Source of the DNA: Planctomycetota bacterium
GTDB lineage: Bacteria > Planctomycetota > UBA11346
Length of the DNA: 64,000 nucleotides
Direction: 5' to 3'
Assembly (NCBI GenBank): GCA_038213805.1
Contig: JBBQSO010000024.1
Span: forward strand, 1 to 64,000
A program made the translations under genes and the position numbers. Every line of letters starts with the position of its first letter. Position 1 is the stretch's first letter. Below the pieces are notes generated by a model. The model had not been told where the DNA came from, did no database searches, and was given only the letters and a program-made list of their open reading frames with translations. This document shows positions 1 to 64,000 of the stretch, piece by piece.

Positions 1-139
1 GCCGAAATGACGGAACAGTGCATCCGCGTTCTCCGACAATTTGCCTACTCACCTCGGCCCAATAGACACGCCCCCAGGGAATCCAAGATGCCCTTCGGAA
101 GGTCCGTCCAGAGGGGCGGGTGATAAGTGAACGCCATTG
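1..139 (+). mobile_element. Right end of a probable IS4-family insertion sequence (transposase C-terminus plus terminal inverted repeat)
   Basis: Frame 1 is open from base 1 to TGA at 121-123 and reads ...YSPRPNRHAPRESKMP.., resembling the RPxRxxPR tail of IS4 transposases. It is followed by TAAGTGAACGCCATTG (124-139), similar to IS4-type terminal IRs. The element is truncated by the window edge. Confidence 0.5.
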
Positions 140-248
140 ACCCTAGACCCTAGGGAGGTGCGCCGCATTGATTCCGAGACTCGCAACCTGTGACCCGCAA
201 CCCGCAACCCGCAACCCGAGGATGAGATCTAGGGTCTAGGGTCTAGGC
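139..248. repeat. Heptamer tandem-repeat cluster: (GACCCTA)2 ... (CCCGCAA)3 ... (CTAGGGT)3
   Basis: Read directly; the first and last arrays are mutually inverted. Confidence 0.8.
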
Positions 249-337
249 TCTCCGCTCCAGGCCCCCGCGCCCGTTGATTCCCTCCGGGCAGCCCTTCCAA
301 TCCGCCCCTCATCCCCGCGCGGGATGAGGGAGCGACG

Positions 338-1084
338 ATGAAGCCACAGGTCCTGGTGCTGCGTGCTGCGGGCACCAATTGCGATGTCGAGACCGCTTAC
401 GCCTTCGGCCTGGTCGGCGCGGAGTCTACCACGCTGCACGTCAACCGCCTGCGCGAGCGGCCGGCGCTGCTGCGCGACTTCCAGATCCTGGCCATCCCCG
501 GTGGCTTCAGCTACGGCGACGACGTGGCGAGCGGGCGCATCTTCGCCAACGAACTGCTGGCCGGCTTCGGCGACGAACTGCAGGCCTTCGTCGAGCGCGG
601 CGGCTACGCGATCGGCATCTGCAATGGCTTCCAGGTGCTGGTGAAAGCCGGCCTGCTGCCGCGCCTCGCCGGCGACCGCAGCCAGCACGCCACGCTCACC
701 GACAACACCAGCGGCATCTACACCGACCGCTGGGTGCGCTTGACCGGCGACGCCACGCGCTGCGCGTGGATCCCTGACGGCGCCGAGGTCGAGCTGCCGG
801 TGGCGCATGGCGAGGGCCGCTTCCTGGCCGCGCCCGAGGTCATCACCCAGCTCGGCGCGAACGGCCAGGTCGCCCTGCGTTACAGCGGCGGCACCAATCC
901 CAACGGCTCGACCGCCGACATCGCCGGCGTCTGCGATCCAAGCGGGCGGGTGTTCGGCCTGATGCCCCATCCCGAGCGCTTCCTGCGCTGGGAGAACCAC
1001 CCGCGCTGGACGCGCGAGCCGCGCCGCGCCGAAGGCGATGGCGTGCGCTTCTTCCGCGCCGCCGTCAGCCGCCTCTCCGCCTGA
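338..1084 (+). CDS. purQ: Phosphoribosylformylglycinamidine synthase subunit PurQ
   Basis: GTNCD, PGGFSYGD, GICNGFQ (catalytic Cys), AHGEG, NPNGS, GLMPHPER; RBS GAGGGAG. Confidence 0.96.
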   Translation: MKPQVLVLRAAGTNCDVETAYAFGLVGAESTTLHVNRLRERPALLRDFQILAIPGGFSYGDDVASGRIFANELLAGFGDELQAFVERGGYAIGICNGFQVLVKAGLLPRLAGDRSQHATLTDNTSGIYTDRWVRLTGDATRCAWIPDGAEVELPVAHGEGRFLAAPEVITQLGANGQVALRYSGGTNPNGSTADIAGVCDPSGRVFGLMPHPERFLRWENHPRWTREPRRAEGDGVRFFRAAVSRLSA

Positions 1085-1144
1085 TCCCGCGGATCCGCCT
1101 ACCCGCTTCCACCTGCCCTCCGCCACGCCCCTGGAGCCCCGACC

Positions 1145-2530
1145 ATGACCGTCCGCACCCTGGCGTCCGCCACCCTGTTCGCGCTGGCCCTGACCGGGCG
1201 CGCCCTTGCCGCCGAAGGTGGCGCCGAGACCCCGGCGGTGCCCACCGTCGCGGAGGAGACCCAGCAGGTCGATGACCGCCAGGTCAAGGTGTGGGCCAAG
1301 CGCGCGCTCTCGATGAACGTCAAGTCCAAGGACGAGGCGGACGTGCAGTCGCGCGAGCTGTGGTACGCCGCCTTTGATGGCAAGGCCTGGGGCGCGTGGT
1401 CCAAGCACGGCATCATCTTCGCCCGCGAGGCGCCGATCGCCTGGGAGCCGACCGAGGGCCACTGGCGCATCTACATCCGCACCATCAAGATCTCCGGCCT
1501 CGCCAATCCCGAGCCGGGTCCCGCGACGGTGCCGGCGGGCGAGTTCATCATCGACCGCAGCGCGCCCACCGTCGCGATCGGCTTCCCCGGTTCCCAGGCC
1601 AAGCTGCGTGGCGGCGGCAAGTACACCATCAAGTGGGAGGCCAGCGACCTGCACCTCAAGGCCGCGCCGGTGACCCTGCGCTGGTCGCGTGACGGCAAGG
1701 GCGTCTACGAGACCATCGCCGCGGATCTGCCCAACAGCGGTACCTACGAGTGGACCGTGCCCAAGGACATGACCAACGCTGGCCAGCTCCAGATCCTGGT
1801 CGCCGACAAGGCCGGCAATGTCGGCAGCGCCGAGAGCAGCCAGGTGCTGGTCGATTCGATCAGCCCGCGCGGCCGCATCACGGCGCCCGCGATCAGCGCG
1901 CGCAGCGATGCCACTTACAGCACCGAGATCGCTGACGCCGGCCCGGCCGGGTTGAGCGCGGCCAAGCTGTGGATCAGCGGCGACGACGGCGTCACCTGGG
2001 CCGAGGGCCCGGCGGTGGCCGCGCCGTGGAAGACCGTGGGTTGGAAGGCGCCTGCCGATGGCCGCTACCGTCTGGCGATCGTCGCCACCGACCAGGCCGG
2101 CAACGTCAGCGCCACGCCCAAGGGCAAGGGCGAGGACCAGTTCCAGGTCATCATCGACACCACCGCGCCAGTCATCACCCTCGCTTCGCCGGTCGGCATC
2201 GTCGAAGCCGACAAGGCCAGCTCGACCCGCCGCGCCTTCAAGCCCGGCGACCGCGTGGCGGTGAATTTCGGCATCAAGGACGTCAACCTGCAGGCGAATT
2301 CCGCGTCCGTGTACCTGCAGACCGATCCCGCCAAGCCCTGGATCGAACTCGGCAAGGGGCTACCCGTCGACGCCGCCTTCCGCTTCGCGATCACCGACGC
2401 CCACGCCAGCCGCAGCGCGCGCATCAAGGTCACCGCTCTCGACGCCGCCGGCAATCTCGGCGAGACTATCTCCACCGATGGCTTCCAGGTCGACACCGAG
2501 GTGGATGCGGGGACCGTAGAGATCAAGTAG
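1145..2530 (+). CDS. Secreted protein with tandem Ig-like/beta-sandwich domains
   Basis: Signal peptide (ALA-AE), repeated D-x-AGN and IDxxAP Ig-like motifs, Asp-box-like WISGDDGVTW. Confidence 0.75.
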   Translation: MTVRTLASATLFALALTGRALAAEGGAETPAVPTVAEETQQVDDRQVKVWAKRALSMNVKSKDEADVQSRELWYAAFDGKAWGAWSKHGIIFAREAPIAWEPTEGHWRIYIRTIKISGLANPEPGPATVPAGEFIIDRSAPTVAIGFPGSQAKLRGGGKYTIKWEASDLHLKAAPVTLRWSRDGKGVYETIAADLPNSGTYEWTVPKDMTNAGQLQILVADKAGNVGSAESSQVLVDSISPRGRITAPAISARSDATYSTEIADAGPAGLSAAKLWISGDDGVTWAEGPAVAAPWKTVGWKAPADGRYRLAIVATDQAGNVSATPKGKGEDQFQVIIDTTAPVITLASPVGIVEADKASSTRRAFKPGDRVAVNFGIKDVNLQANSASVYLQTDPAKPWIELGKGLPVDAAFRFAITDAHASRSARIKVTALDAAGNLGETISTDGFQVDTEVDAGTVEIK

Positions 2531-2749
2531 GCCATCGGGGAGCGGAGATCCCCGCTCCTGGCCGCAAGGCCCGGGATAGAATTCCTGGGGTTCCGGGCAC
2601 TTCTCCATGGTCGCGGGTGACCTGCGGACAGCGACCTGCGGACGAGAGTCTAGCGTCTATGGGCTAGGCTTCGGCAATCTGTAATCGGTCGTTCCGCTTT
2701 GCTCACCTATCACTGGTGCAGGCGCGGTACGACGCATGATCTGCGCACG

Positions 2750-4720
2750 ATGACGATGAAGCCCCTGCCCCTCCTTGATGGCCTGATCTCGCCGGCGGAT
2801 TTGCGCCGCTTCACCGCGGCGGAACTCGCTCAGCTCGCTGAGGAGATGCGCCACCGCATCAAGGAGACGGTCTCGCAGCACGGCGGGCATTTGTCGTCGA
2901 ACCTCGGCACCATCGAGCTGACCTTGGCCCTGCACCGGGTCTTTGATTTCAGCAGCGATCGCCTGCTGTGGGATGTCGGCCACCAGGCCTATCCCCACAA
3001 GCTGCTCACCGGCCGCGCCGGGGTCTTCAACACCAACCGCCAGCAGGGCGGCATCAGCGGCTTCCCCGATCCCAAAGAGAGCCCCTACGACCTCGCCAAG
3101 GTCGGTCACAGCTCGACTGCGATCTCGACTGGAGTGGGTGTGGCCGAGGGCTACCGCCGCCAAGCCAGCCGCCGCCGCACGGTGGTGGTGGTCGGCGACG
3201 GCGCGCTCACCGGCGGCATGTCCTTCGAGGGCCTGATCAACGCGGGTCAGCTCAAGAGCGATCTGCTGGTGGTGCTCAACGACAACGGCAACTTCATCGA
3301 CGCGCCGGTCGGTTCGCTGCACACCCACCTCGACCGCATCCGCACCGGGCGCATGTACGACCAGCTGCGTACGCGTGTGGTCTCGCTGCTCAAGCGCATC
3401 CCGCGTGGCAAGGGCCTGGAGCGCTTTGTCGAGCACATGGAGCACGCCGCGCACAAGCTGATCTCGCCCGGCTACATTTTCGAGGACCTCGGCTTCCGCT
3501 ATTTCGGCCCGGTCGACGGCCACGACGAGAAGGCCACCGAGGACGCGCTGCGCCGCGTCGCCGACCTGCGCGGGCCGATCCTGCTGCATGTCCTGACCAA
3601 GAAGGGCGGTGGCTGGGAGCCGGCCGTGCAGGACCCGCTGAAATTCCACGGGCCCAAGGGCTTCGACGTCGAGAGCGGCTACTTCCACCCCAAGAGCAAG
3701 GCCGGCCGGACATACTCGCAGATCTTCGCCGACACCATGCTCGCCATGGCCGGCGAGGACCAGCGCCTGGTGACCATCACCGCGGCGATGCCGTCGGGCA
3801 CCGGTCTGCGCGTCTTCGCGCAGACCTATCCCGAGCGCATGTACGACGTCGGCATTTGCGAGCAGCACAGCTTCGCATTCGCCGAGGGCCTGGCGATCAG
3901 CGGCCAGCTGCCGGTGGTGGCGCACTACTCGACCTTCGCCCAGCGCGGTTTCGACCAGATCTTCCAGGAGATCGTGGTGCAGCGCAATCTCGGCATCGTC
4001 GTCACCCTCGACCGCGCCGGCCTGGTCGGTGAGGACGGCGAGACCCACCAGGGCCTTTACGACATCAGCTGGAGCCGCTGTTTCCCGGGGTTGGTGCTGA
4101 TGGCACCCAAGGACGGGGCCGAGCTGACTACGATGTTGCGCTGGACGCACGCCGAGCGCCAGACCCCGCATCGCGCCGCCGGGTATCTGATCCGCTATCC
4201 CAAGGACGAGGCCCCCGAGGTGCAGTGGCGTGCCGCTGCCGACCAGCCGCTGGCGCTCGGTCAGGCCGAAGTCCTCCACGCCGCCACCGTCAGCGACGCC
4301 GACAACGCCAGCCGTCTCGCGGTGTGGGCCTACGGCATGCCGGTGCACGTTGCCCATGCTGCGCTCGCCGAACTGACGCCGGCGGAGCTGGCCCGCGTGA
4401 CGCTGGTCAACGCGCGTTTCGCCAAACCCATCGACGGCGCGCTGCTCGCGGAGCAGGCCAGGACCCACAGCCAGGTGCTGACCCTCGAGGACCACGCCCT
4501 GCCCGGGGGTTTCGGCTCGATCGTCGCCGAGACCGCCACCGACCTGGGTCTGGCCCTGCGCATCCACCGCGGTGGTGTGCGCGACGAATTGGTGCCGCAT
4601 GCCGCGCGCGATGTGCAGCTGGCGGCCCACGGGCTGGACAAGGCCAGCATCGTCAAGCGCATCCGCACGCTGCTGGAAGGCGGCGCGCGCGAGGCGATCA
4701 GGTTCGTCCGGACGGGCTGA
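2750..4720 (+). CDS. dxs: 1-deoxy-D-xylulose-5-phosphate synthase
   Basis: GGHLSSNLG, WDVGHQAYPHK, GDGALTGG..LNDN, DRAGLVGEDGETHQG; start may be 2750 or 2756. Confidence 0.96.
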   Translation: MTMKPLPLLDGLISPADLRRFTAAELAQLAEEMRHRIKETVSQHGGHLSSNLGTIELTLALHRVFDFSSDRLLWDVGHQAYPHKLLTGRAGVFNTNRQQGGISGFPDPKESPYDLAKVGHSSTAISTGVGVAEGYRRQASRRRTVVVVGDGALTGGMSFEGLINAGQLKSDLLVVLNDNGNFIDAPVGSLHTHLDRIRTGRMYDQLRTRVVSLLKRIPRGKGLERFVEHMEHAAHKLISPGYIFEDLGFRYFGPVDGHDEKATEDALRRVADLRGPILLHVLTKKGGGWEPAVQDPLKFHGPKGFDVESGYFHPKSKAGRTYSQIFADTMLAMAGEDQRLVTITAAMPSGTGLRVFAQTYPERMYDVGICEQHSFAFAEGLAISGQLPVVAHYSTFAQRGFDQIFQEIVVQRNLGIVVTLDRAGLVGEDGETHQGLYDISWSRCFPGLVLMAPKDGAELTTMLRWTHAERQTPHRAAGYLIRYPKDEAPEVQWRAAADQPLALGQAEVLHAATVSDADNASRLAVWAYGMPVHVAHAALAELTPAELARVTLVNARFAKPIDGALLAEQARTHSQVLTLEDHALPGGFGSIVAETATDLGLALRIHRGGVRDELVPHAARDVQLAAHGLDKASIVKRIRTLLEGGAREAIRFVRTG

Positions 4721-4868
4721 GGCGCGCGCCGCGCGCCGGATCTGATGGCCCTTGTATGGGTTCCGGCAGGTCAGGATCCCCGAGTGGGCTCCAGGCTGCG
4801 TCTGCTGCCACGATGACCTTGTGGCCCAATGGGCCGCGCTCCCCGGAGGGAGGCGGGTCGTCAGGCGT

Positions 4869-5222
4869 TCAGCGGCCCAGGCCGCGCATCAGCGGACCCA
4901 TCAGGGCGCCCAGGTCGCTGCCGCCGAGAAGCTTCTGGACCTGCTCCTCGGGCGAGGCGCCGAAGCGCTGCTTGTGCTGACGGAGCGCGTCGTTGAAGGC
5001 GACCAGCACGAGATCCTCGAGCATGCTCACGTCACCGCCGGCCGCGGCCGCCGCGGCGGGGGCGATGACCACCTTGGTCACGGTCAGCTCGCCGTTGATC
5101 TGGACCTTCACGGCGCCGCCGCCGGCGCTGCCGTCGAGCAGCACCTTGCCGCGCTCGGCATCGGCCTTCTTCATGGTGTCCTGGAGCGGGCCGAGGCCCT
5201 TCATGAGCGAATCGATGTCCAT
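4869..5222 (-). CDS. ybaB: YbaB/EbfC family nucleoid-associated protein
   Basis: GSAGGGAVKVQING, MLEDLVLVAFNDA motifs; 117 aa. Confidence 0.88.
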   Translation of the reverse strand: MDIDSLMKGLGPLQDTMKKADAERGKVLLDGSAGGGAVKVQINGELTVTKVVIAPAAAAAAGGDVSMLEDLVLVAFNDALRQHKQRFGASPEEQVQKLLGGSDLGALMGPLMRGLGR

Positions 5223-5335
5223 GGGCAGAGACTACCCACCGCGCGGCGTTTGTCTGCTCCTGGGGCGCGGATGCCGCCGCCCTGTGTGACGTCAACGCCT
5301 TCGCCATGAAATGGTGGTCGGCCAGGCTCATTGGA

Positions 5336-5410
5336 AGCTACGAGCTACGAGCTACGAGCTACGAGCTACGCGCTACGAGCTACGAGCTATGAGCGACGAG
5401 CGACGAGCGC
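5336..5410. repeat. Heptamer tandem repeat (GAGCTAC)n, about 10 imperfect units
   Basis: Read directly in the intergenic DNA. Confidence 0.9.
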
Positions 5411-5411
5411 G

Positions 5412-6242
5412 TCAATCGGGCAGCTCGTCTTCGAAGAGCGCCGGCAGTTCGGTCAGCTCTGGCACCGCTTCGCCGCGCCGCTTGAGCTCGATGACGTCGA
5501 TGCAGGTCGCCAGCACCTGCTGGGCGGAGAAGCCCAGGCGGCGCACCGGGAAGCCGGTGGGGTTGCTCCACGGGAAATTACAGTGCACCACCGCGTCGAG
5601 TTCATCGGGCGCGATGCCGGCGCGGTGTACGCCCATCATGCCGTAATCGGCGAAGTTGTCGTCGGTGATCAGCAGCGCGTCGGGGCGCACGTCGGCGGGG
5701 GCGCGCAGCAGCTCGCGCGCGGCGTCCAGGGCCTCGCGTGGCTCGGTGAGCGCGCGCAGGCCACCGGGCACCAACTCCAGACGGCGGCGTGTGATCTCGG
5801 CGGGCAGGCGGGCGTTGCCGTAATGGTTGGCGGGCGTCAGCACGGCGACGCGGCGGCGGCCGCGTTTGGCGAGGTCCTCAAGCGCGCGGCGGCTCCATTC
5901 CTCGTCAGAGAGGTGGACCTCCAGGCAGGTCGGGTGGCCGGCGTGGCGCATCATGCCGACGCGCACCGGGCCGGGGCCGCGCACGATCGGCGTGTCGGCG
6001 ATCGGGAAGGGATTGGAAGCGAAGATGATGCCGCCCAGGCGGCGCTGGCGCAGGTCTTCCAGCAGGCGCTGGTGGTCGGGCTCGTCGGCTTGGCCGTTCA
6101 GCCCGAAATACGGGGTGATCGCCCGGCCGGGGAAGTGTGCTCCGGTGGTGGCCTCGAGCAGGAGCGAGGTCCAGAAGCGGTTCCACGACGGTTTGAACGG
6201 GTAGGCCGGGAAGACCAGGGCATAGGGGAGGGCGGGTGGCAT
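5412..6242 (-). CDS. LacI/GntR-type periplasmic-binding-fold effector domain protein, no visible HTH
   Basis: RRALEDLAKRGRRRVAVL, RPDALLITDD, GIAPDEL..VVHCN resemble the C-terminal domain of sugar-sensing regulators. Confidence 0.65.
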   Translation of the reverse strand: MPPALPYALVFPAYPFKPSWNRFWTSLLLEATTGAHFPGRAITPYFGLNGQADEPDHQRLLEDLRQRRLGGIIFASNPFPIADTPIVRGPGPVRVGMMRHAGHPTCLEVHLSDEEWSRRALEDLAKRGRRRVAVLTPANHYGNARLPAEITRRRLELVPGGLRALTEPREALDAARELLRAPADVRPDALLITDDNFADYGMMGVHRAGIAPDELDAVVHCNFPWSNPTGFPVRRLGFSAQQVLATCIDVIELKRRGEAVPELTELPALFEDELPD

Positions 6243-6295
6243 GAGCGGCACGGGATGTGTACCATCTGGACACCGCGTCCCGCAAGGTGCGGGCA

Positions 6296-7156
6296 TCAGC
6301 CTGGGACGAGCCAGTCTCCGGTGAACACGGTCACTGCGGGCCCGCTCATGACCACCTGGCGGTCGGGACCCGGCCAGGCGATGCGCAGGTCGCCGCCGTT
6401 CAGCCGCACCACCGCCTCGCGGCCAGGGATGACACCCTCCAGCACTGCGGCCACCAGCACGGCGCAGGCCCCCGTGCCGCAGGCCTGGGTCTCGCCCGAG
6501 CCGCGTTCCCAGGTGCGTTGACGCAGGACGGGCAGGCCGTGCTCATCGGGCAGGCGGGCGACGAATTCGACGTTGGTGCGGCGCGGGAAGCGCATGTGGT
6601 GCTCGACCTGGGGGCCGACGCTGGTTACCGGAAAGACGTCCGGATCTGGGACGAAGCAGACCGCATGGGGATTGCCCATGCCCACCGCCAGGAAATGCAG
6701 GTGCTCGCCGTCGAGGACGATGGTCAGGGCCAGGCGCGGGCCGGGCCCGGCGTGCTCGACCGGCACCTCGTCCGGAACCAGTCGTGGGCGACCCATGGCC
6801 ACGGTGGCGCCGGTGCAGCGCTCCCCATCCAGGTGCAGGTCGACATCGAGATGCCCGGCGCCGGTGGAAAAGGTCATGCGTGGGCGGCGCACGCGGTGGT
6901 GGTCCCAGGCGAGTTTGGCCGCGCAGCGGATGCCATTTCCGCACATTTCCGACTCGCTGCCGTCGGCATTGAGCATGCGCATGCGCGCGTCGACCACCGC
7001 ATCCGGCCCGATGATGATCAGGCCGTCGCCGCCGATGCCGTTGTGGCGATCGCTGACCGCCCGCGCCAGCCCCGGCAGGTCGGCTGGCAGAGCCTCGCCC
7101 CAGGCGTCGATGTAGATGTAGTCGTTGCCGCAGCCATGCATCTTCGTGAAGCGCAT
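6296..7156 (-). CDS. dapF: Diaminopimelate epimerase
   Basis: FTKMHGCGNDY, GIGGDG, NADGSESEMCGNGIRC, GNPH, ERGSGETQACGTGACA. Confidence 0.96.
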   Translation of the reverse strand: MRFTKMHGCGNDYIYIDAWGEALPADLPGLARAVSDRHNGIGGDGLIIIGPDAVVDARMRMLNADGSESEMCGNGIRCAAKLAWDHHRVRRPRMTFSTGAGHLDVDLHLDGERCTGATVAMGRPRLVPDEVPVEHAGPGPRLALTIVLDGEHLHFLAVGMGNPHAVCFVPDPDVFPVTSVGPQVEHHMRFPRRTNVEFVARLPDEHGLPVLRQRTWERGSGETQACGTGACAVLVAAVLEGVIPGREAVVRLNGGDLRIAWPGPDRQVVMSGPAVTVFTGDWLVPG

Positions 7157-7243
7157 GCGCGTAGCATCACGGCAACGGCGGCTGGGCAAAGGGGCTGGTG
7201 GTGGTGGTTGCGCGCCGGAGCGGCTGAGCGTTCGACGAATGCC

Positions 7244-7399
7244 TTAGTTGCGAGGGGGAACTGGTGCTTCAGGCAGGGTGATGGTGTGCCCCAGGCCGTC
7301 CTCAACCGAGCGGGTGCCGCGGAGGTAGGCGATGCCGACCAGCACGGCACCAATGACCAGGATCACCGCGATCGTGACCGTGGCGCGTTTGGGGATCAT
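7244..7399 (-). CDS. 51-aa single-TM small protein (MIPKRATVTIAVILVIGAVLVGIAYLRG...PPRN)
   Basis: Translated by hand; GGAGG RBS upstream of ATG; not in the ORF track. Confidence 0.65.
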   Translation of the reverse strand: MIPKRATVTIAVILVIGAVLVGIAYLRGTRSVEDGLGHTITLPEAPVPPRN

Positions 7400-7438
7400 G
7401 GCGACCTCCGCGACAGGGTGGCTGCTTCCATCTTCGGG

Positions 7439-7936
7439 TCATCCATCCTTGGCTGCCCGACCGCCGGCGCTGCGTCGCCGTCCGTCACGGTGGTCGGGAT
7501 CGAGGCGCTCCACCCGTTCCGGACGGACGGCGCCAGCAAGGTCATCGTCTTCCGCCCCGGGGGCGGTCGGCTCTGGCAATTCTTCACCAGCATCGCCGTC
7601 GAGGTCCTGCGGCAGGTCGTCCTCCTCGTTCTCGGTCGCCGTCAGGCCGTGGCGGTGGCGGTCGGCGATGCTGCCGGCGGCGTTGTTCGCGAGTTCCTTG
7701 GCGAGTCGGTCATCGCGGGCGCGATCGCTGACGTCGTCGGGGTGGCGCGTCTCCAAGCGCGATGGCGGCAGGCTGCGATCATCCTCCGCGCCGCCCCGAG
7801 AGGTCTCCGCGCTGGCCAGATGTGCGCGTGCCGTCTTCGTGGACACGGGTGAGGAAAGCGTCTTGGGCTTCACAGTCACCTTCTTGTTATGCGGAGGTTG
7901 AGCGGACTTTGCCGACTTGCCTGATGGTGTGGTCAT
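7439..7936 (-). CDS. Hydrophilic, likely disordered hypothetical protein (basic N-terminus, acidic C-terminal half)
   Basis: GGAG RBS; sigma-54-like promoter at 7968-7984. Confidence 0.6.
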   Translation of the reverse strand: MTTPSGKSAKSAQPPHNKKVTVKPKTLSSPVSTKTARAHLASAETSRGGAEDDRSLPPSRLETRHPDDVSDRARDDRLAKELANNAAGSIADRHRHGLTATENEEDDLPQDLDGDAGEELPEPTAPGAEDDDLAGAVRPERVERLDPDHRDGRRRSAGGRAAKDG

Positions 7937-7967
7937 GGCGGTTCTCCGTTCGGGTGTTAAGAGGAGA

Positions 7968-7984
7968 AGCTCTGGACATGCCAA
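7968..7984 (-). promoter_or_regulatory. sigma-54 -24/-12 element TTGGCATGTCCAGAGCT
   Basis: GG-N10-GC spacing, about 30 bp upstream of ATG 7936. Confidence 0.6.
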
Positions 7985-8333
7985 GGGATGCCGCCGCGAT
8001 CGTTCAGCATATACGCTGAAGGGAAGAACGCCGTAACAGCGGTTTAGGCTGCCATCCGTCAACAACCTAGAGCGGATCGGCGGAGCGGATCGGCGGCACG
8101 TGGGGCATCCGGAGTGCAAATCATCGTCACCGTCGGGCCCGGGCGGTGCGGATCGCAGCGTCGCACGCGGCCATCGCGGGTGGACCCGCATCGACCCCGT
8201 CATGCTGCAGGCGGATTTGGCGAGAGCGGTTGCACGCTGCACGATAGTGGTTCCCCCGCGACGGGTCCCGGGAGCCTATCGACCGCAAAAATGCGGTTGC
8301 GGCCGCACTTTTCGCCCAGCGGCAGTGAGCCAA

Positions 8334-8349
8334 TGGCACGCTTGCCGCT
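8334..8349 (+). promoter_or_regulatory. sigma-54 -24/-12 element TGGCACGCTTGCCGCT
   Basis: GG-N10-GC upstream of the BON gene. Confidence 0.6.
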
Positions 8350-8390
8350 CTCAGCGGTCTCCCGTCCCCAATAACCAAAGGAATAACACC

Positions 8391-9305
8391 ATGCGTCCTA
8401 CCCTTGCCTTCCTCGTGCCCGTCCTCGCCACCGGCCTCATCCTCGCGACCACGGGTTGCGATCAGCAGGCTGCGCGCAGCGACTACCCCGACAACTCCCC
8501 GCAGACGCACCGCCAGATCGACGAGATCCAGGCGGACGCGACGGCACGCAGGGCGGCCATCGACAAGCGCGCTGAGGAGAGGGCGACCGCGATCTCCTTC
8601 CACCGCGGTCAGATCTCGGACAAGGCCAAGGCCGATCGGGCCAAGATCGCGCTCGACCACGACCAGGCTGTCGCTCCGCTGAGCGCCAAGCGCGAAGCGA
8701 CCAAGGTCAAATACGATGCGCAGAAGCAGGAGATCGCCACTGCGCTCGCCAAGAAGCAGAAGGATAATACCGCCGAGGAGGCGCCCAAGCTGCTGGCGGA
8801 CGCCGCCGCCCAGACCGCCGAGGTTGACCGCAAGGAGACCGCGGAATTCGTCAGCATCGACCAGGACATCCGCTCCGCCGACGATACCGCCGCCAAGAAG
8901 AAGAACGACGTCGACGCCCAGGAGGCCAAGGACCTGGCAGATTGCGACCGTCAGCTGACCGAGACCAAGAACCAGGCGCGCGCGGACAAGCTCGCGGTCG
9001 ACAAGGACGTCAATGGCAAGGTCGCCAGTGTCGAAGGCGACAGCAAGTCGCGCATGGAGAAGACGCACGCCAGCGAGGACCGCACGCTCGAGAGCGATCG
9101 CAAGACCAGCGCCGCGGTGCGCGCGGACCTGGATGGCGACAAGGCCGTTGCGGCCAAATCCTCGGATGTGGCCATCACCACCAGGGACGGAGTGGTGACC
9201 CTGACCGGCACCGTGCCTTCCGATTATGACCGCCACGCCGTCATCGCCCGGGCCGGACAGACCAAAGGCGTGAAGAGCGTGGTGGATCAACTGTCCGTGC
9301 GTTGA
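8391..9305 (+). CDS. Lipoprotein with long coiled coil and C-terminal BON (OsmY-like) domain
   Basis: Lipobox TTG-C; C-terminal DGVVTLTGTV...AGQTKGVKSVVDQL; RBS AAGGA. Confidence 0.85.
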   Translation: MRPTLAFLVPVLATGLILATTGCDQQAARSDYPDNSPQTHRQIDEIQADATARRAAIDKRAEERATAISFHRGQISDKAKADRAKIALDHDQAVAPLSAKREATKVKYDAQKQEIATALAKKQKDNTAEEAPKLLADAAAQTAEVDRKETAEFVSIDQDIRSADDTAAKKKNDVDAQEAKDLADCDRQLTETKNQARADKLAVDKDVNGKVASVEGDSKSRMEKTHASEDRTLESDRKTSAAVRADLDGDKAVAAKSSDVAITTRDGVVTLTGTVPSDYDRHAVIARAGQTKGVKSVVDQLSVR

Positions 9306-9336
9306 GCACGGATTCCGCTGCGCGTACGCCTTCGTG

Positions 9337-9412
9337 CTGCGCGCTGCGTGCTGCGACCTACGGGGGGCTTCCATTTCCCCGCAGTCCGCAGCACGCAGCG
9401 CGCAGTTTTTTT
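9337..9412 (+). terminator. Inverted repeat (perfect 19-bp arms) plus T7 tract after the BON gene
   Basis: CTGCGCGCTGCGTGCTGCG (9337-9355) and its reverse complement (9387-9405), then TTTTTTT. Confidence 0.6.
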
Positions 9413-9578
9413 GCTCACCTCGCATGCTGGCTGACAGTTGTTCGCTCGCACGGTTGGCGGGCTGGCCCGCCTCTCCCTTGTGCCGCACGGGGCTGCGCAC
9501 AGGCGCCCGCGACCAGGAACAAAAAGGCTTCTCGCCGTCCGAGGCAGAAACTTTCCGTCCATCGCCGGGTAGGCGAGA

Positions 9579-9750
9579 CCTGATCGAATAAGAGGAGCGG
9601 AGAATCGGAGGAGGACAGGGAACCAGTGAAAAATGCGAAAACCGGAAAAAACGGCATTGCCATCTCCTGGCGTTCCTCCGTTTCTCCGTTCCTCCTGTTA
9701 GATCAGGTCTTTCATGATTTGATCGACGAGAACCGAGTAGGCATTGAATC
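9579..9750. repeat. Dispersed palindromic element, copy 1 (REP/MITE-like)
   Basis: About 33-bp imperfect inverted arms; homologous to 16458-16627. Confidence 0.75.
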
Positions 9751-9774
9751 CACCACGAATCACGAGGAACCAAC

Positions 9775-9810
9775 AAAAAAACCCCGGATCCCGCACGCGG
9801 GATCCGGGGT
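9775..9810 (-). terminator. Rho-independent terminator
   Basis: Hairpin ACCCCGGATCCCGC/GCGGGATCCGGGGT with an A-run (U-tract on the minus strand). Confidence 0.8.
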
Positions 9811-9828
9811 CATGAACACGCACGCCGT

Positions 9829-10203
9829 TCAGGCGTTCGCGCGCGCCTTCTTCGCGGCGGGCTTCTTCGCCGGCGCCGCGCTGTCGTCGTCCGCATCCTT
9901 GGCGTGCGAGCGGCTGAGCGAGTAAAGGTAGGCGGAGACCGCGATCAGGCCCGCGGCTGCGACGGTGGTCTTGACCGGGTTCTTCTTCGCCCACTTGGCG
10001 AGATGGGTCGCCGAGTCGGTGACCTTCTCGACGGCGTCCTTGAGATATTTTTCGCCATTGTCGCCGATGGCACCCGCGAGCTTCTCCTTGAGGGTCTCGA
10101 AGCTGCCTGAGAGGGTGCTCTCGAGCGACGTCGAAATGGAGGAGAGGAGGGTGGACTTGATGTCCGAGATGGAATTCTTGGCGGTGACGGCTTTGCTGGC
10201 CAT
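9829..10203 (-). CDS. ElaB/YqjD(DUF883)-like tail-anchored small protein with K/A-rich tail
   Basis: WAKKNPVKTTVAAAGLIAV hydrophobic segment; AAPAKKPAAKK tail; RBS AAGGA. Confidence 0.6.
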   Translation of the reverse strand: MASKAVTAKNSISDIKSTLLSSISTSLESTLSGSFETLKEKLAGAIGDNGEKYLKDAVEKVTDSATHLAKWAKKNPVKTTVAAAGLIAVSAYLYSLSRSHAKDADDDSAAPAKKPAAKKARANA

Positions 10204-10240
10204 GGGGATGTTCCTTTGGTTGGAGCGTTGGTGATGGAAC

Positions 10241-10399
10241 TCAGATGGTTCCGGTGAGGAGGAGGATGACGAGGATGATGCCGATCAGGCCGATCCCACC
10301 CGTCGGCGCGTAGCCCCAGTCGCGGCTATAGGGCCACAGCGGCAGAGCGCCGAGCAGGACGAGTACCAGCAGGACGACGAGGATGGTGTGGGTGTTCAT
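10241..10399 (-). CDS. DUF3309 family small membrane protein (52 aa)
   Basis: Hand translation: ...LLGALPLWPYSRDWGYAPTGGIGLIGIILVILLLTGTI, the DUF3309 signature. Confidence 0.88.
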   Translation of the reverse strand: MNTHTILVVLLVLVLLGALPLWPYSRDWGYAPTGGIGLIGIILVILLLTGTI

Positions 10400-10451
10400 G
10401 GTGCGTCCGAGGCGTGCTGATGTGGGTGAAAGCCGGTGACGCTATGTTCAA

Positions 10452-10468
10452 AGCAAAGTTCGGACCAA
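10452..10468 (-). promoter_or_regulatory. sigma-54-like element TTGGTCCGAACTTTGCT
   Basis: GG-N10-GC with TTGC at -12, upstream of DUF3309. Confidence 0.5.
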
Positions 10469-10642
10469 TTGCGTTCGACTGCGGGATTTATCGTTTTTTG
10501 GACGCCCATTCATGGGAAATGATGGTAAAAACGCAGGATCGGACCCCGAAGATAGTGCGCCTTGCACGACCGGTCATCAGACGTGCTGCTGTAAAGCAGG
10601 CGTTCCACAGGGTGCGTTGCAACGACGCAGGGAAGTATTTCC

Positions 10643-10658
10643 TGGCACGATGGTCGCT
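10643..10658 (+). promoter_or_regulatory. sigma-54 element TGGCACGATGGTCGCT
   Basis: GG-N10-GC upstream of ATG 10735. Confidence 0.6.
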
Positions 10659-10734
10659 TCCCTCCACGGCAAACCCGCCGCGGGACGTGACAGCACACGT
10701 GTGTTCGCCCCAAGCATTCGCTCAGGAGATTTTC

Positions 10735-11004
10735 ATGATCATCGCCATCCGCATTCTGATGCTGAGTGCCGCTGTCTTTCTGACCGCTGCGTGCGGCCAG
10801 GGCGGCCAGGGCAGCCGTGCCATCACCCTCGACCAGACGCCCGAACCGGTGCGCAAGGCCATCCTCAATGAAGCGGCTGGAGACCCCATCGAACGGATCA
10901 CACAGGGGACCTTCGCCGGCAAGGAGTGCTATACGGTGTCCGTGGCACGCGCTGATCGGCGCTCCTGGTATTGCGTCGACAACCAGGGTCGGACGTGTGA
11001 ATGA
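10735..11004 (+). CDS. Small lipoprotein, PepSY-like
   Basis: Lipobox TAA-C; ITLDQTPEPVRKAI..EAAG..Y..VDNQG pattern; RBS AGGAG. Confidence 0.7.
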   Translation: MIIAIRILMLSAAVFLTAACGQGGQGSRAITLDQTPEPVRKAILNEAAGDPIERITQGTFAGKECYTVSVARADRRSWYCVDNQGRTCE

Positions 11005-11189
11005 TCACTCCGGTTGGCACGAATGCGGCGGATGCATGTACGTGTGACAGCACCCGTTAACACCATCGCAGTGGCATCCGGCCTGCTCTGCTGCAGGGTT
11101 GATATTCTGGTGTGTGGTACCTGGTATCTGCAGCAAGCTCGTCTAGGTGCCACCTAGACAGTCTGACATTTCTGATCTGCGGTTTCGTT

Positions 11190-11231
11190 AAGAAAACGAC
11201 ACGGCACAGCGTTGTTTCGCTGTGCCGTGTC
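11190..11231 (-). terminator. Rho-independent terminator
   Basis: Perfect 14-bp stem GACACGGCACAGCG/CGCTGTGCCGTGTC followed by GTTTTCTT on the minus strand. Confidence 0.75.
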
Positions 11232-11305
11232 AGGCCTGTCGTATTAGTTGTATGCCCCCAAGTGCTGTCGGCCATGAGATGCCGGCTGCGCACTGACCCG
11301 AGATG

Positions 11306-11413
11306 TTACGAACAGCCGCGCATCAGTGCGACGATCAGGACGAGGGGGATCGGAACGCCGATCGCCCACAGCAGCATGGTGAGATTCACTTTCGCGGCGC
11401 GTAGGCGGTTCAT
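11306..11413 (-). CDS. 35-aa membrane microprotein MNRLRAAKVNLTMLLWAIGVPIPLVLIVALMRGCS
   Basis: Hand translation; LLWxIGVPIP motif of a widespread small-protein type; lies between DUF3185 and a terminator. Confidence 0.7.
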   Translation of the reverse strand: MNRLRAAKVNLTMLLWAIGVPIPLVLIVALMRGCS

Positions 11414-11464
11414 GTCCGTATTCCCGGGGAGGAGGTTAGGGTGGGGTGGAGATGACGAGACGGT

Positions 11465-11671
11465 TCAGCTGGCGCGCGATCCGCGCACCGAGACCGTCGC
11501 GCCGATGGCGATGGCGACCACGCCGCTGATCAGCAGCCAGATAGCTTTATCAGTGGGTGCGCCGGTGAACAACTTGGAGAAACTTGAGCCGATCGAGTCG
11601 CTGGCGCTGATGCCGAAAATGAGGAGGAGGACTCCGACGACGAGCAGGATGATGCCGAGGGGATTGCGCAT
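11465..11671 (-). CDS. DUF3185 family small membrane protein
   Basis: GIILLVVGVLLLIFG..ASDSIGSSFSKLFTGAPTDKAIWLLISG; RBS GAGG. Confidence 0.88.
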   Translation of the reverse strand: MRNPLGIILLVVGVLLLIFGISASDSIGSSFSKLFTGAPTDKAIWLLISGVVAIAIGATVSVRGSRAS

Positions 11672-11712
11672 GATGACCTCAAATGTGTGGGTGATGGTTC
11701 TGGCTTTCCCAA

Positions 11713-11729
11713 TGCGTGCGCCATGCCAA
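11713..11729 (-). promoter_or_regulatory. sigma-54 element TTGGCATGGCGCACGCA
   Basis: GG-N10-GC upstream of DUF3185. Confidence 0.6.
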
Positions 11730-12069
11730 TTCCGCACGTACGCAAGGCGGGGATCCATCGACGCGCCATTGCAGGGGCGGCATGAGTGAGGCAATTCCAT
11801 ATCAGAGCTCAGGATATGTTGCAGACATTGCAGCGATTCAGCCGCTTCCCGAGCTGCGGCATCGCGCCCATCCCGCGCCTGCAACGCTGGCACCAAGATG
11901 CTCTCTGATCCGGGATGGTGTAAGAAACCGTTCAAATTGCAGTGCTTCAGGGTGCATATTTGCCGATTCGGCAGGCTCGTCGAGCAGCCGTTGCACAGAA
12001 ATGACGATGCATGTGAGCGTTCGGCGCGGAATCACGCTGCTTCCTCTGACACCGGGGGTGCGCTGCACT

Positions 12070-12085
12070 TGGCACGGGAATGGCA
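12070..12085 (+). promoter_or_regulatory. sigma-54 element TGGCACGGGAATGGCA
   Basis: GG-N10-GC upstream of ATG 12123. Confidence 0.55.
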
Positions 12086-12122
12086 TCCACCGCACGTCCG
12101 AAAGCGCCGAGTGGGAAACGCC

Positions 12123-14102
12123 ATGACCGAGCCGCTGACCGTTGAAGTGCCTCCTGCCGATACGCCTCCTGCTGCGGCACCAGTCGATGTGCCACCGCCA
12201 GCGGCCGCGCCTGAGCACGCGCCGGCAGCGACCTCGAGATCCGCCGAGATGGCGGTGCCGGTCGTCGGCAGCGCACGCCTGCAGGCCGTGATCGGCAGTG
12301 GAGCTGATCGCGCGCGGCGTTGGTCTACACTGCGCGCGTACTTCCGGCTGCAGCCTGGTGCATGGTGGGAATGGGCGGTGATCTGGGCGCTGCAGAACGT
12401 GCGCTACTGCCCGGTCTACGTGCTGCCGTTGATGACCGCCTACCTCATCGACCACGCCACTGGCAAGGCCGGAGTGGCAACCTTCGATCTCGCCGGGGCG
12501 CTCTCCTGGGTGCTGCTCGCCACCCTCGGGTTGTGCGTCCTGACCGTGGCCAGCAACACCGTCGGCCGGATCATGCTCTCGCGCATCAGCCGCAATCTCA
12601 CCGCGTCGATGCGCACGGCGCTGATGCGGCGCGTCAACAAGCTCGACTTCGCCTTCCACGACAGCAGCGAACTCGGCTATCTGCAGAACAAGTTCACTCT
12701 CGACATGACCCGCCTGGAGGGCTTTGAGTCGTTCATCGCGGATGCGCTGCTGATGTACGGTACCGTCGTAATCATCATGCTGGGTGTGGTTTTGCACACG
12801 AACCCCTTGCTGTTCCTGGTCCTGGCCGTGGCGGTGCCGCTGAACCTGCTGATGGTGCGACTGTTCTGGGACCGCATAACCGCACTGAACGCCGAGTACC
12901 GCGAGGCCGAATCAAGCTTCCTGTCCCGTCTGAACGAGGCGCTCAACGGCATCCGCCTGACGCGAGCGCATTCCGCGGAGCGCTTCATCGAGGACCGCGT
13001 CTCCAGCGCCGCCGGCAAGGTCGCACGTAAGGCCATACGCCTTGACCTGATGAGCAACCTCTTCGGCTCGGGCTCGTGGGCGATCGGCACCTTCCTCAAC
13101 ATGTGCGTGATCGGCCTGGGCGTCTGGCTGATGGCCTCCCAGGGCCACCAGATCACGGTCCTTGGCCATCAGTTCACGTTCGCGCCCCTGACCATCGGCG
13201 AGTTCACCATCCTGATCAGCTACTACGCAACCATCAGCGGCGCCCTCGGCGCCATTCTCGGCAGCTTGCCGCAGGTCGCCGCGGCAAGCGACGCGATCTC
13301 CTCCCTCGGGCAGATCTATGCGGATGAGAACGACGGCCAGAGCGCCCGGGGACGCACCCGCATCCGCACGCTGCGCGGCGAGGTCACCTTCGAGCGCGTC
13401 ACCTTCGACTACGCGAACGCCGGGCGCCATTGCCTGGCCGGCATCGATTTGACGCTGCCGGCCGGCGCCGCGGTGGCCCTGGTCGGCCCGTCGGGCGGGG
13501 GCAAGAGCACCATCGCCAGCCTCATCCTCGGTTTCTATGCGCCCACCAGCGGTCGTGTGCTGATCGACGGGCAGGACCTGGCGACGCTCGACCAGCGCAG
13601 CTTCCGTCGCCATGTCGGGGTGGTGAACCAGGACGTGGTGCTGTTCCAGGACACCGTCATGGCGAATATCGCCTGGGGCGACCGCCGCCCCGACCTGCGG
13701 CGCGTGCGCCAGGCGGCCGAGCGCGCCAACGCTATGGAGTTCATCGACAAGCTCAGCGACGGCCTCGACCACGTGCTGGGTGACCGCGGCGCCGGGCTGT
13801 CGGGTGGCCAGCGCCAGCGTCTGGCCATCGCGCGGGCGCTCTACCGCGATCCGCGGCTGCTCATCCTCGATGAGGCGACCAGCGCGCTCGATCTCGAGAG
13901 TGAGCGCCTGGTGCAGCAGGCCCTTGAAGAGGTCAAAAAGGACCGCACCACCCTGATCATCGCGCACCGCCTCTCGACGGTGCGCAAGGCCGACCGCATC
14001 ATCGTCATCAAGGACGGCAAGGCGGTCGAATCGGGCACCTATGACGAGCTGATGGCGCGCGATGGCGAATTCCGCCAGCTCGTCCAGGGCCAGTTGGCGT
14101 GA
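12123..14102 (+). CDS. ABC exporter, fused permease/ATP-binding (MsbA-like)
   Basis: TM domain plus GPSGGGKST, LSGGQRQR, LILDEATSALD, IAHRLST. Confidence 0.92.
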   Translation: MTEPLTVEVPPADTPPAAAPVDVPPPAAAPEHAPAATSRSAEMAVPVVGSARLQAVIGSGADRARRWSTLRAYFRLQPGAWWEWAVIWALQNVRYCPVYVLPLMTAYLIDHATGKAGVATFDLAGALSWVLLATLGLCVLTVASNTVGRIMLSRISRNLTASMRTALMRRVNKLDFAFHDSSELGYLQNKFTLDMTRLEGFESFIADALLMYGTVVIIMLGVVLHTNPLLFLVLAVAVPLNLLMVRLFWDRITALNAEYREAESSFLSRLNEALNGIRLTRAHSAERFIEDRVSSAAGKVARKAIRLDLMSNLFGSGSWAIGTFLNMCVIGLGVWLMASQGHQITVLGHQFTFAPLTIGEFTILISYYATISGALGAILGSLPQVAAASDAISSLGQIYADENDGQSARGRTRIRTLRGEVTFERVTFDYANAGRHCLAGIDLTLPAGAAVALVGPSGGGKSTIASLILGFYAPTSGRVLIDGQDLATLDQRSFRRHVGVVNQDVVLFQDTVMANIAWGDRRPDLRRVRQAAERANAMEFIDKLSDGLDHVLGDRGAGLSGGQRQRLAIARALYRDPRLLILDEATSALDLESERLVQQALEEVKKDRTTLIIAHRLSTVRKADRIIVIKDGKAVESGTYDELMARDGEFRQLVQGQLA

Positions 14103-14187
14103 GTGCGCCGGTGGGGGTGGTCACCTCGCAGCATGGTACCAGCAGGCACGATGCGCACTCCGCATTACGGAGAAGACTGCCCTGGCC

Positions 14188-16236
14188 ATGGCTGGCGGCC
14201 CCATACAACCAGTGCCCGTGGACGACCTCGCAACAGCCCCGCCAGTCAGCTCCCCGAGCTCCGCCATGCCGCCATCGGCGGCAGATGATGCCGCGATAGA
14301 CCGCATTCTCTCGCCACCGCTGAACGATGATGGGTTCGTGCCCGGTGCGCAGTCCCTGGCGCGCCTGGTGCGCTGGCTGGCGGACGCGGGTCCCGGTTCG
14401 CGGCGCCCCATGCGTCTGCTTGAGCGGCTGCGTCAGGAGCCACCTTTGGCCGCGGCCCTGGCGGCGCGCCTCGTAGCCTTCCTCACCCAGGGCGACATCA
14501 GCCGGATTTTCTGCGACGCTGGCCTGCCGCCGCGACCGGCTTTCCTCGAGGAGGCGGGGCGTCGGCTGGTCCACCGCATCCTGCCGCCGCCGCTGATCGA
14601 TCGCGATCCGACGACGCTGATCTCGCGCATCGCCCTACGCCAGGCGTCCGCGGCGTGGCTTGCCGCTCTGCACCCGGTGTGGGTCGGCGAAGTCCTCGCC
14701 GCGCTGCCCACGGCCGCCCCCGCCTTCGCCGCGCTGCCGCGCGCCATCGCTGACGCCCTGGAGGTGCTCGCCCTGCGCCTGGCCGCGCGCAGCGAAGACG
14801 CCGAGCTGCGTTACCGCGCCAGCAATCCTGAGCTTACTGACTCGCCCTTCTACCGCCTGCTGCGCGCCGTCGCGGCGGCCGCGGCGGCGGTGCGCAGCGG
14901 CGACCACGCGGCCACGGCGCTCGGGGCGGTGGTGGCGCCGCTCGGCGAGTGCCGCGTCGCCATCGACGTGATCCGGGACCATCTCGCCCGCCACGGCGTG
15001 AGTGTCGACGTGGTCTTCCGACTCGACCGCATGCGTCAGCAGCTTGAGCGCATCGTGCTGCTGACCGCGTTGATCGATCCGGGCACAGCCCCGCTCGAGC
15101 AGCGTCGACGCGCCATGGACTTCATCGCTGCGCTGCTCGCCGACATGCGCCGGCAGGCCCGGGTGCGGGGGCTGATCACCGAGAGCCTCGCCATGCTCAC
15201 CCGTCGCATCGTCGCGAGTTCGGGTCGCGCTGGTGCGCATTACATCACCAGCAGCGGCGCTGAGTGGCGCGGCATGCTCGCGTCCGCCGCCGGCGGCGGC
15301 GTCATCACCGCCGGTACCGCGGCGCTGAAGATCGGCATCGGCGCGCTGCACCTGCCGCTGTTCCTGGACTGGGCGGCGAGCGCCCTGGACTACGCGGGCA
15401 GCTTCCTGCTCATGCAGGGTCTGGGCTTCACCCTGGCCACCAAGCAGCCGCCGATGACGGCGGCGGCATTCGCCCATGCCATGGACGAGGGGCGCAGCGA
15501 ATGCAATACCCGCCCACTGAGCGTGCTGTCGGCGCGCATCGTGCGCTCGCAGCTCGCCGCGGTCATCGGCAACCTCGGTCTGGTGGTGGTGTCGGCCTGG
15601 GCCCTGGATGCGCTCTGGGTCCTCTGGCGCGGTAGCCACCTCCTGGAGGCGGCGTACGCGGACCACGCCATCGCCAGCTTCCATCCGCTGGCCTCGGGGA
15701 CGCTGTTCTTCGCGGTGATCACCGGTTTCGCGCTGTGGCTCTCCAGCGCCATCGCCGGCTGGTGCGAGAACCTCTCGTCCTACCACCGCCTGCCGGAGGC
15801 CGTGCGCCAAAGCCCTGGCCTGGCCAGGCTGCTCGGCACGCGCCGCGCGCAGGCGGCCGGCGACGGGCTCGCCCATCAGGTCAGCGGCATCACGGGCAGC
15901 ATCGCGCTGGGCGTGCTGCTCGCCACCATCGCCATGTTCGGTAAGTTCACCGGAACCGCGCTCGATGTGCGTCACATCACCTTGTCCACGGGCAGCATCA
16001 CCCTCGCATGCCTGGCGCGACGGCCGGACCAGCTCTTCGGCGCCGATGTGGCGTGGGCGCTCGTCGGCATCGCCTGCATTGGGCTGCTCAACTTCGGGGT
16101 CGGTTTCGTCATCAGTCTGCTGGTGGCGATGCGCGCACGCGGGATGCGTGTACGCGACTGTGGCTGGATGGTGCGCGGTCTGGTCACAGACGCGCTTTCT
16201 GATCCCTTGCCGTTCCTGTTCCCGGTGAAGCGCTAG
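14188..16236 (+). CDS. Polytopic membrane protein of the Gcr/'SpecificRecomb' family
   Basis: GAHYIT, AAGGG, FTLATKQPPMTAA, RSQLAAVIGN, LDVRHITLSTG; start uncertain. Confidence 0.8.
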   Translation: MAGGPIQPVPVDDLATAPPVSSPSSAMPPSAADDAAIDRILSPPLNDDGFVPGAQSLARLVRWLADAGPGSRRPMRLLERLRQEPPLAAALAARLVAFLTQGDISRIFCDAGLPPRPAFLEEAGRRLVHRILPPPLIDRDPTTLISRIALRQASAAWLAALHPVWVGEVLAALPTAAPAFAALPRAIADALEVLALRLAARSEDAELRYRASNPELTDSPFYRLLRAVAAAAAAVRSGDHAATALGAVVAPLGECRVAIDVIRDHLARHGVSVDVVFRLDRMRQQLERIVLLTALIDPGTAPLEQRRRAMDFIAALLADMRRQARVRGLITESLAMLTRRIVASSGRAGAHYITSSGAEWRGMLASAAGGGVITAGTAALKIGIGALHLPLFLDWAASALDYAGSFLLMQGLGFTLATKQPPMTAAAFAHAMDEGRSECNTRPLSVLSARIVRSQLAAVIGNLGLVVVSAWALDALWVLWRGSHLLEAAYADHAIASFHPLASGTLFFAVITGFALWLSSAIAGWCENLSSYHRLPEAVRQSPGLARLLGTRRAQAAGDGLAHQVSGITGSIALGVLLATIAMFGKFTGTALDVRHITLSTGSITLACLARRPDQLFGADVAWALVGIACIGLLNFGVGFVISLLVAMRARGMRVRDCGWMVRGLVTDALSDPLPFLFPVKR

Positions 16237-16457
16237 AAGATCCGTCGCTGGCGCCCGGCCCTCGACGCGACGAGTCGCGGGCCAGACGCATCCTGCACCA
16301 CCATCCCTTCCGCCGGTAGGTTGCGACAGCGGTGCCATCTGACTGCGTATTGGCCAAGAATGTGCCGTCTTGAGCGCATCAGCGCTGTGCGCCACGACGA
16401 AAAACGGTTCCTGGTCTTGCGAGTTGGAAGCTATCCGCCCATCGCGGGGAAAGCATG

Positions 16458-16627
16458 CCTGATCAAACAAGAGGAACGGAGCAACGGAGGAAGACAGCGA
16501 GCCGGTGACAGAGCGAAACCGGGAATATGGCATCGCCACCTCTTGGCTGTCGTCCGTTTCTCCGTTCCTCTTGTGAGATCCTTTCTTTACTGTTTTTGAT
16601 CGACGAGTCCGAGGAGGCAATCGTGCC
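16458..16627. repeat. Dispersed palindromic element, copy 2
   Basis: Aligns with 9579-9750. Confidence 0.75.
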
Positions 16628-16648
16628 TAAGTGAAAGACGAAGAGCCG

Positions 16649-16696
16649 AAAAAAAACCGGCATCCTGGTCGGCACGGGGCCGTCCAGGATGCCGGT
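16649..16696 (-). terminator. Rho-independent terminator
   Basis: ACCGGCATCCTGG/CCAGGATGCCGGT stem with an A8 run. Confidence 0.8.
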
Positions 16697-16724
16697 CAGG
16701 CTAGCTATCAGCCGCTGATGGATC

Positions 16725-17405
16725 TCAGAAGCGACCACCGACGCTGACGAGCAGACCGAATCCGCGGTTCTCGCGCTTGTCCGAGACCGCGGTCCCGTCG
16801 GCGCGCGAGTAGTCCGGGGAGTAGCTGCCGATCAGGTAGGGCACCTCGACGCCGAACTGCAGGCCGCCGGGGAGAGTGAAGTACGTGCCGACGCGAGCGC
16901 CGAACTCGATGTACTTGTCCCAGTTCTTCGAGGTCTGGGTGTCACCGTGGTCGGTCACGCTGTAATAGGCGCGGCCCGCACCAACGAAGGGCGCGACCTC
17001 GAAGTGCCAATTCGGCGTAAATGCGTAGCCGTAGCCCAGCATGATGTCGACCACCGGGATGGTCGAAGTCGCCACCTGGCTACCGTTGTTGAACTTGGCC
17101 TGGTTGACCGCGATTCCTGCACCGTAGATCAGGCCGCCGCCATCGCCGAGGTGGCCGCCGACGAATTCGATCTGCCCACGGTAATTGTGGTCGGAATTGC
17201 GACCGCTGTCGGACGAGGAGGTGGTTGTGCCCGAGCCCGGGCCGCTGGTGGCGGTGGCATGGTTCTCGCCGCTGAAACGGTTGGACAGGACGCCGGCACC
17301 GAAGCGCAGATCGGCCAGGTTCATCTCCGCCGCGGCGGCGTGCGAGGCCAGAGCGAGGAGGGTCAGCGAGGCGCAGGTGGAGAGGGTCTTGATGTGCATG
17401 TGCAT
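16725..17405 (-). CDS. Outer-membrane beta-barrel protein
   Basis: Signal peptide, alternating beta strands, C-terminal Phe (VSVGGRF). Confidence 0.78.
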   Translation of the reverse strand: MHMHIKTLSTCASLTLLALASHAAAAEMNLADLRFGAGVLSNRFSGENHATATSGPGSGTTTSSSDSGRNSDHNYRGQIEFVGGHLGDGGGLIYGAGIAVNQAKFNNGSQVATSTIPVVDIMLGYGYAFTPNWHFEVAPFVGAGRAYYSVTDHGDTQTSKNWDKYIEFGARVGTYFTLPGGLQFGVEVPYLIGSYSPDYSRADGTAVSDKRENRGFGLLVSVGGRF

Positions 17406-17464
17406 GTGATCTTCCTTGTCGCGCATGGCGCGGGTTTGCGGAGGGAGTTCCTGTCCACAGGCAT

Positions 17465-17481
17465 GGCAATGTTTGTGCCAA
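17465..17481 (-). promoter_or_regulatory. sigma-54 element TTGGCACAAACATTGCC (near consensus)
   Basis: TGGCAC-N5-TTGC. Confidence 0.75.
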
Positions 17482-17779
17482 CGGTGACCGCGTCGCGCGG
17501 GATGACGCAAACCATTTTATGGTAATGACTTGACGCAGGAACGTTAGCTGATTCGCAGGCCCAGCCGTGCGCTTTGAAGGGGGCTGGGACGCATGCGAGT
17601 TGCATGCGGCAACCTGACGGAGTGCGCATTCTTGGCCCAAAGGATGCAAAACGCCCCCATGGATTCCGAACCGGCTGTCTCAGGTTTCGTGCTGCAGACG
17701 CTCCTGCCCGACTGCTGATGGTTTAGGTACAGCTGTGCGTGACGCGCAGCTGACACTCTTGGCCTCGTATCGCCCATAT

Positions 17780-17795
17780 TGGCATGGCTGTTGCT
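17780..17795 (+). promoter_or_regulatory. sigma-54 element TGGCATGGCTGTTGCT (near consensus)
   Basis: TGGCAT-N5-TTGC. Confidence 0.75.
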
Positions 17796-17874
17796 AGGGA
17801 ATGGCCAGATCCCCAGTTGCCGGGATTGGCCCTACTCACCTGCTCCGCCTTCTGGCGGTGCTCAGGATGACCGC

Positions 17875-18309
17875 ATGCCCGCCCCAGCACCTGTCGATTC
17901 CGCCATAACCGCAAAAGGCCCCCGAATCCTGGTTGTTGACGACAACCCAGGGGACATCGACTTGATCAGCGAGGCTCTGCTGGAGGTCGCGCCGCTGGCA
18001 GAGATCGACAGTTCGACTTCGGCGCATCTCGCCCTCGGTCTGCTGCAGGTGGCCTGCAGCGGGGGACCGGCGCCGCACCTGGTGGTGCTCGACGTGCGCA
18101 TGCCGATGATCAGCGGGACCGACCTGCTGCGCGGACTGGTCGCCCAGCCCGACCTCGCCGGCACGCGCATCGTGATGCTCAGCGGTCTGATCGAGGAATG
18201 CGATCGTGAGCGCTGTCGGCAGCTGGGTGTCGAGGAGATCTGGCAGAAACCGAAGGACCACGCCGGTTACCTGGAGCTGGCCCGACGCTTGGTCAGTCTC
18301 GTTGCCTGA
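17875..18309 (+). CDS. Single-domain response regulator (Rcp1/CheY-like)
   Basis: ILVVDDN, LVVLDVRMP, QKP. Confidence 0.88.
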   Translation: MPAPAPVDSAITAKGPRILVVDDNPGDIDLISEALLEVAPLAEIDSSTSAHLALGLLQVACSGGPAPHLVVLDVRMPMISGTDLLRGLVAQPDLAGTRIVMLSGLIEECDRERCRQLGVEEIWQKPKDHAGYLELARRLVSLVA

Positions 18310-18371
18310 CACTGATCCATTGCTCTGGACGCCGACCGCGGATTTCAGACTGAGACCGCAGCACCCGCCAT

Positions 18372-19499
18372 TCAGGTAGCGGTCTGGCTCTGTCCACTTC
18401 CTTGATGCTTCCCCAGGTCCTGGCTCTGGCCGGCCGTTGCTGCAGGCGCTGCCTCTGCCACGGAGGCGGTGGCGATGACCACGTCGTGCACGAAGCGCAG
18501 CTTGGCCAGCACCGTCGGCGACAGCACGAACGGGTACCAGTCAGGCAGGCCCATGCCGCGGTTGAGACTGTTGAGCGCGAAGGTGATGGGCATCCACGCG
18601 GCGATCATCTCATCGAAAGAACGTGCGGCCGCGGACGTGACCCGGGTGGTCGTGCCGTTGGGCGCCTTGACCGCCAGATCCAGCTGCGCGGCGATCTCCA
18701 GGGTATCCCGACCGTGCAAATAGTGCGCCCAGGTCTCCGCCCAGTCCTCCCAGGGGTGCATGCTGGCGTAGGCGCTCACGTGCTGTTCCTGCCAGCCGCT
18801 CTTCCCGCCCGCGTCGTAATGCTCCTTCATGGCCTGCTGGTAGTCGATGCTCTCATCGCCGAATAGTGCGCGAAATGGCTCGTGCCAAGGGCTGCCATCG
18901 ATGAGCAGATCCCAGTAGTGGTGGCCGCTCTCGTGGCGGAAGTGACCGAGCAGGGTGCGGTAGCGCTCGCCCAGGCGTACGCGCTGCTTCTCGCGGAAGT
19001 CGTCGTCGGCCTCGGCGATGTTGATGGTGATGATGCCGTGGTCGTGGCCGGTGATCGCTGGTTTACCGTTGGTCGTCGCGACGAGGTCGAAGGCCAGCCC
19101 ATGGCTGGGGTCCTCTTCCAGGCCGGCGCGTGGCAGGCCAAGGCTGCGCAGGGAGTAGACCAGCCGGCGCTTGGCCGCCTCAAGTATTGCCCAACGTCCG
19201 CGGTTGCCCGCCGCGCTGAGATCCGGAAGCGTGCGGGTCAGCCGGCACGACTCACACAACTCGTGCGCGTCATCGCTGGGCACCATCCAGTTGCATACCC
19301 CCTCGACGCCATAATTGCGGCACTTGCGCCAGGTGGCCGTACTATCACCGAGTGCCGTGAAAGTACCGTCGTCTGCCGGTTCAAGTGCAGCGACGGTGCT
19401 CGGCTCGGGCAGGTAGCCGAGCTCGTGGTTGCAGGTCAGGCAGCGGTAGTTCTCAAAGAAGACCCGGGTTTTGCAGCTCTGGCAGACGAAGATTTGCAT
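18372..19499 (-). CDS. Zinc-ribbon plus putative zinc-binding metallopeptidase (DUF2248-like)
   Basis: CxxC...CxxC, YRTLLGHFRHESGHHYW, SAYASMHPWEDWAETWAHYLH. Confidence 0.88.
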   Translation of the reverse strand: MQIFVCQSCKTRVFFENYRCLTCNHELGYLPEPSTVAALEPADDGTFTALGDSTATWRKCRNYGVEGVCNWMVPSDDAHELCESCRLTRTLPDLSAAGNRGRWAILEAAKRRLVYSLRSLGLPRAGLEEDPSHGLAFDLVATTNGKPAITGHDHGIITINIAEADDDFREKQRVRLGERYRTLLGHFRHESGHHYWDLLIDGSPWHEPFRALFGDESIDYQQAMKEHYDAGGKSGWQEQHVSAYASMHPWEDWAETWAHYLHGRDTLEIAAQLDLAVKAPNGTTTRVTSAAARSFDEMIAAWMPITFALNSLNRGMGLPDWYPFVLSPTVLAKLRFVHDVVIATASVAEAAPAATAGQSQDLGKHQGSGQSQTAT

Positions 19500-19565
19500 G
19501 TTGGGATGAGACTTTCGCGACCGCAGGTGATGGTGATGGATGGCGCCCGTGGCACTGGCGGATGA

Positions 19566-19952
19566 TCAGCGGCGCCAAGAGCGGTAGGCGAGCCATCCCC
19601 CCACCAGGGGAAGAGCCAGGAAGAGGGCGCCGGCGACGCAGGACCCAGCGGCCGCGCTGCCCAGCCAGCTGGATAAGGCCAAGGCCACCCCCTGGACCAT
19701 GAGGATCGCGCCCGTAGCGGCCATGGCAACGCCCGCGGCGACGATGACCAGGGTCATCAGCACCGCGCTCGCGGAGGCGGCTAGGCCGCGCAACAGACTT
19801 GCGCGCAGCTCGTGTCCGAGTTGGACGATGATGGTGCGTACTCCCTCCAACAGGCTGGCCAGGGGGTGCGCCTCCGGCGCTTCCGCGTCCAGCTCATCGT
19901 CCGGTGGGGGAGCCGTCGGTGCATCATCATGGTGTGCGGGCATGTTCCTCAT
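19566..19952 (-). CDS. YqjE/phage-holin-like two-TM membrane protein
   Basis: Amphipathic helix then two TM segments; RBS AGGAG. Confidence 0.55.
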   Translation of the reverse strand: MRNMPAHHDDAPTAPPPDDELDAEAPEAHPLASLLEGVRTIIVQLGHELRASLLRGLAASASAVLMTLVIVAAGVAMAATGAILMVQGVALALSSWLGSAAAGSCVAGALFLALPLVGGWLAYRSWRR

Positions 19953-20016
19953 CTCTCCTGATTACGTGCGAACGGGCTCGTACCGCGGCCGCATAGCGCA
20001 GCGGTCTGCACCATCT

Positions 20017-20187
20017 TCAGCGCGACCCGCGGCGGAACAGGCTGAAAATCGCCGAGAGGATGAAGAGCACGATGAACAGGAAGAACAGCACCTTGGCGAT
20101 CTCGATGGCGCTTCCATCGATGCCGCCGAACCCGAGCAGCCCCGCGAGCAGCGCGATGATGAAGAAAGCTGCGGACCAGTAGAGCAT
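20017..20187 (-). CDS. DUF1328 (UPF0391/YtjA) small membrane protein
   Basis: MLYWSAAFFIIALLAGLLGFGGI..IAKVLFFLF. Confidence 0.92.
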   Translation of the reverse strand: MLYWSAAFFIIALLAGLLGFGGIDGSAIEIAKVLFFLFIVLFILSAIFSLFRRGSR

Positions 20188-20281
20188 GGTGGACTCGCGA
20201 ACTGTCGCAGGGAACTCCGTACGGTGATGACCGAAAATGTGGACGATCGGCAAACACGTCGCGGACGCCTGGAAAGGCATA

Positions 20282-20298
20282 AGCGAGGTTTGTGCCAA
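20282..20298 (-). promoter_or_regulatory. sigma-54 element TTGGCACAAACCTCGCT
   Basis: GG-N10-GC upstream of DUF1328. Confidence 0.65.
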
Positions 20299-20710
20299 TG
20301 CTACAAGTGTCGGTATGCCAACGGCCCTATCTCTTCGCCAACCAGTAGCCCACCGATGCGTGCAGGACCATGGATGGAGGTCGAAGGCGGTTGCATCACG
20401 GGCTTCTCGTGAAGATGACGACGTCAAGCCCGAGGTGCCGCTGGGAATTTCGCGCTGACAGTGGGAGCATCCACGCATCCCCATGCAGGATGCCCGATGG
20501 CCACTGCTTTCCAGGGTGCAGTCTGCACCCTGACCATGGACGTGGGATCGTGTTATCTACGCGCTAGAGGCTGTCACTTCGGACCCAGAAAAGGCATCGA
20601 GCGTGCCGCGCTGAAGCGCGCTGCGAGACGCAGAAAACCGCATAAATTCCGCGTTTTTTCCTATTGGCGAATTCATTCTGTTGGAGATATGGGCACGGCC
20701 CCCAGGGCTT

Positions 20711-20727
20711 TGGCACGTCTTGCGCCA
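20711..20727 (+). promoter_or_regulatory. sigma-54 element TGGCACGTCTTGCGCCA
   Basis: GG-N10-GC; also fits on the minus strand. Confidence 0.55.
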
Positions 20728-20840
20728 ATGGACAGCAGTCCAGCAGGCGCCGCACGCGTCTGGTCGGATGCCGGTGGTGTCGGTCATGCCGACCCCACCC
20801 GACAGTTCCCAACCACCGCCCTTCCTTCACCGGAGACATC

Positions 20841-21371
20841 ATGTCCATCTTCACCCGTCCTCTGCCGCTGCGTCTCGTCGCTGGCTGCTCCCTGTTCGCC
20901 GCTGCCATGGCCCCGCTCGCCGCCATGGACAACCTGGGCGCCGACAGCTCGTACCCGCGCGTCGGCGGCGAAGTGCTGTTCGGCACCAGCGGCTTCGAGC
21001 CGGGCATCGACGCCGCATGGCGTTTCCACACCATGTCCTCGACCATGATCATCCGTCCCGAACTGACCCTCAGCGAGGATTCGCGCCCGGGTGTCGCAAT
21101 CTCGGTCAGCTGGAACCTGGACATGCTCAACCTGCCCAAGAACCAGACCCTGAGCGTCGGTCCGCGCATCGCGTGGCACAACAGCGATGATCACGGCCTT
21201 GAGGGCGGCCTGATGGGTCTCTACTCGTTCGATTTTATGAACGACCGTCCCGGTCACCACTTCTTTGAAGTGATCGGCGTCGCGGGTCTGGTCGAGGACA
21301 AGAGCAACGACAACGACAAGGCGACGCGTTTCGGCGGCACCATCGGTGTTGGCTACTCGTATCAGTTCTAA
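20841..21371 (+). CDS. Small outer-membrane beta-barrel protein
   Basis: Signal peptide; C-terminal GVGYSYQF; RBS GGAG. Confidence 0.72.
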   Translation: MSIFTRPLPLRLVAGCSLFAAAMAPLAAMDNLGADSSYPRVGGEVLFGTSGFEPGIDAAWRFHTMSSTMIIRPELTLSEDSRPGVAISVSWNLDMLNLPKNQTLSVGPRIAWHNSDDHGLEGGLMGLYSFDFMNDRPGHHFFEVIGVAGLVEDKSNDNDKATRFGGTIGVGYSYQF

Positions 21372-21619
21372 GCCTCGGACCACAACTGCTGAAACCCGCC
21401 CGGACCGGCCGTCCGCCGACGCCCACACCGTCGGCGGGCGGGCCGGTCCGCGGCGGTTCAAGCCGTGTCGCCTGCAACTGGCCTGGCTGGTGGAACGCCT
21501 CTCCTGGCTCACCACCACACCGCGCTGTCGCGGCTGTGCCCGCGGGCGGCATCTTCTTGTCATCTCTTTGCACCGGTCGAGAATTCCAGGCCGGCCCGCA
21601 CCAGGTTCCGGCGACGCCC

Positions 21620-22618
21620 ATGAACACCATGCTCCTCCGTGTCCTCATCATCGCCGCGGCTACGGCGATGACCTTGGCATGGTGGTTCCATGGCCCATCG
21701 TCGACCCCGCTTGCGCTGCGCCTGGGTACGACCCGCACACCCTTTTCAGCCGAGGTATGGCTCGCAGCGTCTCGCGGTTATTTTGCCGCCGAGGGACTCG
21801 CCGTGACGGTCGTCCCCTACGGCTCCGGCAAGCTTGCCCTCGCAGACATGCTCGCCGGCAAGGTCGACTTCGCCACGGCGGCCGACACTCCCATCATGTT
21901 CGCGCTGGTTGACGATCTGCCCCTGCGCGTGCTCGCGACGCTCGTCACCTGCAGCGATGCGGTCGAGATGGTGGCGCGCCGCGACCGTGGCATCGCCACC
22001 GGGCGCGACCTCGCGGGCCACCGTGTCGGCGTGGTAACGGGAACGAACTCGCAGTACTTCCTCGACACTTTCTTGGAGGTCAGTGGCCTCGCCGCCGGCG
22101 TGATCGAGCGCGTGGCCCTGGAAACCGACGACCTGGCGCCGGCGCTTGCGGACGGACGGGTTGATGCGATCGCGGCCTGGACGCCGTACTCGGTACGCGC
22201 GAAAGCACTGCTGGGCGACCGTGCGGTGAGCATGCGCGTCGGCAGCATGTACCGCTGGACCTGGAACCTCGTTGCATCCGGCGTCGGGGACAACCCGGGC
22301 GCTGCCGGGGTCCTGCGCGCCCTGCGACGCGCGGCCGCGGACCTTCTGGCGGATCCCGTCGGGGTCGCGACCGAGGTCGCCGGGCAGCTCGGATTGCCAG
22401 CCCAGTCGCTGCCGGACGAGTGGCGCCACACCCACTTCGAGGTGACGATCGATCAGGCCCTGATCGTCAACCTCGAGATGCAGGCGCGTTGGGCGATCGG
22501 CTGCGGGCTGGCCAGGCCCGGTGCCGTTCCCGACTTCCTGCCGGCGATGGCCCCGGGCCCGCTGCGTGGGATCGACCCGGCGCTGGTCACGCTGATCGAT
22601 GGCAAGGACCCGCGATGA
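21620..22618 (+). CDS. NrtA/SsuA/NMT1-like substrate-binding protein
   Basis: GYFAAEGL, SGKLALADMLAGKVDFA, DLAGHRVGV..GTNSQY, GRVDAIAAWTP. Confidence 0.85.
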   Translation: MNTMLLRVLIIAAATAMTLAWWFHGPSSTPLALRLGTTRTPFSAEVWLAASRGYFAAEGLAVTVVPYGSGKLALADMLAGKVDFATAADTPIMFALVDDLPLRVLATLVTCSDAVEMVARRDRGIATGRDLAGHRVGVVTGTNSQYFLDTFLEVSGLAAGVIERVALETDDLAPALADGRVDAIAAWTPYSVRAKALLGDRAVSMRVGSMYRWTWNLVASGVGDNPGAAGVLRALRRAAADLLADPVGVATEVAGQLGLPAQSLPDEWRHTHFEVTIDQALIVNLEMQARWAIGCGLARPGAVPDFLPAMAPGPLRGIDPALVTLIDGKDPR

Positions 22619-25035
22619 CGCTGCGCCGCACCGCAACCGTCGCGGTCGTATCGGTCAGCCTGCTGCTGCTGCTCTTGCTCGTGCAGCTGATCCGCTCCGG
22701 CGACACCACCAGGCGGCTGGACGGTTTGAGCGCCCAGGCCAATGGCATCACTGCGACCGTGTCCTCGCTGGACCACCTGGTCTACGAGTACCTGCTGCAG
22801 CCACACGCGCGCCCCGCGCAGCAGTGGCGCCTGCTCAGCGCGCAGCTGGGCGGCCAGCTCGACGACCTGGAGGCGGCTGGCGGCGACGCTGCAGCGGTCG
22901 CGGGCCTGCGCCGCGAGCTGGGCAAGGCGCACGAGCTGTTCGAGGCGCTGGTCGACGAGATGAAAGGCGGTGGCCCCGACCAGGCTGCTCTGGCCGCGCG
23001 TCGCAGCCGCATCGCCGAACAGATGCTGCTGGGCTCGCGCGCGATGTCTCAGGAGGCGGCGCGCATCCATCGCCTCGCCATCCGGCAGCGCGCCACCGTG
23101 CAGTCGCGGGACAGCCTGATCGCGATCGGGGCGCTGGCGGCGACCTTCGGTATGCTCGCCTGGCTGCTCATGCACGTGCGGCGGCGCGTGCTGCTGCCGC
23201 TGGATGCGCTGCAGCGCAGCACCGAGCGCGTCTCCGCAGGCAACCTCGACCAGCAACCCGGCGACATGCGCGCCGACGAGATCGGCGACCTCGCGCGGGC
23301 CTTCGACCGGATGGTGGGGCAGCTGCGCGAATCGCGCCGCCTGCTCCAGGCCGAGGAGTCCAAGCGCGCCGGCGAGGAGCGCCAGCGCCAGCTCATCGAC
23401 GCGCTGCCGGGGTTGGTCTGGGCGGCGCGCCCCGACGGCGCCAGCGAAGCCTTCAACCGCGCCTGGCGCACTCAGCTCGGCGTCGATGCCGACGCGCCCG
23501 GCTTCGATTGGACCGCACTGCTGCATCCGGACGACGCGTCCCTCTGGCGGCAGACCTGGAAGCGCGCCCTGGCTGGCGCCGGACCGATCCAGTGCCAGTT
23601 CCGCCTCGATTGCCGCGGCGAATGGCGGTGGCACCTGGCGCGCGTGGCGCCGCTGTGCGACGCGCAGGGCCGCCTCGTGTTATGGGTCGGCACCGCTGCC
23701 GACATCCATCAGCATAAGGACCTTGAGGACCACCTGCGCCGTTCGCGCAACCAAGCCGAACTGCTCAATCAGGCAGGGCTCGACCTGGTCGCCGAGGTCG
23801 ACGTCGAACGCCTCTGCCAGCGCGTCACCGCCGCGGCCACCGCCCTGGCCGGGGCGGACTTCGGCGCCTTGTTCCTCGACGTCAGCGATTCCGACCGCGA
23901 TGGCCCGCACCTGCACCATGTCGCCGGTCTGCCCGCCACCGCCGCCGTCGACTTCCCGCCACTCGAGTTGGCCGCGCTGTTCCCGACGGAGTACCCCGGG
24001 CAGGCGATCGTGCGCTGTGAGGACGTGCTCGTCGATCCGCGTTACGCGGCCGCCGTCAGCGGGCACGTGCCGGGGGGGATGGCGGTACGCAGTTACCTGG
24101 CGGTTCCGCTGCGCACGCGCTCCGGCCGCATCATCGGGGGCATCTACTGCGCGCACGCCCAGCCCGGCCGCTTCAGCCTGCACCATGAGCGCCTGGTCGC
24201 GGGCATCGCCGCGCTGGCCGCCATCGCCCTCGACAATGCCCGTCTGTTCGAGGGCGAGCGCCGGCAGCGCCGCCTGGCCGACAACCGCGCCGGGGAGCTG
24301 GCCCGTTCCAACGCCGAGCTCGAGCAGTTCGCCTACATCTGTTCGCACGACCTGCAGGAGCCGCTGCGCATGATCAGCTCGTTCCTGGGGCTGCTCGAGG
24401 AGCGCTACCGCGAGCAGCTCGATGAGCGCGGGCGCGGCTTCATCGCCCGCGCGGTCGCTGGGGCGAGCCGCATGCAGAACCTGATCCGCGACATCCTGTC
24501 CTTCTCGCGGGTCAGCCGCGGCGAACGCGCCGAGGAGCGGCTGGCGCTGCGCGAGGCGCTCGACGAGGCGCTCAGCAACCTCCAACCGCAGCTCGATGCC
24601 GCGCATGCGACCGTCGAGGTCGGCATCCTGCCGGTGGTGCGCGGCAACCGCCTGCAGTTCCTCCAGCTGTTCCAGAACCTGGTCGGCAACGCCCTCAAGT
24701 TCACCGACGGCCGCCCGCCGCTGATCCGCATCGCCGCCCTGCGCGAGGAGTCGGGCTGGCGGGTCAGCGTCGCCGACAACGGCATCGGCATCGCGCCCGA
24801 ACACCACCGCCGGATCTTCCAGGTCTTCCAGCGCCTGCACGGGCGGGAGCGCTTCGAAGGCACCGGCATCGGCCTGAGCCTGTGCGAAAAGATCGTCCTG
24901 GCGCACGGTGGCACCATCGGCGTCGAATCGCAGCCAGGTGAGGGCGCGACGTTCTGGTTCACCCTCCCGGATGGTGACACCAGTGGGGTCATGGCGGCGG
25001 TGCAGGGTACGCCGATCGGCGACGGAATCGCCTGA
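22615..25035 (+). CDS. Membrane sensor histidine kinase (TM-HAMP-PAS-GAF-HisKA-HATPase)
   Basis: DEIGDLARAF, LHPDD, GAF, SHDLQEPLR, NLVGNALKF, DNGIGI, GTGIGL; ATGA overlap with the upstream gene. Confidence 0.92.
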   Translation: MTLRRTATVAVVSVSLLLLLLLVQLIRSGDTTRRLDGLSAQANGITATVSSLDHLVYEYLLQPHARPAQQWRLLSAQLGGQLDDLEAAGGDAAAVAGLRRELGKAHELFEALVDEMKGGGPDQAALAARRSRIAEQMLLGSRAMSQEAARIHRLAIRQRATVQSRDSLIAIGALAATFGMLAWLLMHVRRRVLLPLDALQRSTERVSAGNLDQQPGDMRADEIGDLARAFDRMVGQLRESRRLLQAEESKRAGEERQRQLIDALPGLVWAARPDGASEAFNRAWRTQLGVDADAPGFDWTALLHPDDASLWRQTWKRALAGAGPIQCQFRLDCRGEWRWHLARVAPLCDAQGRLVLWVGTAADIHQHKDLEDHLRRSRNQAELLNQAGLDLVAEVDVERLCQRVTAAATALAGADFGALFLDVSDSDRDGPHLHHVAGLPATAAVDFPPLELAALFPTEYPGQAIVRCEDVLVDPRYAAAVSGHVPGGMAVRSYLAVPLRTRSGRIIGGIYCAHAQPGRFSLHHERLVAGIAALAAIALDNARLFEGERRQRRLADNRAGELARSNAELEQFAYICSHDLQEPLRMISSFLGLLEERYREQLDERGRGFIARAVAGASRMQNLIRDILSFSRVSRGERAEERLALREALDEALSNLQPQLDAAHATVEVGILPVVRGNRLQFLQLFQNLVGNALKFTDGRPPLIRIAALREESGWRVSVADNGIGIAPEHHRRIFQVFQRLHGRERFEGTGIGLSLCEKIVLAHGGTIGVESQPGEGATFWFTLPDGDTSGVMAAVQGTPIGDGIA

Positions 25036-25044
25036 CTGCGTGAT

Positions 25045-25060
25045 TGGCACGGATGGCGCC
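25045..25060 (+). promoter_or_regulatory. sigma-54 element TGGCACGGATGGCGCC
   Basis: GG-N10-GC upstream of ATG 25145. Confidence 0.5.
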
Positions 25061-25144
25061 GCAGTTCCGGCCCGTGATCCACCTCAATCAGCACGCCCTG
25101 CGCAACCCCATGGCATATGTCGCCACCAGCGGCTACGATCAGTC

Positions 25145-25612
25145 ATGACCGACCAGGCTCATCCGCCATCACTCCCACAGCCGTCGGGCGCAGCCACAAC
25201 CACCAAGCTGGCACCGGCGATCCTGGTCGTCGACGACAATCCCGGCGACATCGAACTGGTGCGCATCGCGTTCGAGATGAGTGACATCGAAGTGCGCCTG
25301 GACTGGGCGACCGACGGTCATGAGGCCATGCGCCGCCTGGAACGCTGCCTGACGAGCGCTGCGGCGCTGCCCGACCTCATCCTGCTCGATCTCAACATGC
25401 CGCGCGCCAACGGCTTCGAAGTCCTGCGCTTCCTGAGCGACATGGGCCTCAGTGCGCGCATCCCCGTGATCGTGCTGTCGACTTCGCGCCAGGCTGAGGA
25501 TCGCCGCCGCTGCCTGGAACTGGGGGCGCGCGAATTCCGCACCAAGCCCGAGCTGATCCGCGACCTGGTGGACATGGTCCGCTCGCTGCAGCCGTATCTC
25601 ATGGGAAAATGA
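25145..25612 (+). CDS. Single-domain response regulator (Rcp1-like)
   Basis: ILVVDDNPGD, PDLILLDLNMP, LSTS, TKP. Confidence 0.9.
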   Translation: MTDQAHPPSLPQPSGAATTTKLAPAILVVDDNPGDIELVRIAFEMSDIEVRLDWATDGHEAMRRLERCLTSAAALPDLILLDLNMPRANGFEVLRFLSDMGLSARIPVIVLSTSRQAEDRRRCLELGAREFRTKPELIRDLVDMVRSLQPYLMGK

Positions 25613-25921
25613 CGGGCCGCCCGACGTCATCCGCGCACGCATGATGCAGCGTAGGTGGCGTTGCACGTAAGCACGCCCATGAGCGGGTGCTGTCACTTCA
25701 CCGATGTGATGGCGTGCCCGGCGTCTTTGCTTGGACCCGTCGCCATGCTCGGCCAGCGCAACGCCACGTCATGCGTACTGGCCCGCTGGCCCGCACGGAG
25801 GTTGTCGCACAGCGGAACGTGATTCAAATAAATGGGGTCGCCGAGAGGGTGGTCAGACCCTTCTCGACGCCCCTAATGTACATGGCGCACACGAGTACCG
25901 CGAACGCGATACCAATTCTGC

Positions 25922-27307
25922 TTACAGCCCCAGGCGCTGGCGCTTGCGCCACAGCGTGGACGGCTCGATGCCGAGGATGCGCGCAGCCTCGTCGAAAGTG
26001 TCGGTGCGCGCCAGGACCTTGCGGATGTGTTCGGTTTCGATGACGTCGAGCGAGCAGTTGCCACCCAGGTTGGGCGCCGGCTCGGCCTGCCCGCGCAGGC
26101 GCGGCGAGAAGGCCTCGGGCTCGATGGTGCGCGAGGGCCACAGCACAGTGATGCGCTGCAGTTCATTGCGCAGTTCGCGCACGTTGCCGGGCCAGGTGTA
26201 GGCGACCAGCAGGTCGCGCGCCGCCGGCGACAGCTCGCGCACCGGCGCCCCGGTCGCCGCGGCAAAGCCTGCGAGCAGCTTCATCGCCAACAGGATGATG
26301 TCCTCTTTGCGGTCACGCAGGGGCGGCAGGGTGATCTCGACGACGTTGAGGCGGTAGAGCAGGTCCTCGCGGAAGCGCCCTTCCGTCACCGAGGTCTCGA
26401 GGTTGCGGTTGGTCGCCGCGACGATGCGCACGTCGGCCTGGCGCGTGCGCGTGTCGCCGAGGCGCTCGTAGCGCTGCTCCTGCAGGAAGCGCAGCAGTTT
26501 GGCCTGTACCGCCTGGCTGAGGTCGCCGAGCTCGTCGAGGAACAGCGTGCCACCCTCGGCGGCCTCGACCTTGCCGCGCTGATCGGCGACTGCGCCGGTG
26601 AAGGCGCCCTTGACGTGGCCGAACAGATCGCTGGTCATCAACTCGTCGGCCAGGGCCGGGCAGTTGACAGTCACGAACGGCCCCTTGGCGCGCTCGCTGC
26701 GCTGGTGCAAAGCCTGCGCGAACATGCTCTTGCCGGTACCGTTCTCGCCGCGCAGCAGCACCGGGATGTCGGCGAGCGCAGCACGCCCAACCATTTCCAG
26801 CGCGGCGCGCATCGACGGTGATGACGAGCTGGTGTCGATCTCGAGGCGCCCGCCGCCGCGCTCGAAGGCCGCGAGGTTGCTGGCGATGCGGCGGCTCTCG
26901 CGCACGTGCGCCACCAGTTCGCGCACCTGCAGCTGGGTGAACGGCTTGGGCATGTAGTTGCTGGCGCCGGCCTTCATCGCCTGCACCGCGGTCTCGTACG
27001 AGGCGAAGGCGGTGATCACCACGATCTGCAGGTTTGGATTCGCGGCGACCAGGCGCGGTAGCAAGGTCAGCCCGTCGTGCTCGGCGATACGCAGGTCGCA
27101 GAAGGCCAGGTCGTAGACATGGTCGCGCAGGTAGGCGAGCGCGGCTTCAGGTGCCGCCGCGATGTCGGTCTGGCAGCCCATCCCCTTGAGGTCGATGGCC
27201 ATACGTGCGCACAGCTGGCGATCATCGTCGATCACCAGGATGCGCAGGGGGGTGGGGGCGGCCTCGGGCTGGGCGGAAACGGTCGGGGTGGTCATGAGTT
27301 CGGTCAT
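25922..27307 (-). CDS. sigma-54-dependent response regulator (REC-AAA+-Fis HTH; AlgB/ZraR-like)
   Basis: GENGTGKS, GAFTGA, FLDE, FREDLLYRL, WPGNVRELRN, LGIEPSTLWRK. Confidence 0.93.
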   Translation of the reverse strand: MTELMTTPTVSAQPEAAPTPLRILVIDDDRQLCARMAIDLKGMGCQTDIAAAPEAALAYLRDHVYDLAFCDLRIAEHDGLTLLPRLVAANPNLQIVVITAFASYETAVQAMKAGASNYMPKPFTQLQVRELVAHVRESRRIASNLAAFERGGGRLEIDTSSSSPSMRAALEMVGRAALADIPVLLRGENGTGKSMFAQALHQRSERAKGPFVTVNCPALADELMTSDLFGHVKGAFTGAVADQRGKVEAAEGGTLFLDELGDLSQAVQAKLLRFLQEQRYERLGDTRTRQADVRIVAATNRNLETSVTEGRFREDLLYRLNVVEITLPPLRDRKEDIILLAMKLLAGFAAATGAPVRELSPAARDLLVAYTWPGNVRELRNELQRITVLWPSRTIEPEAFSPRLRGQAEPAPNLGGNCSLDVIETEHIRKVLARTDTFDEAARILGIEPSTLWRKRQRLGL

Positions 27308-27437
27308 TAGGTGTCCGTCACGGGGTGCGCGCAAGCGCTGATGCTGAGCTGTGGACTGGCGTCCGGGTGGTGGTGGCGGACCGGCAGGCCGGCCCTATCG
27401 TCCGCCGCCCGGCCACACCAGCCGGACGAGGGCGGTC

Positions 27438-27824
27438 ATGACAGCGCAGATCCTGATCGTCGAGGACAACCCGGACGAGGCCGAGCTGTTCCGGGCCGCA
27501 CTCGATGAGGTCGCCGCGGACGTGCGCGTGGCGGTGGCCGGCAGCGCCGGCGCCGCGCTCGAGCTGCTCGCAGGCGCTGGCGAATGGCCGCGCGTGCTGG
27601 TAACCGATCACCACCTGCCCGACCTCAGCGGCCAGGAGCTGATCCGCCGCGTGCTCGCGCAGCCGCGGGGTGCCCTGCTCGGCTTGGTGATGCTCTCGGG
27701 CGACACCCATGCACCGGAGCTGCCCGCGCCGGCCGTGTGGCGGGCGAAGCCCCAGACTTGGAATGCCTGGCGCACATGGGCCCGCGAGCTGGTCGACGGC
27801 CACGTGCGCATCCCCGGCGGCTGA
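27438..27824 (+). CDS. Single-domain response regulator
   Basis: ILIVEDN, VTDHHLPDLSG, AKP. Confidence 0.8.
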   Translation: MTAQILIVEDNPDEAELFRAALDEVAADVRVAVAGSAGAALELLAGAGEWPRVLVTDHHLPDLSGQELIRRVLAQPRGALLGLVMLSGDTHAPELPAPAVWRAKPQTWNAWRTWARELVDGHVRIPGG

Positions 27825-28056
27825 TGCCGGGCAGCAGTCGTTCGCATACGGGCGGATGGCAGCAAGGCGGTTCGACATCGCGGGCATCAGTGCACATCGC
27901 GTGCCATCAGTGCAGACCGGCGTCCAAAGCGCAGGCCGGCGCGGCCGATAGCGGCGACATCAGTGGAGCCAAAGTACCTCAAGGGCGCAGCCCGAGTCAG
28001 CCCCACCACTGCGGCGTGCGGTCTGGTCATGGCCCAGATCGTGCACTATGCAGCGC

Positions 28057-29088
28057 TCACTGCTCCGCGAACGATAGTCGCACGGTGGTCCCGCGTCCCG
28101 CTGCAGATTCTAGCCAGGCGCGGCCGCCATGGCCCTCAGCGACCGCGCGGCAGAGCGCCAAGCCGACTCCGGCGCCATATTCAGGACCGCGTCCACCGGT
28201 GGCGAACAGCCGGAAGAGGTGGGCCTGGTCGCGGGGTTCGATGCCGCGTCCGTTATCGGCGACGCTGAGCACGGACATCCCATCCGCATGGACGAGGCTG
28301 ATCACCGCCTGAGCCGGCGTGCCGGGCAGGGTGAAGGTCGCGGCGTTTCCGAGCAGCTGGGCCAGTGCCAGCGCGACCTGCCGCGCATCGCAGCGCAGCG
28401 TGCCGTCGGTGGCGACGTTCACCGCGACCTGCGCGTCCATCGGCAGCAGGGCGCGGGCAGCCTCAATCAGCGTGGCGAGCGCCACGCTGCCGTCGCAGGC
28501 CGGCGGGCTGAGGCGCGCGTAGTCGACCAGCGCGCGCAGCTGGCGCTGCACCCGCGCCGTGGCGGCGGTGGCGCTGGCCAGGCTGGCCCGGATGTCGCCG
28601 CCGCTCGCAAGGCGTTCTTCGATGAGGCTGAGATGGACGCTGGCCATGCGCACCGGCTCCTGCGCATCGTGCGAGAGCGCGCCGCCGAGTTCGGCGAGGC
28701 GCTGCCACGGCAGCGCGTCCACGGCCGGCGCCGGCGTCCCAACGAGCGGCTGCACGCGTTGGAGGATGCCGTCCGGTGCGGCGCAAAGCTCGACCATGGC
28801 AGCGAATTCGGCGCCGCGTGCGGGGCGGAAGCGCCGGCTGTACTGCGCGCTGGCGGCGCCGCTGGCGATGCGCACCAGCGCGTCGAGCTCGGCATCCAGG
28901 TCGAGGGGGTGGCCGATGCGTTCATAAGACCAGCCGAGCAGCGTCGCCTCGTCCGCGCCCAGCAGGCGGCAGCAGGCGGGATTGACCGCGCGATACCGGT
29001 GGTCGGCGCCGAGCACCGCGAGCGCCACCGACGATTCGGACCAGAAGCCCTGCCACCAACTTCCGGGCTGTCCAATAGCGTTCTGCAT
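28057..29088 (-). CDS. Cytoplasmic PAS histidine kinase
   Basis: VNPACCRLLG..HPLD PAS; SHDAQEPVR; DNGRGI; GAGVGL. Confidence 0.85.
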   Translation of the reverse strand: MQNAIGQPGSWWQGFWSESSVALAVLGADHRYRAVNPACCRLLGADEATLLGWSYERIGHPLDLDAELDALVRIASGAASAQYSRRFRPARGAEFAAMVELCAAPDGILQRVQPLVGTPAPAVDALPWQRLAELGGALSHDAQEPVRMASVHLSLIEERLASGGDIRASLASATAATARVQRQLRALVDYARLSPPACDGSVALATLIEAARALLPMDAQVAVNVATDGTLRCDARQVALALAQLLGNAATFTLPGTPAQAVISLVHADGMSVLSVADNGRGIEPRDQAHLFRLFATGGRGPEYGAGVGLALCRAVAEGHGGRAWLESAAGRGTTVRLSFAEQ

Positions 29089-29135
29089 CGCGGCGGAGTG
29101 TGAGCGCGGATCGGGCCGTTGCTACAGCGGTGATA

Positions 29136-29151
29136 TGGCACGCCGTATGCG
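29136..29151 (+). promoter_or_regulatory. sigma-54 element TGGCACGCCGTATGCG
   Basis: GG-N10-GC upstream of ATG 29240. Confidence 0.65.
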
Positions 29152-29239
29152 GAACCGATCAGTTGACGCTCACGCGTGTCGCGGACTCGGCACCCCGCCA
29201 GTTCGCGGCTTCGCACGCCAAACTCCCGAGGTCCCTTAC

Positions 29240-29461
29240 ATGACACGCCCACTCAATGCACGCACCCTCCTCTTCGTTGCGGGGTTCTTCGCGCTCGCTG
29301 GTTGCGGTGACGCCACCGGTCAAGGGCCAGCCCAGCAGGCTGGTAAGGCCGTGGACCGGGCCGCCGAAAAGACCGGCGAAGTCCTCAAGGAAGGCGCGCA
29401 GAAGACTGGTGCGGCAGTCGAGAAGGCCGGCGAGAAGATTCAGGACGCCACTACGAAGTGA
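29240..29461 (+). CDS. Small LEA/CsbD-like amphipathic lipoprotein
   Basis: Lipobox LAG-C; GPAQQAGKAVDRAAEKTG..EKAGEKIQDA repeats; RBS GAGG. Confidence 0.8.
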   Translation: MTRPLNARTLLFVAGFFALAGCGDATGQGPAQQAGKAVDRAAEKTGEVLKEGAQKTGAAVEKAGEKIQDATTK

Positions 29462-29687
29462 GCGCTATCGGGGCGCTCGAAATCCGCTGGTGGAGCGGGC
29501 GACTCCGGGACGGACTATCAGACCCAACTGAGTTGGGACACGATCCACTTAATCCCGCCGCTGGCTGGATCAGGCGTTCCATGGGCATTCGCCAAGGCCT
29601 GAATCACGCGGGCCCCGACAACCTACCCTCGTGTGCTTGCATGCGAAAATAGCGGCGTGTGGCGAGATCGGGAATCGCGTCTGCCGC

Positions 29688-29984
29688 TCAGGCGACGGCG
29701 CGGTCGATCGTCCTGCTCATCGCCAGCGAGCTGCGCGTTCCGCTCTCGCGCCGTCCCGGTTCAACTTCGCCACCGGCATCGCGCACCAGGTCGCTGGCGT
29801 ACGAACGCTCGGCCGGCCCGTCCACGCGCACCAGGAAGCGGATCACACCGCCATCATCGGGGTCGTGTCCGATGAATTCGGGATCGGGGAAGCCTACGGT
29901 ACGCAGCTGGTGCAGGATCTCGGCGGCGAGGTGGTGGTCGGCGGCGACCGCGACGATGGTCTCACTGGGGGCGACGACGAGCAT
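29688..29984 (-). CDS. Small hypothetical protein
   Basis: 98 aa; AAGG RBS and a sigma-54 element at 30025-30041. Confidence 0.55.
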   Translation of the reverse strand: MLVVAPSETIVAVAADHHLAAEILHQLRTVGFPDPEFIGHDPDDGGVIRFLVRVDGPAERSYASDLVRDAGGEVEPGRRESGTRSSLAMSRTIDRAVA

Positions 29985-30024
29985 GGCGCGTACCTTGGGC
30001 TGGTGGGTGTTCTTGACGATTCCC

Positions 30025-30041
30025 TGGCACGCTGCGTGCCA
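30025..30041. promoter_or_regulatory. Palindromic TGGCACGC-T-GCGTGCCA; GG-N10-GC on both strands
   Basis: Read directly. Confidence 0.6.
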
Positions 30042-30168
30042 AGCGCAACCCCTTGTCAGTGAGGAGATGCGCTGGCGTTCCGTGCAGCCTGCAGGACGCC
30101 GGCTGCGTCGCTGGTACGTTGCTGCAATGGCGGGCTTGCCTGCGCGGTTCGCGCCCGACACTTCCGCC

Positions 30169-31506
30169 ATGCCCAGCACCGCCATGATGTTCCGCTCCGC
30201 CGCCGAGCACCGCGCCTGGCTCGCCAGCCAGGCGACCCTGCCGCAGGGTTTCAGCGTCGGCACCACGCGCTTCGAGTTCGTGCCGGCCGAAGTCCACAAG
30301 CCGGCGCGCATGACGCTCACGCTCATCGCCCTCGACCGCCCGACCGACGCCTTCGCCCTCATGTTCACCCGCAACGCCTTTCCCGGTGCGCCGATCATCG
30401 TCGGCCGCCAGCGCCGCGACGAGCCGACCCTGGGCGCGATCGTGGTGAACAACAAGATCAGCAACGTCTGCGCCCCGGATGGCATCGGCACGGCCGAGCG
30501 CATCTGCGCCGCCGCGGCCGCCGCGATCAGCGCCGCCACCGGCCAGGCGCTGGCGCCGGAGCAGGTGCTGCCCAGCTCCACCGGGGTGATCGGCTGGCGC
30601 CTGCCGGTCGATCCGATCATCGCCGGGCTGCCCGCCGCCGCCACCGCGCTGCAGGCCGCCTCGATCCTGCCCGCCGCCGAGGGCATCGTCACCACCGACC
30701 TCTACCCCAAGATCCGCCGTGCTGCGGTCGGCAACGGCAGCATCGTCGGCATCGCCAAGGGCGCCGGCATGATCGAGCCGAACCTCGCGACCATGCTGGT
30801 CTACATCCTCACCGACTGCGACGTGCCGCGCGGCGAGCTGCGCGCCGCGCTCGCCGACGCGGTCGAGGGCAGCTTCAACGGCATGAGCATCGACTCCGAC
30901 ACCAGCACCTCGGACACCGTGGCGCTGCTGTCGTCGCGCGCCGTGCCGTGCCCGGACCTCGGCGCCTTCCGCGCCGCGCTGGCGCAGGTGTGCGCCGACC
31001 TCGCCGAGGACGTGGTGCGCAACGGCGAGGGCGTCCACCACGTCATCCGCGTGCGCGTCACCGGCGCGCCCGACCACGCCCTGGCGCGCGGCGTGGGCAA
31101 GGCGATCGTCAATTCGCCGCTGTTCCAGTGCGCGGTGTGCGGCAACGACCCGAACGTCGGCCGCCTGGTCGCCGCCATCGGCAAGCACGTCGGCGCGGTG
31201 CGCCCGGACCTCGACCTGCACCGCACCGTGCTGACCATGGGCGGCGCGACGATCTTCAGCGCCGGCGCCTTCCATCTCGATCCCGCGACCGAGAAGCTGC
31301 TGGTCGACCACCTGCGCTCCGCCGAGCTCTACGCCAGCACGCCGCCCGCCGACGGCGTGACCTTCAAGCCGCCGGTGTCGTGGCCGCCGCACGAGCGCGC
31401 CGTTGAGATCGGCGTCGATCTCGGCCTGGGCAACGTCGCGACCACGGTGATCGGCGGCGATCGCAGCCATGAATACATCAGCGAGAACGCGGACTACCGC
31501 AGTTGA
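30169..31506 (+). CDS. argJ: Ornithine acetyltransferase / bifunctional ArgJ
   Basis: SSTGVIG, KGAGMIEPNLATML (autocleavage Thr), DSDTSTSD, NGEG, DPNVGR, ENADYRS. Confidence 0.93.
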   Translation: MPSTAMMFRSAAEHRAWLASQATLPQGFSVGTTRFEFVPAEVHKPARMTLTLIALDRPTDAFALMFTRNAFPGAPIIVGRQRRDEPTLGAIVVNNKISNVCAPDGIGTAERICAAAAAAISAATGQALAPEQVLPSSTGVIGWRLPVDPIIAGLPAAATALQAASILPAAEGIVTTDLYPKIRRAAVGNGSIVGIAKGAGMIEPNLATMLVYILTDCDVPRGELRAALADAVEGSFNGMSIDSDTSTSDTVALLSSRAVPCPDLGAFRAALAQVCADLAEDVVRNGEGVHHVIRVRVTGAPDHALARGVGKAIVNSPLFQCAVCGNDPNVGRLVAAIGKHVGAVRPDLDLHRTVLTMGGATIFSAGAFHLDPATEKLLVDHLRSAELYASTPPADGVTFKPPVSWPPHERAVEIGVDLGLGNVATTVIGGDRSHEYISENADYRS

Positions 31507-31574
31507 ACGCGCCGCCGCGCTCGCCGATCCCCCAGCCGATCGTGCATCCCGTCCCTACCGTCCCGGAGTCCCTC

Positions 31575-32420
31575 ATGATCCGCCCCATCCTTGCCGCTTC
31601 CCTCGCCGCCATCCTGGCCTGCGCCACGGTTGCCTGCTCGCTCGCGGACGCTGATCGCCGGGTCAATTTCTATTCGCCGGCGGAAGAGGCGCAGATGGGT
31701 ACCGACGCGTACCATGACGTGCTCGCCAAAGGCAAGCGGTGCACGGATGCCGAAGCCAACGCCCTGGTCGCACGCGTCGGTCAGCGCCTCGCGGCGGTGG
31801 TCAAGACGGACCAGCAGTTCGCCTGGGAGTTCAATCTGCTCGAGTCCAGCGAGGTCAACGCCTTCTGCCTGCCCGGCGGCAAGGTCGCGGTCTACACCGG
31901 CATCCTGCCCTATTGCGAAAACGAGGCGGCGCTTGCCGCGGTGATGGGCCATGAGATCGGCCACGCCGTCGCCCGCCATGGCGGCCGGCGCATGACCCAG
32001 GGTGTCATCATGAGCGGTCTGGAGACCACTCTCGGCGAGGTGCTCAAGGCCAAGGGTGTCAGCGAGACCAACGCAAATCTCAGCCTCGCCGCCTTCGGCG
32101 GGCTGAGCCAGGTCGGCGTGATGCTGCCGTTCAGCCGCACGCACGAGTCCGAGGCCGACGCCATGGGCCTCGAGTACATGGCCCAAGCCGGCTACGACCC
32201 GCAGGAGGCGGTGCGCTTCTGGCAGCGCTTCGCCAAGCTCGGCTCCAGCGGCCCGGCCTTCCTCAGCACCCACCCGCAATCCGGCGATCGGGCGCAGAAA
32301 CTGGGCGAACTGATGCCCAAGGCCGTGGCGGAATACCAGGCCGCGCCGACGAAGTCCGGCATCGGCGCCCAGGTCCCCGCCCGTTACCGCACGGTACCCG
32401 CTCCCGCTCCGGCGAAGTAG
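31575..32420 (+). CDS. M48 family metallopeptidase
   Basis: NAFCLPGGK, HEIGH, FSRTHESEAD, STHP. Confidence 0.93.
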   Translation: MIRPILAASLAAILACATVACSLADADRRVNFYSPAEEAQMGTDAYHDVLAKGKRCTDAEANALVARVGQRLAAVVKTDQQFAWEFNLLESSEVNAFCLPGGKVAVYTGILPYCENEAALAAVMGHEIGHAVARHGGRRMTQGVIMSGLETTLGEVLKAKGVSETNANLSLAAFGGLSQVGVMLPFSRTHESEADAMGLEYMAQAGYDPQEAVRFWQRFAKLGSSGPAFLSTHPQSGDRAQKLGELMPKAVAEYQAAPTKSGIGAQVPARYRTVPAPAPAK

Positions 32421-32588
32421 CGATTCATGGTGTATCGGCGGATTGCGTCCGTCGAGTCGCCGAGCCTGGTCACCGGGATCGGGAAGTTGGACGGAGCAGC
32501 GGAGCCCAGTCGGACTCGTTCCCGGAGGCCCGACTCCGCTCCGCGCTTCCTTGGCGCCTTGGCGGTTAAAATCCGCAGGACAGCCGAA

Positions 32589-34043
32589 TCACAGCTTGCG
32601 CAGCTGCTCTCCGAGCTCGAGGAACTCGCGCGGCAGGCGCGACTGCACATCCAGGTCCGGACCGCCCGCGGGGTGCGGCAACTGCACGCGCGAGGCATGC
32701 AGCAGCTGGCGCATGGCGTGCACCGGGTCGCGGCGGTCGCCATAGAGGCGGTCGCCGTAGAGCGGGAAGCCCAGTTCGCTGAAATGCAGGCGGATCTGGT
32801 GGTGGCGGCCGGTCTTCGGCTCGACGCGGATGAGGCTGCCGTAGGTGCCGAGACGCTCCTCGACCGTCCAGGTGGTGACTGCCTCGCGCGCGTCGGCGCC
32901 GCGACCGCTCTTCCACTTTTCGAAGCCCTGACGGCTCTCGACTTTGACCAGGTAGCTGCGGTGCGAGCCGGTTTCGCGCGGGTGGCCGCGCACAATGGCG
33001 TGGTAGGTCTTGCGCACCTGGTGGTCGCGGAACAGCACCTCCATCTTCTTGGCGAGATCCTCGTTGCGCGTGAACAGCACCACGCCCGAGGTGTCGGCGT
33101 CGAGGCGGTGCACCGGGAAGATCGCGCCCAGTTCGGCCTTGAGGATGTCGAGCAAGCTCCAGCTCTTCGGTCCATCGGTGGGCGTGACCGGCAGGAACGG
33201 CGGCTTGTCGTAGGCGAGCACGCCGACGTCGTCGAGCAGGATGCGCTTGCGGTCGAAGTGGTGCTCGCGCTCCTCGGGCAGGAAGAACTCGACCACCTCG
33301 CCGCGCTTGAGCAGGCGGCTGCCGTAGGTCTCGACGCGGCCATCGATGCGGCAGCAGCCGTTCTCGAGGTGGCGCCGTGCTGCGCGCACCGAGAGCTTGC
33401 CGCGGCTGTGCTGGACCAGGAAGTGGCCGAGGTCCATGCCGACCTCGGTGCGGATGGTGCGCGCGCCGGGACCGGGCGTCCAGATCGCGCCTTTGATCTC
33501 GGCCGGCGGCCGCCACGGCGTGGCGCGGCGCACCGGTTTTGCGGCGTGGCGGTCCGCCCTGGGGGCGGCGGGCGCGTCCGCGTCCGCCTCGGGCCGCGCG
33601 GTATCGAGGAGGCGCTTGGGCGGTCCGCCGGCGCGTCCGCGGCCCTCGCGCGGGGGCTTGCCGCCAGCGCCACCGCGTTGCGGCCGTTCACCGCTGCGCG
33701 GCGGCCGACCGCCATCGGCACGCTGTGGACGCTCGCCGGGGCGGGGCGCGCGGGCGCCGTCACCACGCGGTGGCCGCGCACCAGCGCGCGCGGGTCGCGC
33801 ACCCTCGGCGCGCTGCGGACGGCCTTCGCCGCCACTGCGGGCGGGCCGTTCGCTGCCGCCGCGCTGCGGACGGCCTTCGCCGGCACTGCGAGGGGGCCGC
33901 TCGCCGCCGCCGCGTTGCGGACGACCTTCGCCACCACTCCGGGCCGGGCGCTCGCCGCCGGCTCCGCGGCCCTTACCACCATGCTTCCCGCCGCGATCGG
34001 ACGATGAGGGACTGCGCGGGCGGGAAGGGGGGCGGGGAGACAT
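32589..34043 (-). CDS. RluA-family RNA pseudouridine synthase with long R/G/P-rich N-terminal extension and S4-like domain
   Basis: DKP, HRLDADTSG, KTY, TGRHHQIRLH, GDRLYG, LHA. Confidence 0.9.
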   Translation of the reverse strand: MSPRPPSRPRSPSSSDRGGKHGGKGRGAGGERPARSGGEGRPQRGGGERPPRSAGEGRPQRGGSERPARSGGEGRPQRAEGARPARAGARPPRGDGARAPRPGERPQRADGGRPPRSGERPQRGGAGGKPPREGRGRAGGPPKRLLDTARPEADADAPAAPRADRHAAKPVRRATPWRPPAEIKGAIWTPGPGARTIRTEVGMDLGHFLVQHSRGKLSVRAARRHLENGCCRIDGRVETYGSRLLKRGEVVEFFLPEEREHHFDRKRILLDDVGVLAYDKPPFLPVTPTDGPKSWSLLDILKAELGAIFPVHRLDADTSGVVLFTRNEDLAKKMEVLFRDHQVRKTYHAIVRGHPRETGSHRSYLVKVESRQGFEKWKSGRGADAREAVTTWTVEERLGTYGSLIRVEPKTGRHHQIRLHFSELGFPLYGDRLYGDRRDPVHAMRQLLHASRVQLPHPAGGPDLDVQSRLPREFLELGEQLRKL

Positions 34044-34245
34044 GGTCGGACCTTGGGTGCAGGCGCGCGTACCGCGCCGGAACGGGACCATACGCCGGGG
34101 TTGTCTGGGGCAAAGCGGCGAAGCCGCTCGTCGCCGCAGCGCGCGCCTGGTCGCGACCGGCCGGCGTGCCGCTGCGCGGCGGTGCGCGCGCCGCGTCCGC
34201 CCTTCTCGCTTCTCCCCCCGCCGGGCGGGGCGAGCATCGCAGGCC

Positions 34246-35148
34246 ATGCCCGATCTCGACGCCGTCCAGGCGCAGCGCGATTTCCTCGCCTATTGCCGGC
34301 TCGAGCTCGGGCTGTCGGCCAACACCCTGGTCTCCTACGGCCTGGACCTGGACAAGCTGCGCCTGGCGCTGGGCACCCTCGGGCTCGAACTGGCGACATG
34401 CGGACCGGATGAGGTCGGCACGGTGCTGGCGTGGCTGCGCGACGAGCGCGCGAATGCGCCCGCGACCCTGGTGCGCCTGCTGGTCACTTGGCGCATGTTC
34501 GCGCGCTATCTGGCCATGGAGCGCCTGATTCCGCGCGACCGCATCCAGCTCGCGCAGATGCCGGCGCTGTGGAACGAGCTGCCGCGCGTGCTCTCCGCCG
34601 ATGAGGTCGTCGAGCTGCTCGCCGCGGCCAAGCCCGGCCCGCTGTACATGCGCGACCGCCTCGCCCTGGAGCTGCTCTACGCCTCCGGCGGCCGCGCCAG
34701 CGAGGTGGTCGGCATCGGGCTCGCCGACTTCCAGTCCGGCGCCGCCCTGGTCAAGCTGCACGGCAAGGGCAACAAGGAGCGCATGGTGCCGCTCGGCGCC
34801 CAGGCGCGCGGCTGCCTGCGCCGCTACCTCGCCGACCTCCGCCCGCAGCTCGCCCGCACGCCGACCGAAGACCGCCTGCTGCTCTCGGCGCGCGGTCGCC
34901 CACTCACCCGCCAGAGCCTGTGGGCCCTGGTCAAGGATGCCGGCCGCCGCGCCGGCCTCGACCAGGAGGTCTTCACCCATCTGCTGCGCCACAGCTTCGC
35001 CACCCACCTGATCGAGAACGGCGCCGACCTGCGCGCCGTGCAGGAGCTGCTCGGGCACGCCAACCTGACCACCACCCAGCGCTACACCCACGTCGATGCC
35101 AAACGGCTCATCGAGGTGCACCGGCGCTTCCATCCCCGCTCGCGGTAG
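34246..35148 (+). CDS. xerD: Tyrosine recombinase XerD
   Basis: LSANTLVSY, SGGRASE, GKGNKER, HLLRHSFATHL, LLGH, TTQRYTHV. Confidence 0.85.
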   Translation: MPDLDAVQAQRDFLAYCRLELGLSANTLVSYGLDLDKLRLALGTLGLELATCGPDEVGTVLAWLRDERANAPATLVRLLVTWRMFARYLAMERLIPRDRIQLAQMPALWNELPRVLSADEVVELLAAAKPGPLYMRDRLALELLYASGGRASEVVGIGLADFQSGAALVKLHGKGNKERMVPLGAQARGCLRRYLADLRPQLARTPTEDRLLLSARGRPLTRQSLWALVKDAGRRAGLDQEVFTHLLRHSFATHLIENGADLRAVQELLGHANLTTTQRYTHVDAKRLIEVHRRFHPRSR

Positions 35149-35250
35149 CCGCCAGGGGTCTTCCCGCGCTCACTGCTCGCGCGCCACTCCTGCGTGCCCT
35201 TCCCGCGTGGCCCTCCCGCGCGCGCCATTCCGGAGGTACAGTACCGGCAC

Positions 35251-37545
35251 ATGGAAGAGCCACGCCTCGTCCGCCTCGCCCTGGAACACCGCTTCATCAC
35301 CCCGGAGCAGGTGGAGCAGGCCACGGTTCAGCAGCGCGAGCTCGCCGACCGCGGGCTCGAGCACTCCGTGTGGTTCCTGCTCCAGGACCTCGGGTTCATC
35401 AGCGATGCGCAGATCCGCGAGCTGCGCAAGCACATGAGCTCCTCCGGCATCCGCGCGCTCGAGGTCGAGGGCTACGTCCTGCAGGGGCGCATCGGCAGCG
35501 GCGGCATGGGCGACGTGTTCCGCGCTGAGAACGCCGCGAAGGAGCGCGTCGCGGTCAAGCTGCTGGCCAGCAAATTCGCGCGCAACGAGGAGCACGGCCG
35601 GCGCTTCCAGCGCGAGGCGCGCGCCGGCATGCGCCTGCTCCATCCGCACATCACGCGCTCGCTGAGCGCCGGCGACAGCGATGGCCAGCGCTACCTGATC
35701 ATGGAGCTGGTTGAAGGCACCAGCCTCAAGCAGCGCCTGCTCGATCACGGGCGCATGCCCGAGGCCGACCTCATCGCGCTGCTCTGGCAGATGGCCAGCG
35801 CGTTGTCCTATGCCTGGGGCCACGGCGTGCTGCACCGCGACGTCAAGCCGGCCAACCTGATGCTCGCCCCGCCCCGGCCCGGCGTGGCCGAACCGTTCTG
35901 CGCCAAGGTCTGCGACTTCGGCCTGGCCAAGGTCCTGCAGGGCGGCGCGGACGAGCCCGAGAGCCACGGCCAGCTGACCGGCACCGGCATGGCCCTGGGC
36001 ACGCCGCATTACATGGCGCCGGAGCAGGCCTCGGGCGAGCAGGACCTCGACCAGCGTGCCGACATCTACAGCCTCGGCGCCTCGGCCTACCACGCCCTGC
36101 TCGGGCAGACCATGCACAGCGGCAAGAGCTCGACGGTGATCATGTACAAGCAGGTCACGGAGAGCGCCGACCTCAAGCCGCTGCGCGAAGCCGGGATCAC
36201 GCCCGCCCTGATCAAGCTGCTCGCGCGCATGCTCGACAAGGACCGCAAACGCCGCTTCGCCACCTGGGACGAGGTCCTCACCGGGCTCGCCCAGCTCGCC
36301 CCGGCCATCGCCGGCGCCCAGCAGGCCGCCCTGGGCGCCGGCTTGGCCGCCATGCCGCCGCGGCCTGCGGGCAGCAGCCGCCTGCAGGCCGTCACCGCGT
36401 CCGAGGTGATGCCGAGCGCCGCCGAGCCGGTGACCGGCGCGCTCGAGAGCCGTCGCCCCGGCACGCCGCCGGCGATGCCTGCGGCGCAGCGGGCGGCAAA
36501 TCCGATGGCCCGTCTTGACCCCTACCAGGCGACCCCGGCACGCGGTGGCCGGCGCGGCCGGCTGCTGCTGGTCGGGGCCGTCCTCCTGGTGGTGGCTGGC
36601 GCGGGCGCCGGTGCGGCCATCGCCCTGCACGCCGCGCCCCGCGCCGCCTCCGGGCCGCGCAGCGTCGCCGCCACCCCGGCCGATTTCAGCGCGCTGCTCG
36701 CCCAGGCCGCGGCGGAGCGGCCCGACCACCACGCGGTGGAGTTGGTGCTGGCGCCGGGCGACTACCCGGGGCCGTGGCGCTTTGGCGTCGCGCACAGCGG
36801 CCTGACGGTGCGCGCCGGCGGCCATGGCGTGCGCGTGATCGGGCCCGGCCTGGGCGCCGACACCGCGCTGGTGCGGCTCGAACCCGGTCTGACCGGCTTC
36901 CGCCTCGCCGGCATCGAGCTCGCCGAAGCCCCCGGCACGGCCCTTGAGGCGCTGGTTTCAGCGCGCGCCGAGATCGCCGACTGCTCGACCGCGGCGCCCA
37001 TCGCCCTGAGCGGCGCGCAGCTGCACTTCACCAACCTGCGCGCCACCGGCGGCATGCTGGTCGAGAATCAGGCGCGCCTGCGCCTCGACGACAGCCTGCT
37101 CTCCGGTCCCACCGCCCTGGTCCTGCGCGATGGTCATGCTGAAGTGCACCAGAGCTGGCTGTGTGGCACCGGCGGCACGGCCGGCACGGTGGTCGGCGCC
37201 GCGGCCGGCAGCATCGATCTCGATGCCGTCGTCATCACCGCGCGCTGGCCCGGCGAGGCCGGCACCGGCCTGGCTCTTGGGGCGCACGTCAGCGCCACTC
37301 TCCATGATGTCGCCATCGACCACCTCGCCATCGGCATCACGGTCGACCGCGCCGAACTCACCGCCATCGACGGCCTGACCATCACCGCCAGCGCCACCGG
37401 CCTGCACTGGAGCGGTCCGCGCGGTGACGGCTGGCACTGGGAACGCCTCCTCCTGCAGGCGCCCGAACCCTTGCATGGCCTCAGTCAGCTGGCCATCACC
37501 GGGCAGGGCGCCCGCTCCGAACGGCTGGTCATGCTGCCGCAGTAG
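35251..37545 (+). CDS. Membrane Ser/Thr protein kinase with extracytoplasmic beta-helix-like domain
   Basis: GSGGMGDV, VAVK, HRDVKPAN, DFG, YMAPE; TM; LAPGDY followed by repetitive beta strands. Confidence 0.9.
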   Translation: MEEPRLVRLALEHRFITPEQVEQATVQQRELADRGLEHSVWFLLQDLGFISDAQIRELRKHMSSSGIRALEVEGYVLQGRIGSGGMGDVFRAENAAKERVAVKLLASKFARNEEHGRRFQREARAGMRLLHPHITRSLSAGDSDGQRYLIMELVEGTSLKQRLLDHGRMPEADLIALLWQMASALSYAWGHGVLHRDVKPANLMLAPPRPGVAEPFCAKVCDFGLAKVLQGGADEPESHGQLTGTGMALGTPHYMAPEQASGEQDLDQRADIYSLGASAYHALLGQTMHSGKSSTVIMYKQVTESADLKPLREAGITPALIKLLARMLDKDRKRRFATWDEVLTGLAQLAPAIAGAQQAALGAGLAAMPPRPAGSSRLQAVTASEVMPSAAEPVTGALESRRPGTPPAMPAAQRAANPMARLDPYQATPARGGRRGRLLLVGAVLLVVAGAGAGAAIALHAAPRAASGPRSVAATPADFSALLAQAAAERPDHHAVELVLAPGDYPGPWRFGVAHSGLTVRAGGHGVRVIGPGLGADTALVRLEPGLTGFRLAGIELAEAPGTALEALVSARAEIADCSTAAPIALSGAQLHFTNLRATGGMLVENQARLRLDDSLLSGPTALVLRDGHAEVHQSWLCGTGGTAGTVVGAAAGSIDLDAVVITARWPGEAGTGLALGAHVSATLHDVAIDHLAIGITVDRAELTAIDGLTITASATGLHWSGPRGDGWHWERLLLQAPEPLHGLSQLAITGQGARSERLVMLPQ

Positions 37546-37643
37546 CAGGGGGCCGGCGCCCAGCGCCCACAGCCCCGCGCCGCGATTGCGGCATCCGGGT
37601 TTCCGGGGTATGCCAACGGTGAACTCTCGCCGCACGGAAGCCC

Positions 37644-39104
<1,461 letters not shown>

Positions 39105-39127
39105 GACCGGGCGCTGCGCGCGCCGGC

Positions 39128-39263
39128 TGCTGATGGCTGATGGCTGATGGTCGATGGTTCGTTTTCCCAGGTACTTAGGGAAATCCGGACCCATCCAGCT
39201 CCCAGCAAACACCTCCACTGCAAAGGCTGTCGGTAGTCAGCCATCAGCCATCAGCCATCAGCC
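39128..39263. repeat. Inverted pair of heptamer arrays (GCTGATG)n ... (CAGCCAT)n
   Basis: Read directly. Confidence 0.85.
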
Positions 39264-39357
39264 CTGCCCCCAATCCTATGGTATAGTCCCGGGCCATGCC
39301 CCTGCATCGTCAGTCGCGACCCTGCCTGCCGTCCGCTCCCCGCCCGGGGCGCGCCGC

Positions 39358-40050
39358 GTGAGCGATCCCGCCCAGCTGCGCGACCACGACGCCCTGACCG
39401 CCGAGGTCGAGCGCCTGCGCCCGCTGGCCGAGATGGGGCGCATGGCCGCGACCGTGGCCCACGAGATCCGCAATCCCCTGGCCGGCATCAGTGCCAATGC
39501 CGAACTGCTGCGCGAGGCGGTCACCGACGACGGCGACGCCGAGAGCGTCGACATCATCCTCGCCGAGGTCGAGCGCCTTGGCCACCTGGTCACCGACCTG
39601 CTCTATTACAGCCGCGAGCGCGAGCCGGAGCGCAAACCGCTCGACCTCTCGTGGGTGGCGCGCACCACCTGCGAACTGTCGCAGTCCGATGCGGAAAAAG
39701 CCGGCGTGACGCTGTCATGGAAGGGCAGCGGCCGCGCCATGGGCGATGGCGAGCTCAGCCGCCAGGCGCTGCTCAACGTCGTGCGCAACGCCGTGCAGGC
39801 CTGCCGCGAGGGCGGCAGCGTGACCATCACCGTGTCCCAGGGCGGCATGCACGTCCGCGACACCGGCAGCGGCGTCCCCGAGATCCTGCGCGAGCGCATG
39901 TTCGAGCCCTTCATCACCGGCAAGACCCGCGGCCTGGGCCTGGGCGCCACCGTCGCCCGGCGCTGCCAGCGCCGCCAGCTCGGCGAGCTCGCCCTGGTCG
40001 CGACCTCGGGGGCAGGCAGCGAGTTCCAACTTACCTGGCCGATGGATTGA
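39358..40050 (+). CDS. Histidine kinase (NtrB-like HisKA-HATPase) without a sensor domain
   Basis: AHEIRNPL, NVVRNA, DTGSG, FEPF, GLGLG; GTG start inferred. Confidence 0.85.
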   Translation: MSDPAQLRDHDALTAEVERLRPLAEMGRMAATVAHEIRNPLAGISANAELLREAVTDDGDAESVDIILAEVERLGHLVTDLLYYSREREPERKPLDLSWVARTTCELSQSDAEKAGVTLSWKGSGRAMGDGELSRQALLNVVRNAVQACREGGSVTITVSQGGMHVRDTGSGVPEILRERMFEPFITGKTRGLGLGATVARRCQRRQLGELALVATSGAGSEFQLTWPMD

Positions 40051-40397
40051 TGCCTGCGGCCACGATTTTCGCCAACGGCGTGGTCAGCGCAGAGCGGGAG
40101 GCGGGCAGGGGTGGCCGGACGGCATTCTGAGACGCGAATGGTGAGACCCGAGACCGTCGGCTGTCGCCCCAATGACGCCACCTCGCTGACCGCCGATCAT
40201 ATATCCCGTGGCGGGTCGCGCCGCACGATTATATCATAAGTTACTATAAAAACTATATTTATGACACTAATTGCCGATTCGGACTTGCTGATCTGCCAGG
40301 CGTAGAACAACCGCAAACGGCTTGTACGCGGGGCTCCGGGCGCCAGCCTGCGGCGAACGTTCCCGCAGCGGGACGGTCCGTCCGCGCCGGTCACGGC

Positions 40398-41042
40398 ATG
40401 GGGACTTCTCCCGACATGCCGCCCGCGCCCGGACCATTCCCTCCTACCATGACCACCAGCACCAGCGAGCCGCCCGTCGACATGGCCACCCCACCGGGTG
40501 GCGATGCGGCGCGCCGTGACGAGGTGGTCAAGACCGCCTTCAAGTACCGCGATGCGCTGCTCGGCTATGCGTATTCGATGCTGCGCAGCTGGACCCTCGC
40601 CGAGGACGTGGTGCAGGAGTCCTTCCTGGTGGTGATGAACAAGTGGCAGGACCTCAAGGACGACGCCGGCATCTTCCTGTGGGTCCGCCAGATCGTGCAC
40701 TTCAAGACCCTTGAGGCGATCCGCGCGCGCGGCCGCGAGACCATGCTTCCCGACGAGGAGCTGCTCGGCCTGGTCGAGAAGGCGGTCAGCGAGAACCTCG
40801 ACGAGGCCATGGCCGAGCGGCAGCGCGTGCTCGGCGTGTCGCTGCGCGAGTGCATGTCGCGCCTCAACCGCTTCTCGGTCAGCCTGCTCGCCGGCTTCTA
40901 CTGGCGCCAGGAATCCTGCGAGGCCCTCGCCGAGGAGCACGGCCGCAGCATCAATGCGGTGCGCCTGATGCTGTCGCGCCTGCGCGAGAAGCTGCGCACC
41001 TGCCTGAGCAAGCGTCTCCAGCAGCAAGGGGTGCGCCCGTGA
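40398..41042 (+). CDS. ECF sigma-70 factor (Rhodopirellula/Verrucomicrobium type)
   Basis: AEDVVQESF, W(VRQ), LRECMSRL, SINAVRLMLSRLREKLRTC; start may be 40449 or 40482. Confidence 0.9.
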   Translation: MGTSPDMPPAPGPFPPTMTTSTSEPPVDMATPPGGDAARRDEVVKTAFKYRDALLGYAYSMLRSWTLAEDVVQESFLVVMNKWQDLKDDAGIFLWVRQIVHFKTLEAIRARGRETMLPDEELLGLVEKAVSENLDEAMAERQRVLGVSLRECMSRLNRFSVSLLAGFYWRQESCEALAEEHGRSINAVRLMLSRLREKLRTCLSKRLQQQGVRP

Positions 41043-42442
41043 GCGACCTGCGCCAGGATCAGCTGTACGAGAAGTACCTCGGCAACACTCTTGAGTCCGC
41101 GGACATCGTCCAGCTCAAGCAGGTGCTGTCCGGTTCACGCGCCGCGCGCACGCGCTTCGTCGAGGTGCTGCAGGAATGGCAGACCCTCGCCGAGGTCGCG
41201 CGCCAGGTGCACAGCGGCATGCCGTGGCAGGAACGCGGCAGCACCGCCGCCCAGGACCGCGATGCCGCGGGCGAGCTCGACAGCGCGCAGGACCACGGCG
41301 CCGCCGCCCATGACGGCGCGCTCGAAGAGGCCTTCCATCAGGTGCGCCGCAGCAGTGGCCGCCCATCACTGCGCCTGCAGCCGAGCCGCCGCCGCGGCGC
41401 CTTCGGGCGCTTCCTGATCGCCGCCGGGTCCCTCGCCGCCTGCGCCCTGCTCGCGTGGGGCTGGCTGCTGCCGCTCATGCAGGGCGCGCGCAGCGACGGC
41501 ATCGCCACGGTTGCGGTCGCCGACGCCGCGGCGCGCATCCAGCGCGGCGACCAGCGCCTCGACATCGCCAACGGCCAGGCCCTGCAGGGTGGCGACACGG
41601 TCTCGGTGCCACCGGGATCGTGGGCGCGCGTGCGCTACGCCGATGGCACCATGCTCGACATCGCGCCGGCCAGCGAGGTCACCCTCACCCAGCCCGACAA
41701 GCTCGGCAAGCGGGTGCACATCGCCAGCGGCAGTCTGACCGCCGACATCGCCAAGCAGCCCCCCGAGCGGCGCATGGTCTTCACCACGCCCACCGCGGCG
41801 GCCACGGTGCTGGGCACCAAGATCACCCTCGAGGTGACGCCGATGTCGACGCGTCTCGAAGTCGAGCGCGGGCGCGTCGGTCTGACGCGCCGCGACGAGC
41901 CGACCGGCATCGAGGTCGGCGCCGGCGAGTACGCCACCATCCCGTACGGCTCCAAGGGTGAGCTCGTCGCCAAATCGATCGTCAGCGCGCCCTCGGTGCT
42001 GGTCGAGCGCGGTCACGGCCTCAAGGGCGAGTATTTCGGCAACCTCGACCTGACGCCGCCGACGATGTTCACGCGCGTCGACTCCTCGCTCAGCTTCGAT
42101 CTCGGCTTCGATACACCCTGGCAGGACGACATGCGCCCGTCGCGCTTCTCGGTGCGCTGGACAGGCACCATCGAGCCGCGCTTCTCGGAGCGTTACTCGT
42201 TCTACACGCGCAGTGACAGCGGCCTGCGCCTGTTCATCGACGACCACGCTATCATCGACGATTGGGGCCACTGCGCGGTGTGCGAAAAGACCGGTGCCAT
42301 CGCCCTGCAGGCCGGCCACCGCTACGCCCTGCGCCTGGAGTACAACCAGCCGCGCTCGGGCATGCTCCTCAAGCTCAGCTGGACCAGCCCCAGCCAGGAG
42401 TGCGAGGTCATCCCCGCCGCCCGCCTGACCCCGGCGCCGTGA
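41039..42442 (+). CDS. FecR-domain anti-sigma factor with C-terminal PA14 domain
   Basis: TM; TPTAAATVLGT, EVERGRV; GLKGEYF, FSVRWTG, SDSGLRLFID; GTGA overlap. Confidence 0.88.
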   Translation: MSDLRQDQLYEKYLGNTLESADIVQLKQVLSGSRAARTRFVEVLQEWQTLAEVARQVHSGMPWQERGSTAAQDRDAAGELDSAQDHGAAAHDGALEEAFHQVRRSSGRPSLRLQPSRRRGAFGRFLIAAGSLAACALLAWGWLLPLMQGARSDGIATVAVADAAARIQRGDQRLDIANGQALQGGDTVSVPPGSWARVRYADGTMLDIAPASEVTLTQPDKLGKRVHIASGSLTADIAKQPPERRMVFTTPTAAATVLGTKITLEVTPMSTRLEVERGRVGLTRRDEPTGIEVGAGEYATIPYGSKGELVAKSIVSAPSVLVERGHGLKGEYFGNLDLTPPTMFTRVDSSLSFDLGFDTPWQDDMRPSRFSVRWTGTIEPRFSERYSFYTRSDSGLRLFIDDHAIIDDWGHCAVCEKTGAIALQAGHRYALRLEYNQPRSGMLLKLSWTSPSQECEVIPAARLTPAP

Positions 42443-42542
42443 GGCCGGGAGTGCCCCGGTGTGCCACGCGCGGGGCGCGGGCGCCCGGGCGGCTCCGCGG
42501 GTCCTTCTTGAGGTGGGTGCGGTCGGCCCTAGAAACGCGGCC

Positions 42543-43214
42543 ATGACCACCGCCCTGCTGCGCGCATCCACTATCGGGACGATCGTCGCCGGACTGCTCA
42601 TGTCCGCCAGCGTTCCGGCGCTCGCCGCAGAAGACGTCATCGGCGAGTCTGGCGGCCTGACCCTCAACGACGTGCGCCTCGGCTTCGGCCTGCTGCCGAT
42701 CTCGTCCAACACCGAGACCCAGACCAACGGCGTCACCACCTTCCGCAAGCGCGGCCAGTTCGACCTCACCGGGCGCACCTCGGTGCAGTGGATGCTGCCG
42801 CTCAGCGAACTCGACAACGATGGCGGTTGGATCTGGGGCCTCGAACTCTCGCGCAACCGCTACATCCAGGAAGCGTCCGTCAGCCAGCCGACCCTGGACG
42901 TGGTCAGTTACGCGATCACCGCGCACTTCGGCCTCGGCTGGGTGCTGGCGCCGCACTTCCATCTCGAGGTCAACCCGCTGTTCGGCCTGGGCGTGACGCA
43001 GATGAACTCGGGCACCGGCTTGGGCCGCTACAGCGAGTACGGCGGCCGCTTCGGGATCTATTGGACCTCGGAATCGCGCTGGCAGCTGGGCGTCGCCTAC
43101 GCCTACCTGTGGACGCGTGCCGAGCAGTCGCAGACCACCGGCGGCGTCAACCAGGACACCCTGGTGAGGACCGATGGCGCGACGGTGTCCGTGCAGCTGG
43201 GCTACCGCTTCTGA
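42543..43214 (+). CDS. Outer-membrane beta-barrel protein, paralog of 16725-17405
   Basis: Signal peptide; DVRLGFG; ends LGYRF. Confidence 0.78.
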   Translation: MTTALLRASTIGTIVAGLLMSASVPALAAEDVIGESGGLTLNDVRLGFGLLPISSNTETQTNGVTTFRKRGQFDLTGRTSVQWMLPLSELDNDGGWIWGLELSRNRYIQEASVSQPTLDVVSYAITAHFGLGWVLAPHFHLEVNPLFGLGVTQMNSGTGLGRYSEYGGRFGIYWTSESRWQLGVAYAYLWTRAEQSQTTGGVNQDTLVRTDGATVSVQLGYRF

Positions 43215-43403
43215 ACCACCGCTGCGCGAAAGCGGTTGGGCTACGGCAAAGGTGCAGGTCGCGGATGGCGAGCGGCGACATGTGGGCCTCTCGACCCCTC
43301 GGCCGGTGTTTCTGAATTTTGGGCGGCGATGCAGCCGTTGCTGGATGCGCTGCTGACGCAGGCTGGGGCCGAGGCGTGCCGCGCTGGTTGTTCGTAGCCC
43401 GAC

Positions 43404-43450
43404 GGAAAACGAACGGCCCCGGGCGACAGCGTCGTCCGGGGCCGTTTTCC
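43404..43450. terminator. Probable bidirectional terminator between convergent barrel and rho genes
   Basis: AACGGCCCCGG/CCGGGGCCGTT stem flanked by A and T runs. Confidence 0.7.
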
Positions 43451-43466
43451 ACTCACTAGCGGCGGT

Positions 43467-45893
43467 TTACCAGCTCGACAGCCGGTCCGGGTCGACGGTC
43501 AGCAGGAACTCGATGTTGGTCTTCGAGTTCTTGAGCTTCGACTTGAGGAAGTCGATGGCGTCGGCGCCGTTGCGGTCGGCGAGGAACTTGCGCAGCGCCC
43601 ACACGCGGCGCAGCTCGTCGTCGTTCTTGATCAGCAGCTCGTCCTTGCGCGTGCCGGACTGGGCGCAGTCGACCGCGGGGAAGACGCGGCGGTTGGCCAG
43701 GCGGCGGTCCAGGACCAGCTCCATGTTGCCGGTGCCCTTGAACTCCTCGAAGATCACCGTGTCCATCAGCGAGCCGGTGTCGACGATCGCGGTGGCGAGG
43801 ATGGTCAGCGAGCCGCCATTCTCGATCTTGCGCGCCGCGCCGAAGAACTGCTTGGGTTTGATCAGCGCGTTCGAGTCGATGCCGCCCGAGAGGATGCGCC
43901 CGGAGTTGGGCGCCTCGCTGTTGTAGGCGCGCGCCAGGCGGGTGATCGAGTCGAGCAGGATGACCACGTCGCGGCCGCGCTCGACCAGGCGCTTGGCCTT
44001 ATTGATCACCATCTCGGCGCACTGCACGTGGCGCGAGGCGGGCTGGTCGAAGGTCGACGCGACGACCTCGCCACGCACGCTGCGCTGCATGTCGGTGACC
44101 TCCTCCGGGCGCTCGTCGACGAGCAGCACCATCAGCTCGACCTCGGGATTGTTGGTGGTGATCGCCTTTGCGATCTTGGTCATGTACACGGTCTTGCCGC
44201 ACTTGGGCTGGGCGACGATCAGGCCGCGCTGGCCTTTGCCGATCGGCGCCACCAGGTCGATGATGCGCAGCGAATAGTCCGTCGGGTCGTTGGCCAGCTC
44301 CATGAACAGGCGCTCGTGCGCATGCAGCGGCGTGAGGTGCTCGAAGTCCTGCACCGCGGTGCGCTTGTTCTCAGGCTCGCCCATCACGGTGTAGATGTTC
44401 AGCAGCTGCGGGCAGCGCTCGTTGCCGCGCGGCGCGCGCGCCGAGCCGGTGACGTGCATGCCGGCCTTGAGGCCGTAGCGGCGGATCTGCGGGTTGGCGA
44501 TGAAGGTGTCGGTGTTCACCGGCAGGTAGTTGTTGAGCGGCGACCGGATGTAGGCCTGCTCGCCCTTGAGCAGTTCGATGTGTCCCTCGACCAGGATCTC
44601 GTCGGCGCGGCCGGCGGCGACGCGGCGCAGGATCTCGCAGATCAGGTCGTGCTTCTTCAGCCACTTGACGTCGCGGACGTCGTACTTGTCGGCCTCGCCC
44701 TGGAGATCGGGCAGGGTGCGGCGCAGGTAGTCGTCGAGGTCGAGCTTGACCGGCGCGCGGTCGTTCGGGTTGGGCTGGCCACCCTGGCCACCCTGATTGC
44801 CTTGGCCGCCTTGGCCGCCTTGGCCGGGGCGCGGGCCCTGGCCCTGGCCCTGGGCGAAGTTGCCGCGCGGCTCGAAGCCCTGGCGCGGCTGGTCGAAGCC
44901 CTGGCGGCCATCGTTGCGGGGCTCCTGTCGCGGTTCGGGGCGCGCTTCGGCGCGCGGCGGCGCCGGCTCGTCGCCCTGGTCGCCGGCGCCGTCGTCGTCC
45001 GCGGCGTCCTCGACTACCGGCTTGGCCTGGCGGCGCAGCGCGGCGAGATCGACGCCGAGCTGGCGCGCGAGGATGGTCTTGGCGTAGGCGGCGAGCAGTG
45101 CCGGGTCGCCGGAGTTGTCGACCGCGAGCTGGCACGACTTGCGGCGCGCGTCGGCGTTGCCAAGCGCGGTCTCGCGGCGTGCGAGCTCGGCTTCGTCCCA
45201 GCCGCGCTCGGCGAGGCGGACCAGGCGCGCCTCGCGGTTGGCGCGCACGTAGATGGCGGTGGTGCACAGCTCGCCCAGGCCCAGCTCGTGGAGCAGGGCG
45301 GCGTCGATGACCACGAAGTTGCCGAGCTTCTTGACCAGGGCTTTGACCTTGGCGGTGAGCTTGGTGTGGACGATGGCGTTGAGCGCGGCGGTGGCCTCGG
45401 CGCTGGCGAAGGCCTTGGCGGCGAGCTTGCGCCGATCGATGCCGCCGTCCTCGCCGAGGATGTCCTCGCCGAACTCCTTGACGAGCGCCTTCTTGACCAT
45501 CGGGGTCTCGATCAGCTCGTGGCCGACCTCGTCGACCACCACCAGTTGGCCACCGAGTCCGGCGATCTGGCGCGCCAGGGCGCTCTTGCCGGCGCCGGGC
45601 TCGCCGGTGATGCCGATGACCACGGTCTTGCCGGCGGGTACGGTCAGGGTCGGTTCGCCCGCGGGGGCGTCGCCGTTGCCATTGCCATTGCCATTGCCGC
45701 CGGGTGCGGCGCTCTGCGCGTCGTTGCCGTCGGCGGGGGCTTCGCCGCGATCGTAGTCATCGCTGCCCTGCGGACCGTCCGCCGCGTCGCCGTTGCCGGC
45801 GGGAGCCGGGCCGTCGCCGCGGCCGTTGCGCCGGCGGCGATGCCGGTTGTTGCGGCTGAAGGGACGGTTGTCTGAGGGGCGCTGGTCGTTCAT
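43467..45893 (-). CDS. rho: Transcription termination factor Rho with N-terminal dephospho-CoA kinase (CoaE)-like domain
   Basis: Rho: QRGLIVAQPKCGKT, DERPEEV, DSITRLARAYN, FKGTGN. CoaE at about aa 91-277: IGITGEPGAGKS, FGEDIL..IDRRKL, VH, DAALLHE, DNSG. Confidence 0.95.
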   Translation of the reverse strand: MNDQRPSDNRPFSRNNRHRRRRNGRGDGPAPAGNGDAADGPQGSDDYDRGEAPADGNDAQSAAPGGNGNGNGNGDAPAGEPTLTVPAGKTVVIGITGEPGAGKSALARQIAGLGGQLVVVDEVGHELIETPMVKKALVKEFGEDILGEDGGIDRRKLAAKAFASAEATAALNAIVHTKLTAKVKALVKKLGNFVVIDAALLHELGLGELCTTAIYVRANREARLVRLAERGWDEAELARRETALGNADARRKSCQLAVDNSGDPALLAAYAKTILARQLGVDLAALRRQAKPVVEDAADDDGAGDQGDEPAPPRAEARPEPRQEPRNDGRQGFDQPRQGFEPRGNFAQGQGQGPRPGQGGQGGQGNQGGQGGQPNPNDRAPVKLDLDDYLRRTLPDLQGEADKYDVRDVKWLKKHDLICEILRRVAAGRADEILVEGHIELLKGEQAYIRSPLNNYLPVNTDTFIANPQIRRYGLKAGMHVTGSARAPRGNERCPQLLNIYTVMGEPENKRTAVQDFEHLTPLHAHERLFMELANDPTDYSLRIIDLVAPIGKGQRGLIVAQPKCGKTVYMTKIAKAITTNNPEVELMVLLVDERPEEVTDMQRSVRGEVVASTFDQPASRHVQCAEMVINKAKRLVERGRDVVILLDSITRLARAYNSEAPNSGRILSGGIDSNALIKPKQFFGAARKIENGGSLTILATAIVDTGSLMDTVIFEEFKGTGNMELVLDRRLANRRVFPAVDCAQSGTRKDELLIKNDDELRRVWALRKFLADRNGADAIDFLKSKLKNSKTNIEFLLTVDPDRLSSW

Positions 45894-45978
45894 GGGGACT
45901 CGGGAGAGGTGGGGACGGGGCTGGTGGTGATCAGGCGCGGGGCGCGGTCACGGTTTTGGAAAAATTGGAGGCGCGCAT

Positions 45979-46020
45979 CGGAGTGCGGAGTGCGGAGTGC
46001 GAGACATGAGACATGAGACC
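45979..46020. repeat. Heptamer tandem repeats (GGAGTGC)3(GAGACAT)2
   Basis: Read directly between polA and rho. Confidence 0.8.
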
Positions 46021-46070
46021 ACGGATTTCCATCGCGAGGTGTGCACGGCGAGGGCTGCGCTGCACCTGCA

Positions 46071-48719
46071 TCAACTCACCTCCAGCCAGGTCGCGCCGCG
46101 GCGCACCTCGGCGACCAGGGGGACTTTGAGTGTCCAGGCGCCGCTCATCGCGGTCTGGAGGGCCTTGGCGGCCTGGTCGGCGACGCTGACGTGGGCTTCG
46201 ACGAGCAATTCGTCGTGGATCTGCAGCACCAGCTGGGAACCGACCGGCAGGGCCTGCTCGCAGCGCAGCATGGCGCGCTTGATGAGGTCGGCGGCGCTGC
46301 CCTGGATGGTGCTGTTGAGCGCGATGCGCTCGCCCTGCAGGCGCTCGTTGCGGTTGGCGTTGGCGAGTTGCGGGATGTAGCGGCGGCGTCCGGCCATGGT
46401 CTGCGCGTAGCCGCGTTCGGCGGCTTCGGCGATGACCTTGGCGATGTAGGCGCGCACCTCGGCGAAGCGCGCGAAGTAGTTGTCGATGAAGCGCTGCGCG
46501 TCGCCGCGCGGGATGCCGAGCTGCTGCGACAGGCCGAAGGCGGTCTGCCCGTAGATGATGCCGAAGTTGACCGCCTTGGCGGCGTTGCGCTGCGCGGGCG
46601 TGACCGCGGCCTCGTCGACGCCGCCGACCTGGGCGGCGACGAAGCGGTGGATGTCGGCCTGGCCCATGAAGGCCGCGCGCAGGGTGGGGTCGCCGGAGAG
46701 GTGGGCGAGCACGCGCAGCTCGATCTGGCTGTAGTCCGCGGCAAGCAGCACGTGGTCCTGCGGGGCGATGAAGGCGGCGCGGATCTCGCGCCCGGCGTCG
46801 CTCTTCTTGGGGATGTTCTGCAGGTTCGGCGAGTCGCTGCTGATGCGCCCGGTCTCGGTGCCGTTCTGCTTGAGGTTGGTGTGGATGCGACCGGTGCGCG
46901 GGTGGATGTACTCAGGCAGCTTCGTCAGGTAGGTGCCGATCAGCTTGGACAGCGTGCGGTGCTGCAGCAGCAGACCGGGCAGTTCGTGCTGGTGACGCAG
47001 CGCTTCGAGCACGGACGCGTCGGTCGACGGCCCGCTCTTGGTCATGGCGATGACCGGCAGCTTGAGCTTGGTGAAGAGCAGCTCGCCGATCTGCTTCGGG
47101 CTGGCGGGGTTGAACGTCGGCCCGGCCACGGCGCGGATGCTGGCGGTGACCTGCTCGAGGTACTGCTCGAGGTGGCGCTGGGTGGCGGCGAGGGTCGCGC
47201 GGTCGACGCGCAGGCCGGCGTCCTCCATGCGCGCCAGGCAGGCGGCGATCGGCACCTCTTGGGTGCGGTAGACCTCGAGCAGATGGCCCTCGGCGAGCCT
47301 GGCCTCGAGCAGCTGGCCGAGGCGCCAGGTGCACTGCGCGTCCTCGCAGGCGTACTGCGCGACGGTGGCGACCGGCACCTGGTCCATGGTCTGCCCGGCG
47401 GCGAGGTCGATGACCGCGCTGGTCGGAATCTTGTCCTCGCCCAGGAACAGCTTGGTCAGGTGGTCCAGCCCGTGGCTCTCGCGCGAGGGGTCGAGCAGCC
47501 AGCTCGCGAGCAGGGTGTCGCCGTCGATGCCGGCCATGACCAGGCCGTGCGCGGCGAGCACGCGGCGGTCGTACTTGGTGTTCTGCCCGAATTTCGCCAC
47601 GCCGGGATCGGCGAGCAGCGGCGCGAGCGCGGCCTGCGCGTCGGCCCACGGCACCAGCGCGTGGTCGAGACCGCGCAGCGGCAGGTACACCGCGCCGTGC
47701 CCGTCCGCGGCGCCCCAGGCGAAGCTGATGCCGACCAGCTGCGCGCTGAGCGGATCCAGGCCGGTGGTCTCGGTGTCGATCGCGAAGCGCCCGGCCGCGC
47801 GCAGGTCGGCGACCAGTCCGGGCAGGTCGCTCGCGGCAAGGATGCGGTAGGCGCCGCTGGCGCTCGCGGCCTTGGCCGGCACCGGGAAGAACTTGGCCTT
47901 GCTGAAGCCGAAGCCGGAATATACCGCCTCGTCGCAGGTGTAAGCGGGATCCAGGCGCAGCTGCGCGAGCGGCGGCAGGTCCGGCACCTCGGACAGCGTG
48001 ATCAGCCGGCGCGTCAGGTCGGCGACGGATTTGAAGGCTTCGACGTTCTCGCGCTGCTTGCCCTTGAGCTTGTCGCTGTTGGCCAGCACCTGCTCAAGGC
48101 TACCGTACTCGGCGAGCAGCTTGGTCGCGGTCTTGGGGCCGACGCCGGTGATGCCCGGAACGTTGTCCGAACTGTCGCCGATCATGCACAGGTAGTCGAC
48201 GACCTGCGCGGGTGTGATGCCCTTTTCCGCGAGCAGTTCGGCCGGCCCGCGCAGCAGGCCCTTGCCCGGATCCCACGTGCGGATGCGCGCGCTCAGCACC
48301 TGGTCGACGTCCTTGTCCTTGGTCAGCATGCGCACGTCCATGCCGGCCGCCTCGCCCTGCTTGGCGAGCGTGACCAGCACATCGTCGGCCTCGAAGCGTG
48401 CGACGCAGATCAGCGGGATCCCGCTCGCCGTGCAGATGGTCACCAGATCGGCCATCTGCGTGCGCAGGTTATCCGGCATGGGGTCGCGCTGCGCCTTGTA
48501 GTCCGGGAAGATCTCGTGGCGGAAACTGTCCTCGTCGTGGTCGAAGACGCAGGCGAGGTGGGTGATGTCGCCGTTCGCGCGCAGGTCCTTGAAGAGATTG
48601 GCGAACGCGTAGGTCACGCCCGTGGGCCGGCCGCCGGGGCCGGTCAGAGGTGGCATGCCGAAGAAGAATTTATAAGCGTAATAGTGGCCATCGATGATGG
48701 CCAGAGTCTCAGCCGGCAT
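46071..48719 (-). CDS. polA: DNA polymerase I
   Basis: IDGH, YKAQR, EADD, GDSSDNVPG; DTETT 3'-5' exonuclease; TGRISS..PNLQNIP, DYSQIELR, KAVNFGIIYG, QIHDEL. Confidence 0.97.
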   Translation of the reverse strand: MPAETLAIIDGHYYAYKFFFGMPPLTGPGGRPTGVTYAFANLFKDLRANGDITHLACVFDHDEDSFRHEIFPDYKAQRDPMPDNLRTQMADLVTICTASGIPLICVARFEADDVLVTLAKQGEAAGMDVRMLTKDKDVDQVLSARIRTWDPGKGLLRGPAELLAEKGITPAQVVDYLCMIGDSSDNVPGITGVGPKTATKLLAEYGSLEQVLANSDKLKGKQRENVEAFKSVADLTRRLITLSEVPDLPPLAQLRLDPAYTCDEAVYSGFGFSKAKFFPVPAKAASASGAYRILAASDLPGLVADLRAAGRFAIDTETTGLDPLSAQLVGISFAWGAADGHGAVYLPLRGLDHALVPWADAQAALAPLLADPGVAKFGQNTKYDRRVLAAHGLVMAGIDGDTLLASWLLDPSRESHGLDHLTKLFLGEDKIPTSAVIDLAAGQTMDQVPVATVAQYACEDAQCTWRLGQLLEARLAEGHLLEVYRTQEVPIAACLARMEDAGLRVDRATLAATQRHLEQYLEQVTASIRAVAGPTFNPASPKQIGELLFTKLKLPVIAMTKSGPSTDASVLEALRHQHELPGLLLQHRTLSKLIGTYLTKLPEYIHPRTGRIHTNLKQNGTETGRISSDSPNLQNIPKKSDAGREIRAAFIAPQDHVLLAADYSQIELRVLAHLSGDPTLRAAFMGQADIHRFVAAQVGGVDEAAVTPAQRNAAKAVNFGIIYGQTAFGLSQQLGIPRGDAQRFIDNYFARFAEVRAYIAKVIAEAAERGYAQTMAGRRRYIPQLANANRNERLQGERIALNSTIQGSAADLIKRAMLRCEQALPVGSQLVLQIHDELLVEAHVSVADQAAKALQTAMSGAWTLKVPLVAEVRRGATWLEVS

Positions 48720-49133
48720 GCAGCCCCGGGGAGTGGGTGCGGATCCTGCGTTCAGACGCAGGGTGATCGCACTGGAAACAGCGGTTTTTTGGAGGAAACG
48801 TCTCGCGGGGTGCGGGCGACAGCAGGCCGACCCGGACCGGAGAACAGAGCGCACACATACGCGCGCTCTGGCGTGACCATAGGCCGCGCGCGGGAAGCTG
48901 TCAACCTCGAAAGCCCCCGTTCGCCTCCTGGCCGCGTCGAGATTCCCATGCCAAGATGCACTGCCGGCAAGGATTTGCGCGGCTCTATCTGGCACCATCG
49001 CCCTTGCGGAACCTGCGGCGGGCACGCCTGCGGACGTGCCCGCCGCCCTGGCACCTGGCCGCTCGCACCGCGTGGCTCGGCCTCGACACCTCCCACCCTT
49101 GCCGAGCCCACCCCCCGCGCCAGCCTGCCGCCC

Positions 49134-49634
49134 ATGGAACTCCCCCCGTCCGTCCTGGTTGCTGGTCGACCCGTCGCCATCCGCCTGCTGTCCGGTGGCG
49201 AGCTGCTGTGCGGTCGGGTGATGCTCGTCACCGGCGGCTGGCTGCAGCTCTCCGGCAGCGAAGGTCCGCTGCTGGTGCGCCTCGACCAGATCGCCGTGCT
49301 GCACCTCGATGGCGCGGCGCTGGCCGCGGACGAGCCGGTCGATGATCCCGCGGTGCTGTTGAGGCCCCGCTCGGCCGAGCCGCCGCGCAAGGCCGGATCG
49401 AAGGCGCCGGGGCGCGCCTGGCACGAGGAGGACCTGCGCGCCCTCGCCGACGCCTTTCTCGACAACGCTAACGACGCCGAGCTCGCCGAGCGCTTCCACC
49501 GTGCGCGCGGTCAGGTCAAGGAGCTGCGCCAGGGTTTCGAGTGCGCGCGCGGCAATCTCGTCGAGGACCAGATCAGCCCGGTCGCCCAGACCTGGGTGGG
49601 GCGATGGCGGAAGGTGCTGGGCGGGGTGCGGTGA
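49134..49634 (+). CDS. Hypothetical protein (Sm-like N-terminus, helix-turn-helix-like C-terminus)
   Basis: Good codon bias; domain guess from sequence pattern only. Confidence 0.6.
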   Translation: MELPPSVLVAGRPVAIRLLSGGELLCGRVMLVTGGWLQLSGSEGPLLVRLDQIAVLHLDGAALAADEPVDDPAVLLRPRSAEPPRKAGSKAPGRAWHEEDLRALADAFLDNANDAELAERFHRARGQVKELRQGFECARGNLVEDQISPVAQTWVGRWRKVLGGVR

Positions 49635-49666
49635 TCCGGATCCTTCCCGTCGAGAGGGAGACCGTC

Positions 49667-49978
49667 ATGAGGGTGTGCATCTGGGTGGTCGCCAGTGCCG
49701 TGGTCCTGGCGCTCGCGGTGCTGGCACTCATCCACCATGGCAGGAGCGCGGTCCTCGCGTTCGACGGGCCAGGTCGTGGTCCGCAGCAGGAGGACAGGAC
49801 GTGCCGATGCGACGGCTTCGCCTGGAGGCGCGCGGATCTCCAGGAGACGTCCTACTGCGTGTTCTTCTTCACCGTCGCAGCGAGCCGTGGTCACGGGTCT
49901 TTTGCGAGCAGGACGTCCTACGCGTGGTCACCGTTCTCCGGGACCGTCTGGATCGCATCCAGCATGTCCGCCCATTGA
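49667..49978 (+). CDS. Hypothetical exported/membrane protein
   Basis: RBS GGGAG; N-terminal hydrophobic segment. Confidence 0.4.
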   Translation: MRVCIWVVASAVVLALAVLALIHHGRSAVLAFDGPGRGPQQEDRTCRCDGFAWRRADLQETSYCVFFFTVAASRGHGSFASRTSYAWSPFSGTVWIASSMSAH

Positions 49979-50197
49979 CGTCGGCTCCCGGCTTGGCGAT
50001 TTCGTGCGAACGGTGACCATCGGCGGCACGGGGACCAGGCCAAGCGCCTCCCAGGCGGCCTGTCTTCCGTTCTGCCCCATTGCGGTGGGGCGGCTCGCCG
50101 CCCACCTCGGGCCGACCAGGCGGCGGGGGGCACTCAGCGGTACGTGGTTGGTCCATGAACCGGTTGCCGCTCCGCCCCCCGCGCCGAACATGACGGC

Positions 50198-51469
50198 ATG
50201 AACGCCCGCTTCCCCGCCGCCCTGTTCGCCCTGCCCCTGGTCGCCCTGCTGTCTGTCGCGACGGGCCAGGCCGGCGCGGCCACCGTGCCCGACCTCCTCC
50301 ATACCGTCGGCGAGACGGTGAAGGAGGAGAACGACGAGCCAGGCAACGCCGCGCGCGCCAAGGCCATCGCCGGCCTGTTCAAGGAGGAGCTCGGCCTGTC
50401 CAAGGGTGAACTGCTCGACCTGCGCCTGGCCCTGGCCGGTGCCTGGCTCGACGCCGGCAAGCTTGCCGAGTCGCGCAGCGAGCTCGCCACCGTGCTCGCC
50501 GCCAAGGAGGCCTCGCCGGCCCAACGCGAAAACGCGGGCCTGACCCAGGTCGCCGTCTGGCAGGCGGAATGGAAGCTCGCCGAGAAGCCCGCTGAGATGC
50601 CTTCGGCGCTCGCTGCGCTGGCGCCGCTCGGCGACCTCGGCAAGCGCGTCACGGCGCGCGCGCACAGCGCCGAGGCGCAGCGCCTGCTCGCGGTCAAGCA
50701 GCCGGACGGCGTGCTCGCCCATTACGACCAGGCGCTGGATCTGCTCAAGGAGCAGCCCCCGGCGGAGCGCGTGCCGCTTTACGCGTTGCGCCTGCTCGCC
50801 ATGGAGGAGCTCGGCCAGAAGCCGGACGAGGTGCAGGCGTGGCTGCAAGGCCGCGTCGCCGACCCTGCCGCGGCGCAGGTGCTGGCCTCGGCGCTGACCG
50901 CTGGCGAGAAGCTCGTCGGCCAGCCGGCGCCGGCGCTCAAGATGAAGCGCGTCGATGGCAGCGACGCCGAGATCAACCTCGCCACGTTCAAGGGCAAGCC
51001 GGTGCTGATCGACTTCTTCGCCACCTGGTGCAAGCCCTGCGCGAGCGTCGCGCCGATCGTCGCGGCGGTGGCGAAGAAGCTCGCCGAGAAGGGCGTGGTC
51101 ACCATCGGCATCACCCTCGACACCAAGGACTCGCTGCCCAACCTCGCCGGCTGGATCGCCAAGAACGGCATCGACTACCCGGTCGTTGGCGACGGCCTGG
51201 GCTGGGACAGCGAGGTCGACGATGCGTGGCACGTCGACGGCATTCCGGCGCTGATCCTGGTCGCCGCCGACGGCACCATCGCCGCGAACGACCTGATGGG
51301 CGCCACCGTCGAGGAGACGGTGCGCAACATCGAGGCCGCGCTGGATGGGGCTAAGCATCCGCGGGCGCCGGACGCCGCGCACCCGGGCGGCGGGGCGAAG
51401 CCCGTTCTCCCCGCCCCAGCGCCCGCGCTTCCTCCCACCGGCAAGCCGGATCCCGGATTCGTGCCGTGA
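50198..51469 (+). CDS. Exported TlpA-family thiol-disulfide oxidoreductase with helical (TPR-like) N-terminal region
   Basis: Signal peptide; GKPVLIDFFATWCKPC; GIP. Confidence 0.88.
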   Translation: MNARFPAALFALPLVALLSVATGQAGAATVPDLLHTVGETVKEENDEPGNAARAKAIAGLFKEELGLSKGELLDLRLALAGAWLDAGKLAESRSELATVLAAKEASPAQRENAGLTQVAVWQAEWKLAEKPAEMPSALAALAPLGDLGKRVTARAHSAEAQRLLAVKQPDGVLAHYDQALDLLKEQPPAERVPLYALRLLAMEELGQKPDEVQAWLQGRVADPAAAQVLASALTAGEKLVGQPAPALKMKRVDGSDAEINLATFKGKPVLIDFFATWCKPCASVAPIVAAVAKKLAEKGVVTIGITLDTKDSLPNLAGWIAKNGIDYPVVGDGLGWDSEVDDAWHVDGIPALILVAADGTIAANDLMGATVEETVRNIEAALDGAKHPRAPDAAHPGGGAKPVLPAPAPALPPTGKPDPGFVP

Positions 51470-52167
51470 GCGGCCCGCAGCTGCGCACCGGGCTGGGCCT
51501 GGCCGGCGTTCGTGCGGGCTTCAGTCTGCTCCGCACCCTGCTCGCGCTGGCGGTGGTCGCAGCGCTCGGCCTGCTGACCTGGACCACGTTGGTGAACTGG
51601 CGCGCCACCGGCACCTTGACCTTCCATCCCTTCGACGCTGCCTGGTGGGCGGCGCGTCCGGCGCCGACCGACCGCGCGCTCAACGACCCGGGTGGCAGCG
51701 CCCTTGACGGCGCTCGCTCGCTGGCGGCCCAGGCCAAGGAGAAGCTGTGGGGACCGGGCGGTGTGGTCGAGCAGGTTGAAACCTGGTGGGGCCGCGGAGC
51801 TGCCGCGACCGCAGCTGCACCCGGCGCAGCTGCGCCCGCGCCGATCGCAGTCGCCCCGGCGGGTGGCGCGAGGCCGGGGGTGGATCGCGCCACCCTCGAG
51901 CGTCAGCTGGCCTACGCCCAGGTCAGCTTCCGCTCCGGCCTTGACGCCTTCAAGCGCGGCGCGCCCGCGGCCGCGCCCACCGTCGCCGTGCAGCGCGCCG
52001 CCCTGGCCGAGGCGCGCACGCACTTCCAACACGCCCACGACCTGCTCGCCCAGGACATCCCCGCCTACGCCGCACTCGGCGACCACGACCCGCGCGTGCT
52101 CGAGAACGCCCGCCAGCTGCTTGACTACGACGAGCAGTTGCTGGCGCTGGCCGTACCGCCGCGCTGA
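51466..52167 (+). CDS. Hypothetical membrane-anchored protein
   Basis: GTGA overlap with TlpA; N-terminal TM. Confidence 0.65.
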   Translation: MSGPQLRTGLGLAGVRAGFSLLRTLLALAVVAALGLLTWTTLVNWRATGTLTFHPFDAAWWAARPAPTDRALNDPGGSALDGARSLAAQAKEKLWGPGGVVEQVETWWGRGAAATAAAPGAAAPAPIAVAPAGGARPGVDRATLERQLAYAQVSFRSGLDAFKRGAPAAAPTVAVQRAALAEARTHFQHAHDLLAQDIPAYAALGDHDPRVLENARQLLDYDEQLLALAVPPR

Positions 52168-52262
52168 CCCGACCTTCATCCCCGCTTCACATGCGCGTGG
52201 ACCATGCCCGCGGTCCACGGCTGCGCGCCGCCGCCCACACCGGTGGAGCGTCGCTGAACGAC

Positions 52263-52292
52263 TCCCGGCAGGTGACTGCCGGGATTTTTTTT
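52263..52292 (+). terminator. Rho-independent terminator
   Basis: TCCCGGCAG-GTGA-CTGCCGGGA followed by T8. Confidence 0.88.
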
Positions 52293-52510
52293 GGCCCCTC
52301 GGCGCGCTCAGTGGGTGAAGTCCGGGCAAGGGGCGACCGCTGAGCGGCCCTCCATCACCGAGTCCCCTCCGATTCCCTGCGACCCCTGGCACCGCCGTCC
52401 AACTCCATCAGTTTGCGATCGCCGTCATTGCCGTCATCGCCGCATGAGAGCGCCGCACCGCAGATGTGCAGCAGGCCATTGCGCATGGCATGTGCGGAAG
52501 AAGCTGACCA

Positions 52511-53110
52511 ATGCCCTGGCAGAGGAAATTCTCCGCCGGCAGCACGCTGAGTCAGAAAACGTCAGCTCTAACGCACCTCGCCTCTACCGGCGCTCCGGCT
52601 GATGTGGTGATCGAGAACGCCTCGCTGGGCGCCCAGGTCGCAGACCTAATCGAGAAGCTGCAGGTCATGACATCCCGCATGGCCCGGATGACTCGCCGCG
52701 TCTTCGGCGCCTCGAGCGAGACGCACTATCCGGACCAACGGCACCTCGACGAGATCAGGCGCCAGATTGGAGTCGAGAATGACCTGCGACCGGATGACGC
52801 GACCGCCGCCACGGTGGTGAGTGCCGGTTCGACGGCCATGACCACTGGAGCATCGCCTTCTGGTGCGGTGGTACCGGCACCGGCCAAGCCACGCACCAAG
52901 CGCCGCGGGCGGCTTTTGCTCCCCGATACCCTGTCCTTGGAGGAGCGCTTCAGTGAACTGGCTGAGTCCGAGCGCCTTGGCCCACACGGGAAGCCGCTGC
53001 CGCAGATCGGCACTCAATTTGTTGATACGTTGGACCACTTCCCTGTCTGGTTTCGGCGCCTACGTCCACACACCCGGGATCTCCTCGGACCAGGTCGGAT
53101 GACTGGCTAA
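52511..53110 (+). pseudogene. IS66-family TnpC N-terminal remnant
   Basis: RRVFGASSE, KRRGRLLLPDTL, LPQIG..DTLDHFP; truncated. Confidence 0.65.
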
Positions 53111-53119
53111 GTAGGATGA

Positions 53120-53245
53120 TGGTTTGCATCCCGGTCTTTCCATCTTCGCAGAGAACCAAGGCATTCTCCCATGGTTTCATGTAAAGCCCGACCACTCCCA
53201 AGAGCTTGCCTGCACATTCCGGGTCGGGACAGAATCGACTCAACA
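53120..53245 (-). pseudogene. IS630-family transposase remnant
   Basis: DPECAGKLLGVVGLYMKPWENALVLCEDGKTGMQ resembles DPxFxxK..VVGLYLxPPENALVLCVDEKxxIQ. Confidence 0.7.
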
Positions 53246-53474
53246 CTGAAGGCCCCAACCATGCGGACGCCTAATGCATGGGTAGCAGGCCGGCCGACTA
53301 CGCGCGGCACGCCGCCACGCGGTACCCTGATCACATCGAGGCAGGCGGATTGACCGTAAGGATTCGCGGGATGTTCGAGTATCGTAATGGTCCGTTCACG
53401 GTTGCTTATGCCAGGAATCGCACTCGAAGCGGGTGTCGACGCCGGTAAGCTCCCATCCGTCCGCTGGAGACTGC

Positions 53475-54005
53475 GTGGAATCAGATCACCGACGCGAAGT
53501 CATGAAGCTGGCCATCGAGCATCGCGCCCAGATTTGGGGATTGCTACTCGGCCTGACCAAGGACCCGAACAAGGCCGAGGATGTGTTCCAGAACACCTAC
53601 CTGATCCTGTGTGAGAAATGGCAGCAGTACCAGCCGGGGACGAACTTCCTGGCCTGGGCCCGCACCATCGCGCGCTATGAATTCCTGGCCTCCGTCGATC
53701 CAGCCCGCCATCGCCTGATCGCCGTCGAAGCCGAGGTGCTGGAGTCCGCCCTGGAAGCCGCCCACCATGGCCCCGTCGAAGTCTCAGCCCAACGAGAAGC
53801 GCTGAACCGCTGCCTCCCTGCGCTCAATCAGCGTGGACGCAGCGCCATCGAACTGCGCTACGGCGAAGGCCTGGACTGCGGTGCGGTGGCACAACGCCTG
53901 GGCATGACCCTCAACGCCCTGTATGTCCTCCTGACGCGGACGCGGCAGGCGCTGTTGCAGTGCGTGGACAAGCGTCTGCACGCCGAGCGGGGCGCACATG
54001 GATAG
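53475..54005 (+). CDS. ECF sigma-70 factor (Rhodopirellula/Verrucomicrobium type)
   Basis: AEDVFQNT, YQPGTNFLAWARTIAR, ALNRCL, NALYVLLTRTRQALLQC; GGAG plus GTG start. Confidence 0.9.
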   Translation: MESDHRREVMKLAIEHRAQIWGLLLGLTKDPNKAEDVFQNTYLILCEKWQQYQPGTNFLAWARTIARYEFLASVDPARHRLIAVEAEVLESALEAAHHGPVEVSAQREALNRCLPALNQRGRSAIELRYGEGLDCGAVAQRLGMTLNALYVLLTRTRQALLQCVDKRLHAERGAHG

Positions 54006-55503
54006 GCTGCTGGCGGAGGAGATCGAGCGCTACCTGGGCGGAAGCCTGTCGGATGCCGAGCTGGAAACGTTCCTCGTGCGCCTGCGCAATGATCCGGATA
54101 GCAGGATCCATCTCGGTCGACTCCTCATCCAGCAGAGCCTGCTGGTGGATTGTCTGCGTCTGCGTGCGGCCAATGACGGCAGTGCCGACATGGAAAGGTT
54201 CTCCCGCCCCGACCTTGACCTCCCGGCATCGGCGTCGCGACCGCAACGGTGGCGTTCATCGCGATGGCTCACCGCACGGCCGAGGGCATCCCGCATCCTG
54301 TGGGCGGCGGCACTGGTTATCACCATCGGCCTGTTCGCGACGGGGCTCAGACAGGCGCTGCGAGCGGAGCCGTTTGCCACCGTGACCAGGAGCGCCGCCG
54401 CCGCCTTCAGTGTCGCACGCGGTGGGAACGAGGTCGCATCTCCCCAGGAACTGAACCTGGGTGAGGTGCTGACGGTCTCGTCCGGCAGGCTGCTCGTCAC
54501 CTTCAGCGGGGAGCCGACCACGCTCGACATCGAGGCACCGGGCTCCCTCAGCATCGTCGACCAGGGCAAGGGCAGGCGCATCACCATAACGCGCGGGACC
54601 ATCACCGCCGAGGTCGCGCCGCAACTGCATGGAGCGCTACTGCTCGCGACGCCAACGGCCCGCATCACCGTGCTGGGCACCCGCTTGACTGTTGTGGCGG
54701 GCAGCGATGAGACCTATGTGTCCGTGGCCCACGGCGCGATCGAGGTCGCCCATGAGGACGGGGTCGCCACGCGCGTGGCAGCCGACCAGTATGCCATGGT
54801 GCGGGCAGGGACGGAGGTGGTTGCGCGCGCCCAAGTTCCCGGTGCCGAGCTCAATCGTGGCTTGATCGGGTACTGGCCGATGGATGAGGGCTCCGGCGAG
54901 GTGGTCCATGACGCGTCGGGCCATGGCAGCGACGGCCGTCTGATGAACGCCTCCTGGAGCGCGGGCCGGTTCGGAGCCGCGCTTGCCTTCAATGGCCAGT
55001 TCGGTGGTGATAAAGTCGATCTCGGACCCCACTCCCTCCGACCAATTTTAGGCCTAACCGTCAGCGCCTGGGTGAAGACCTCCTCACTTCGTTTCGGAAC
55101 GGTTTTCGGCAGCAGTTTCACCATCGGCGCGGGAGCCAGCACCCTCGGCATCCCGGAATCCGTGTTGCCGGGCGCCGACGCGCATGCCGGATACGTGAAT
55201 TTTCTGGAGGCCGGCAACGCCCAGAAGAGCCTCGATTCCAGACACCGGATCAACGACGGCACCTGGCACCATGTCGCCTGGCGCTTCTCTGCCGCTGACG
55301 GGGAGCGTGCGATTTTCATCGATGGCCTCGTGGATGCCAGGGAACGTGATTCCATCCAGCATGAGCGGTCCTGGGACGGGCAATGGGTCATCGGAGCGGC
55401 CAGCGATCGCCTGGTATGGAATTTCGAAGGACTCATCGATGAGGTGCGTCTGTATGACCGCCCCCTGGGTGACGGAGAAATCCGGAGATTATCAGGGAAT
55501 TGA
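53998..55503 (+). CDS. FecR-domain anti-sigma factor with C-terminal LamG/ConA domain
   Basis: TPTARITVLGT; GLIGYWPMDEGSG, TVSAWVK, WHHVA, FEGLIDEVRLYDRPL. Confidence 0.88.
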   Translation: MDRLLAEEIERYLGGSLSDAELETFLVRLRNDPDSRIHLGRLLIQQSLLVDCLRLRAANDGSADMERFSRPDLDLPASASRPQRWRSSRWLTARPRASRILWAAALVITIGLFATGLRQALRAEPFATVTRSAAAAFSVARGGNEVASPQELNLGEVLTVSSGRLLVTFSGEPTTLDIEAPGSLSIVDQGKGRRITITRGTITAEVAPQLHGALLLATPTARITVLGTRLTVVAGSDETYVSVAHGAIEVAHEDGVATRVAADQYAMVRAGTEVVARAQVPGAELNRGLIGYWPMDEGSGEVVHDASGHGSDGRLMNASWSAGRFGAALAFNGQFGGDKVDLGPHSLRPILGLTVSAWVKTSSLRFGTVFGSSFTIGAGASTLGIPESVLPGADAHAGYVNFLEAGNAQKSLDSRHRINDGTWHHVAWRFSAADGERAIFIDGLVDARERDSIQHERSWDGQWVIGAASDRLVWNFEGLIDEVRLYDRPLGDGEIRRLSGN

Positions 55504-55657
55504 CGACAGCCTGATCCTGGATCAGGAATCCGCTGAGGTTGATCCGCAAGGTCTCCCGGTGCCACTCAAGAGAGGGCGCTGCGTACTCGCCCTGTAAGGA
55601 ATCGCGTCGCCGCCGAGTCTGTGGTGGTCACGCCCCAGACCATGCGGAAACCCTGCT

Positions 55658-57184
55658 ATGCAGCCTACGAGCAGCCCATGCGGGCGTCAGCGGATCGGCT
55701 CGACCATTCCGGCCGTCAGCCAACACGTTTGGAGTGTCCGCCCCAGCGCCCCGGGCGGGGCATGGGATCATCGCAGCCGGGGGCAGGGGCATGCATCGTC
55801 ACTCCGGCATTCGTGGTTGTTCTGCCAGATCGTGCTCCTGGCCTGCGCCCTGTTCCTCGCTCCGTTGCATGCAGCGGCGGTGACCGAGGGCCGACAGCAC
55901 GGCCGCATCGACAAGAGCCGCCCCCTGCGCCTGCTCTGCTTGGGCGATTCGATCACCACGGGCTGGGCCTACGACAATGCCTATCGCCTGCTCCTCCAGG
56001 AACAGCTGCAGACGGCGGGCTACACCATCAGCTATGTCGGAACCCGCATGGACCATGGCGGCACCCTGCATGATGGTTGGCCCGGCTACCAGATGATCAA
56101 GGCCAGCGCGCCAGCGGGGACGGATCAGGATTCAATGGCCTCCGACAGCATCTCCGTCAGTGCTGAGCAGCAGATCTACGGCACGGTGATCGTCAAGGCC
56201 ATGGCGACCGATCCCGATGTCGTCCTGCTGATGATCGGGGTCAACGACCTCTTCTATCCTGACTATCTCAACCCGCAGCAGCGCGGTCGCGAATTTGCGC
56301 TGGTGCTCGACCAGATCCTGGGACTCAAGCCGACCGTGTCGGTCATCATCGCTCCCATCACCTACCGCCGCGGGGCGGTCGACCCCGGCCAGTGCGATGC
56401 GGTCAGCGTGGCGATGAGTGCGGTGGTTGCTGAACGGGCTGCGGCGGGCAAGAATGTCCGTTGGGCGCCCAATGCCGGTGGCGGAACCGGCGGTTCCATA
56501 ACCCAGAGTGATTTCGATCTCCCAGACGGTGTCCATCCGGCCAGCGCGGATGCGTATCGCCGCATCGCAAACGGCTTTTTCAACGCCATCGTCGAAGGCA
56601 CCGCCGGCACTGCTGCGACCGCTCCGACGCTTGGCTTCGCAAAGGCCGGCGGCATGACTGCCGGACGCTGGCCGGGAAGCCTGCCGCTGGAAGTGGACAT
56701 CGCCGGTCACGGCACCCTGACCTGCCGCTGGTCCCAGGTCGCTGGGCCGGGAAAGGCGACGTTTGCTCCGGCCGACCAGCCCCGCACCGTCCTGGGGTTC
56801 GATCGCAGTGGCACCTATCAGGTGCGACTCACGGTCACCAGCGAGTCGGGCCTGCACGTGAGCAGGGATATCGCGGTAGAGATGAACGAGTATCCGACTG
56901 GACTCGTCGCCGATCCGGGCCCAGGGACGTTGACCCTGCACTGGAATCGGCTGACGCCACCCGCTGATCCTGCCGTCGTCACCACTTTCCGCGTCAGCTA
57001 CGGCCTGTTGCCTGCAGGTCCATACCCGGTGGTGATCGAGAAGGTGCACCCCCCGGTAACGATCAGCGGGTTGAGCGAGGGTGTCACGTACTACCTGGTG
57101 GTGACACCGGTCCATTCATTGCCGTATCGGTCTTGGGACGGAGCGGCCAGCGAACCGGTGCCGGGCATTCCGGGTCGCAAGTGA
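55658..57184 (+). CDS. Secreted SGNH/GDSL esterase with PKD-like and FN3 domains (true start likely downstream)
   Basis: GDSIT, HDGWPG, IGVND, DGVHP; WSQVAGPG..GTYQVRLTVT; FN3. Confidence 0.82.
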   Translation: MQPTSSPCGRQRIGSTIPAVSQHVWSVRPSAPGGAWDHRSRGQGHASSLRHSWLFCQIVLLACALFLAPLHAAAVTEGRQHGRIDKSRPLRLLCLGDSITTGWAYDNAYRLLLQEQLQTAGYTISYVGTRMDHGGTLHDGWPGYQMIKASAPAGTDQDSMASDSISVSAEQQIYGTVIVKAMATDPDVVLLMIGVNDLFYPDYLNPQQRGREFALVLDQILGLKPTVSVIIAPITYRRGAVDPGQCDAVSVAMSAVVAERAAAGKNVRWAPNAGGGTGGSITQSDFDLPDGVHPASADAYRRIANGFFNAIVEGTAGTAATAPTLGFAKAGGMTAGRWPGSLPLEVDIAGHGTLTCRWSQVAGPGKATFAPADQPRTVLGFDRSGTYQVRLTVTSESGLHVSRDIAVEMNEYPTGLVADPGPGTLTLHWNRLTPPADPAVVTTFRVSYGLLPAGPYPVVIEKVHPPVTISGLSEGVTYYLVVTPVHSLPYRSWDGAASEPVPGIPGRK

Positions 57185-57467
57185 GGTGATCGGCCGGCCG
57201 GGCTTGCTCGTGCGAGTTTCCCGGGTGAACGGGCCGAGGACCGGCAGGTGTTCCAAATGATATCGCAGGTGCACCACCGGAGGACAAACCGGACGCCACT
57301 AGGAAGGGTCGTTCCTGTCAGCACCTGCCGGCGAACGGATGAACGATTCCGCACGCCCCCGGGGTGGCCTCAGCCGACAGTCTGGAGCCTGGTTTTCCTG
57401 TAAGGACCATTGGGTCCGCCGAGTTCAGCTAGCGACCAACGAGTCACGGCGCGACGGAGAGCCAGAC

Positions 57468-60400
57468 ATGACCCAGTACATTCGCTCCAACCACCAGGAT
57501 ATCCTGCGCTATCCGCCGTATGCGGCGCTGCTTACCAGGTGGAGCCTCTCGGCGTGGGCGCGTATCGCCTGCTGCGCGCGCCTCCAACGGGGCCGTGTGC
57601 TGCTGGTGGGATTGACGGTGGTTGCCGGCCGACGCGGGCGGCTGCTGCGCCTTGCGGTCCTGATGCTGGCATGGGCATCGCTATTGATTGGAGCGGAACC
57701 GAACATCGACGGCCTGACCACCATCAGGATCATGCCGCTGGGCGACTCCATCACGGCGGGATATGGCGCGGATGTGGGCGGTTATCGCGAACAGCTGAAA
57801 AACCGCTTGGCCAGCGCCGGCTATAATGCCGTCTTCGTGGGCAGCCAGTCCACCTTCAATCTGACCTCCGACCCCAGCTTGGCACACGAAGGCCACAGCG
57901 GGTGGACGATTCCGCAGATCACCAGCATCGTCACCGGCAGCTTCAGCTTGAACTCGACCAGCGCCAACCAGGTAATCACCACTGCGAATCCAGACGTGGT
58001 GATGCTGATGATCGGTACCAACGACATGCTCGGCTCCAATGGCATGGGCATCGATCCCAACCTCTACCGGCAGCTTTTGGATGCGATCTACGTGCAGAAG
58101 CCAACCGTCAGGGTCATTGTCATGCCCTTTATCTACTGTTCGATCTTCGCCGATGTGCAAGGGGACAATGTCAATTACGGCGGACGCGACATCCGCTTCA
58201 TCAACAGTCAGAACGTCGTGGTTGCCCGTCTGGACGGAGGGCTGGTCCAGATCATCACTGGCTACCAGCGCGCTGGCAGGCGGATCAGCTTCTATGATGG
58301 TTTGAACCTGGTGGTCACTCCGGCGAACTGCCACGACACCGCGGTGCTGACCGATGGCGTGCATCCGACCGCCGGTACCTATGAGGCGATGGGCAATGCG
58401 CTGGTGCGGGCCATCCAGGATGTCTCCAGCGGGGTCTTGGACGGCAGCGTGCTTGCGACCATGCCGAGCGGCCTGATCGCCACCGCGAATGGGGCAGGCT
58501 TCGATCTCGCCTGGACGCGCAACAGCGCGAACGAGACCGGCTTCCAGATCGACGCCACCAGCGATCCGGCTTTCCAGAACGGCATCACCACCGTCACGGC
58601 GCCGGCGGGCAGCAATGGTGCGAGCATCACCGGGCTCCTGGCCAATACGCACTATTACCTGCGCATCCGCGCAGTGGACGCAGCCGGCGCTTCAGCCAAC
58701 ACCACGCCCAGTGAGGCCACCACCGGGACTGGCGGCAGCAGTGTGCTATCGACGCCCGCATTCTCGCCTGACGGAGGCACCTACACCTCGACCCAGGCGG
58801 TCACGCTCAGCTGCGCAACCGTCGGCGCCGCCATCCACTTCACGATCGACGGCTCGACCCCGACGGCCGCGTCGACAACCTACAGCGGTGCGATCAGCGT
58901 GCCGAGCACGACGACGATCAAGGCGGTCGCTACGGCGTCGGGACTGAGCGCCAGCGCGGTGGCGAGCGCTACCTACACGATCGCGGCCCCGGCGACGGTG
59001 CCGACGCCGGTGATCTCGCCTGGCGGAGGCACCTACACCTCGACGCAGGCGGTCACGCTTAGCTGCTCCACCGGCGGTGCGGCCATCCATTTCACAATCG
59101 ACGGCACGACCCCGACGGGCTCGTCGCCGACGTACACCAGCGCGATCAACGTGGCGAGTACGACGACGATCAAGGCGATCGCTACGGCGTCGGGGATGAG
59201 CGCCAGCGCGGTGGCGAGCGCGACCTACACCATCACCGCCGGCTCTGGGCTGGCGTCAGTGACAGGCTTGCAGGCCAGTGGCGAGGCCTCGACCCAAATC
59301 AACGCAACGTGGACCAACCCCGGCGGCGCCACCGCGGTGGAGGTGCAGTACGACACCGATCCGGGGTACCCCGCTCCCACGAGCCTGATCCTTGGCGCCA
59401 CCACCGACCATGTCCAGATTGCGCACCTGACGCCATCGATGACCTACTTCCTGCGGGTGCGCTGTACCAACGGCGCCTCATCCTCGGCGTGGGTCGGCGC
59501 TTCCGTCGCCACGCTCGCTCTGGTCGACCTGGTCATGGTCGGCGATTCCATCACCTACGGTTGGGGCTATGCCAGCAGTGGCAGGAACACGGTCGGCAAG
59601 GGCATCCCCGGCGACCAGTCGGGCAATGCGAGCCAGCGCTTCTTTGCCGATGTCATCACCTTGCGTCCTCGGCTGGTCACCATCATGATCGGCACCAATG
59701 ACATCGCCAATGGCGTGACCGTGCCCACCATCGAATCCAACCTCACTGCGATGGTGCAGACGGCCAGGAGCAACGGCATCGGAGTCATTCTCGGCACCGT
59801 GCCGCCGGCGGGAAATACAACTGTCCGCCCGACGGGCCTGATCGACGCCCTGAATGACTGGATTGCCACCTATGCCGCTTCCCAGGGACTGCGGGTGGCC
59901 GACTACCATGCGGCGATGTGGCCGTACAACGCTGGCGATTTCGGCGACGGCCTGCATCCGAGCACCCAAGGTTACGCCAAGATGTCGGCGGTCCTGGACG
60001 CGGTGCTGCCATTGGCCCTTGCCGATCAGGGCAGTGGCTATGGCAGTGCTCCGGCCGATCCAACAGCCTATCCGAACGGCGATGGCGCCCTCAGCGGGGT
60101 GCCCTTCGGAGATGGCAGCGCGCCTCCTGAATATGCCTGGGATGGTAATCCCAACACCATGTACGAGAGCGGCAGCGACAGTGGCTCGAATGGCTACACC
60201 GGACTCGATCTCGGCGCACCGAAGCGTATCACCGGCTACCGCTTCCTGGCGAACCAGGACCCCGTGAACCGCTTGTACCGCCGCAGCTTCGGCGCACGAC
60301 TGCAAGGCTCGAACAGCAGCGCGACCACCGGGTTCATCGACATCGCCCTGGTTTCGCTGGTACCGTTCTCAAATCGCACGGTCGCATACGGCATCACCGA

Positions 60401-61157
60401 CACCAATTCCTACCGCTGGGTGCGCATGTTCAGTGCCACGGGCGGATTGTGCGACGCTACCGAGATCGCCTTGGTCGGCACGACGGGTGGCAGCAGCACG
60501 GTGGCCATGCCGACGTTCTCGCCCGCGGGAGGCACCTACACCTCGCCCCAAGCCGTGACACTCAGCTGCTCCACCAGCGGTGCGATCATCCACTTCACGA
60601 CCGACGGGTCGACCCCGACGGCCTCGTCGACAACCTACAATGGCACGATCAACGTGGCGAGCACGATGACGATCACGGCGATCGCTACGGCATCGAACAT
60701 GACCGCCAGCGCGGCTGGGAGCGCAACCTACACCATCTCGACTCCTGGGACGGTGGCGACGCCGACGTTCTCGCCCGCGGGAGGCACCTACACCTCGCCC
60801 CAAGCCGTGACGCTCAGCTGCTCCACCGGCGGTGCCATCATCCACTTCACGACCGACGGGTCGACCCCGACGGCCTCGTCGAGCACTTCCAGCGGCGCGA
60901 TGACCGTGGCGAACACAACGACGATAAAAATGATCGCCACCGCGTCGGGACTGAGCGACAGCGCGGTGGCGAGCGCGACGTACACCATCGCACCCGGCAT
61001 TACGGCAGCTCAGGCGGATTCCGGCGCAAGTCATCGATGTGGAATCGGTTCGGGCTTGGCGGCCTTCATCTTGGGCCTGCTGACCATGGTTGGAAGAAGA
61101 CAGCGAAGCGCGCCTCGACATCAGAGTGCGTGTAGTCCAGCGGCGCTGCGCCAGTGA
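57468..61157 (+). CDS. Large modular surface protein: SGNH-FN3-(chitobiase/FN3-associated)x2-FN3-SGNH-discoidin-like-(FN3-associated)x2-TM tail
   Basis: Two GDSIT/GTND/DGxHP sets; four PxFSPxGGTY..IHFTxDGSTPT repeats; C-terminal CGIGSG plus TM plus RRQR; start uncertain. Confidence 0.88.
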   Translation: MTQYIRSNHQDILRYPPYAALLTRWSLSAWARIACCARLQRGRVLLVGLTVVAGRRGRLLRLAVLMLAWASLLIGAEPNIDGLTTIRIMPLGDSITAGYGADVGGYREQLKNRLASAGYNAVFVGSQSTFNLTSDPSLAHEGHSGWTIPQITSIVTGSFSLNSTSANQVITTANPDVVMLMIGTNDMLGSNGMGIDPNLYRQLLDAIYVQKPTVRVIVMPFIYCSIFADVQGDNVNYGGRDIRFINSQNVVVARLDGGLVQIITGYQRAGRRISFYDGLNLVVTPANCHDTAVLTDGVHPTAGTYEAMGNALVRAIQDVSSGVLDGSVLATMPSGLIATANGAGFDLAWTRNSANETGFQIDATSDPAFQNGITTVTAPAGSNGASITGLLANTHYYLRIRAVDAAGASANTTPSEATTGTGGSSVLSTPAFSPDGGTYTSTQAVTLSCATVGAAIHFTIDGSTPTAASTTYSGAISVPSTTTIKAVATASGLSASAVASATYTIAAPATVPTPVISPGGGTYTSTQAVTLSCSTGGAAIHFTIDGTTPTGSSPTYTSAINVASTTTIKAIATASGMSASAVASATYTITAGSGLASVTGLQASGEASTQINATWTNPGGATAVEVQYDTDPGYPAPTSLILGATTDHVQIAHLTPSMTYFLRVRCTNGASSSAWVGASVATLALVDLVMVGDSITYGWGYASSGRNTVGKGIPGDQSGNASQRFFADVITLRPRLVTIMIGTNDIANGVTVPTIESNLTAMVQTARSNGIGVILGTVPPAGNTTVRPTGLIDALNDWIATYAASQGLRVADYHAAMWPYNAGDFGDGLHPSTQGYAKMSAVLDAVLPLALADQGSGYGSAPADPTAYPNGDGALSGVPFGDGSAPPEYAWDGNPNTMYESGSDSGSNGYTGLDLGAPKRITGYRFLANQDPVNRLYRRSFGARLQGSNSSATTGFIDIALVSLVPFSNRTVAYGITDTNSYRWVRMFSATGGLCDATEIALVGTTGGSSTVAMPTFSPAGGTYTSPQAVTLSCSTSGAIIHFTTDGSTPTASSTTYNGTINVASTMTITAIATASNMTASAAGSATYTISTPGTVATPTFSPAGGTYTSPQAVTLSCSTGGAIIHFTTDGSTPTASSSTSSGAMTVANTTTIKMIATASGLSDSAVASATYTIAPGITAAQADSGASHRCGIGSGLAAFILGLLTMVGRRQRSAPRHQSACSPAALRQ

Positions 61158-61872
61158 GAGCGGATCGATGACCGCTGGTCTGAAGTAGGTGGAAGAGCGT
61201 CAGGCACGCCGAGAGTCCCCGAGCCCGCTCATCGCCGAGCCCGGACCAGGTGCTGGTGGCATCCGTCCAGTGGTCCTGTTGCGCAAGCAGGATGCCACGT
61301 CGATACCGCGCCGCATCGATCTGCCCAGGATCGCGTGCGGAAGTCTCGACCTGAAGATATGCGGAGAGGGCCTCCGCGAGCTGGCCGTGGTCGACTCACG
61401 CATCGCCTATGGTGGTGGATGGCAGGCGCTCAGGCAGGTCCCTTGCCGCAGATAGCACATTGGCCCATCCTCACGTGGGCGCTGCCCGTCACCATGCCGA
61501 TCCTGCTGGTCGTCGCGCTGGTGCGCGGCTGCTCCTGATGGCGGCTGCAGGAGGGGGACGCGACCCACCGCAGATTTTGGGATACGCCATTATTCCATGC
61601 GCTGCTGATGGCCCGATGCGTGAGCCGGTATTCGATCGCCCCATGCTCGAACGGGCGACCATCACGTGGCGCTGGCGGAATTCCGGAATGTATCCATTTT
61701 CGAAGTCGATCCATTAGAGATATTAGTGCACATCAAGCTTTTCGGCATACACCGTATGTCCGGAATTGCGAAAACCGCTCGTCTCACCTACCAGTTAGCG
61801 GTCACCGCCCTGCTGGCCGAACCCGCAACGAGTGGATGCGCCTCCCGCGCATCGGTCGCCCACCGGTGCTCC

Positions 61873-64000
61873 ATGATCAACCCCTTTCCAATCCATCGCG
61901 ATGGTCCGTGCTGCCCCGGCGCGCAGCTCGGCTCGCGCCGCCCTGGCGGTCGCCAGGGCTTCACCCTGTTTGAGATCGCCATCTCGCTGTCGCTGCTGAC
62001 CTTCGGCGTGGTCAGCGTGATCATGCTCATCCCCAGCGGCATCAAGGCCCAGCAGAAGGCCCGGTTCGAGCTCCTCGCCGCGACGCAGACCCTGCAGATG
62101 ATCGAGATGTTCGCGGGCAAGTCGAACTCCGAGCGCTGCGCCGACTTCGAGACGCCGGCTCCGTGGGAGGCGCGGCCGTTCTGTTATTCCGGGACGCGCT
62201 GGGATCTCGAAACGCGACTGACGCGCTGGGATTCGGGCGTCATGGCAGTGCCACCCGAGATCGCCCGGCGCCTCGATTCCGAGAGCGATGAGATCCGCAC
62301 CATCCTCGATCAGGGCGGGAGTCTGTATTATGCCGATCCGCGGGCGGTACCGGGCATCGATCCGCACTACATCAATCCCGGCGCTCCGAGCGAGGTCCTC
62401 AAGCTGATCTTCGCGGTGACCGGCTACGCCCAGAACAACGCCATCCCGGTGCTGTCCGACAAGGCGTGGCCGTACCGGGCCGCCTATCCCTCTCCCCCGC
62501 GCTACGCCGCCTTCGACAGCGGACGGATGGTGCCGCCGTCCCTGCCGGCGCCCTTCACCAGCTCGCTGGCCGGCACGACGGTGGCATGCCTGGAAGGGTG
62601 GAGCACCGGTCGCCCCGATGCCCAGCCGCCCAGCGACCGCGATCCACTGCTGGCCACGATCTTCTCCAAGGCCGTGGCCTACGACGCCATCACCAGCGGC
62701 AACATTCCGGCTGCCGCCACGCGCGACAGCGCGCTGAAGCCGGTCCGCGACCCTCTGCTGGTCGCGGTGCTGGCGTTCTGCAGCGATGTCTTCCAGTCGC
62801 GCATCCACAACGCCCTTGGCACGCTGCCGGTCTCAGGCCTCGGCCCCAGCGACGAGTTCAAGAACTACGTGCTCGCCCCCGGCATCACCGACTTCGTCGC
62901 CCTCGGCCAGCAGTACGATGACGACTTCGCGGCGCTCTGCCGGCGCGCAGAGGTCGTGCCCGGAGAAGCCTATGTGCTGGCGAAGGCCAGCGTGCGGGCC
63001 GAGATCGCGCAGCGCGTGCAGTGCATGCGCTTTATGGCCTTCGTCATGTCGACGTTCTACATCCACCGCACCGACACCGGCGAGGCCGAACCGGATCTGA
63101 GTATGGTCTTCCCCTTCCGCGACTGCTCGCCCGCACCCGTCCTGCCCGTGCCCGTCAACGATGCGCTGAGCAAGGACCGCCTGCGCTACTACCACGAACG
63201 CTGCACGCGCTTCGCGATGCGCTACGCGGCGAGCTTCCCCTACGACTGGGGCGCGCCGCGGCCGCTGACGCGCAGCATCATGATGGACTACCCGCTGATT
63301 GAGTACGACCTGTTCTCGGCCCCGCGCACCGGCACGACGGTGGGACTCGCGGGGGTGCCGGTGGCGATGTGGAAACCGGTCTCCGCGCAGACCATCACCA
63401 GCATCGGCCTGCCCGAGATCTTCCCGGGCACGCTCACCGGGAACAGCTTCGACAACACCAGGTCGCCGTTCCAGCCGATGGACACCCGCGGTGGCGGTCA
63501 GCCGCTGTGGGGCGACGCGGCGCACTTCACGCTGACCAAGCCGTTCACCCCGGCGGAGCGCTGCCGGCAGCTGGTGTTCTGGTCGGTGGATTGGCAGTCC
63601 TACGAGGACGCCGAGACCGCGCCGAGCGCACCGCTGGATGCGAGCCGCGCTCCGCTGTTCGGGCTCGACGCCACCAACATGCGGAATGATTCGGACTACA
63701 ACGCCCGCAACAATCCGGGATGGACCCCGGTGGATGGCCTGTTCCTGCGCAATCCCGAGCGCCTGCTGACCTTCACCGGCCCCGTCAGCGCGCTGCCGAC
63801 CGGCACAGCGGTGCAGAGCCTGATGATGACCGACTGGGGCACTCCCGATTCCGGCAACGGCATGGGCAACCTCAACATCCTCAACGGCGTCTACGGCGCC
63901 GACCGCAACCACAACTACGTCCTCGATCGCGGTGCGCAGAGCCGCAGCGTCCGGCTGCGCGCGAACCTCGTGGCGCGCTTCAACTTCTACGATCCGCGCA
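61873..64000 (+). CDS. Large prepilin-type N-terminal cleavage/methylation domain protein (3' truncated)
   Basis: Hand translation of the N-terminal part: ..GGRQG|FTLFEIAISLSLLTFGVVSVIMLIP..; absent from the ORF track, consistent with no stop before the window end. Confidence 0.82.
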   Translation, partial: MINPFPIHRDGPCCPGAQLGSRRPGGRQGFTLFEIAISLSLLTFGVVSVIMLIPSGIKAQQKARFELLAATQTLQMIEMFAGKSNSERCADFETPAPWEARPFCYSGTRWDLETRLTRWDSGVMAVPPEIARRLDSESDEIRTILDQGGSLYYADPRAVPGIDPHYINPGAPSEVLKLIFAVTGYAQNNAIPVLSDKAWPYRAAYPSPPRYAAFDSGRMVPPSLPAPFTSSLAGTTVACLEGWSTGRPDAQPPSDRDPLLATIFSKAVAYDAITSGNIPAAATRDSALKPVRDPLLVAVLAFCSDVFQSRIHNALGTLPVSGLGPSDEFKNYVLAPGITDFVALGQQYDDDFAALCRRAEVVPGEAYVLAKASVRAEIAQRVQCMRFMAFVMSTFYIHRTDTGEAEPDLSMVFPFRDCSPAPVLPVPVNDALSKDRLRYYHERCTRFAMRYAASFPYDWGAPRPLTRSIMMDYPLIEYDLFSAPRTGTTVGLAGVPVAMWKPVSAQTITSIGLPEIFPGTLTGNSFDNTRSPFQPMDTRGGGQPLWGDAAHFTLTKPFTPAERCRQLVFWSVDWQSYEDAETAPSAPLDASRAPLFGLDATNMRNDSDYNARNNPGWTPVDGLFLRNPERLLTFTGPVSALPTGTAVQSLMMTDWGTPDSGNGMGNLNILNGVYGADRNHNYVLDRGAQSRSVRLRANLVARFNFYDPR

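Follow-up and report, generated by a model that had tools for sequence, protein, structure and literature searches.

The gene cluster at 7244..30041 (the island) contains about fourteen sigma-54-type boxes, eight TGCA-N3-TGCA palindromes and one gene for an AlgB-family activator (Table 1). We estimate at roughly two in three the probability that the palindromes are binding sites of this activator, which would drive transcription of a gene set of the general-stress type by way of sigma-54. The palindrome matches the AlgB site and an AlgB-like activator is encoded in the cluster; therefore this protein likely switches on the general-stress programme. Both stress induction and sigma-54 dependence are what we infer from the sequence. 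New here is the enhancer found de novo and the link of a sigma-54 stress cluster to AlgB. The DNA analysed was positions 1-64,000 (the window) of contig JBBQSO010000024.1 from a Planctomycetota bacterium (UBA11346; GCA_038213805.1), whose genome is 90% complete and fragmented over contigs.

Sigma-54-type boxes and genes of the island

All 15 GG-N10-GC elements listed in an earlier note on this DNA were found, with minus-strand coordinates one base under the low end of the 15-mer. Fourteen start with TGGCAY as claimed, the exception being 10467(-) with TGGTCC. The reported enrichment over chance was borne out, as 17 TGGCAY-N7-GC boxes occur on the two strands of the island's 23 non-coding gaps (5,742 nt in all) vs 1.07 +/- 1.0 (maximum 5) in 300 dinucleotide shuffles. 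Spacings of N6 and N8 gave one box each, and one TGGCAY-N7-GC was present in the 6,422 nt of non-coding DNA that flank the island within the window. Two non-coding matches, 11072+ and 16337-, were absent from the first list. With respect to position, 13 listed sites stand 32-115 nt ahead of a correctly oriented start, as had been stated; among 16 sites measured, 13 fall in this range and one lies at 129 nt. The 30025(+) box is located 129 nt ahead of argJ. The box at 11015(+) may be due to chance or belong to a small RNA. The -12 element is weak, with T ahead of GC in 7/16 sites.

Genome-wide, GC after TGGCAY was enriched at +13 only (27% vs 8-15% at other offsets), and the signal in upstream regions was confined to the sense strand (90 vs 44). 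An intact rpoN, whose absence would have spoken against sigma-54 control, is present (C126:5294-6769, 491 aa). The -24/-12 box is likewise found ahead of flagellar, chaperone and nitrogen genes and of rpoN itself; clpB, groEL, htpG and lon are among the genes so equipped. Boxes remain ahead of rearranged stress genes in relatives, and this conservation, together with the +13 peak, the strand bias and rpoN, backs the sigma-54 wiring that had been proposed. It is very hard to credit that the motif arose by chance or represents half of a TGGCA-N7-TGCCA palindrome of an ordinary transcription factor: several sites are indeed palindromic (17464-17480, 20711-20727, 30025-30041), but 17 boxes vs 1.07 expected, the single spacing, the sense-strand bias, the distance to starts and the same box ahead of flagellar genes and rpoN argue against it.

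Pfam agreed with the earlier assignment of BON, DUF3309, DUF3185 and DUF1328 proteins, the GAFTGA activator (REC-AAA-HTH), two kinases and three receivers. The labels ElaB-like (9829-10203), YqjE-like (19566-19943) and LEA-like (29240-29461) did not hold to that standard: none reaches a Pfam cut-off, and atlas leads for the first two stay below 0.9 (DUF883_C/CsbD at 0.79-0.81 for the ElaB-like protein). Orthologues of the BON/OsmY-type lipoprotein have box and enhancer, and those of the 73-aa lipoprotein stand behind a box in L003-L006. The ABC exporter, the PF10136 protein and the beta-barrels are targets that are not known stress genes. As regards a mobile genomic island, no tRNA gene was found in the 64-kb window and no integrase family except for the PF10136 label; the flanks vary among relatives.

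Table 1. Features of the island. Values in brackets after boxes and enhancer cores are matrix scores; L numbers are loci in relatives.
Position	Strand	Feature	Remarks
7244..7399	-	51-aa membrane peptide	gene model; second gene behind 7983 promoter; no Pfam
7439..7936	-	165-aa acidic/basic low-complexity protein	ATG 32 nt behind box; no Pfam
7969..7983	-	sigma-54 -24/-12 box	PWM 14.6
8231..8241		enhancer core (8.8)	98 bp ahead of 8334 box
8334..8348	+	sigma-54 box	ahead of BON gene
8391..9305	+	BON/OsmY-type lipoprotein, 304 aa	PF04972 over cut-off
9829..10203	-	124-aa protein	ElaB/DUF883-like by resemblance only; no Pfam
10241..10399	-	DUF3309 small membrane protein	PF11752
10453..10467	-	degenerate sigma-54 box	TGGTCC; PWM 8.9
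10556..10566		enhancer core (13.0)	common to the divergent promoters 10467 (94 bp) and 10643 (82 bp)
10643..10657	+	sigma-54 box	
10735..11004	+	89-aa predicted lipoprotein	gene model; no Pfam
11015..11029	+	sigma-54-like box	no ORF behind, no enhancer
11306..11413	-	35-aa membrane peptide	gene model; homologues adjoin activator in L143, L144
11465..11671	-	DUF3185 small membrane protein	PF11381
11714..11728	-	sigma-54 box	
11931..11941		enhancer core (16.7)	134 bp to 12070 box, 208 bp to 11728 box
12070..12084	+	sigma-54 box	
12123..14102	+	MsbA-like ABC exporter	orthologues adjoin activator in L147, L151
14338..16236	+	PF10136 protein	listed as 'site-specific recombinase' in Pfam (putative function)
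16725..17405	-	outer-membrane beta-barrel-like protein	weak PF13505; orthologues in L005, L145, L146
17466..17480	-	sigma-54 box (21.2)	
17568..17604		two enhancer cores	centres 17573 (13.5), 17599 (10.9)
17780..17794	+	sigma-54 box (22.0)	
17875..18309	+	receiver REC1, single-domain	PF00072
18372..19499	-	zinc-ribbon/Peptidase_Mx protein	last gene of DUF1328 unit
19566..19943	-	125-aa membrane protein	YqjE/PF07332-like lead; PF07332 atlas 0.86-0.89; no Pfam
20017..20187	-	DUF1328 (UPF0391) small membrane protein	PF07043
20283..20297	-	sigma-54 box (19.2)	
20484..20632		enhancer cores	20489 (10.6), 20522 (6.6; 33 bp from 20489), 20627 (6.9)
20711..20725	+	sigma-54 box	
20841..21371	+	176-aa exported beta-rich protein	in L004, L146 and L154 homologues follow box and enhancer
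21620..22618	+	NMT1-type periplasmic binding protein	PF09084; overlaps kinase start
22615..25035	+	membrane kinase HAMP-PAS-GAF-HisKA-HATPase	bacteriophytochrome-type transmitter, no PHY domain
25045..25059	+	sigma-54 box	no enhancer; conserved in L002, L139, L157
25145..25612	+	receiver REC2	like bacteriophytochrome response regulators; PDB matches 8avv, RcpA, Rcp1
25922..27307	-	AlgB-family enhancer-binding protein	REC (D71), AAA+ with GAFTGA (234), helix GIEPSTLWRKR (446)
27438..27824	+	receiver REC3, single-domain	Pfam
27892..27906	-	sigma-54 box toward activator gene	584 nt away, through REC3 antisense
28042..28052		enhancer core (17.4)	strongest in window; 141 bp ahead of 27906 box
28057..29088	-	cytoplasmic PAS-HisKA-like-HATPase kinase	remains next to activator in genus g1
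29136..29150	+	sigma-54 box	no enhancer
29240..29461	+	73-aa lipoprotein, Lys/Ala/Glu repeats	LEA/CsbD-like by eye; no Pfam cut-off reached
29688..29984	-	98-aa protein of no known family	gene model; no Pfam
30025..30041	both	palindromic double box	minus reading (19.9) with enhancer; plus reading without
30083..30093		enhancer core (16.5)	47 bp ahead of 30041(-) box

The TGCA-N3-TGCA enhancer and the AlgB-family activator

TGCA-N3-TGCA was found de novo in 27/90 promoters vs 17/1,200 background regions. Its distance to the box is phased at ~11 bp and thus on one helical face (Rayleigh p ~1e-5), and a second copy is often located 31-32 bp from the first. A matrix built from relatives only scored at least 10 at 17/76 sigma-54 promoters of the genome vs 2.3% of 2,705 control windows. 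Scores of at least 8 were reached by 6/10 island and 8/10 outlying stress promoters but by 0/7 flagellar, 2/7 chaperone/Psp and 0/3 nitrogen promoters, these target groups having been assigned after the scores were seen, with 39/76 promoters left unclassified. At island sites, such a score occurred within 200 bp at 9/16 and within 300 bp at 12/16. Four island promoters have their nearest enhancer only at 190-250 bp, and three with a good box (25045, 29136, 30025+) have none. The 27906(-) box is conserved together with its enhancer in L004, L005 and L139. Of 65 strong palindromes in intergenic DNA, 48 lie away from any sigma-54 box. None of the 90 promoters has an exact match to the IHF consensus; IHF-like strings were seen by eye in the algB-kinB family.

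EMSA of P. aeruginosa AlgB showed binding to two TGCANNNTGCA repeats separated by 20 bp (PMC12780092). The island enhancer has the same sequence as this site, and its paired copies are spaced 31-32 bp. The enhancer, absent from the earlier note, lends support to its suggestion that the local activator is the switch. Relatives of the activator are named AlgB by JGI and NCBI. The AlgB reference in our alignment was a gammaproteobacterial protein with a KinB_sensor kinase downstream, not the named P. aeruginosa AlgB. Its best match was the island activator (47% identity, 373 vs 271 bits), the two are best matches in both directions among the genomes compared, and they fall in one clade (support 0.99). 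Activators of the planctomycete class form one clade. All 25 orthologue loci have the recognition helix GIE[PST]STLWRKR or a near version, from which the genome's 12 other activators depart; the orthologues also retain GAFTGA/GSFTGA intact. Identity with LuxO was rejected, as the protein reached 321.5 vs a cut-off of 800 bits with NCBIfam LuxO NF041946 and belongs to a separate clade.

It is quite unlikely that the boxes are sigma-54 promoters served by one or more other activators, with the island protein as an accessory. The genome has 13 strong PF00158 matches, and unrelated activators can read TGCA-N3-TGCA because LuxO binds the same core (PMC10162802). The cassette, i.e. enhancer plus box, is also present in two genomes in which no activator orthologue was found (G035, 77% complete; G013, 62%). 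Against this, the AlgB-type helix occurs in the island protein only, which lies within ~10 kb of DUF1328 in 9/20 fragmented genomes, and cassette counts follow the presence of the island-type activator in two distant groups.

AlgB works with AlgU at algD. Accordingly, an AlgB-type protein might bind the palindrome and work with an ECF or group-2 sigma factor, the -24/-12 boxes being secondary or repressive. The ~48 ECF-type factors, the 269-aa group-2-like factor and the weak -12 elements are compatible with such a partner, which we nevertheless regard as improbable: enhancer-to-box distances are helically phased, GAFTGA/GSFTGA is kept in orthologues, no EcfG-type motif was found ahead of a target, and AlgB induces dimA independently of AlgU (PMC12780092). 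The same sigma factors could carry a parallel stress response. With the RpoS and SigB models no dedicated stress sigma factor reached the cut-off (RpoS, best 263.8 and 224.5 vs 378.7; SigBFG, best 123.1 vs 234.35). One SigB-like string was noted at 10493.

The predicted regulon outside the island

The island had been called self-contained. This was not upheld, as rpoN and at least 10 stress units are located on other contigs; the latter include katE, DUF4142, hemerythrin, treZ-like, GH15 trehalase and glgX-like genes and second copies of DUF3309 and DUF1328. Protective families in the predicted regulon are BON, DUF1328, KatE, DUF4142, DUF2383, ferritin-like proteins, GH15 trehalase and alpha-amylase-family enzymes. 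BON/OsmY, DUF1328, KatE, Dps-like and DUF4142 proteins and trehalose enzymes are marker families of general stress responses.

For the enhancer-plus-box pattern, the 20 genomes that have the activator gave 67 matches and the 28 without it gave 17, and a reversed-pattern control gave 8 and 7, respectively; these counts include kin and hence non-independent samples. The compound match was missing in 5/20 genomes with the activator. In a gammaproteobacterial family, the cassette was found in 28/30 algB-kinB loci (control, 2/30), where it precedes DUF2383, DUF1328, BON and BON-CsbD genes, with 28/40 sites at 102-104 bp. Most AlgB-like loci in other Planctomycetota families have no cassette. In P. 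aeruginosa, far-red light activates AlgB via BphP, and katE, osmC, osmE and glycogen/trehalose genes are up-regulated (Supplementary Data 6, PMC12780092), as are two loci numbered just before algB. As this light response runs partly through AlgU, it need not be a direct effect of AlgB.

Promoters, enhancer and activator might function as proposed and yet serve a narrower osmotic/envelope or life-stage programme with one signal. Many of the targets belong to the membrane, periplasm or outer membrane, other Planctomycetota families have AlgB-like pairs near potassium-transport-like genes (named by eye), and a small-molecule binding protein partners the membrane kinase. We consider such a restricted role unlikely, since cytoplasmic KatE, hemerythrin, DUF4142, DUF2383, ferritin/Dps-like proteins and trehalose enzymes belong to the same regulon or clusters, and twelve kinases plus 16 additional receivers of this type point to many inputs.

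Proposed mechanism and relation to known systems

In the general-stress reading, the two island kinases would phosphorylate D71 of the activator, directly or through the three receivers. The phosphorylated protein would oligomerise on paired sites 31-32 bp apart and, through looping, open the closed complexes of sigma-54. Positive feedback would result from the activator and several receivers being targets in their turn; the 27906(-) box, directed toward the activator gene, is consistent with this. Predicted output comprises BON, DUF1328, DUF3309 and DUF3185 proteins and lipoproteins here, and KatE, DUF4142, DUF2383 and trehalose/glycogen enzymes elsewhere, which might protect against osmotic, desiccation and oxidative stress. 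Genome-wide, roughly 20-25 promoters would make up the regulon, with the island at its core. Other activators would serve the flagellar and chaperone branches of the larger sigma-54 set to which this regulon belongs as one branch. Concerning input, the best PDB match of the NMT1-type protein is a sulfonate-binding protein. No PHY domain was found in the kinases, which have only the transmitter type in common with bacteriophytochromes, and KinB (PF16767) had no match in the 90% complete genome (best blastp to KinB, ~27%).

P. aeruginosa AlgB (PMC12780092; bioRxiv 10.1101/747618) resembles the island protein in its REC-AAA-HTH architecture, GAFTGA motif, clade and recognition helix. Both systems share tandem TGCANNNTGCA sites 31 bp apart and bacteriophytochrome-type kinase transmitters, and seem to share positive feedback on the activator and small envelope targets. 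Unlike BphP-AlgB-KinB, the island system has neither KinB nor a PHY photosensor among the genes found. AlgB is described as a regulator of alginate, biofilm and virulence, and RpoN/sigma-54 go unmentioned in the searched text of PMC12780092. The LuxO-sigma-54-Qrr system of Vibrionaceae (PMC10162802) has the core TGCA-N3-TGCA (LuxO site TTGCAWWWTGCAA), paired sites and a helix with P-S-T in common with the island; its targets are Qrr RNAs instead of proteins and its activator belongs to another clade. The island regulon is larger and clustered, with ~20-25 promoters vs ~4 matches per genome (narrower pattern) in the algB-kinB family.

General stress responses are run by RpoS, SigB and EcfG/PhyR, and in Alphaproteobacteria many kinases and single-domain receivers converge on one general-stress regulator. 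To our knowledge, no general-stress sigma factor has been described in Planctomycetota. The island resembles these responses in its marker families and in the many kinases and receivers that may converge on one regulator; unlike there, control would come from an ATP-driven activator at sigma-54 promoters (for RpoS and SigB, see PMC3162934). Sigma-54 boxes have been predicted in Planctomycetota ahead of chaperone, protease, flagellar, UspA, MscS and receiver genes (PMC12316311; PMC2754498), in line with those of clpB, groEL, htpG, lon and flagellar genes here. The searched text of PMC12316311 does not name a general-stress regulon, DUF1328, OsmY or catalase, and for genes of this kind no activator or enhancer is mentioned in the searched text of either paper.

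Only tentatively do we propose that AlgB-type activators with sigma-54 form an unrecognised fourth general-stress route beside RpoS, SigB and EcfG. The BON/CsbD/DUF1328/DUF2383 cassette would then be the ancestral AlgB regulon, from the planctomycete class to algB-kinB gammaproteobacteria, control of alginate and virulence in Pseudomonas would be later, and the activator here would be the lineage's master switch for stress, with a dozen phytochrome-type kinases that are blind to light, and single-domain receivers, as its input. The predicted wiring, with promoter, enhancer, activator, kinases and target list, is a concrete one for Planctomycetota and connects a lineage not in culture with a regulator that has been studied in depth. 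The algB-kinB cassette predicts direct RpoN-dependent AlgB targets, namely BON-CsbD, DUF1328, DUF2383 and a WVF-ended microprotein. If true, these would help to answer what AlgB switches on and which sigma factor it works with, and AlgB would have to be seen as a stress regulator. Recognition helix and motif together may serve as a marker for sorting sigma-54 stress islands.

Sigma-54 boxes in the island and across the genome

All sites that the earlier note had listed in the island (window 7244-30041) were found in the window sequence. The -24/-12 sigma-54 element TGGCAY-N7-GC (hereafter box) occurred 17 times in the 5,742 non-coding bases of the island vs 1.07 expected from 300 dinucleotide shuffles, with one match each for spacings N6 and N8, and one match in the 6,422 non-coding flanking bases of the window. 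Thirteen sites lay 32-115 nt 5' of a start, as judged from gene models of a hexamer caller built for this analysis, in which some starts are uncertain. Pfam confirmed the BON, DUF3309, DUF3185 and DUF1328 families, the activator, two kinases and three receivers; the ElaB-, YqjE- and LEA-like labels remain resemblances only. The observation of a box-rich island is confirmed, and its interpretation as a self-contained, sigma-54-wired general stress response is borne out in part.

The window corresponds to C24:1-64000 of the source genome (G000; 90% complete). In this genome, 2,955 upstream regions contained 90 boxes on the sense and 44 on the antisense strand (31-45 with other spacings), which corresponds to roughly 50 true sites. 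GC after TGGCAY peaked at +13 only. The genome encodes 13 strong activator domains and a single, intact rpoN, which has its own sigma-54-like box 67 nt 5' of the gene (score 13.0, without enhancer). The island boxes are very probably sigma-54 promoters.

Outlying targets, named by Pfam (40 genes submitted), comprised: (i) the flagellar genes FlhA, FlhB, FlgE/F, FlgD, MotA and CheR; (ii) ClpB, GroEL, HtpG, Hsp20, Lon, DnaJ, PspA and nitrogen genes; (iii) stress genes, namely a long catalase, DUF4142, hemerythrin, GH15 trehalase, two alpha-amylase-family enzymes, DUF3309, DUF2383 (second in its unit) and a pyridoxamine-oxidase-like protein. The boxes before clpB, groEL, htpG, hsp20, lon, a dnaJ and pspA are on contigs C20, C92, C102, C41, C12, C35 and C27. 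Sigma-54 boxes at chaperone and flagellar genes of Planctomycetota have already been predicted (PMC12316311, accessible part). Since this second stress-gene set and a further box cluster are on other contigs, the island is not self-contained.

Two candidate targets were discarded. The box at argJ comes from reading a palindromic site on its plus strand and has no enhancer, and the 189-aa ORF 27318-27887(-), considered as target of the minus-strand box at 27906, overlaps the receiver gene REC3. Relatives carry a 186-aa gene at this position, for which no clear homologue was seen in G000. Palindromic boxes were also present in loci L138, L146, L148 and L154 of other genomes. The region 11015-11231 is possibly a small RNA or a two-way terminator; it had no Rfam match near gathering score, no copy elsewhere in G000 or in the fetched loci, and no enhancer. 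The GGA-rich repeat, which matched no Rfam family, recurs at least nine times on other G000 contigs, with short matches in relatives.

Features of the window and of other G000 contigs
Feature	Position	Remark
Enhancer sites	window 8236, 10561, 11936, 17573, 17599, 20489, 28047, 30088	several between divergent promoters
Palindromic boxes (TGGCA-N7-TGCCA)	window 17464-17480, 20711-20727, 30025-30041	sigma-54 promoter readable on either strand
Two sigma-54-like boxes, no ORF behind	window 11015, 11072	perfect 14-bp hairpin 3' at 11198-11231
GGA-rich long hairpin repeat, ~130-145 nt	window 9571-9715, 16456-16585	two copies, 78% alike
Similar ~30-35-aa peptides ending RGCS	window 11306-11413, 61443-61538	second outside island
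Second NtrC-type activator and kinase; two ECF sigma factors, each followed by a FecR-like gene	window 37644-40050; 40449-43214; 53502-55503	named by eye; no link to island motif
Second cluster, eight boxes	G000:C35:34955-48960	before DUF4142, catalase, hemerythrin, methyltransferase unit and dnaJ genes
rpoN	G000:C126:5294-6769(-)	
269-aa group-2-like sigma factor	G000:C43:5202-6011	RpoS model 224.5 bits, below cut-off

The enhancer palindrome and the activator

Word pairs were counted in 76 promoters of relatives and 14 of the window. The palindrome TGCA-N3-TGCA emerged, present in 27 of these 90 promoters vs 17 of 1,200 background regions. The refined enhancer motif is Y-C-V-TGCA-nWn-TGCA-B-G-R. 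Enhancer and box are separated by distances phased at ~11 bp (Rayleigh p about 1e-5, with related promoters being non-independent), and a second, weaker site lies at 31-32 bp. An exact IHF consensus was found in none of the 90 promoters. A matrix derived from relatives only scored at least 10 in 17 of 76 G000 sigma-54 promoters vs 2.3% of 2,705 control windows. Scores of at least 8 were reached by 6/10 island and 8/10 outlying stress promoters, and by 0/7 flagellar, 2/7 chaperone/Psp and 0/3 nitrogen promoters, in a grouping that was made after the scores had been seen and that leaves 39 of the 76 promoters unclassified. G000 contains 94 strong enhancer sites, 65 of them intergenic (intergenic DNA being 16% of the total). 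A box was near 17 of these 65 vs 2.6% of random positions; the other 48 had none within 200 bp, and several box-less palindromes adjoin receiver, Dps-like or glgX-like genes.

The relatives of G000 form a class of one family with 48 genomes, 20 of which encode an orthologue of the activator. The exact enhancer-plus-box pattern matched 67 times in these 20 genomes and 17 times in the 28 without (reversed control 8 and 7), with two or more matches in 13/20 vs 3/28. Five activator-bearing genomes had no exact match, and two genomes (G035, G013) had the enhancer-box cassette with no activator detected. It is likely that the activator acts through the palindrome.

Many relatives of the activator have been named AlgB by JGI and NCBI. 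Its helix GIEPSTLWRKR is near-invariant across 25 orthologue loci; the other 12 G000 activators have different helices. According to PMC12780092, two TGCANNNTGCA repeats spaced 20 bp apart are bound by Pseudomonas aeruginosa AlgB, which no longer binds when they are scrambled. This is the same motif and spacing as in the enhancer described here, which was derived before the comparison with that paper. LuxO binds the same TGCA-N3-TGCA core as well (PMC10162802, in the portion available). Among 250 sampled gammaproteobacterial genomes, the activator was matched best by a protein of 448 aa, whose gene is followed by that of a kinase with a Pfam KinB_sensor domain; the best match of this protein in G000 was in turn the island activator (47% identity). 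In a FastTree phylogeny of 44 sequences (after removal of 11 redundant rows and omission of one locus, with ten G000 paralogues included), the KinB-linked proteins and the class activators formed one clade with a support of 0.99, apart from the ten paralogues and from LuxO. Identity of the activator as a LuxO was rejected. Judged from its sequence, the activator is an AlgB-family protein. From the algB-kinB pair we infer that the gammaproteobacterial family is that of the pseudomonads; a search of plasmid records for a named Pseudomonas AlgB found none.

Conservation within and beyond the phylum

Within the class, the activator is located within ~10 kb of DUF1328 in 9 of the 20 orthologue-bearing genomes, whose assemblies are fragmented. 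Among the loci listed, boxes still precede ferritin/Dps-like, DUF2383, DUF4142, DUF883_C, KGG, BON and DUF1328 genes despite reshuffled neighbourhoods. At the best DUF1328 locus per genome (n=30), a box was present within 250 nt in nine cases and in antisense in none; some box-less loci sit within operons. In locus L005, a phage-like block with a toxin-antitoxin-like pair (11685-21340, by eye) lies directly 3' of the activator gene.

Elsewhere in the phylum, boxes were present at 8 of 26 DUF1328 loci (antisense 0/26), none of which had an enhancer score above 7. The nine AlgB-like loci from other Planctomycetota families included two with box and enhancer, the enhancer scores being 15.6 and 9.7. 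In L218 and L219, box and enhancer lie just 3' of the activator gene. The AlgB-like activators of L212, L217, L218 and L220 are paired with KinB-like HAMP-PAS kinases, and these pairs adjoin genes that, by eye, resemble those for Kdp or Trk potassium transport.

In the algB-kinB family, box and planctomycete-trained enhancer occurred together at 28 of 30 algB loci vs 2 of 30 control windows around other activators, and 28 of 40 sites were at 102-104 bp. The genes behind these cassettes include DUF2383, BON and DUF1328 units and a WVF-ended microprotein. The latter, with a MucE/DimA-like tail, lies 5' of DUF1328 in L299, L304 and L306; L299 also encodes an Ivy lysozyme inhibitor 3' of it. The 38 genomes with AlgB yielded 161 matches to the cassette pattern, and the 23 AlgB-less genomes, which are smaller, yielded 29; the reversed control gave 34 and 5. 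A class-wide search of Gammaproteobacteria matched in 64 of 201 genomes with a pattern too loose to be read alone. Elsewhere in an algB-kinB genome, a cassette precedes BON and then CsbD. We take PA14_62680/62690 of P. aeruginosa to be CsbD and BON genes.

Probable stress role, proposed inputs and feedback

A role in stress response is suggested by the gene families and by one outside dataset, Supplementary Data 6 of PMC12780092, which was searched by term. Under far-red light, P. aeruginosa up-regulates (log2 values) catalase HPII (3.7), glycogen synthase and three glycosyl hydrolases (3.1-3.3), trehalose synthase (2.6), OsmC and OsmE (1.9-2.0), and PA14_72360 and PA14_72370 beside algB (1.6-1.7). 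PA14_62680/62690 rise by 3.3 and 2.7, and still by 2.8 and 2.4 when dimA is lacking. Expression of four universal stress proteins falls. Much of this response may run through AlgU. No mention of RpoN or sigma-54 came up when the main text and the review file were searched by term, as far as accessible.

In G000, neither RpoS nor SigB was found at cut-off; ECF sigma factors are numerous. The group-2-like sigma factor was dismissed as a downstream step of a sigma-54 cascade for lack of an upstream box (best score 0.9). EcfG-type promoter strings were found before none of the targets.

For the reading as a whole, including general stress, we favour a regulon of general-stress-type genes that is linked to sigma-54 and to an AlgB-family activator and has its core in the island, at a probability of about two in three. 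The kind of mechanism, AlgB and the AlgB site are already known. A general stress regulon run by sigma-54 or AlgB was not described in the literature searched, which also took in the accessible parts of PMC2754498, PMC3162934, PMC8041468, bioRxiv 10.1101/523126, PMC3406104 and PMC13001231; Studholme and Dixon 2004, Damron 2009, 2012 and Chand 2012 fall outside this scope and could narrow the statement. The AlgB-sigma-54 reading yields a cross-phylum prediction testable in laboratory strains.

The best match for the transmitter of the 806-aa island kinase was an unnamed histidine kinase, with bacteriophytochromes next, and the receiver REC2 best matched response regulators of bacteriophytochromes. 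In P. aeruginosa, AlgB is a phosphorylation target of the bacteriophytochrome BphP, as are AlgB orthologues from other classes (bioRxiv 10.1101/747618, available part). Neither KinB nor a PHY domain, the mark of a phytochrome photosensor, was found in the 90% complete genome. Light-blind kinases with a bacteriophytochrome-type transmitter would feed the island activator. G000 encodes twelve kinases of this transmitter type and 16 further REC2-like short receivers. The box at 27906 points towards the activator gene and is the one with the strongest enhancer; some relatives have a box immediately 5' of that gene. These arrangements suggest that the activator is under positive feedback.

Follow-up and report, generated by a model that had tools for sequence, protein, structure and literature searches.

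A dephospho-CoA kinase domain fused to the N-terminus of transcription termination factor Rho in an uncultured class of Planctomycetota

Rho is a central and usually essential regulator of bacterial transcription, and the N-terminal additions known for it are disordered insertions that bind RNA. The locus described here, in a 64,000-nucleotide stretch of a Planctomycetota genome (hereafter called the window), raises the question whether a rho gene that is continuous in frame with a dephospho-CoA kinase (CoaE)-like domain encodes one protein with two working activities. The original prediction, made from the sequence alone, described a single frame of 808 amino acids comprising a disordered N-terminus, a CoaE-like kinase, a linker and a complete Rho, and this was confirmed with the ORF list and with Pfam and NCBIfam models. 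A CoaE domain that scores with its family models is indeed joined to a complete Rho, and this architecture is conserved throughout one uncultured class of Planctomycetota. The protein is probably genuinely bifunctional, an active dephospho-CoA kinase and a complete Rho with independent activities, which arose by fusion of neighbouring genes and was kept across the class.

The frame begins with an ATG and is unbroken in the ORF list and its translation, and the predicted protein consists of four parts: an Arg-rich tail, the CoaE domain, a linker rich in Gly, Gln and Pro, and a complete Rho (Table 1). The CoaE motifs quoted in the original prediction are present in the ORF. As had also been claimed, there is no separate coaE between polA and rho, only a spacer on the same strand, and the polA gene upstream of it encodes all the PolI domains. 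No Rfam family matched within positions 42000-50000, and a simple scan of the polA-fusion spacer region gave no sigma-70-like promoter. Four terminator-like sites were found, near the 2.3 expected from shuffling. No RNA run was listed as containing this stretch.

Table 1 Features of the coaE::rho locus, with positions in the window
Feature	Position	Strand	Evidence
coaE::rho fusion ORF, 808 aa + stop	43467..45893	-	single open frame; CoaE and Rho models both above cut-offs
N-terminal tail, aa 1-88, low complexity, Arg-rich cluster	45630..45893	-	composition
Dephospho-CoA kinase (CoaE) domain, aa 89-288	45030..45629	-	HMMs, PDB sequence matches, residue conservation, AF2, Foldseek
Linker, aa 289-385, disordered-looking	44739..45029	-	composition, variable length, low conservation
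Complete Rho, aa 386-808	43470..44738	-	TIGR00767 collinear, motifs, invariant columns
polA-fusion spacer, 177 nt, without separate coaE	45894..46070	-	ORF list
polA, DNA polymerase I, 882 aa, conserved upstream neighbour	46071..48719	-	5 PolI Pfam domains

CoaE and Rho matches on one contig and in one shared open frame were found in 39 of the 48 genomes of the GTDB class, which represent 18 genera. A search with the CoaE domain gave 71 long proteins, of which 63 carry both the CoaE and the Rho Pfam domains; these have 58-86 % identity and come from Planctomycetota MAGs where the source is named. The total length of the fusion proteins is 696-834 amino acids in the relatives matching the P-loop pattern (55 of 62). 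When 1.84 billion representatives were searched with the CoaE domain, one full-length representative of the family was found, plus fragments, and the next relatives were stand-alone CoaE proteins of ~200 amino acids with at most 45 % identity.

The Rho part matches the rho equivalog model TIGR00767 over residues 389-800 (564.9 bits, cut-off 509.45), collinearly from position 6 to 413 of the 415 in the model. It contains the N-terminal helix bundle (Rho_N, residues ~393-426), the RNA-binding OB domain (PF07497, residues 435-507, 57 bits) and the ATPase domain (PF00006, residues 542-746, 93.8 bits), with the Walker A motif PKCGKT at residue 563 and the Walker B motif DERPEEV at 593. Approximately 100 columns are invariant across 22 Rho sequences, and the stem leading to the Rho core of this class is long, 0.52 changes per site, in a small Rho tree. 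The Rho part would be a hexameric RNA-dependent ATPase acting as a terminator. The helix bundle, OB domain, Walker motifs and C-terminal motifs of canonical bacterial Rho (E. coli type) are all present, whereas the 385 extra N-terminal residues, including a folded enzyme, set the fusion protein apart. Rho of Mycobacterium tuberculosis also has extra, probably disordered Arg/Gly/Asp/Asn/Gln-rich sequence in its N-terminal part, an insertion (NID) reported to govern the selection of RNA (Rut) sites (PMC13650167, PMC8828861). As described there, however, the NID is not an enzyme and separates the helix bundle from the RNA-binding domain, whereas the addition in the fusion protein precedes the bundle and holds a complete kinase fold. 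The fusion protein has no such insertion after its helix bundle, where Rho_N (393-426) directly abuts the OB domain (435-507). In two predictions of a complex between the Rho part and the CoaE domain, run without controls, the score was 0.00 both times, which speaks neither for nor against contact between them.

The idea in the original prediction that neighbouring genes had fused was borne out by the gene order in the phylum. At each of 13 other Planctomycetota loci examined, the gene immediately upstream of rho, and on its strand, is coaE. In five of these loci, which belong to three further GTDB families, the two are fused. Neighbours thus seem to have fused repeatedly in the phylum, and the architecture in the window probably arose in the same way, by the joining of neighbouring genes. 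In the 13 other loci polA comes before coaE wherever the flank is long enough. Among 13 f1 loci polA is upstream in 11, and the remaining two start at the CoaE match; it is also upstream in five other Planctomycetota loci. Fused forms occupy three separated places in the small Rho tree. The other-family fusions (L008-L011 and L016; proteins P0222-P0232) share the domain order of the window protein, and each is the sole CoaE match of its genome, but they have the canonical CoaE motifs (GGIGSGKS, DAD, HP, PLL) and short Lys/Glu-rich linkers. Since unfused Rho sequences separate them from the class of the window in the tree, they are probably independent of it.

In the favoured mechanism, loss of the stop codon and spacer between the co-oriented neighbours coaE and rho, within the polA-coaE-rho order usual in the phylum, would have joined an active dephospho-CoA kinase, catalysing the last step of CoA synthesis, to the N-terminus of Rho through a disordered linker of ~100 residues. 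Since these genomes encode no other CoaE and no other Rho, the fusion protein would have to supply both activities. Around its N-terminal crown a Rho hexamer would then display six kinase domains on flexible tethers, most likely as two independent activities on one chain, and the fusion would fix their co-expression. The basic tail and the linker, which contains Gly, Gln and Arg, may increase the affinity for RNA, as do the disordered N-terminal insertions of other Rho proteins. The first 30 residues of the tail are 30 % Arg with a net charge of +6, and at least five Arg or Lys residues occur within a 12-residue window of the tail in 53 of the 55 relatives matching the P-loop pattern, although the mean conservation of the tail is low (0.48). 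The linker (G 21 %, Q 15 %, P 14 %, D 10 %) has a conservation of 0.44 and varies in length among the relatives; lengths taken by regular expression were dropped because the Rho start was misplaced in many sequences.

Dephospho-CoA can cap bacterial RNA, and a functional link between the two parts can be envisaged, although it is unlikely: the ligand state of an active kinase (dephospho-CoA, CoA, acyl-CoA, ATP or CTP), or its binding of dephospho-CoA-capped 5' RNA ends, might modulate the site or the strength of Rho loading. Such a link would be consistent with the adjacency of coaE and rho in 13 of 13 other loci and with the separate appearances of fused forms in the tree, and regulation of mycobacterial CoaE by CTP has been reported (PMC2765170). 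The C-terminal helix of the CoaE domain (residues 263-288) is also strongly conserved, 0.78 compared with 0.74 for the whole domain, and this very strong conservation, like the Arg-rich tail, is unexplained by a model of purely independent enzymes. Against such coupling, co-oriented adjacent genes readily become fused even when their functions are unrelated, CoaE joins with diverse partners (TsaC/Sua5-CoaE and CoaE-PF03703 proteins are abundant), and the unconserved length and composition of the linker argue against a fixed geometry between the domains. The fuller proposal, that six CoaE domains on the Rho ring, each between an Arg-rich tail and a Gly/Gln-rich linker, bind dephospho-CoA, CoA or dephospho-CoA-capped RNA and thereby tune or target Rho loading, and that adjacency and recurrent fusion were selected for this coupling, appears somewhat less probable still.

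The original prediction had left two options, the CoA kinase of the cell or a degenerate sensor; the former is favoured by the sole CoaE, the intact catalytic residues and the presence of the CoA pathway. The domain scores 92 bits with PF01121 (cut-off 27, residues 92-262) and 82.5 bits with TIGR00152 (cut-off 65.55), whereas the mycobacterial-type model NF002879 gave 107.5 bits, below its cut-off of 215, because that model also spans a C-terminal domain absent from the fusion protein. The domain has a P-loop, GEPGAGKS (K103), of the pattern GxxxxGK[ST], the catalytic D121, L200 and the lid residues R223 and R226. All 61 aligned relatives keep G97, K103 and S104; as mapped through the alignment with 6n39, D121 is kept in 61 of 61, L200 in 58 of 62 and R226 in 62 of 62. 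Mutagenesis of mycobacterial CoaE has been reported to define Gly8 and the ATP-binding Lys14, the catalytic Asp32, Leu114 in the substrate cleft and Arg140 in the lid (PMC3019153); the equivalents of the M. tuberculosis residues Gly8, Lys14, Asp32 and Arg140 are kept in every relative with a residue at the position (61/61 or 62/62) and that of Leu114 in 58 of 62. The P-loop Lys, the catalytic Asp and both lid Arg residues are invariant over 46 fused and stand-alone CoaE domains. The AF2 model of the domain, which has the three-part fold of P-loop kinases, has a pLDDT of 93.6 and a pTM of 0.88, and among the Foldseek matches listed for it ranks 1-28 are all dephospho-CoA kinases (TM 0.64-0.83). 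Solved CoaE structures matched by sequence with E values from 3e-25 (6n39, the best) to 5e-13. With its critical residues kept and a modelled fold that agrees with solved CoaE structures, the domain is most likely the active kinase of the cell rather than a degenerate sensor.

Compared with stand-alone CoaE (PF01121; 6n39, 2grj, 2if2, 1jjv, 1vhl), the fused domain has the same P-loop, catalytic Asp, Leu and lid Arg residues and a TM score of up to 0.83, but it is not a separate gene and the conservation of its C-terminal helix is unusual. Its subtype, 'PGAGKS / GH / AALL', is nearer to Thermotoga maritima CoaE (2grj) and to some stand-alone proteins (41-45 % identity) than to the canonical form in other Planctomycetota (31-38 % identity). 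Of the deviations from CoaE motifs listed in the original prediction, two, VVD (for DxD) and HT (for HP), are peculiar to the genus of the window. T. maritima 2grj likewise lacks the first Asp of DxD, reading NVD where the window protein reads VVD, and the AALL variant also occurs there. In 43 of 62 full-length relatives DxD begins with D and in six with V; HP is kept in 58 and replaced by HT in two. The fused CoaE domains of the class score 92-126 bits with PF01121, compared with 135-192 bits for stand-alone CoaE of the phylum (among the best 150 matches listed); these lower scores and the minority substitutions of the genus make a reduced or altered activity possible. They also lend some colour to a reading in which the domain is non-catalytic, a nucleotide/CoA-binding or RNA-recruiting module of Rho, and another, unrecognised enzyme completes CoA. 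This is very improbable, given that all the residues defined as critical by mutagenesis are kept and that VVD-like and AALL variants occur in a solved CoaE.

The gene content likewise speaks against a non-catalytic module. In the genome of the window the only above-cut-off matches to PF01121 and TIGR00767 are two fused genes, one in the window and one on contig C38, so that no other coaE was found; the archaeal dephospho-CoA kinase (PF04019) was absent from that genome in a profile search, whereas coaX, coaB, coaC and coaD are present. In 41 other genomes of the class there was never more than one CoaE match per genome, always fused where both matches lie on one contig, and only the window's genome (G000) has more than one CoaE or Rho. 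All the genomes are MAGs, 61-96 % complete, so that absence of a second coaE is not provable for any single one. The fused copy on C38 was set aside as a true paralogue, and the contig is probably mis-binned, because its tetranucleotide composition is an outlier, ranking 87 among the 90 contigs that reach 20 kb. The contig also shares its gene order with C55 and C24, at 33-82 % protein identity, its Rho groups with other genera in the small Rho tree, and two copies occur in no other genome of the class.

That the cell does not contain one protein at all, through an assembly or annotation artefact or through a Rho made separately, additionally or exclusively, from an internal start or by proteolysis of the linker, is just as improbable as a non-catalytic module: low-complexity linker DNA is handled badly by assemblers and polymerases, but the same fused frame occurs in 39 independently assembled genomes and 63 database clusters, an independent public contig of 1800 nt that spans positions 44507-46100 has 0 differences and 0 gaps there, and the linker indels of related strains (3 nt at 44819 and 24 nt at 44809) are multiples of three and keep the frame. 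The fused frame is not an assembly artefact, since it recurs in the class and its indels preserve it. ATG, GTG and TTG are absent from 40 codons before to five codons after the Rho_N start in the window, and the conserved Val before Rho_N is GTC, GTG or replaced by Ile across relatives, with no conserved internal start; proteolysis of the linker may still occur.

A limited literature search found no description of this fusion in print, in agreement, within those limits, with the claim of the original prediction. In public databases the protein mostly goes under the name 'transcription termination factor Rho'; a single JGI record calls it 'transcription termination factor Rho/dephospho-CoA kinase'. 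Other CoaE fusions include M. tuberculosis CoaE-UPF0157 (PMC2765170), mammalian PPAT-DPCK (2f6r), TsaC/Sua5-CoaE and CoaE-PF03703, and in the accounts of those that have been studied CoaE remains an enzyme. None of these partners is a transcription factor or RNA helicase, whereas here the partner is an unrelated hexameric motor of an essential type.

An obligatory, class-wide fusion of Rho with a metabolic enzyme that has arisen more than once in the phylum is a Rho architecture for which no printed description was found. Plain fusion of neighbours would by itself fix a 1:1 ratio and six kinase domains per termination motor, and the protein lends itself to testing whether Rho can accept grafted modules that sense metabolism. 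Should termination be affected when the kinase domain binds ligands or caps, this would be a new regulatory principle, linking acyl-carrier metabolism, or non-canonical RNA capping, directly to genome-wide termination. The annotation is also corrected, as genomes appear to be without coaE where records name the protein only 'Rho'. Among 12 long frames around CoaE matches in other families, seven (L012-L015 and L017-L019) were rejected as spurious high-GC frames before an ordinary stand-alone coaE; the length of an open frame alone therefore over-calls such fusions.

The ORF at 43467..45893 on the reverse strand of the window is, according to the ORF listing and the translation, a single open reading frame of 808 codons with an ATG start, in which a dephospho-CoA kinase (CoaE) is joined to a complete Rho. 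PF01121 (dephospho-CoA kinase) matches residues 92-262 with 92 bits (Pfam cut-off 27), and the NCBIfam CoaE model TIGR00152 matches residues 92-265 with 82.5 bits (cut-off 65.55). The Rho RNA-binding domain (residues 435-507) and the RecA-type ATPase domain (residues 542-746) were identified with Pfam, and the Rho equivalog TIGR00767 covers residues 389-800 with 564.9 bits (cut-off 509.45), corresponding to model positions 6-413 of 415. These matches place each half clearly within its own family. A complete polA gene, encoding a DNA polymerase I of 882 amino acids, lies upstream on the same strand and ends 177 nt away, and no separate coaE is present in this 177-nt gap. The original prediction, which had placed a CoaE-like domain and a complete Rho in one frame at this location without a coaE between polA and rho, was correct on each of these points.

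Features of the fusion protein, of the genes convergent with it and of the second fused copy
Feature	Location	Strand	Remarks
Tail	residues 1-88		low complexity; residues 1-30 are 30 % arginine, net charge +6
Arg-rich N-terminal cluster, ahead of the kinase domain	residues 1-30; window 45804-45893		
Kinase domain	residues 89-288		
CoaE C-terminal helix	residues 263-288; window 45030-45107		
Linker	residues 289-385		Gly 21 %, Gln 15 %, Pro 14 %, Asp 10 %
Rho	residues 386-808		helix bundle contiguous with OB domain
ECF-type sigma factor (Sigma70_r2) overlapping start of FecR-plus-PA14 protein	window 40398-42442	+	
251-aa ORF	window 42459-43214	+	signal-peptide-like start; no Pfam match
Second fused copy	contig C38 of the same genome (locus L007), 6141-8510	-	789 aa, same domains
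polA beside second fused copy	contig C38, 8519-11215	-	precedes fusion gene

The fused frame is not an artefact. No stop codon or frameshift separates the domains, as had been read from the window: a public contig of 1800 nt spans 44507-46100 with 0 differences and 0 gaps, and contigs of related strains have linker deletions of 3 and 24 nt which keep the frame. No conserved internal start codon was found ahead of the Rho part, and in the window the stretch from codon -40 to codon +5 relative to the beginning of the Rho helix bundle lacks ATG, GTG and TTG. Close relatives are also fused. A protein search that compared the CoaE domain with long proteins only gave 71 proteins passing E 0.001, 63 of which (database clusters P0002-P0064) have CoaE as well as Rho Pfam domains; their identity in the kinase domain is 58-86 %, and every named one is from a Planctomycetota MAG. 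The uncultured GTDB class of the window organism is an identical set to its order and family, with 48 genomes in 18 genera, and comparison of the two match tables showed that 39 of the 48 have CoaE and Rho on one contig and in one open frame. The remaining nine genomes (62-85 % complete) had CoaE only or the halves on different short contigs (three), Rho only (two) or neither (four).

CoaE was found in 385 of 401 sampled genomes of the phylum, most listed matches being in frames of 200-300 amino acids. The 12 longest frames from the best 150 listed CoaE matches were fetched, and five proved to be genuine CoaE-Rho fusions, belonging to three other GTDB families (L008/L009, L010/L011 and L016); the other seven were rejected as fusions, being ordinary coaE genes behind spurious long frames. 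In all 12 loci, and in the additional locus L033, rho immediately follows coaE on the same strand, with polA upstream of coaE where the flank reaches, which supports the earlier idea that neighbouring genes had fused. In the fusions of the other families the CoaE motifs are canonical and the linkers are short and rich in Lys/Glu; these fusions correspond to 11 database clusters, one named by JGI 'transcription termination factor Rho/dephospho-CoA kinase'. In a quick maximum-likelihood Rho tree of 23 sequences, the window's class formed a single clade with a support of 100 and a long stem, and the other fused forms fell into two further groups with unfused Rho in between; small and unrooted, the tree suggests that fusion arose independently two or three times, or was sometimes reversed, among genes kept adjacent. 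In two loci with separate genes (L018 and L019), coaE and rho share a reading frame with only stop codon(s) and spacer between them, a state one single change away from fusion. Two other kinds of CoaE fusion were abundant among P0065-P0072 and P0233-P0340: TsaC/Sua5 (PF01300 and PF03481) joined to CoaE, about 530-545 aa long, and CoaE joined to PF03703 (bPH_2), about 380-450 aa long; the second kind is named from Phycisphaerae MAGs.

The window's own genome (5.5 Mb, 90 % complete) has PF01121 in two places only, both fused to Rho, and TIGR00767 above cut-off in the same two places only, so the one other coaE is itself part of a fusion, on contig C38. This second protein is 66.6 % identical to the window protein. 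Its interpretation as a paralogue was set aside: in tetranucleotide usage C38 is an outlier, ranking 87 among 90 contigs, it runs collinear with C55 and C24, whose proteins share 33-82 % identity with its own, its Rho clusters in the tree with other class members and not with the window's Rho, and no other genome of the 48-genome class was found to have two copies. On the simplest reading, C38 probably came from a related organism and was mis-binned; whichever reading holds, its copy adds one more independent case of the fusion. Every other class genome has at most one CoaE match and one Rho match.

The archaeal-type kinase PF04019 was not found in the window's genome. The other CoA steps are represented by coaX, coaD, coaB and coaC, the last two as separate genes; CoaC (C26:2613-3131) and CoaB (C2:54745-55269), usually fused as CoaBC (Dfp), are split across contigs. 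Because the genome has no other CoaE or Rho match, the fusion is the only visible source of both functions, which argues for an active enzyme. The original prediction had offered a CoA kinase or a degenerate sensor as alternatives; the sole copy favours the former, and the sensor is not favoured.

Among solved structures, dephospho-CoA kinases gave the best sequence matches (6n39, E 3e-25; T. maritima 2grj, 1.5e-22). Mutagenesis of the M. tuberculosis enzyme, as excerpted from PMC3019153, identified Lys14, Asp32, Arg140 and Leu114 as critical, Gly8 also being tested. Through the 6n39 alignment these correspond to K103, D121, R226, L200 and G97, which are conserved in 61/61, 61/61, 62/62, 58/62 and 61/61 relatives, respectively, and none of 46 CoaE domains, fused and stand-alone, varies at the Lys, the Asp or either lid arginine. 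Of the departures from CoaE motifs noted originally, AALL and the missing first Asp are within the range of a solved CoaE, both occurring in 2grj (which reads NVD), and others are confined to the genus. The first DxD position is D in 43 of 62 relatives, and HP is present in 58 of 62. An AlphaFold2 model of residues 85-290 had a mean pLDDT of 93.6, and with this model as query all Foldseek matches in the PDB at listed ranks 1-28 were dephospho-CoA kinases (TM 0.64-0.83). The class has a kinase domain of a 'PGAGKS / GH / AALL' CoaE subtype (CoaE-domain alignment A1, proteins P0081-P0110), which 2grj and some stand-alone CoaE also have. Despite its place in the same polA-coaE-rho order, this domain is not of the canonical 'GGIGSGKS / DAD / PLL' type seen in other Planctomycetota. 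It is 41-45 % identical to some stand-alone CoaE, one from a Planctomycetota MAG, and less close (31-38 %) to the canonical CoaE of other Planctomycetota.

Mean conservation per alignment column among 62 full-length relatives was 0.48 in the tail, 0.74 in CoaE, 0.44 in the linker and 0.78-0.89 in the Rho domains. The CoaE C-terminal helix (consensus near LLAAYAKTILARQLG), variable in stand-alone CoaE, reached 0.78 within the class, compared with 0.74 for the whole kinase domain. The helix may be an interaction surface. An R/K cluster (>=5 R/K in 12 residues) is present in the tail of 53 of the 55 relatives matching the P-loop pattern, the other 7 of the 62, without such a match, being left out of the count. 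The Arg-rich cluster resembles an arginine-rich RNA-binding motif.

With two apparently intact halves, each the sole copy, the best-supported reading is a bifunctional protein with two activities side by side. In established Rho structures the N-terminal domains form the crown of the hexameric ring, and an N-terminal addition on a flexible linker of ~100 residues would place six kinase domains around that crown. The ligand state of the kinase may in addition influence termination by the attached Rho: simple co-expression does not account for a C-terminal helix so strongly conserved, for the retention of the tail or for fusion having recurred, but many unrelated fusion partners of CoaE are known from database matches and the linker is not conserved among the 62 relatives. 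Excerpts of PMC13650167 describe N-terminal insertion domains (NIDs) in about a third of Rho-bearing species, an M. tuberculosis NID which governs Rut-site selection, and disordered N-terminal additions of other Rho factors which aid RNA recruitment. By analogy, the Arg-rich tail and the linker could have a similar RNA-recruiting role. The fusion protein is not a Rho of the NID type, since its extra sequence comes before the helix bundle and includes an enzyme, and with helix bundle and OB domain contiguous there is no NID-type insertion inside the Rho part.

Full-text literature searches, with domain-architecture databases outside their scope, found no published description of a CoaE-Rho fusion, in agreement with the original prediction, and the claim is therefore 'not found in print' as far as these searches reached rather than 'unknown'. 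Public databases already contain these proteins, under the name Rho alone in nearly all cases. In Chlamydia, STRING is reported to link rho with coaE and polA (excerpt of PMC8762339), which would fit these genes being neighbours there. Only a demonstrated coupling of CoA metabolism to termination would make the finding highly interesting.

The sigma factor and FecR-plus-PA14 genes, likely a sigma/anti-sigma pair, are convergent with the fusion gene, as is the 251-aa ORF just downstream of it.
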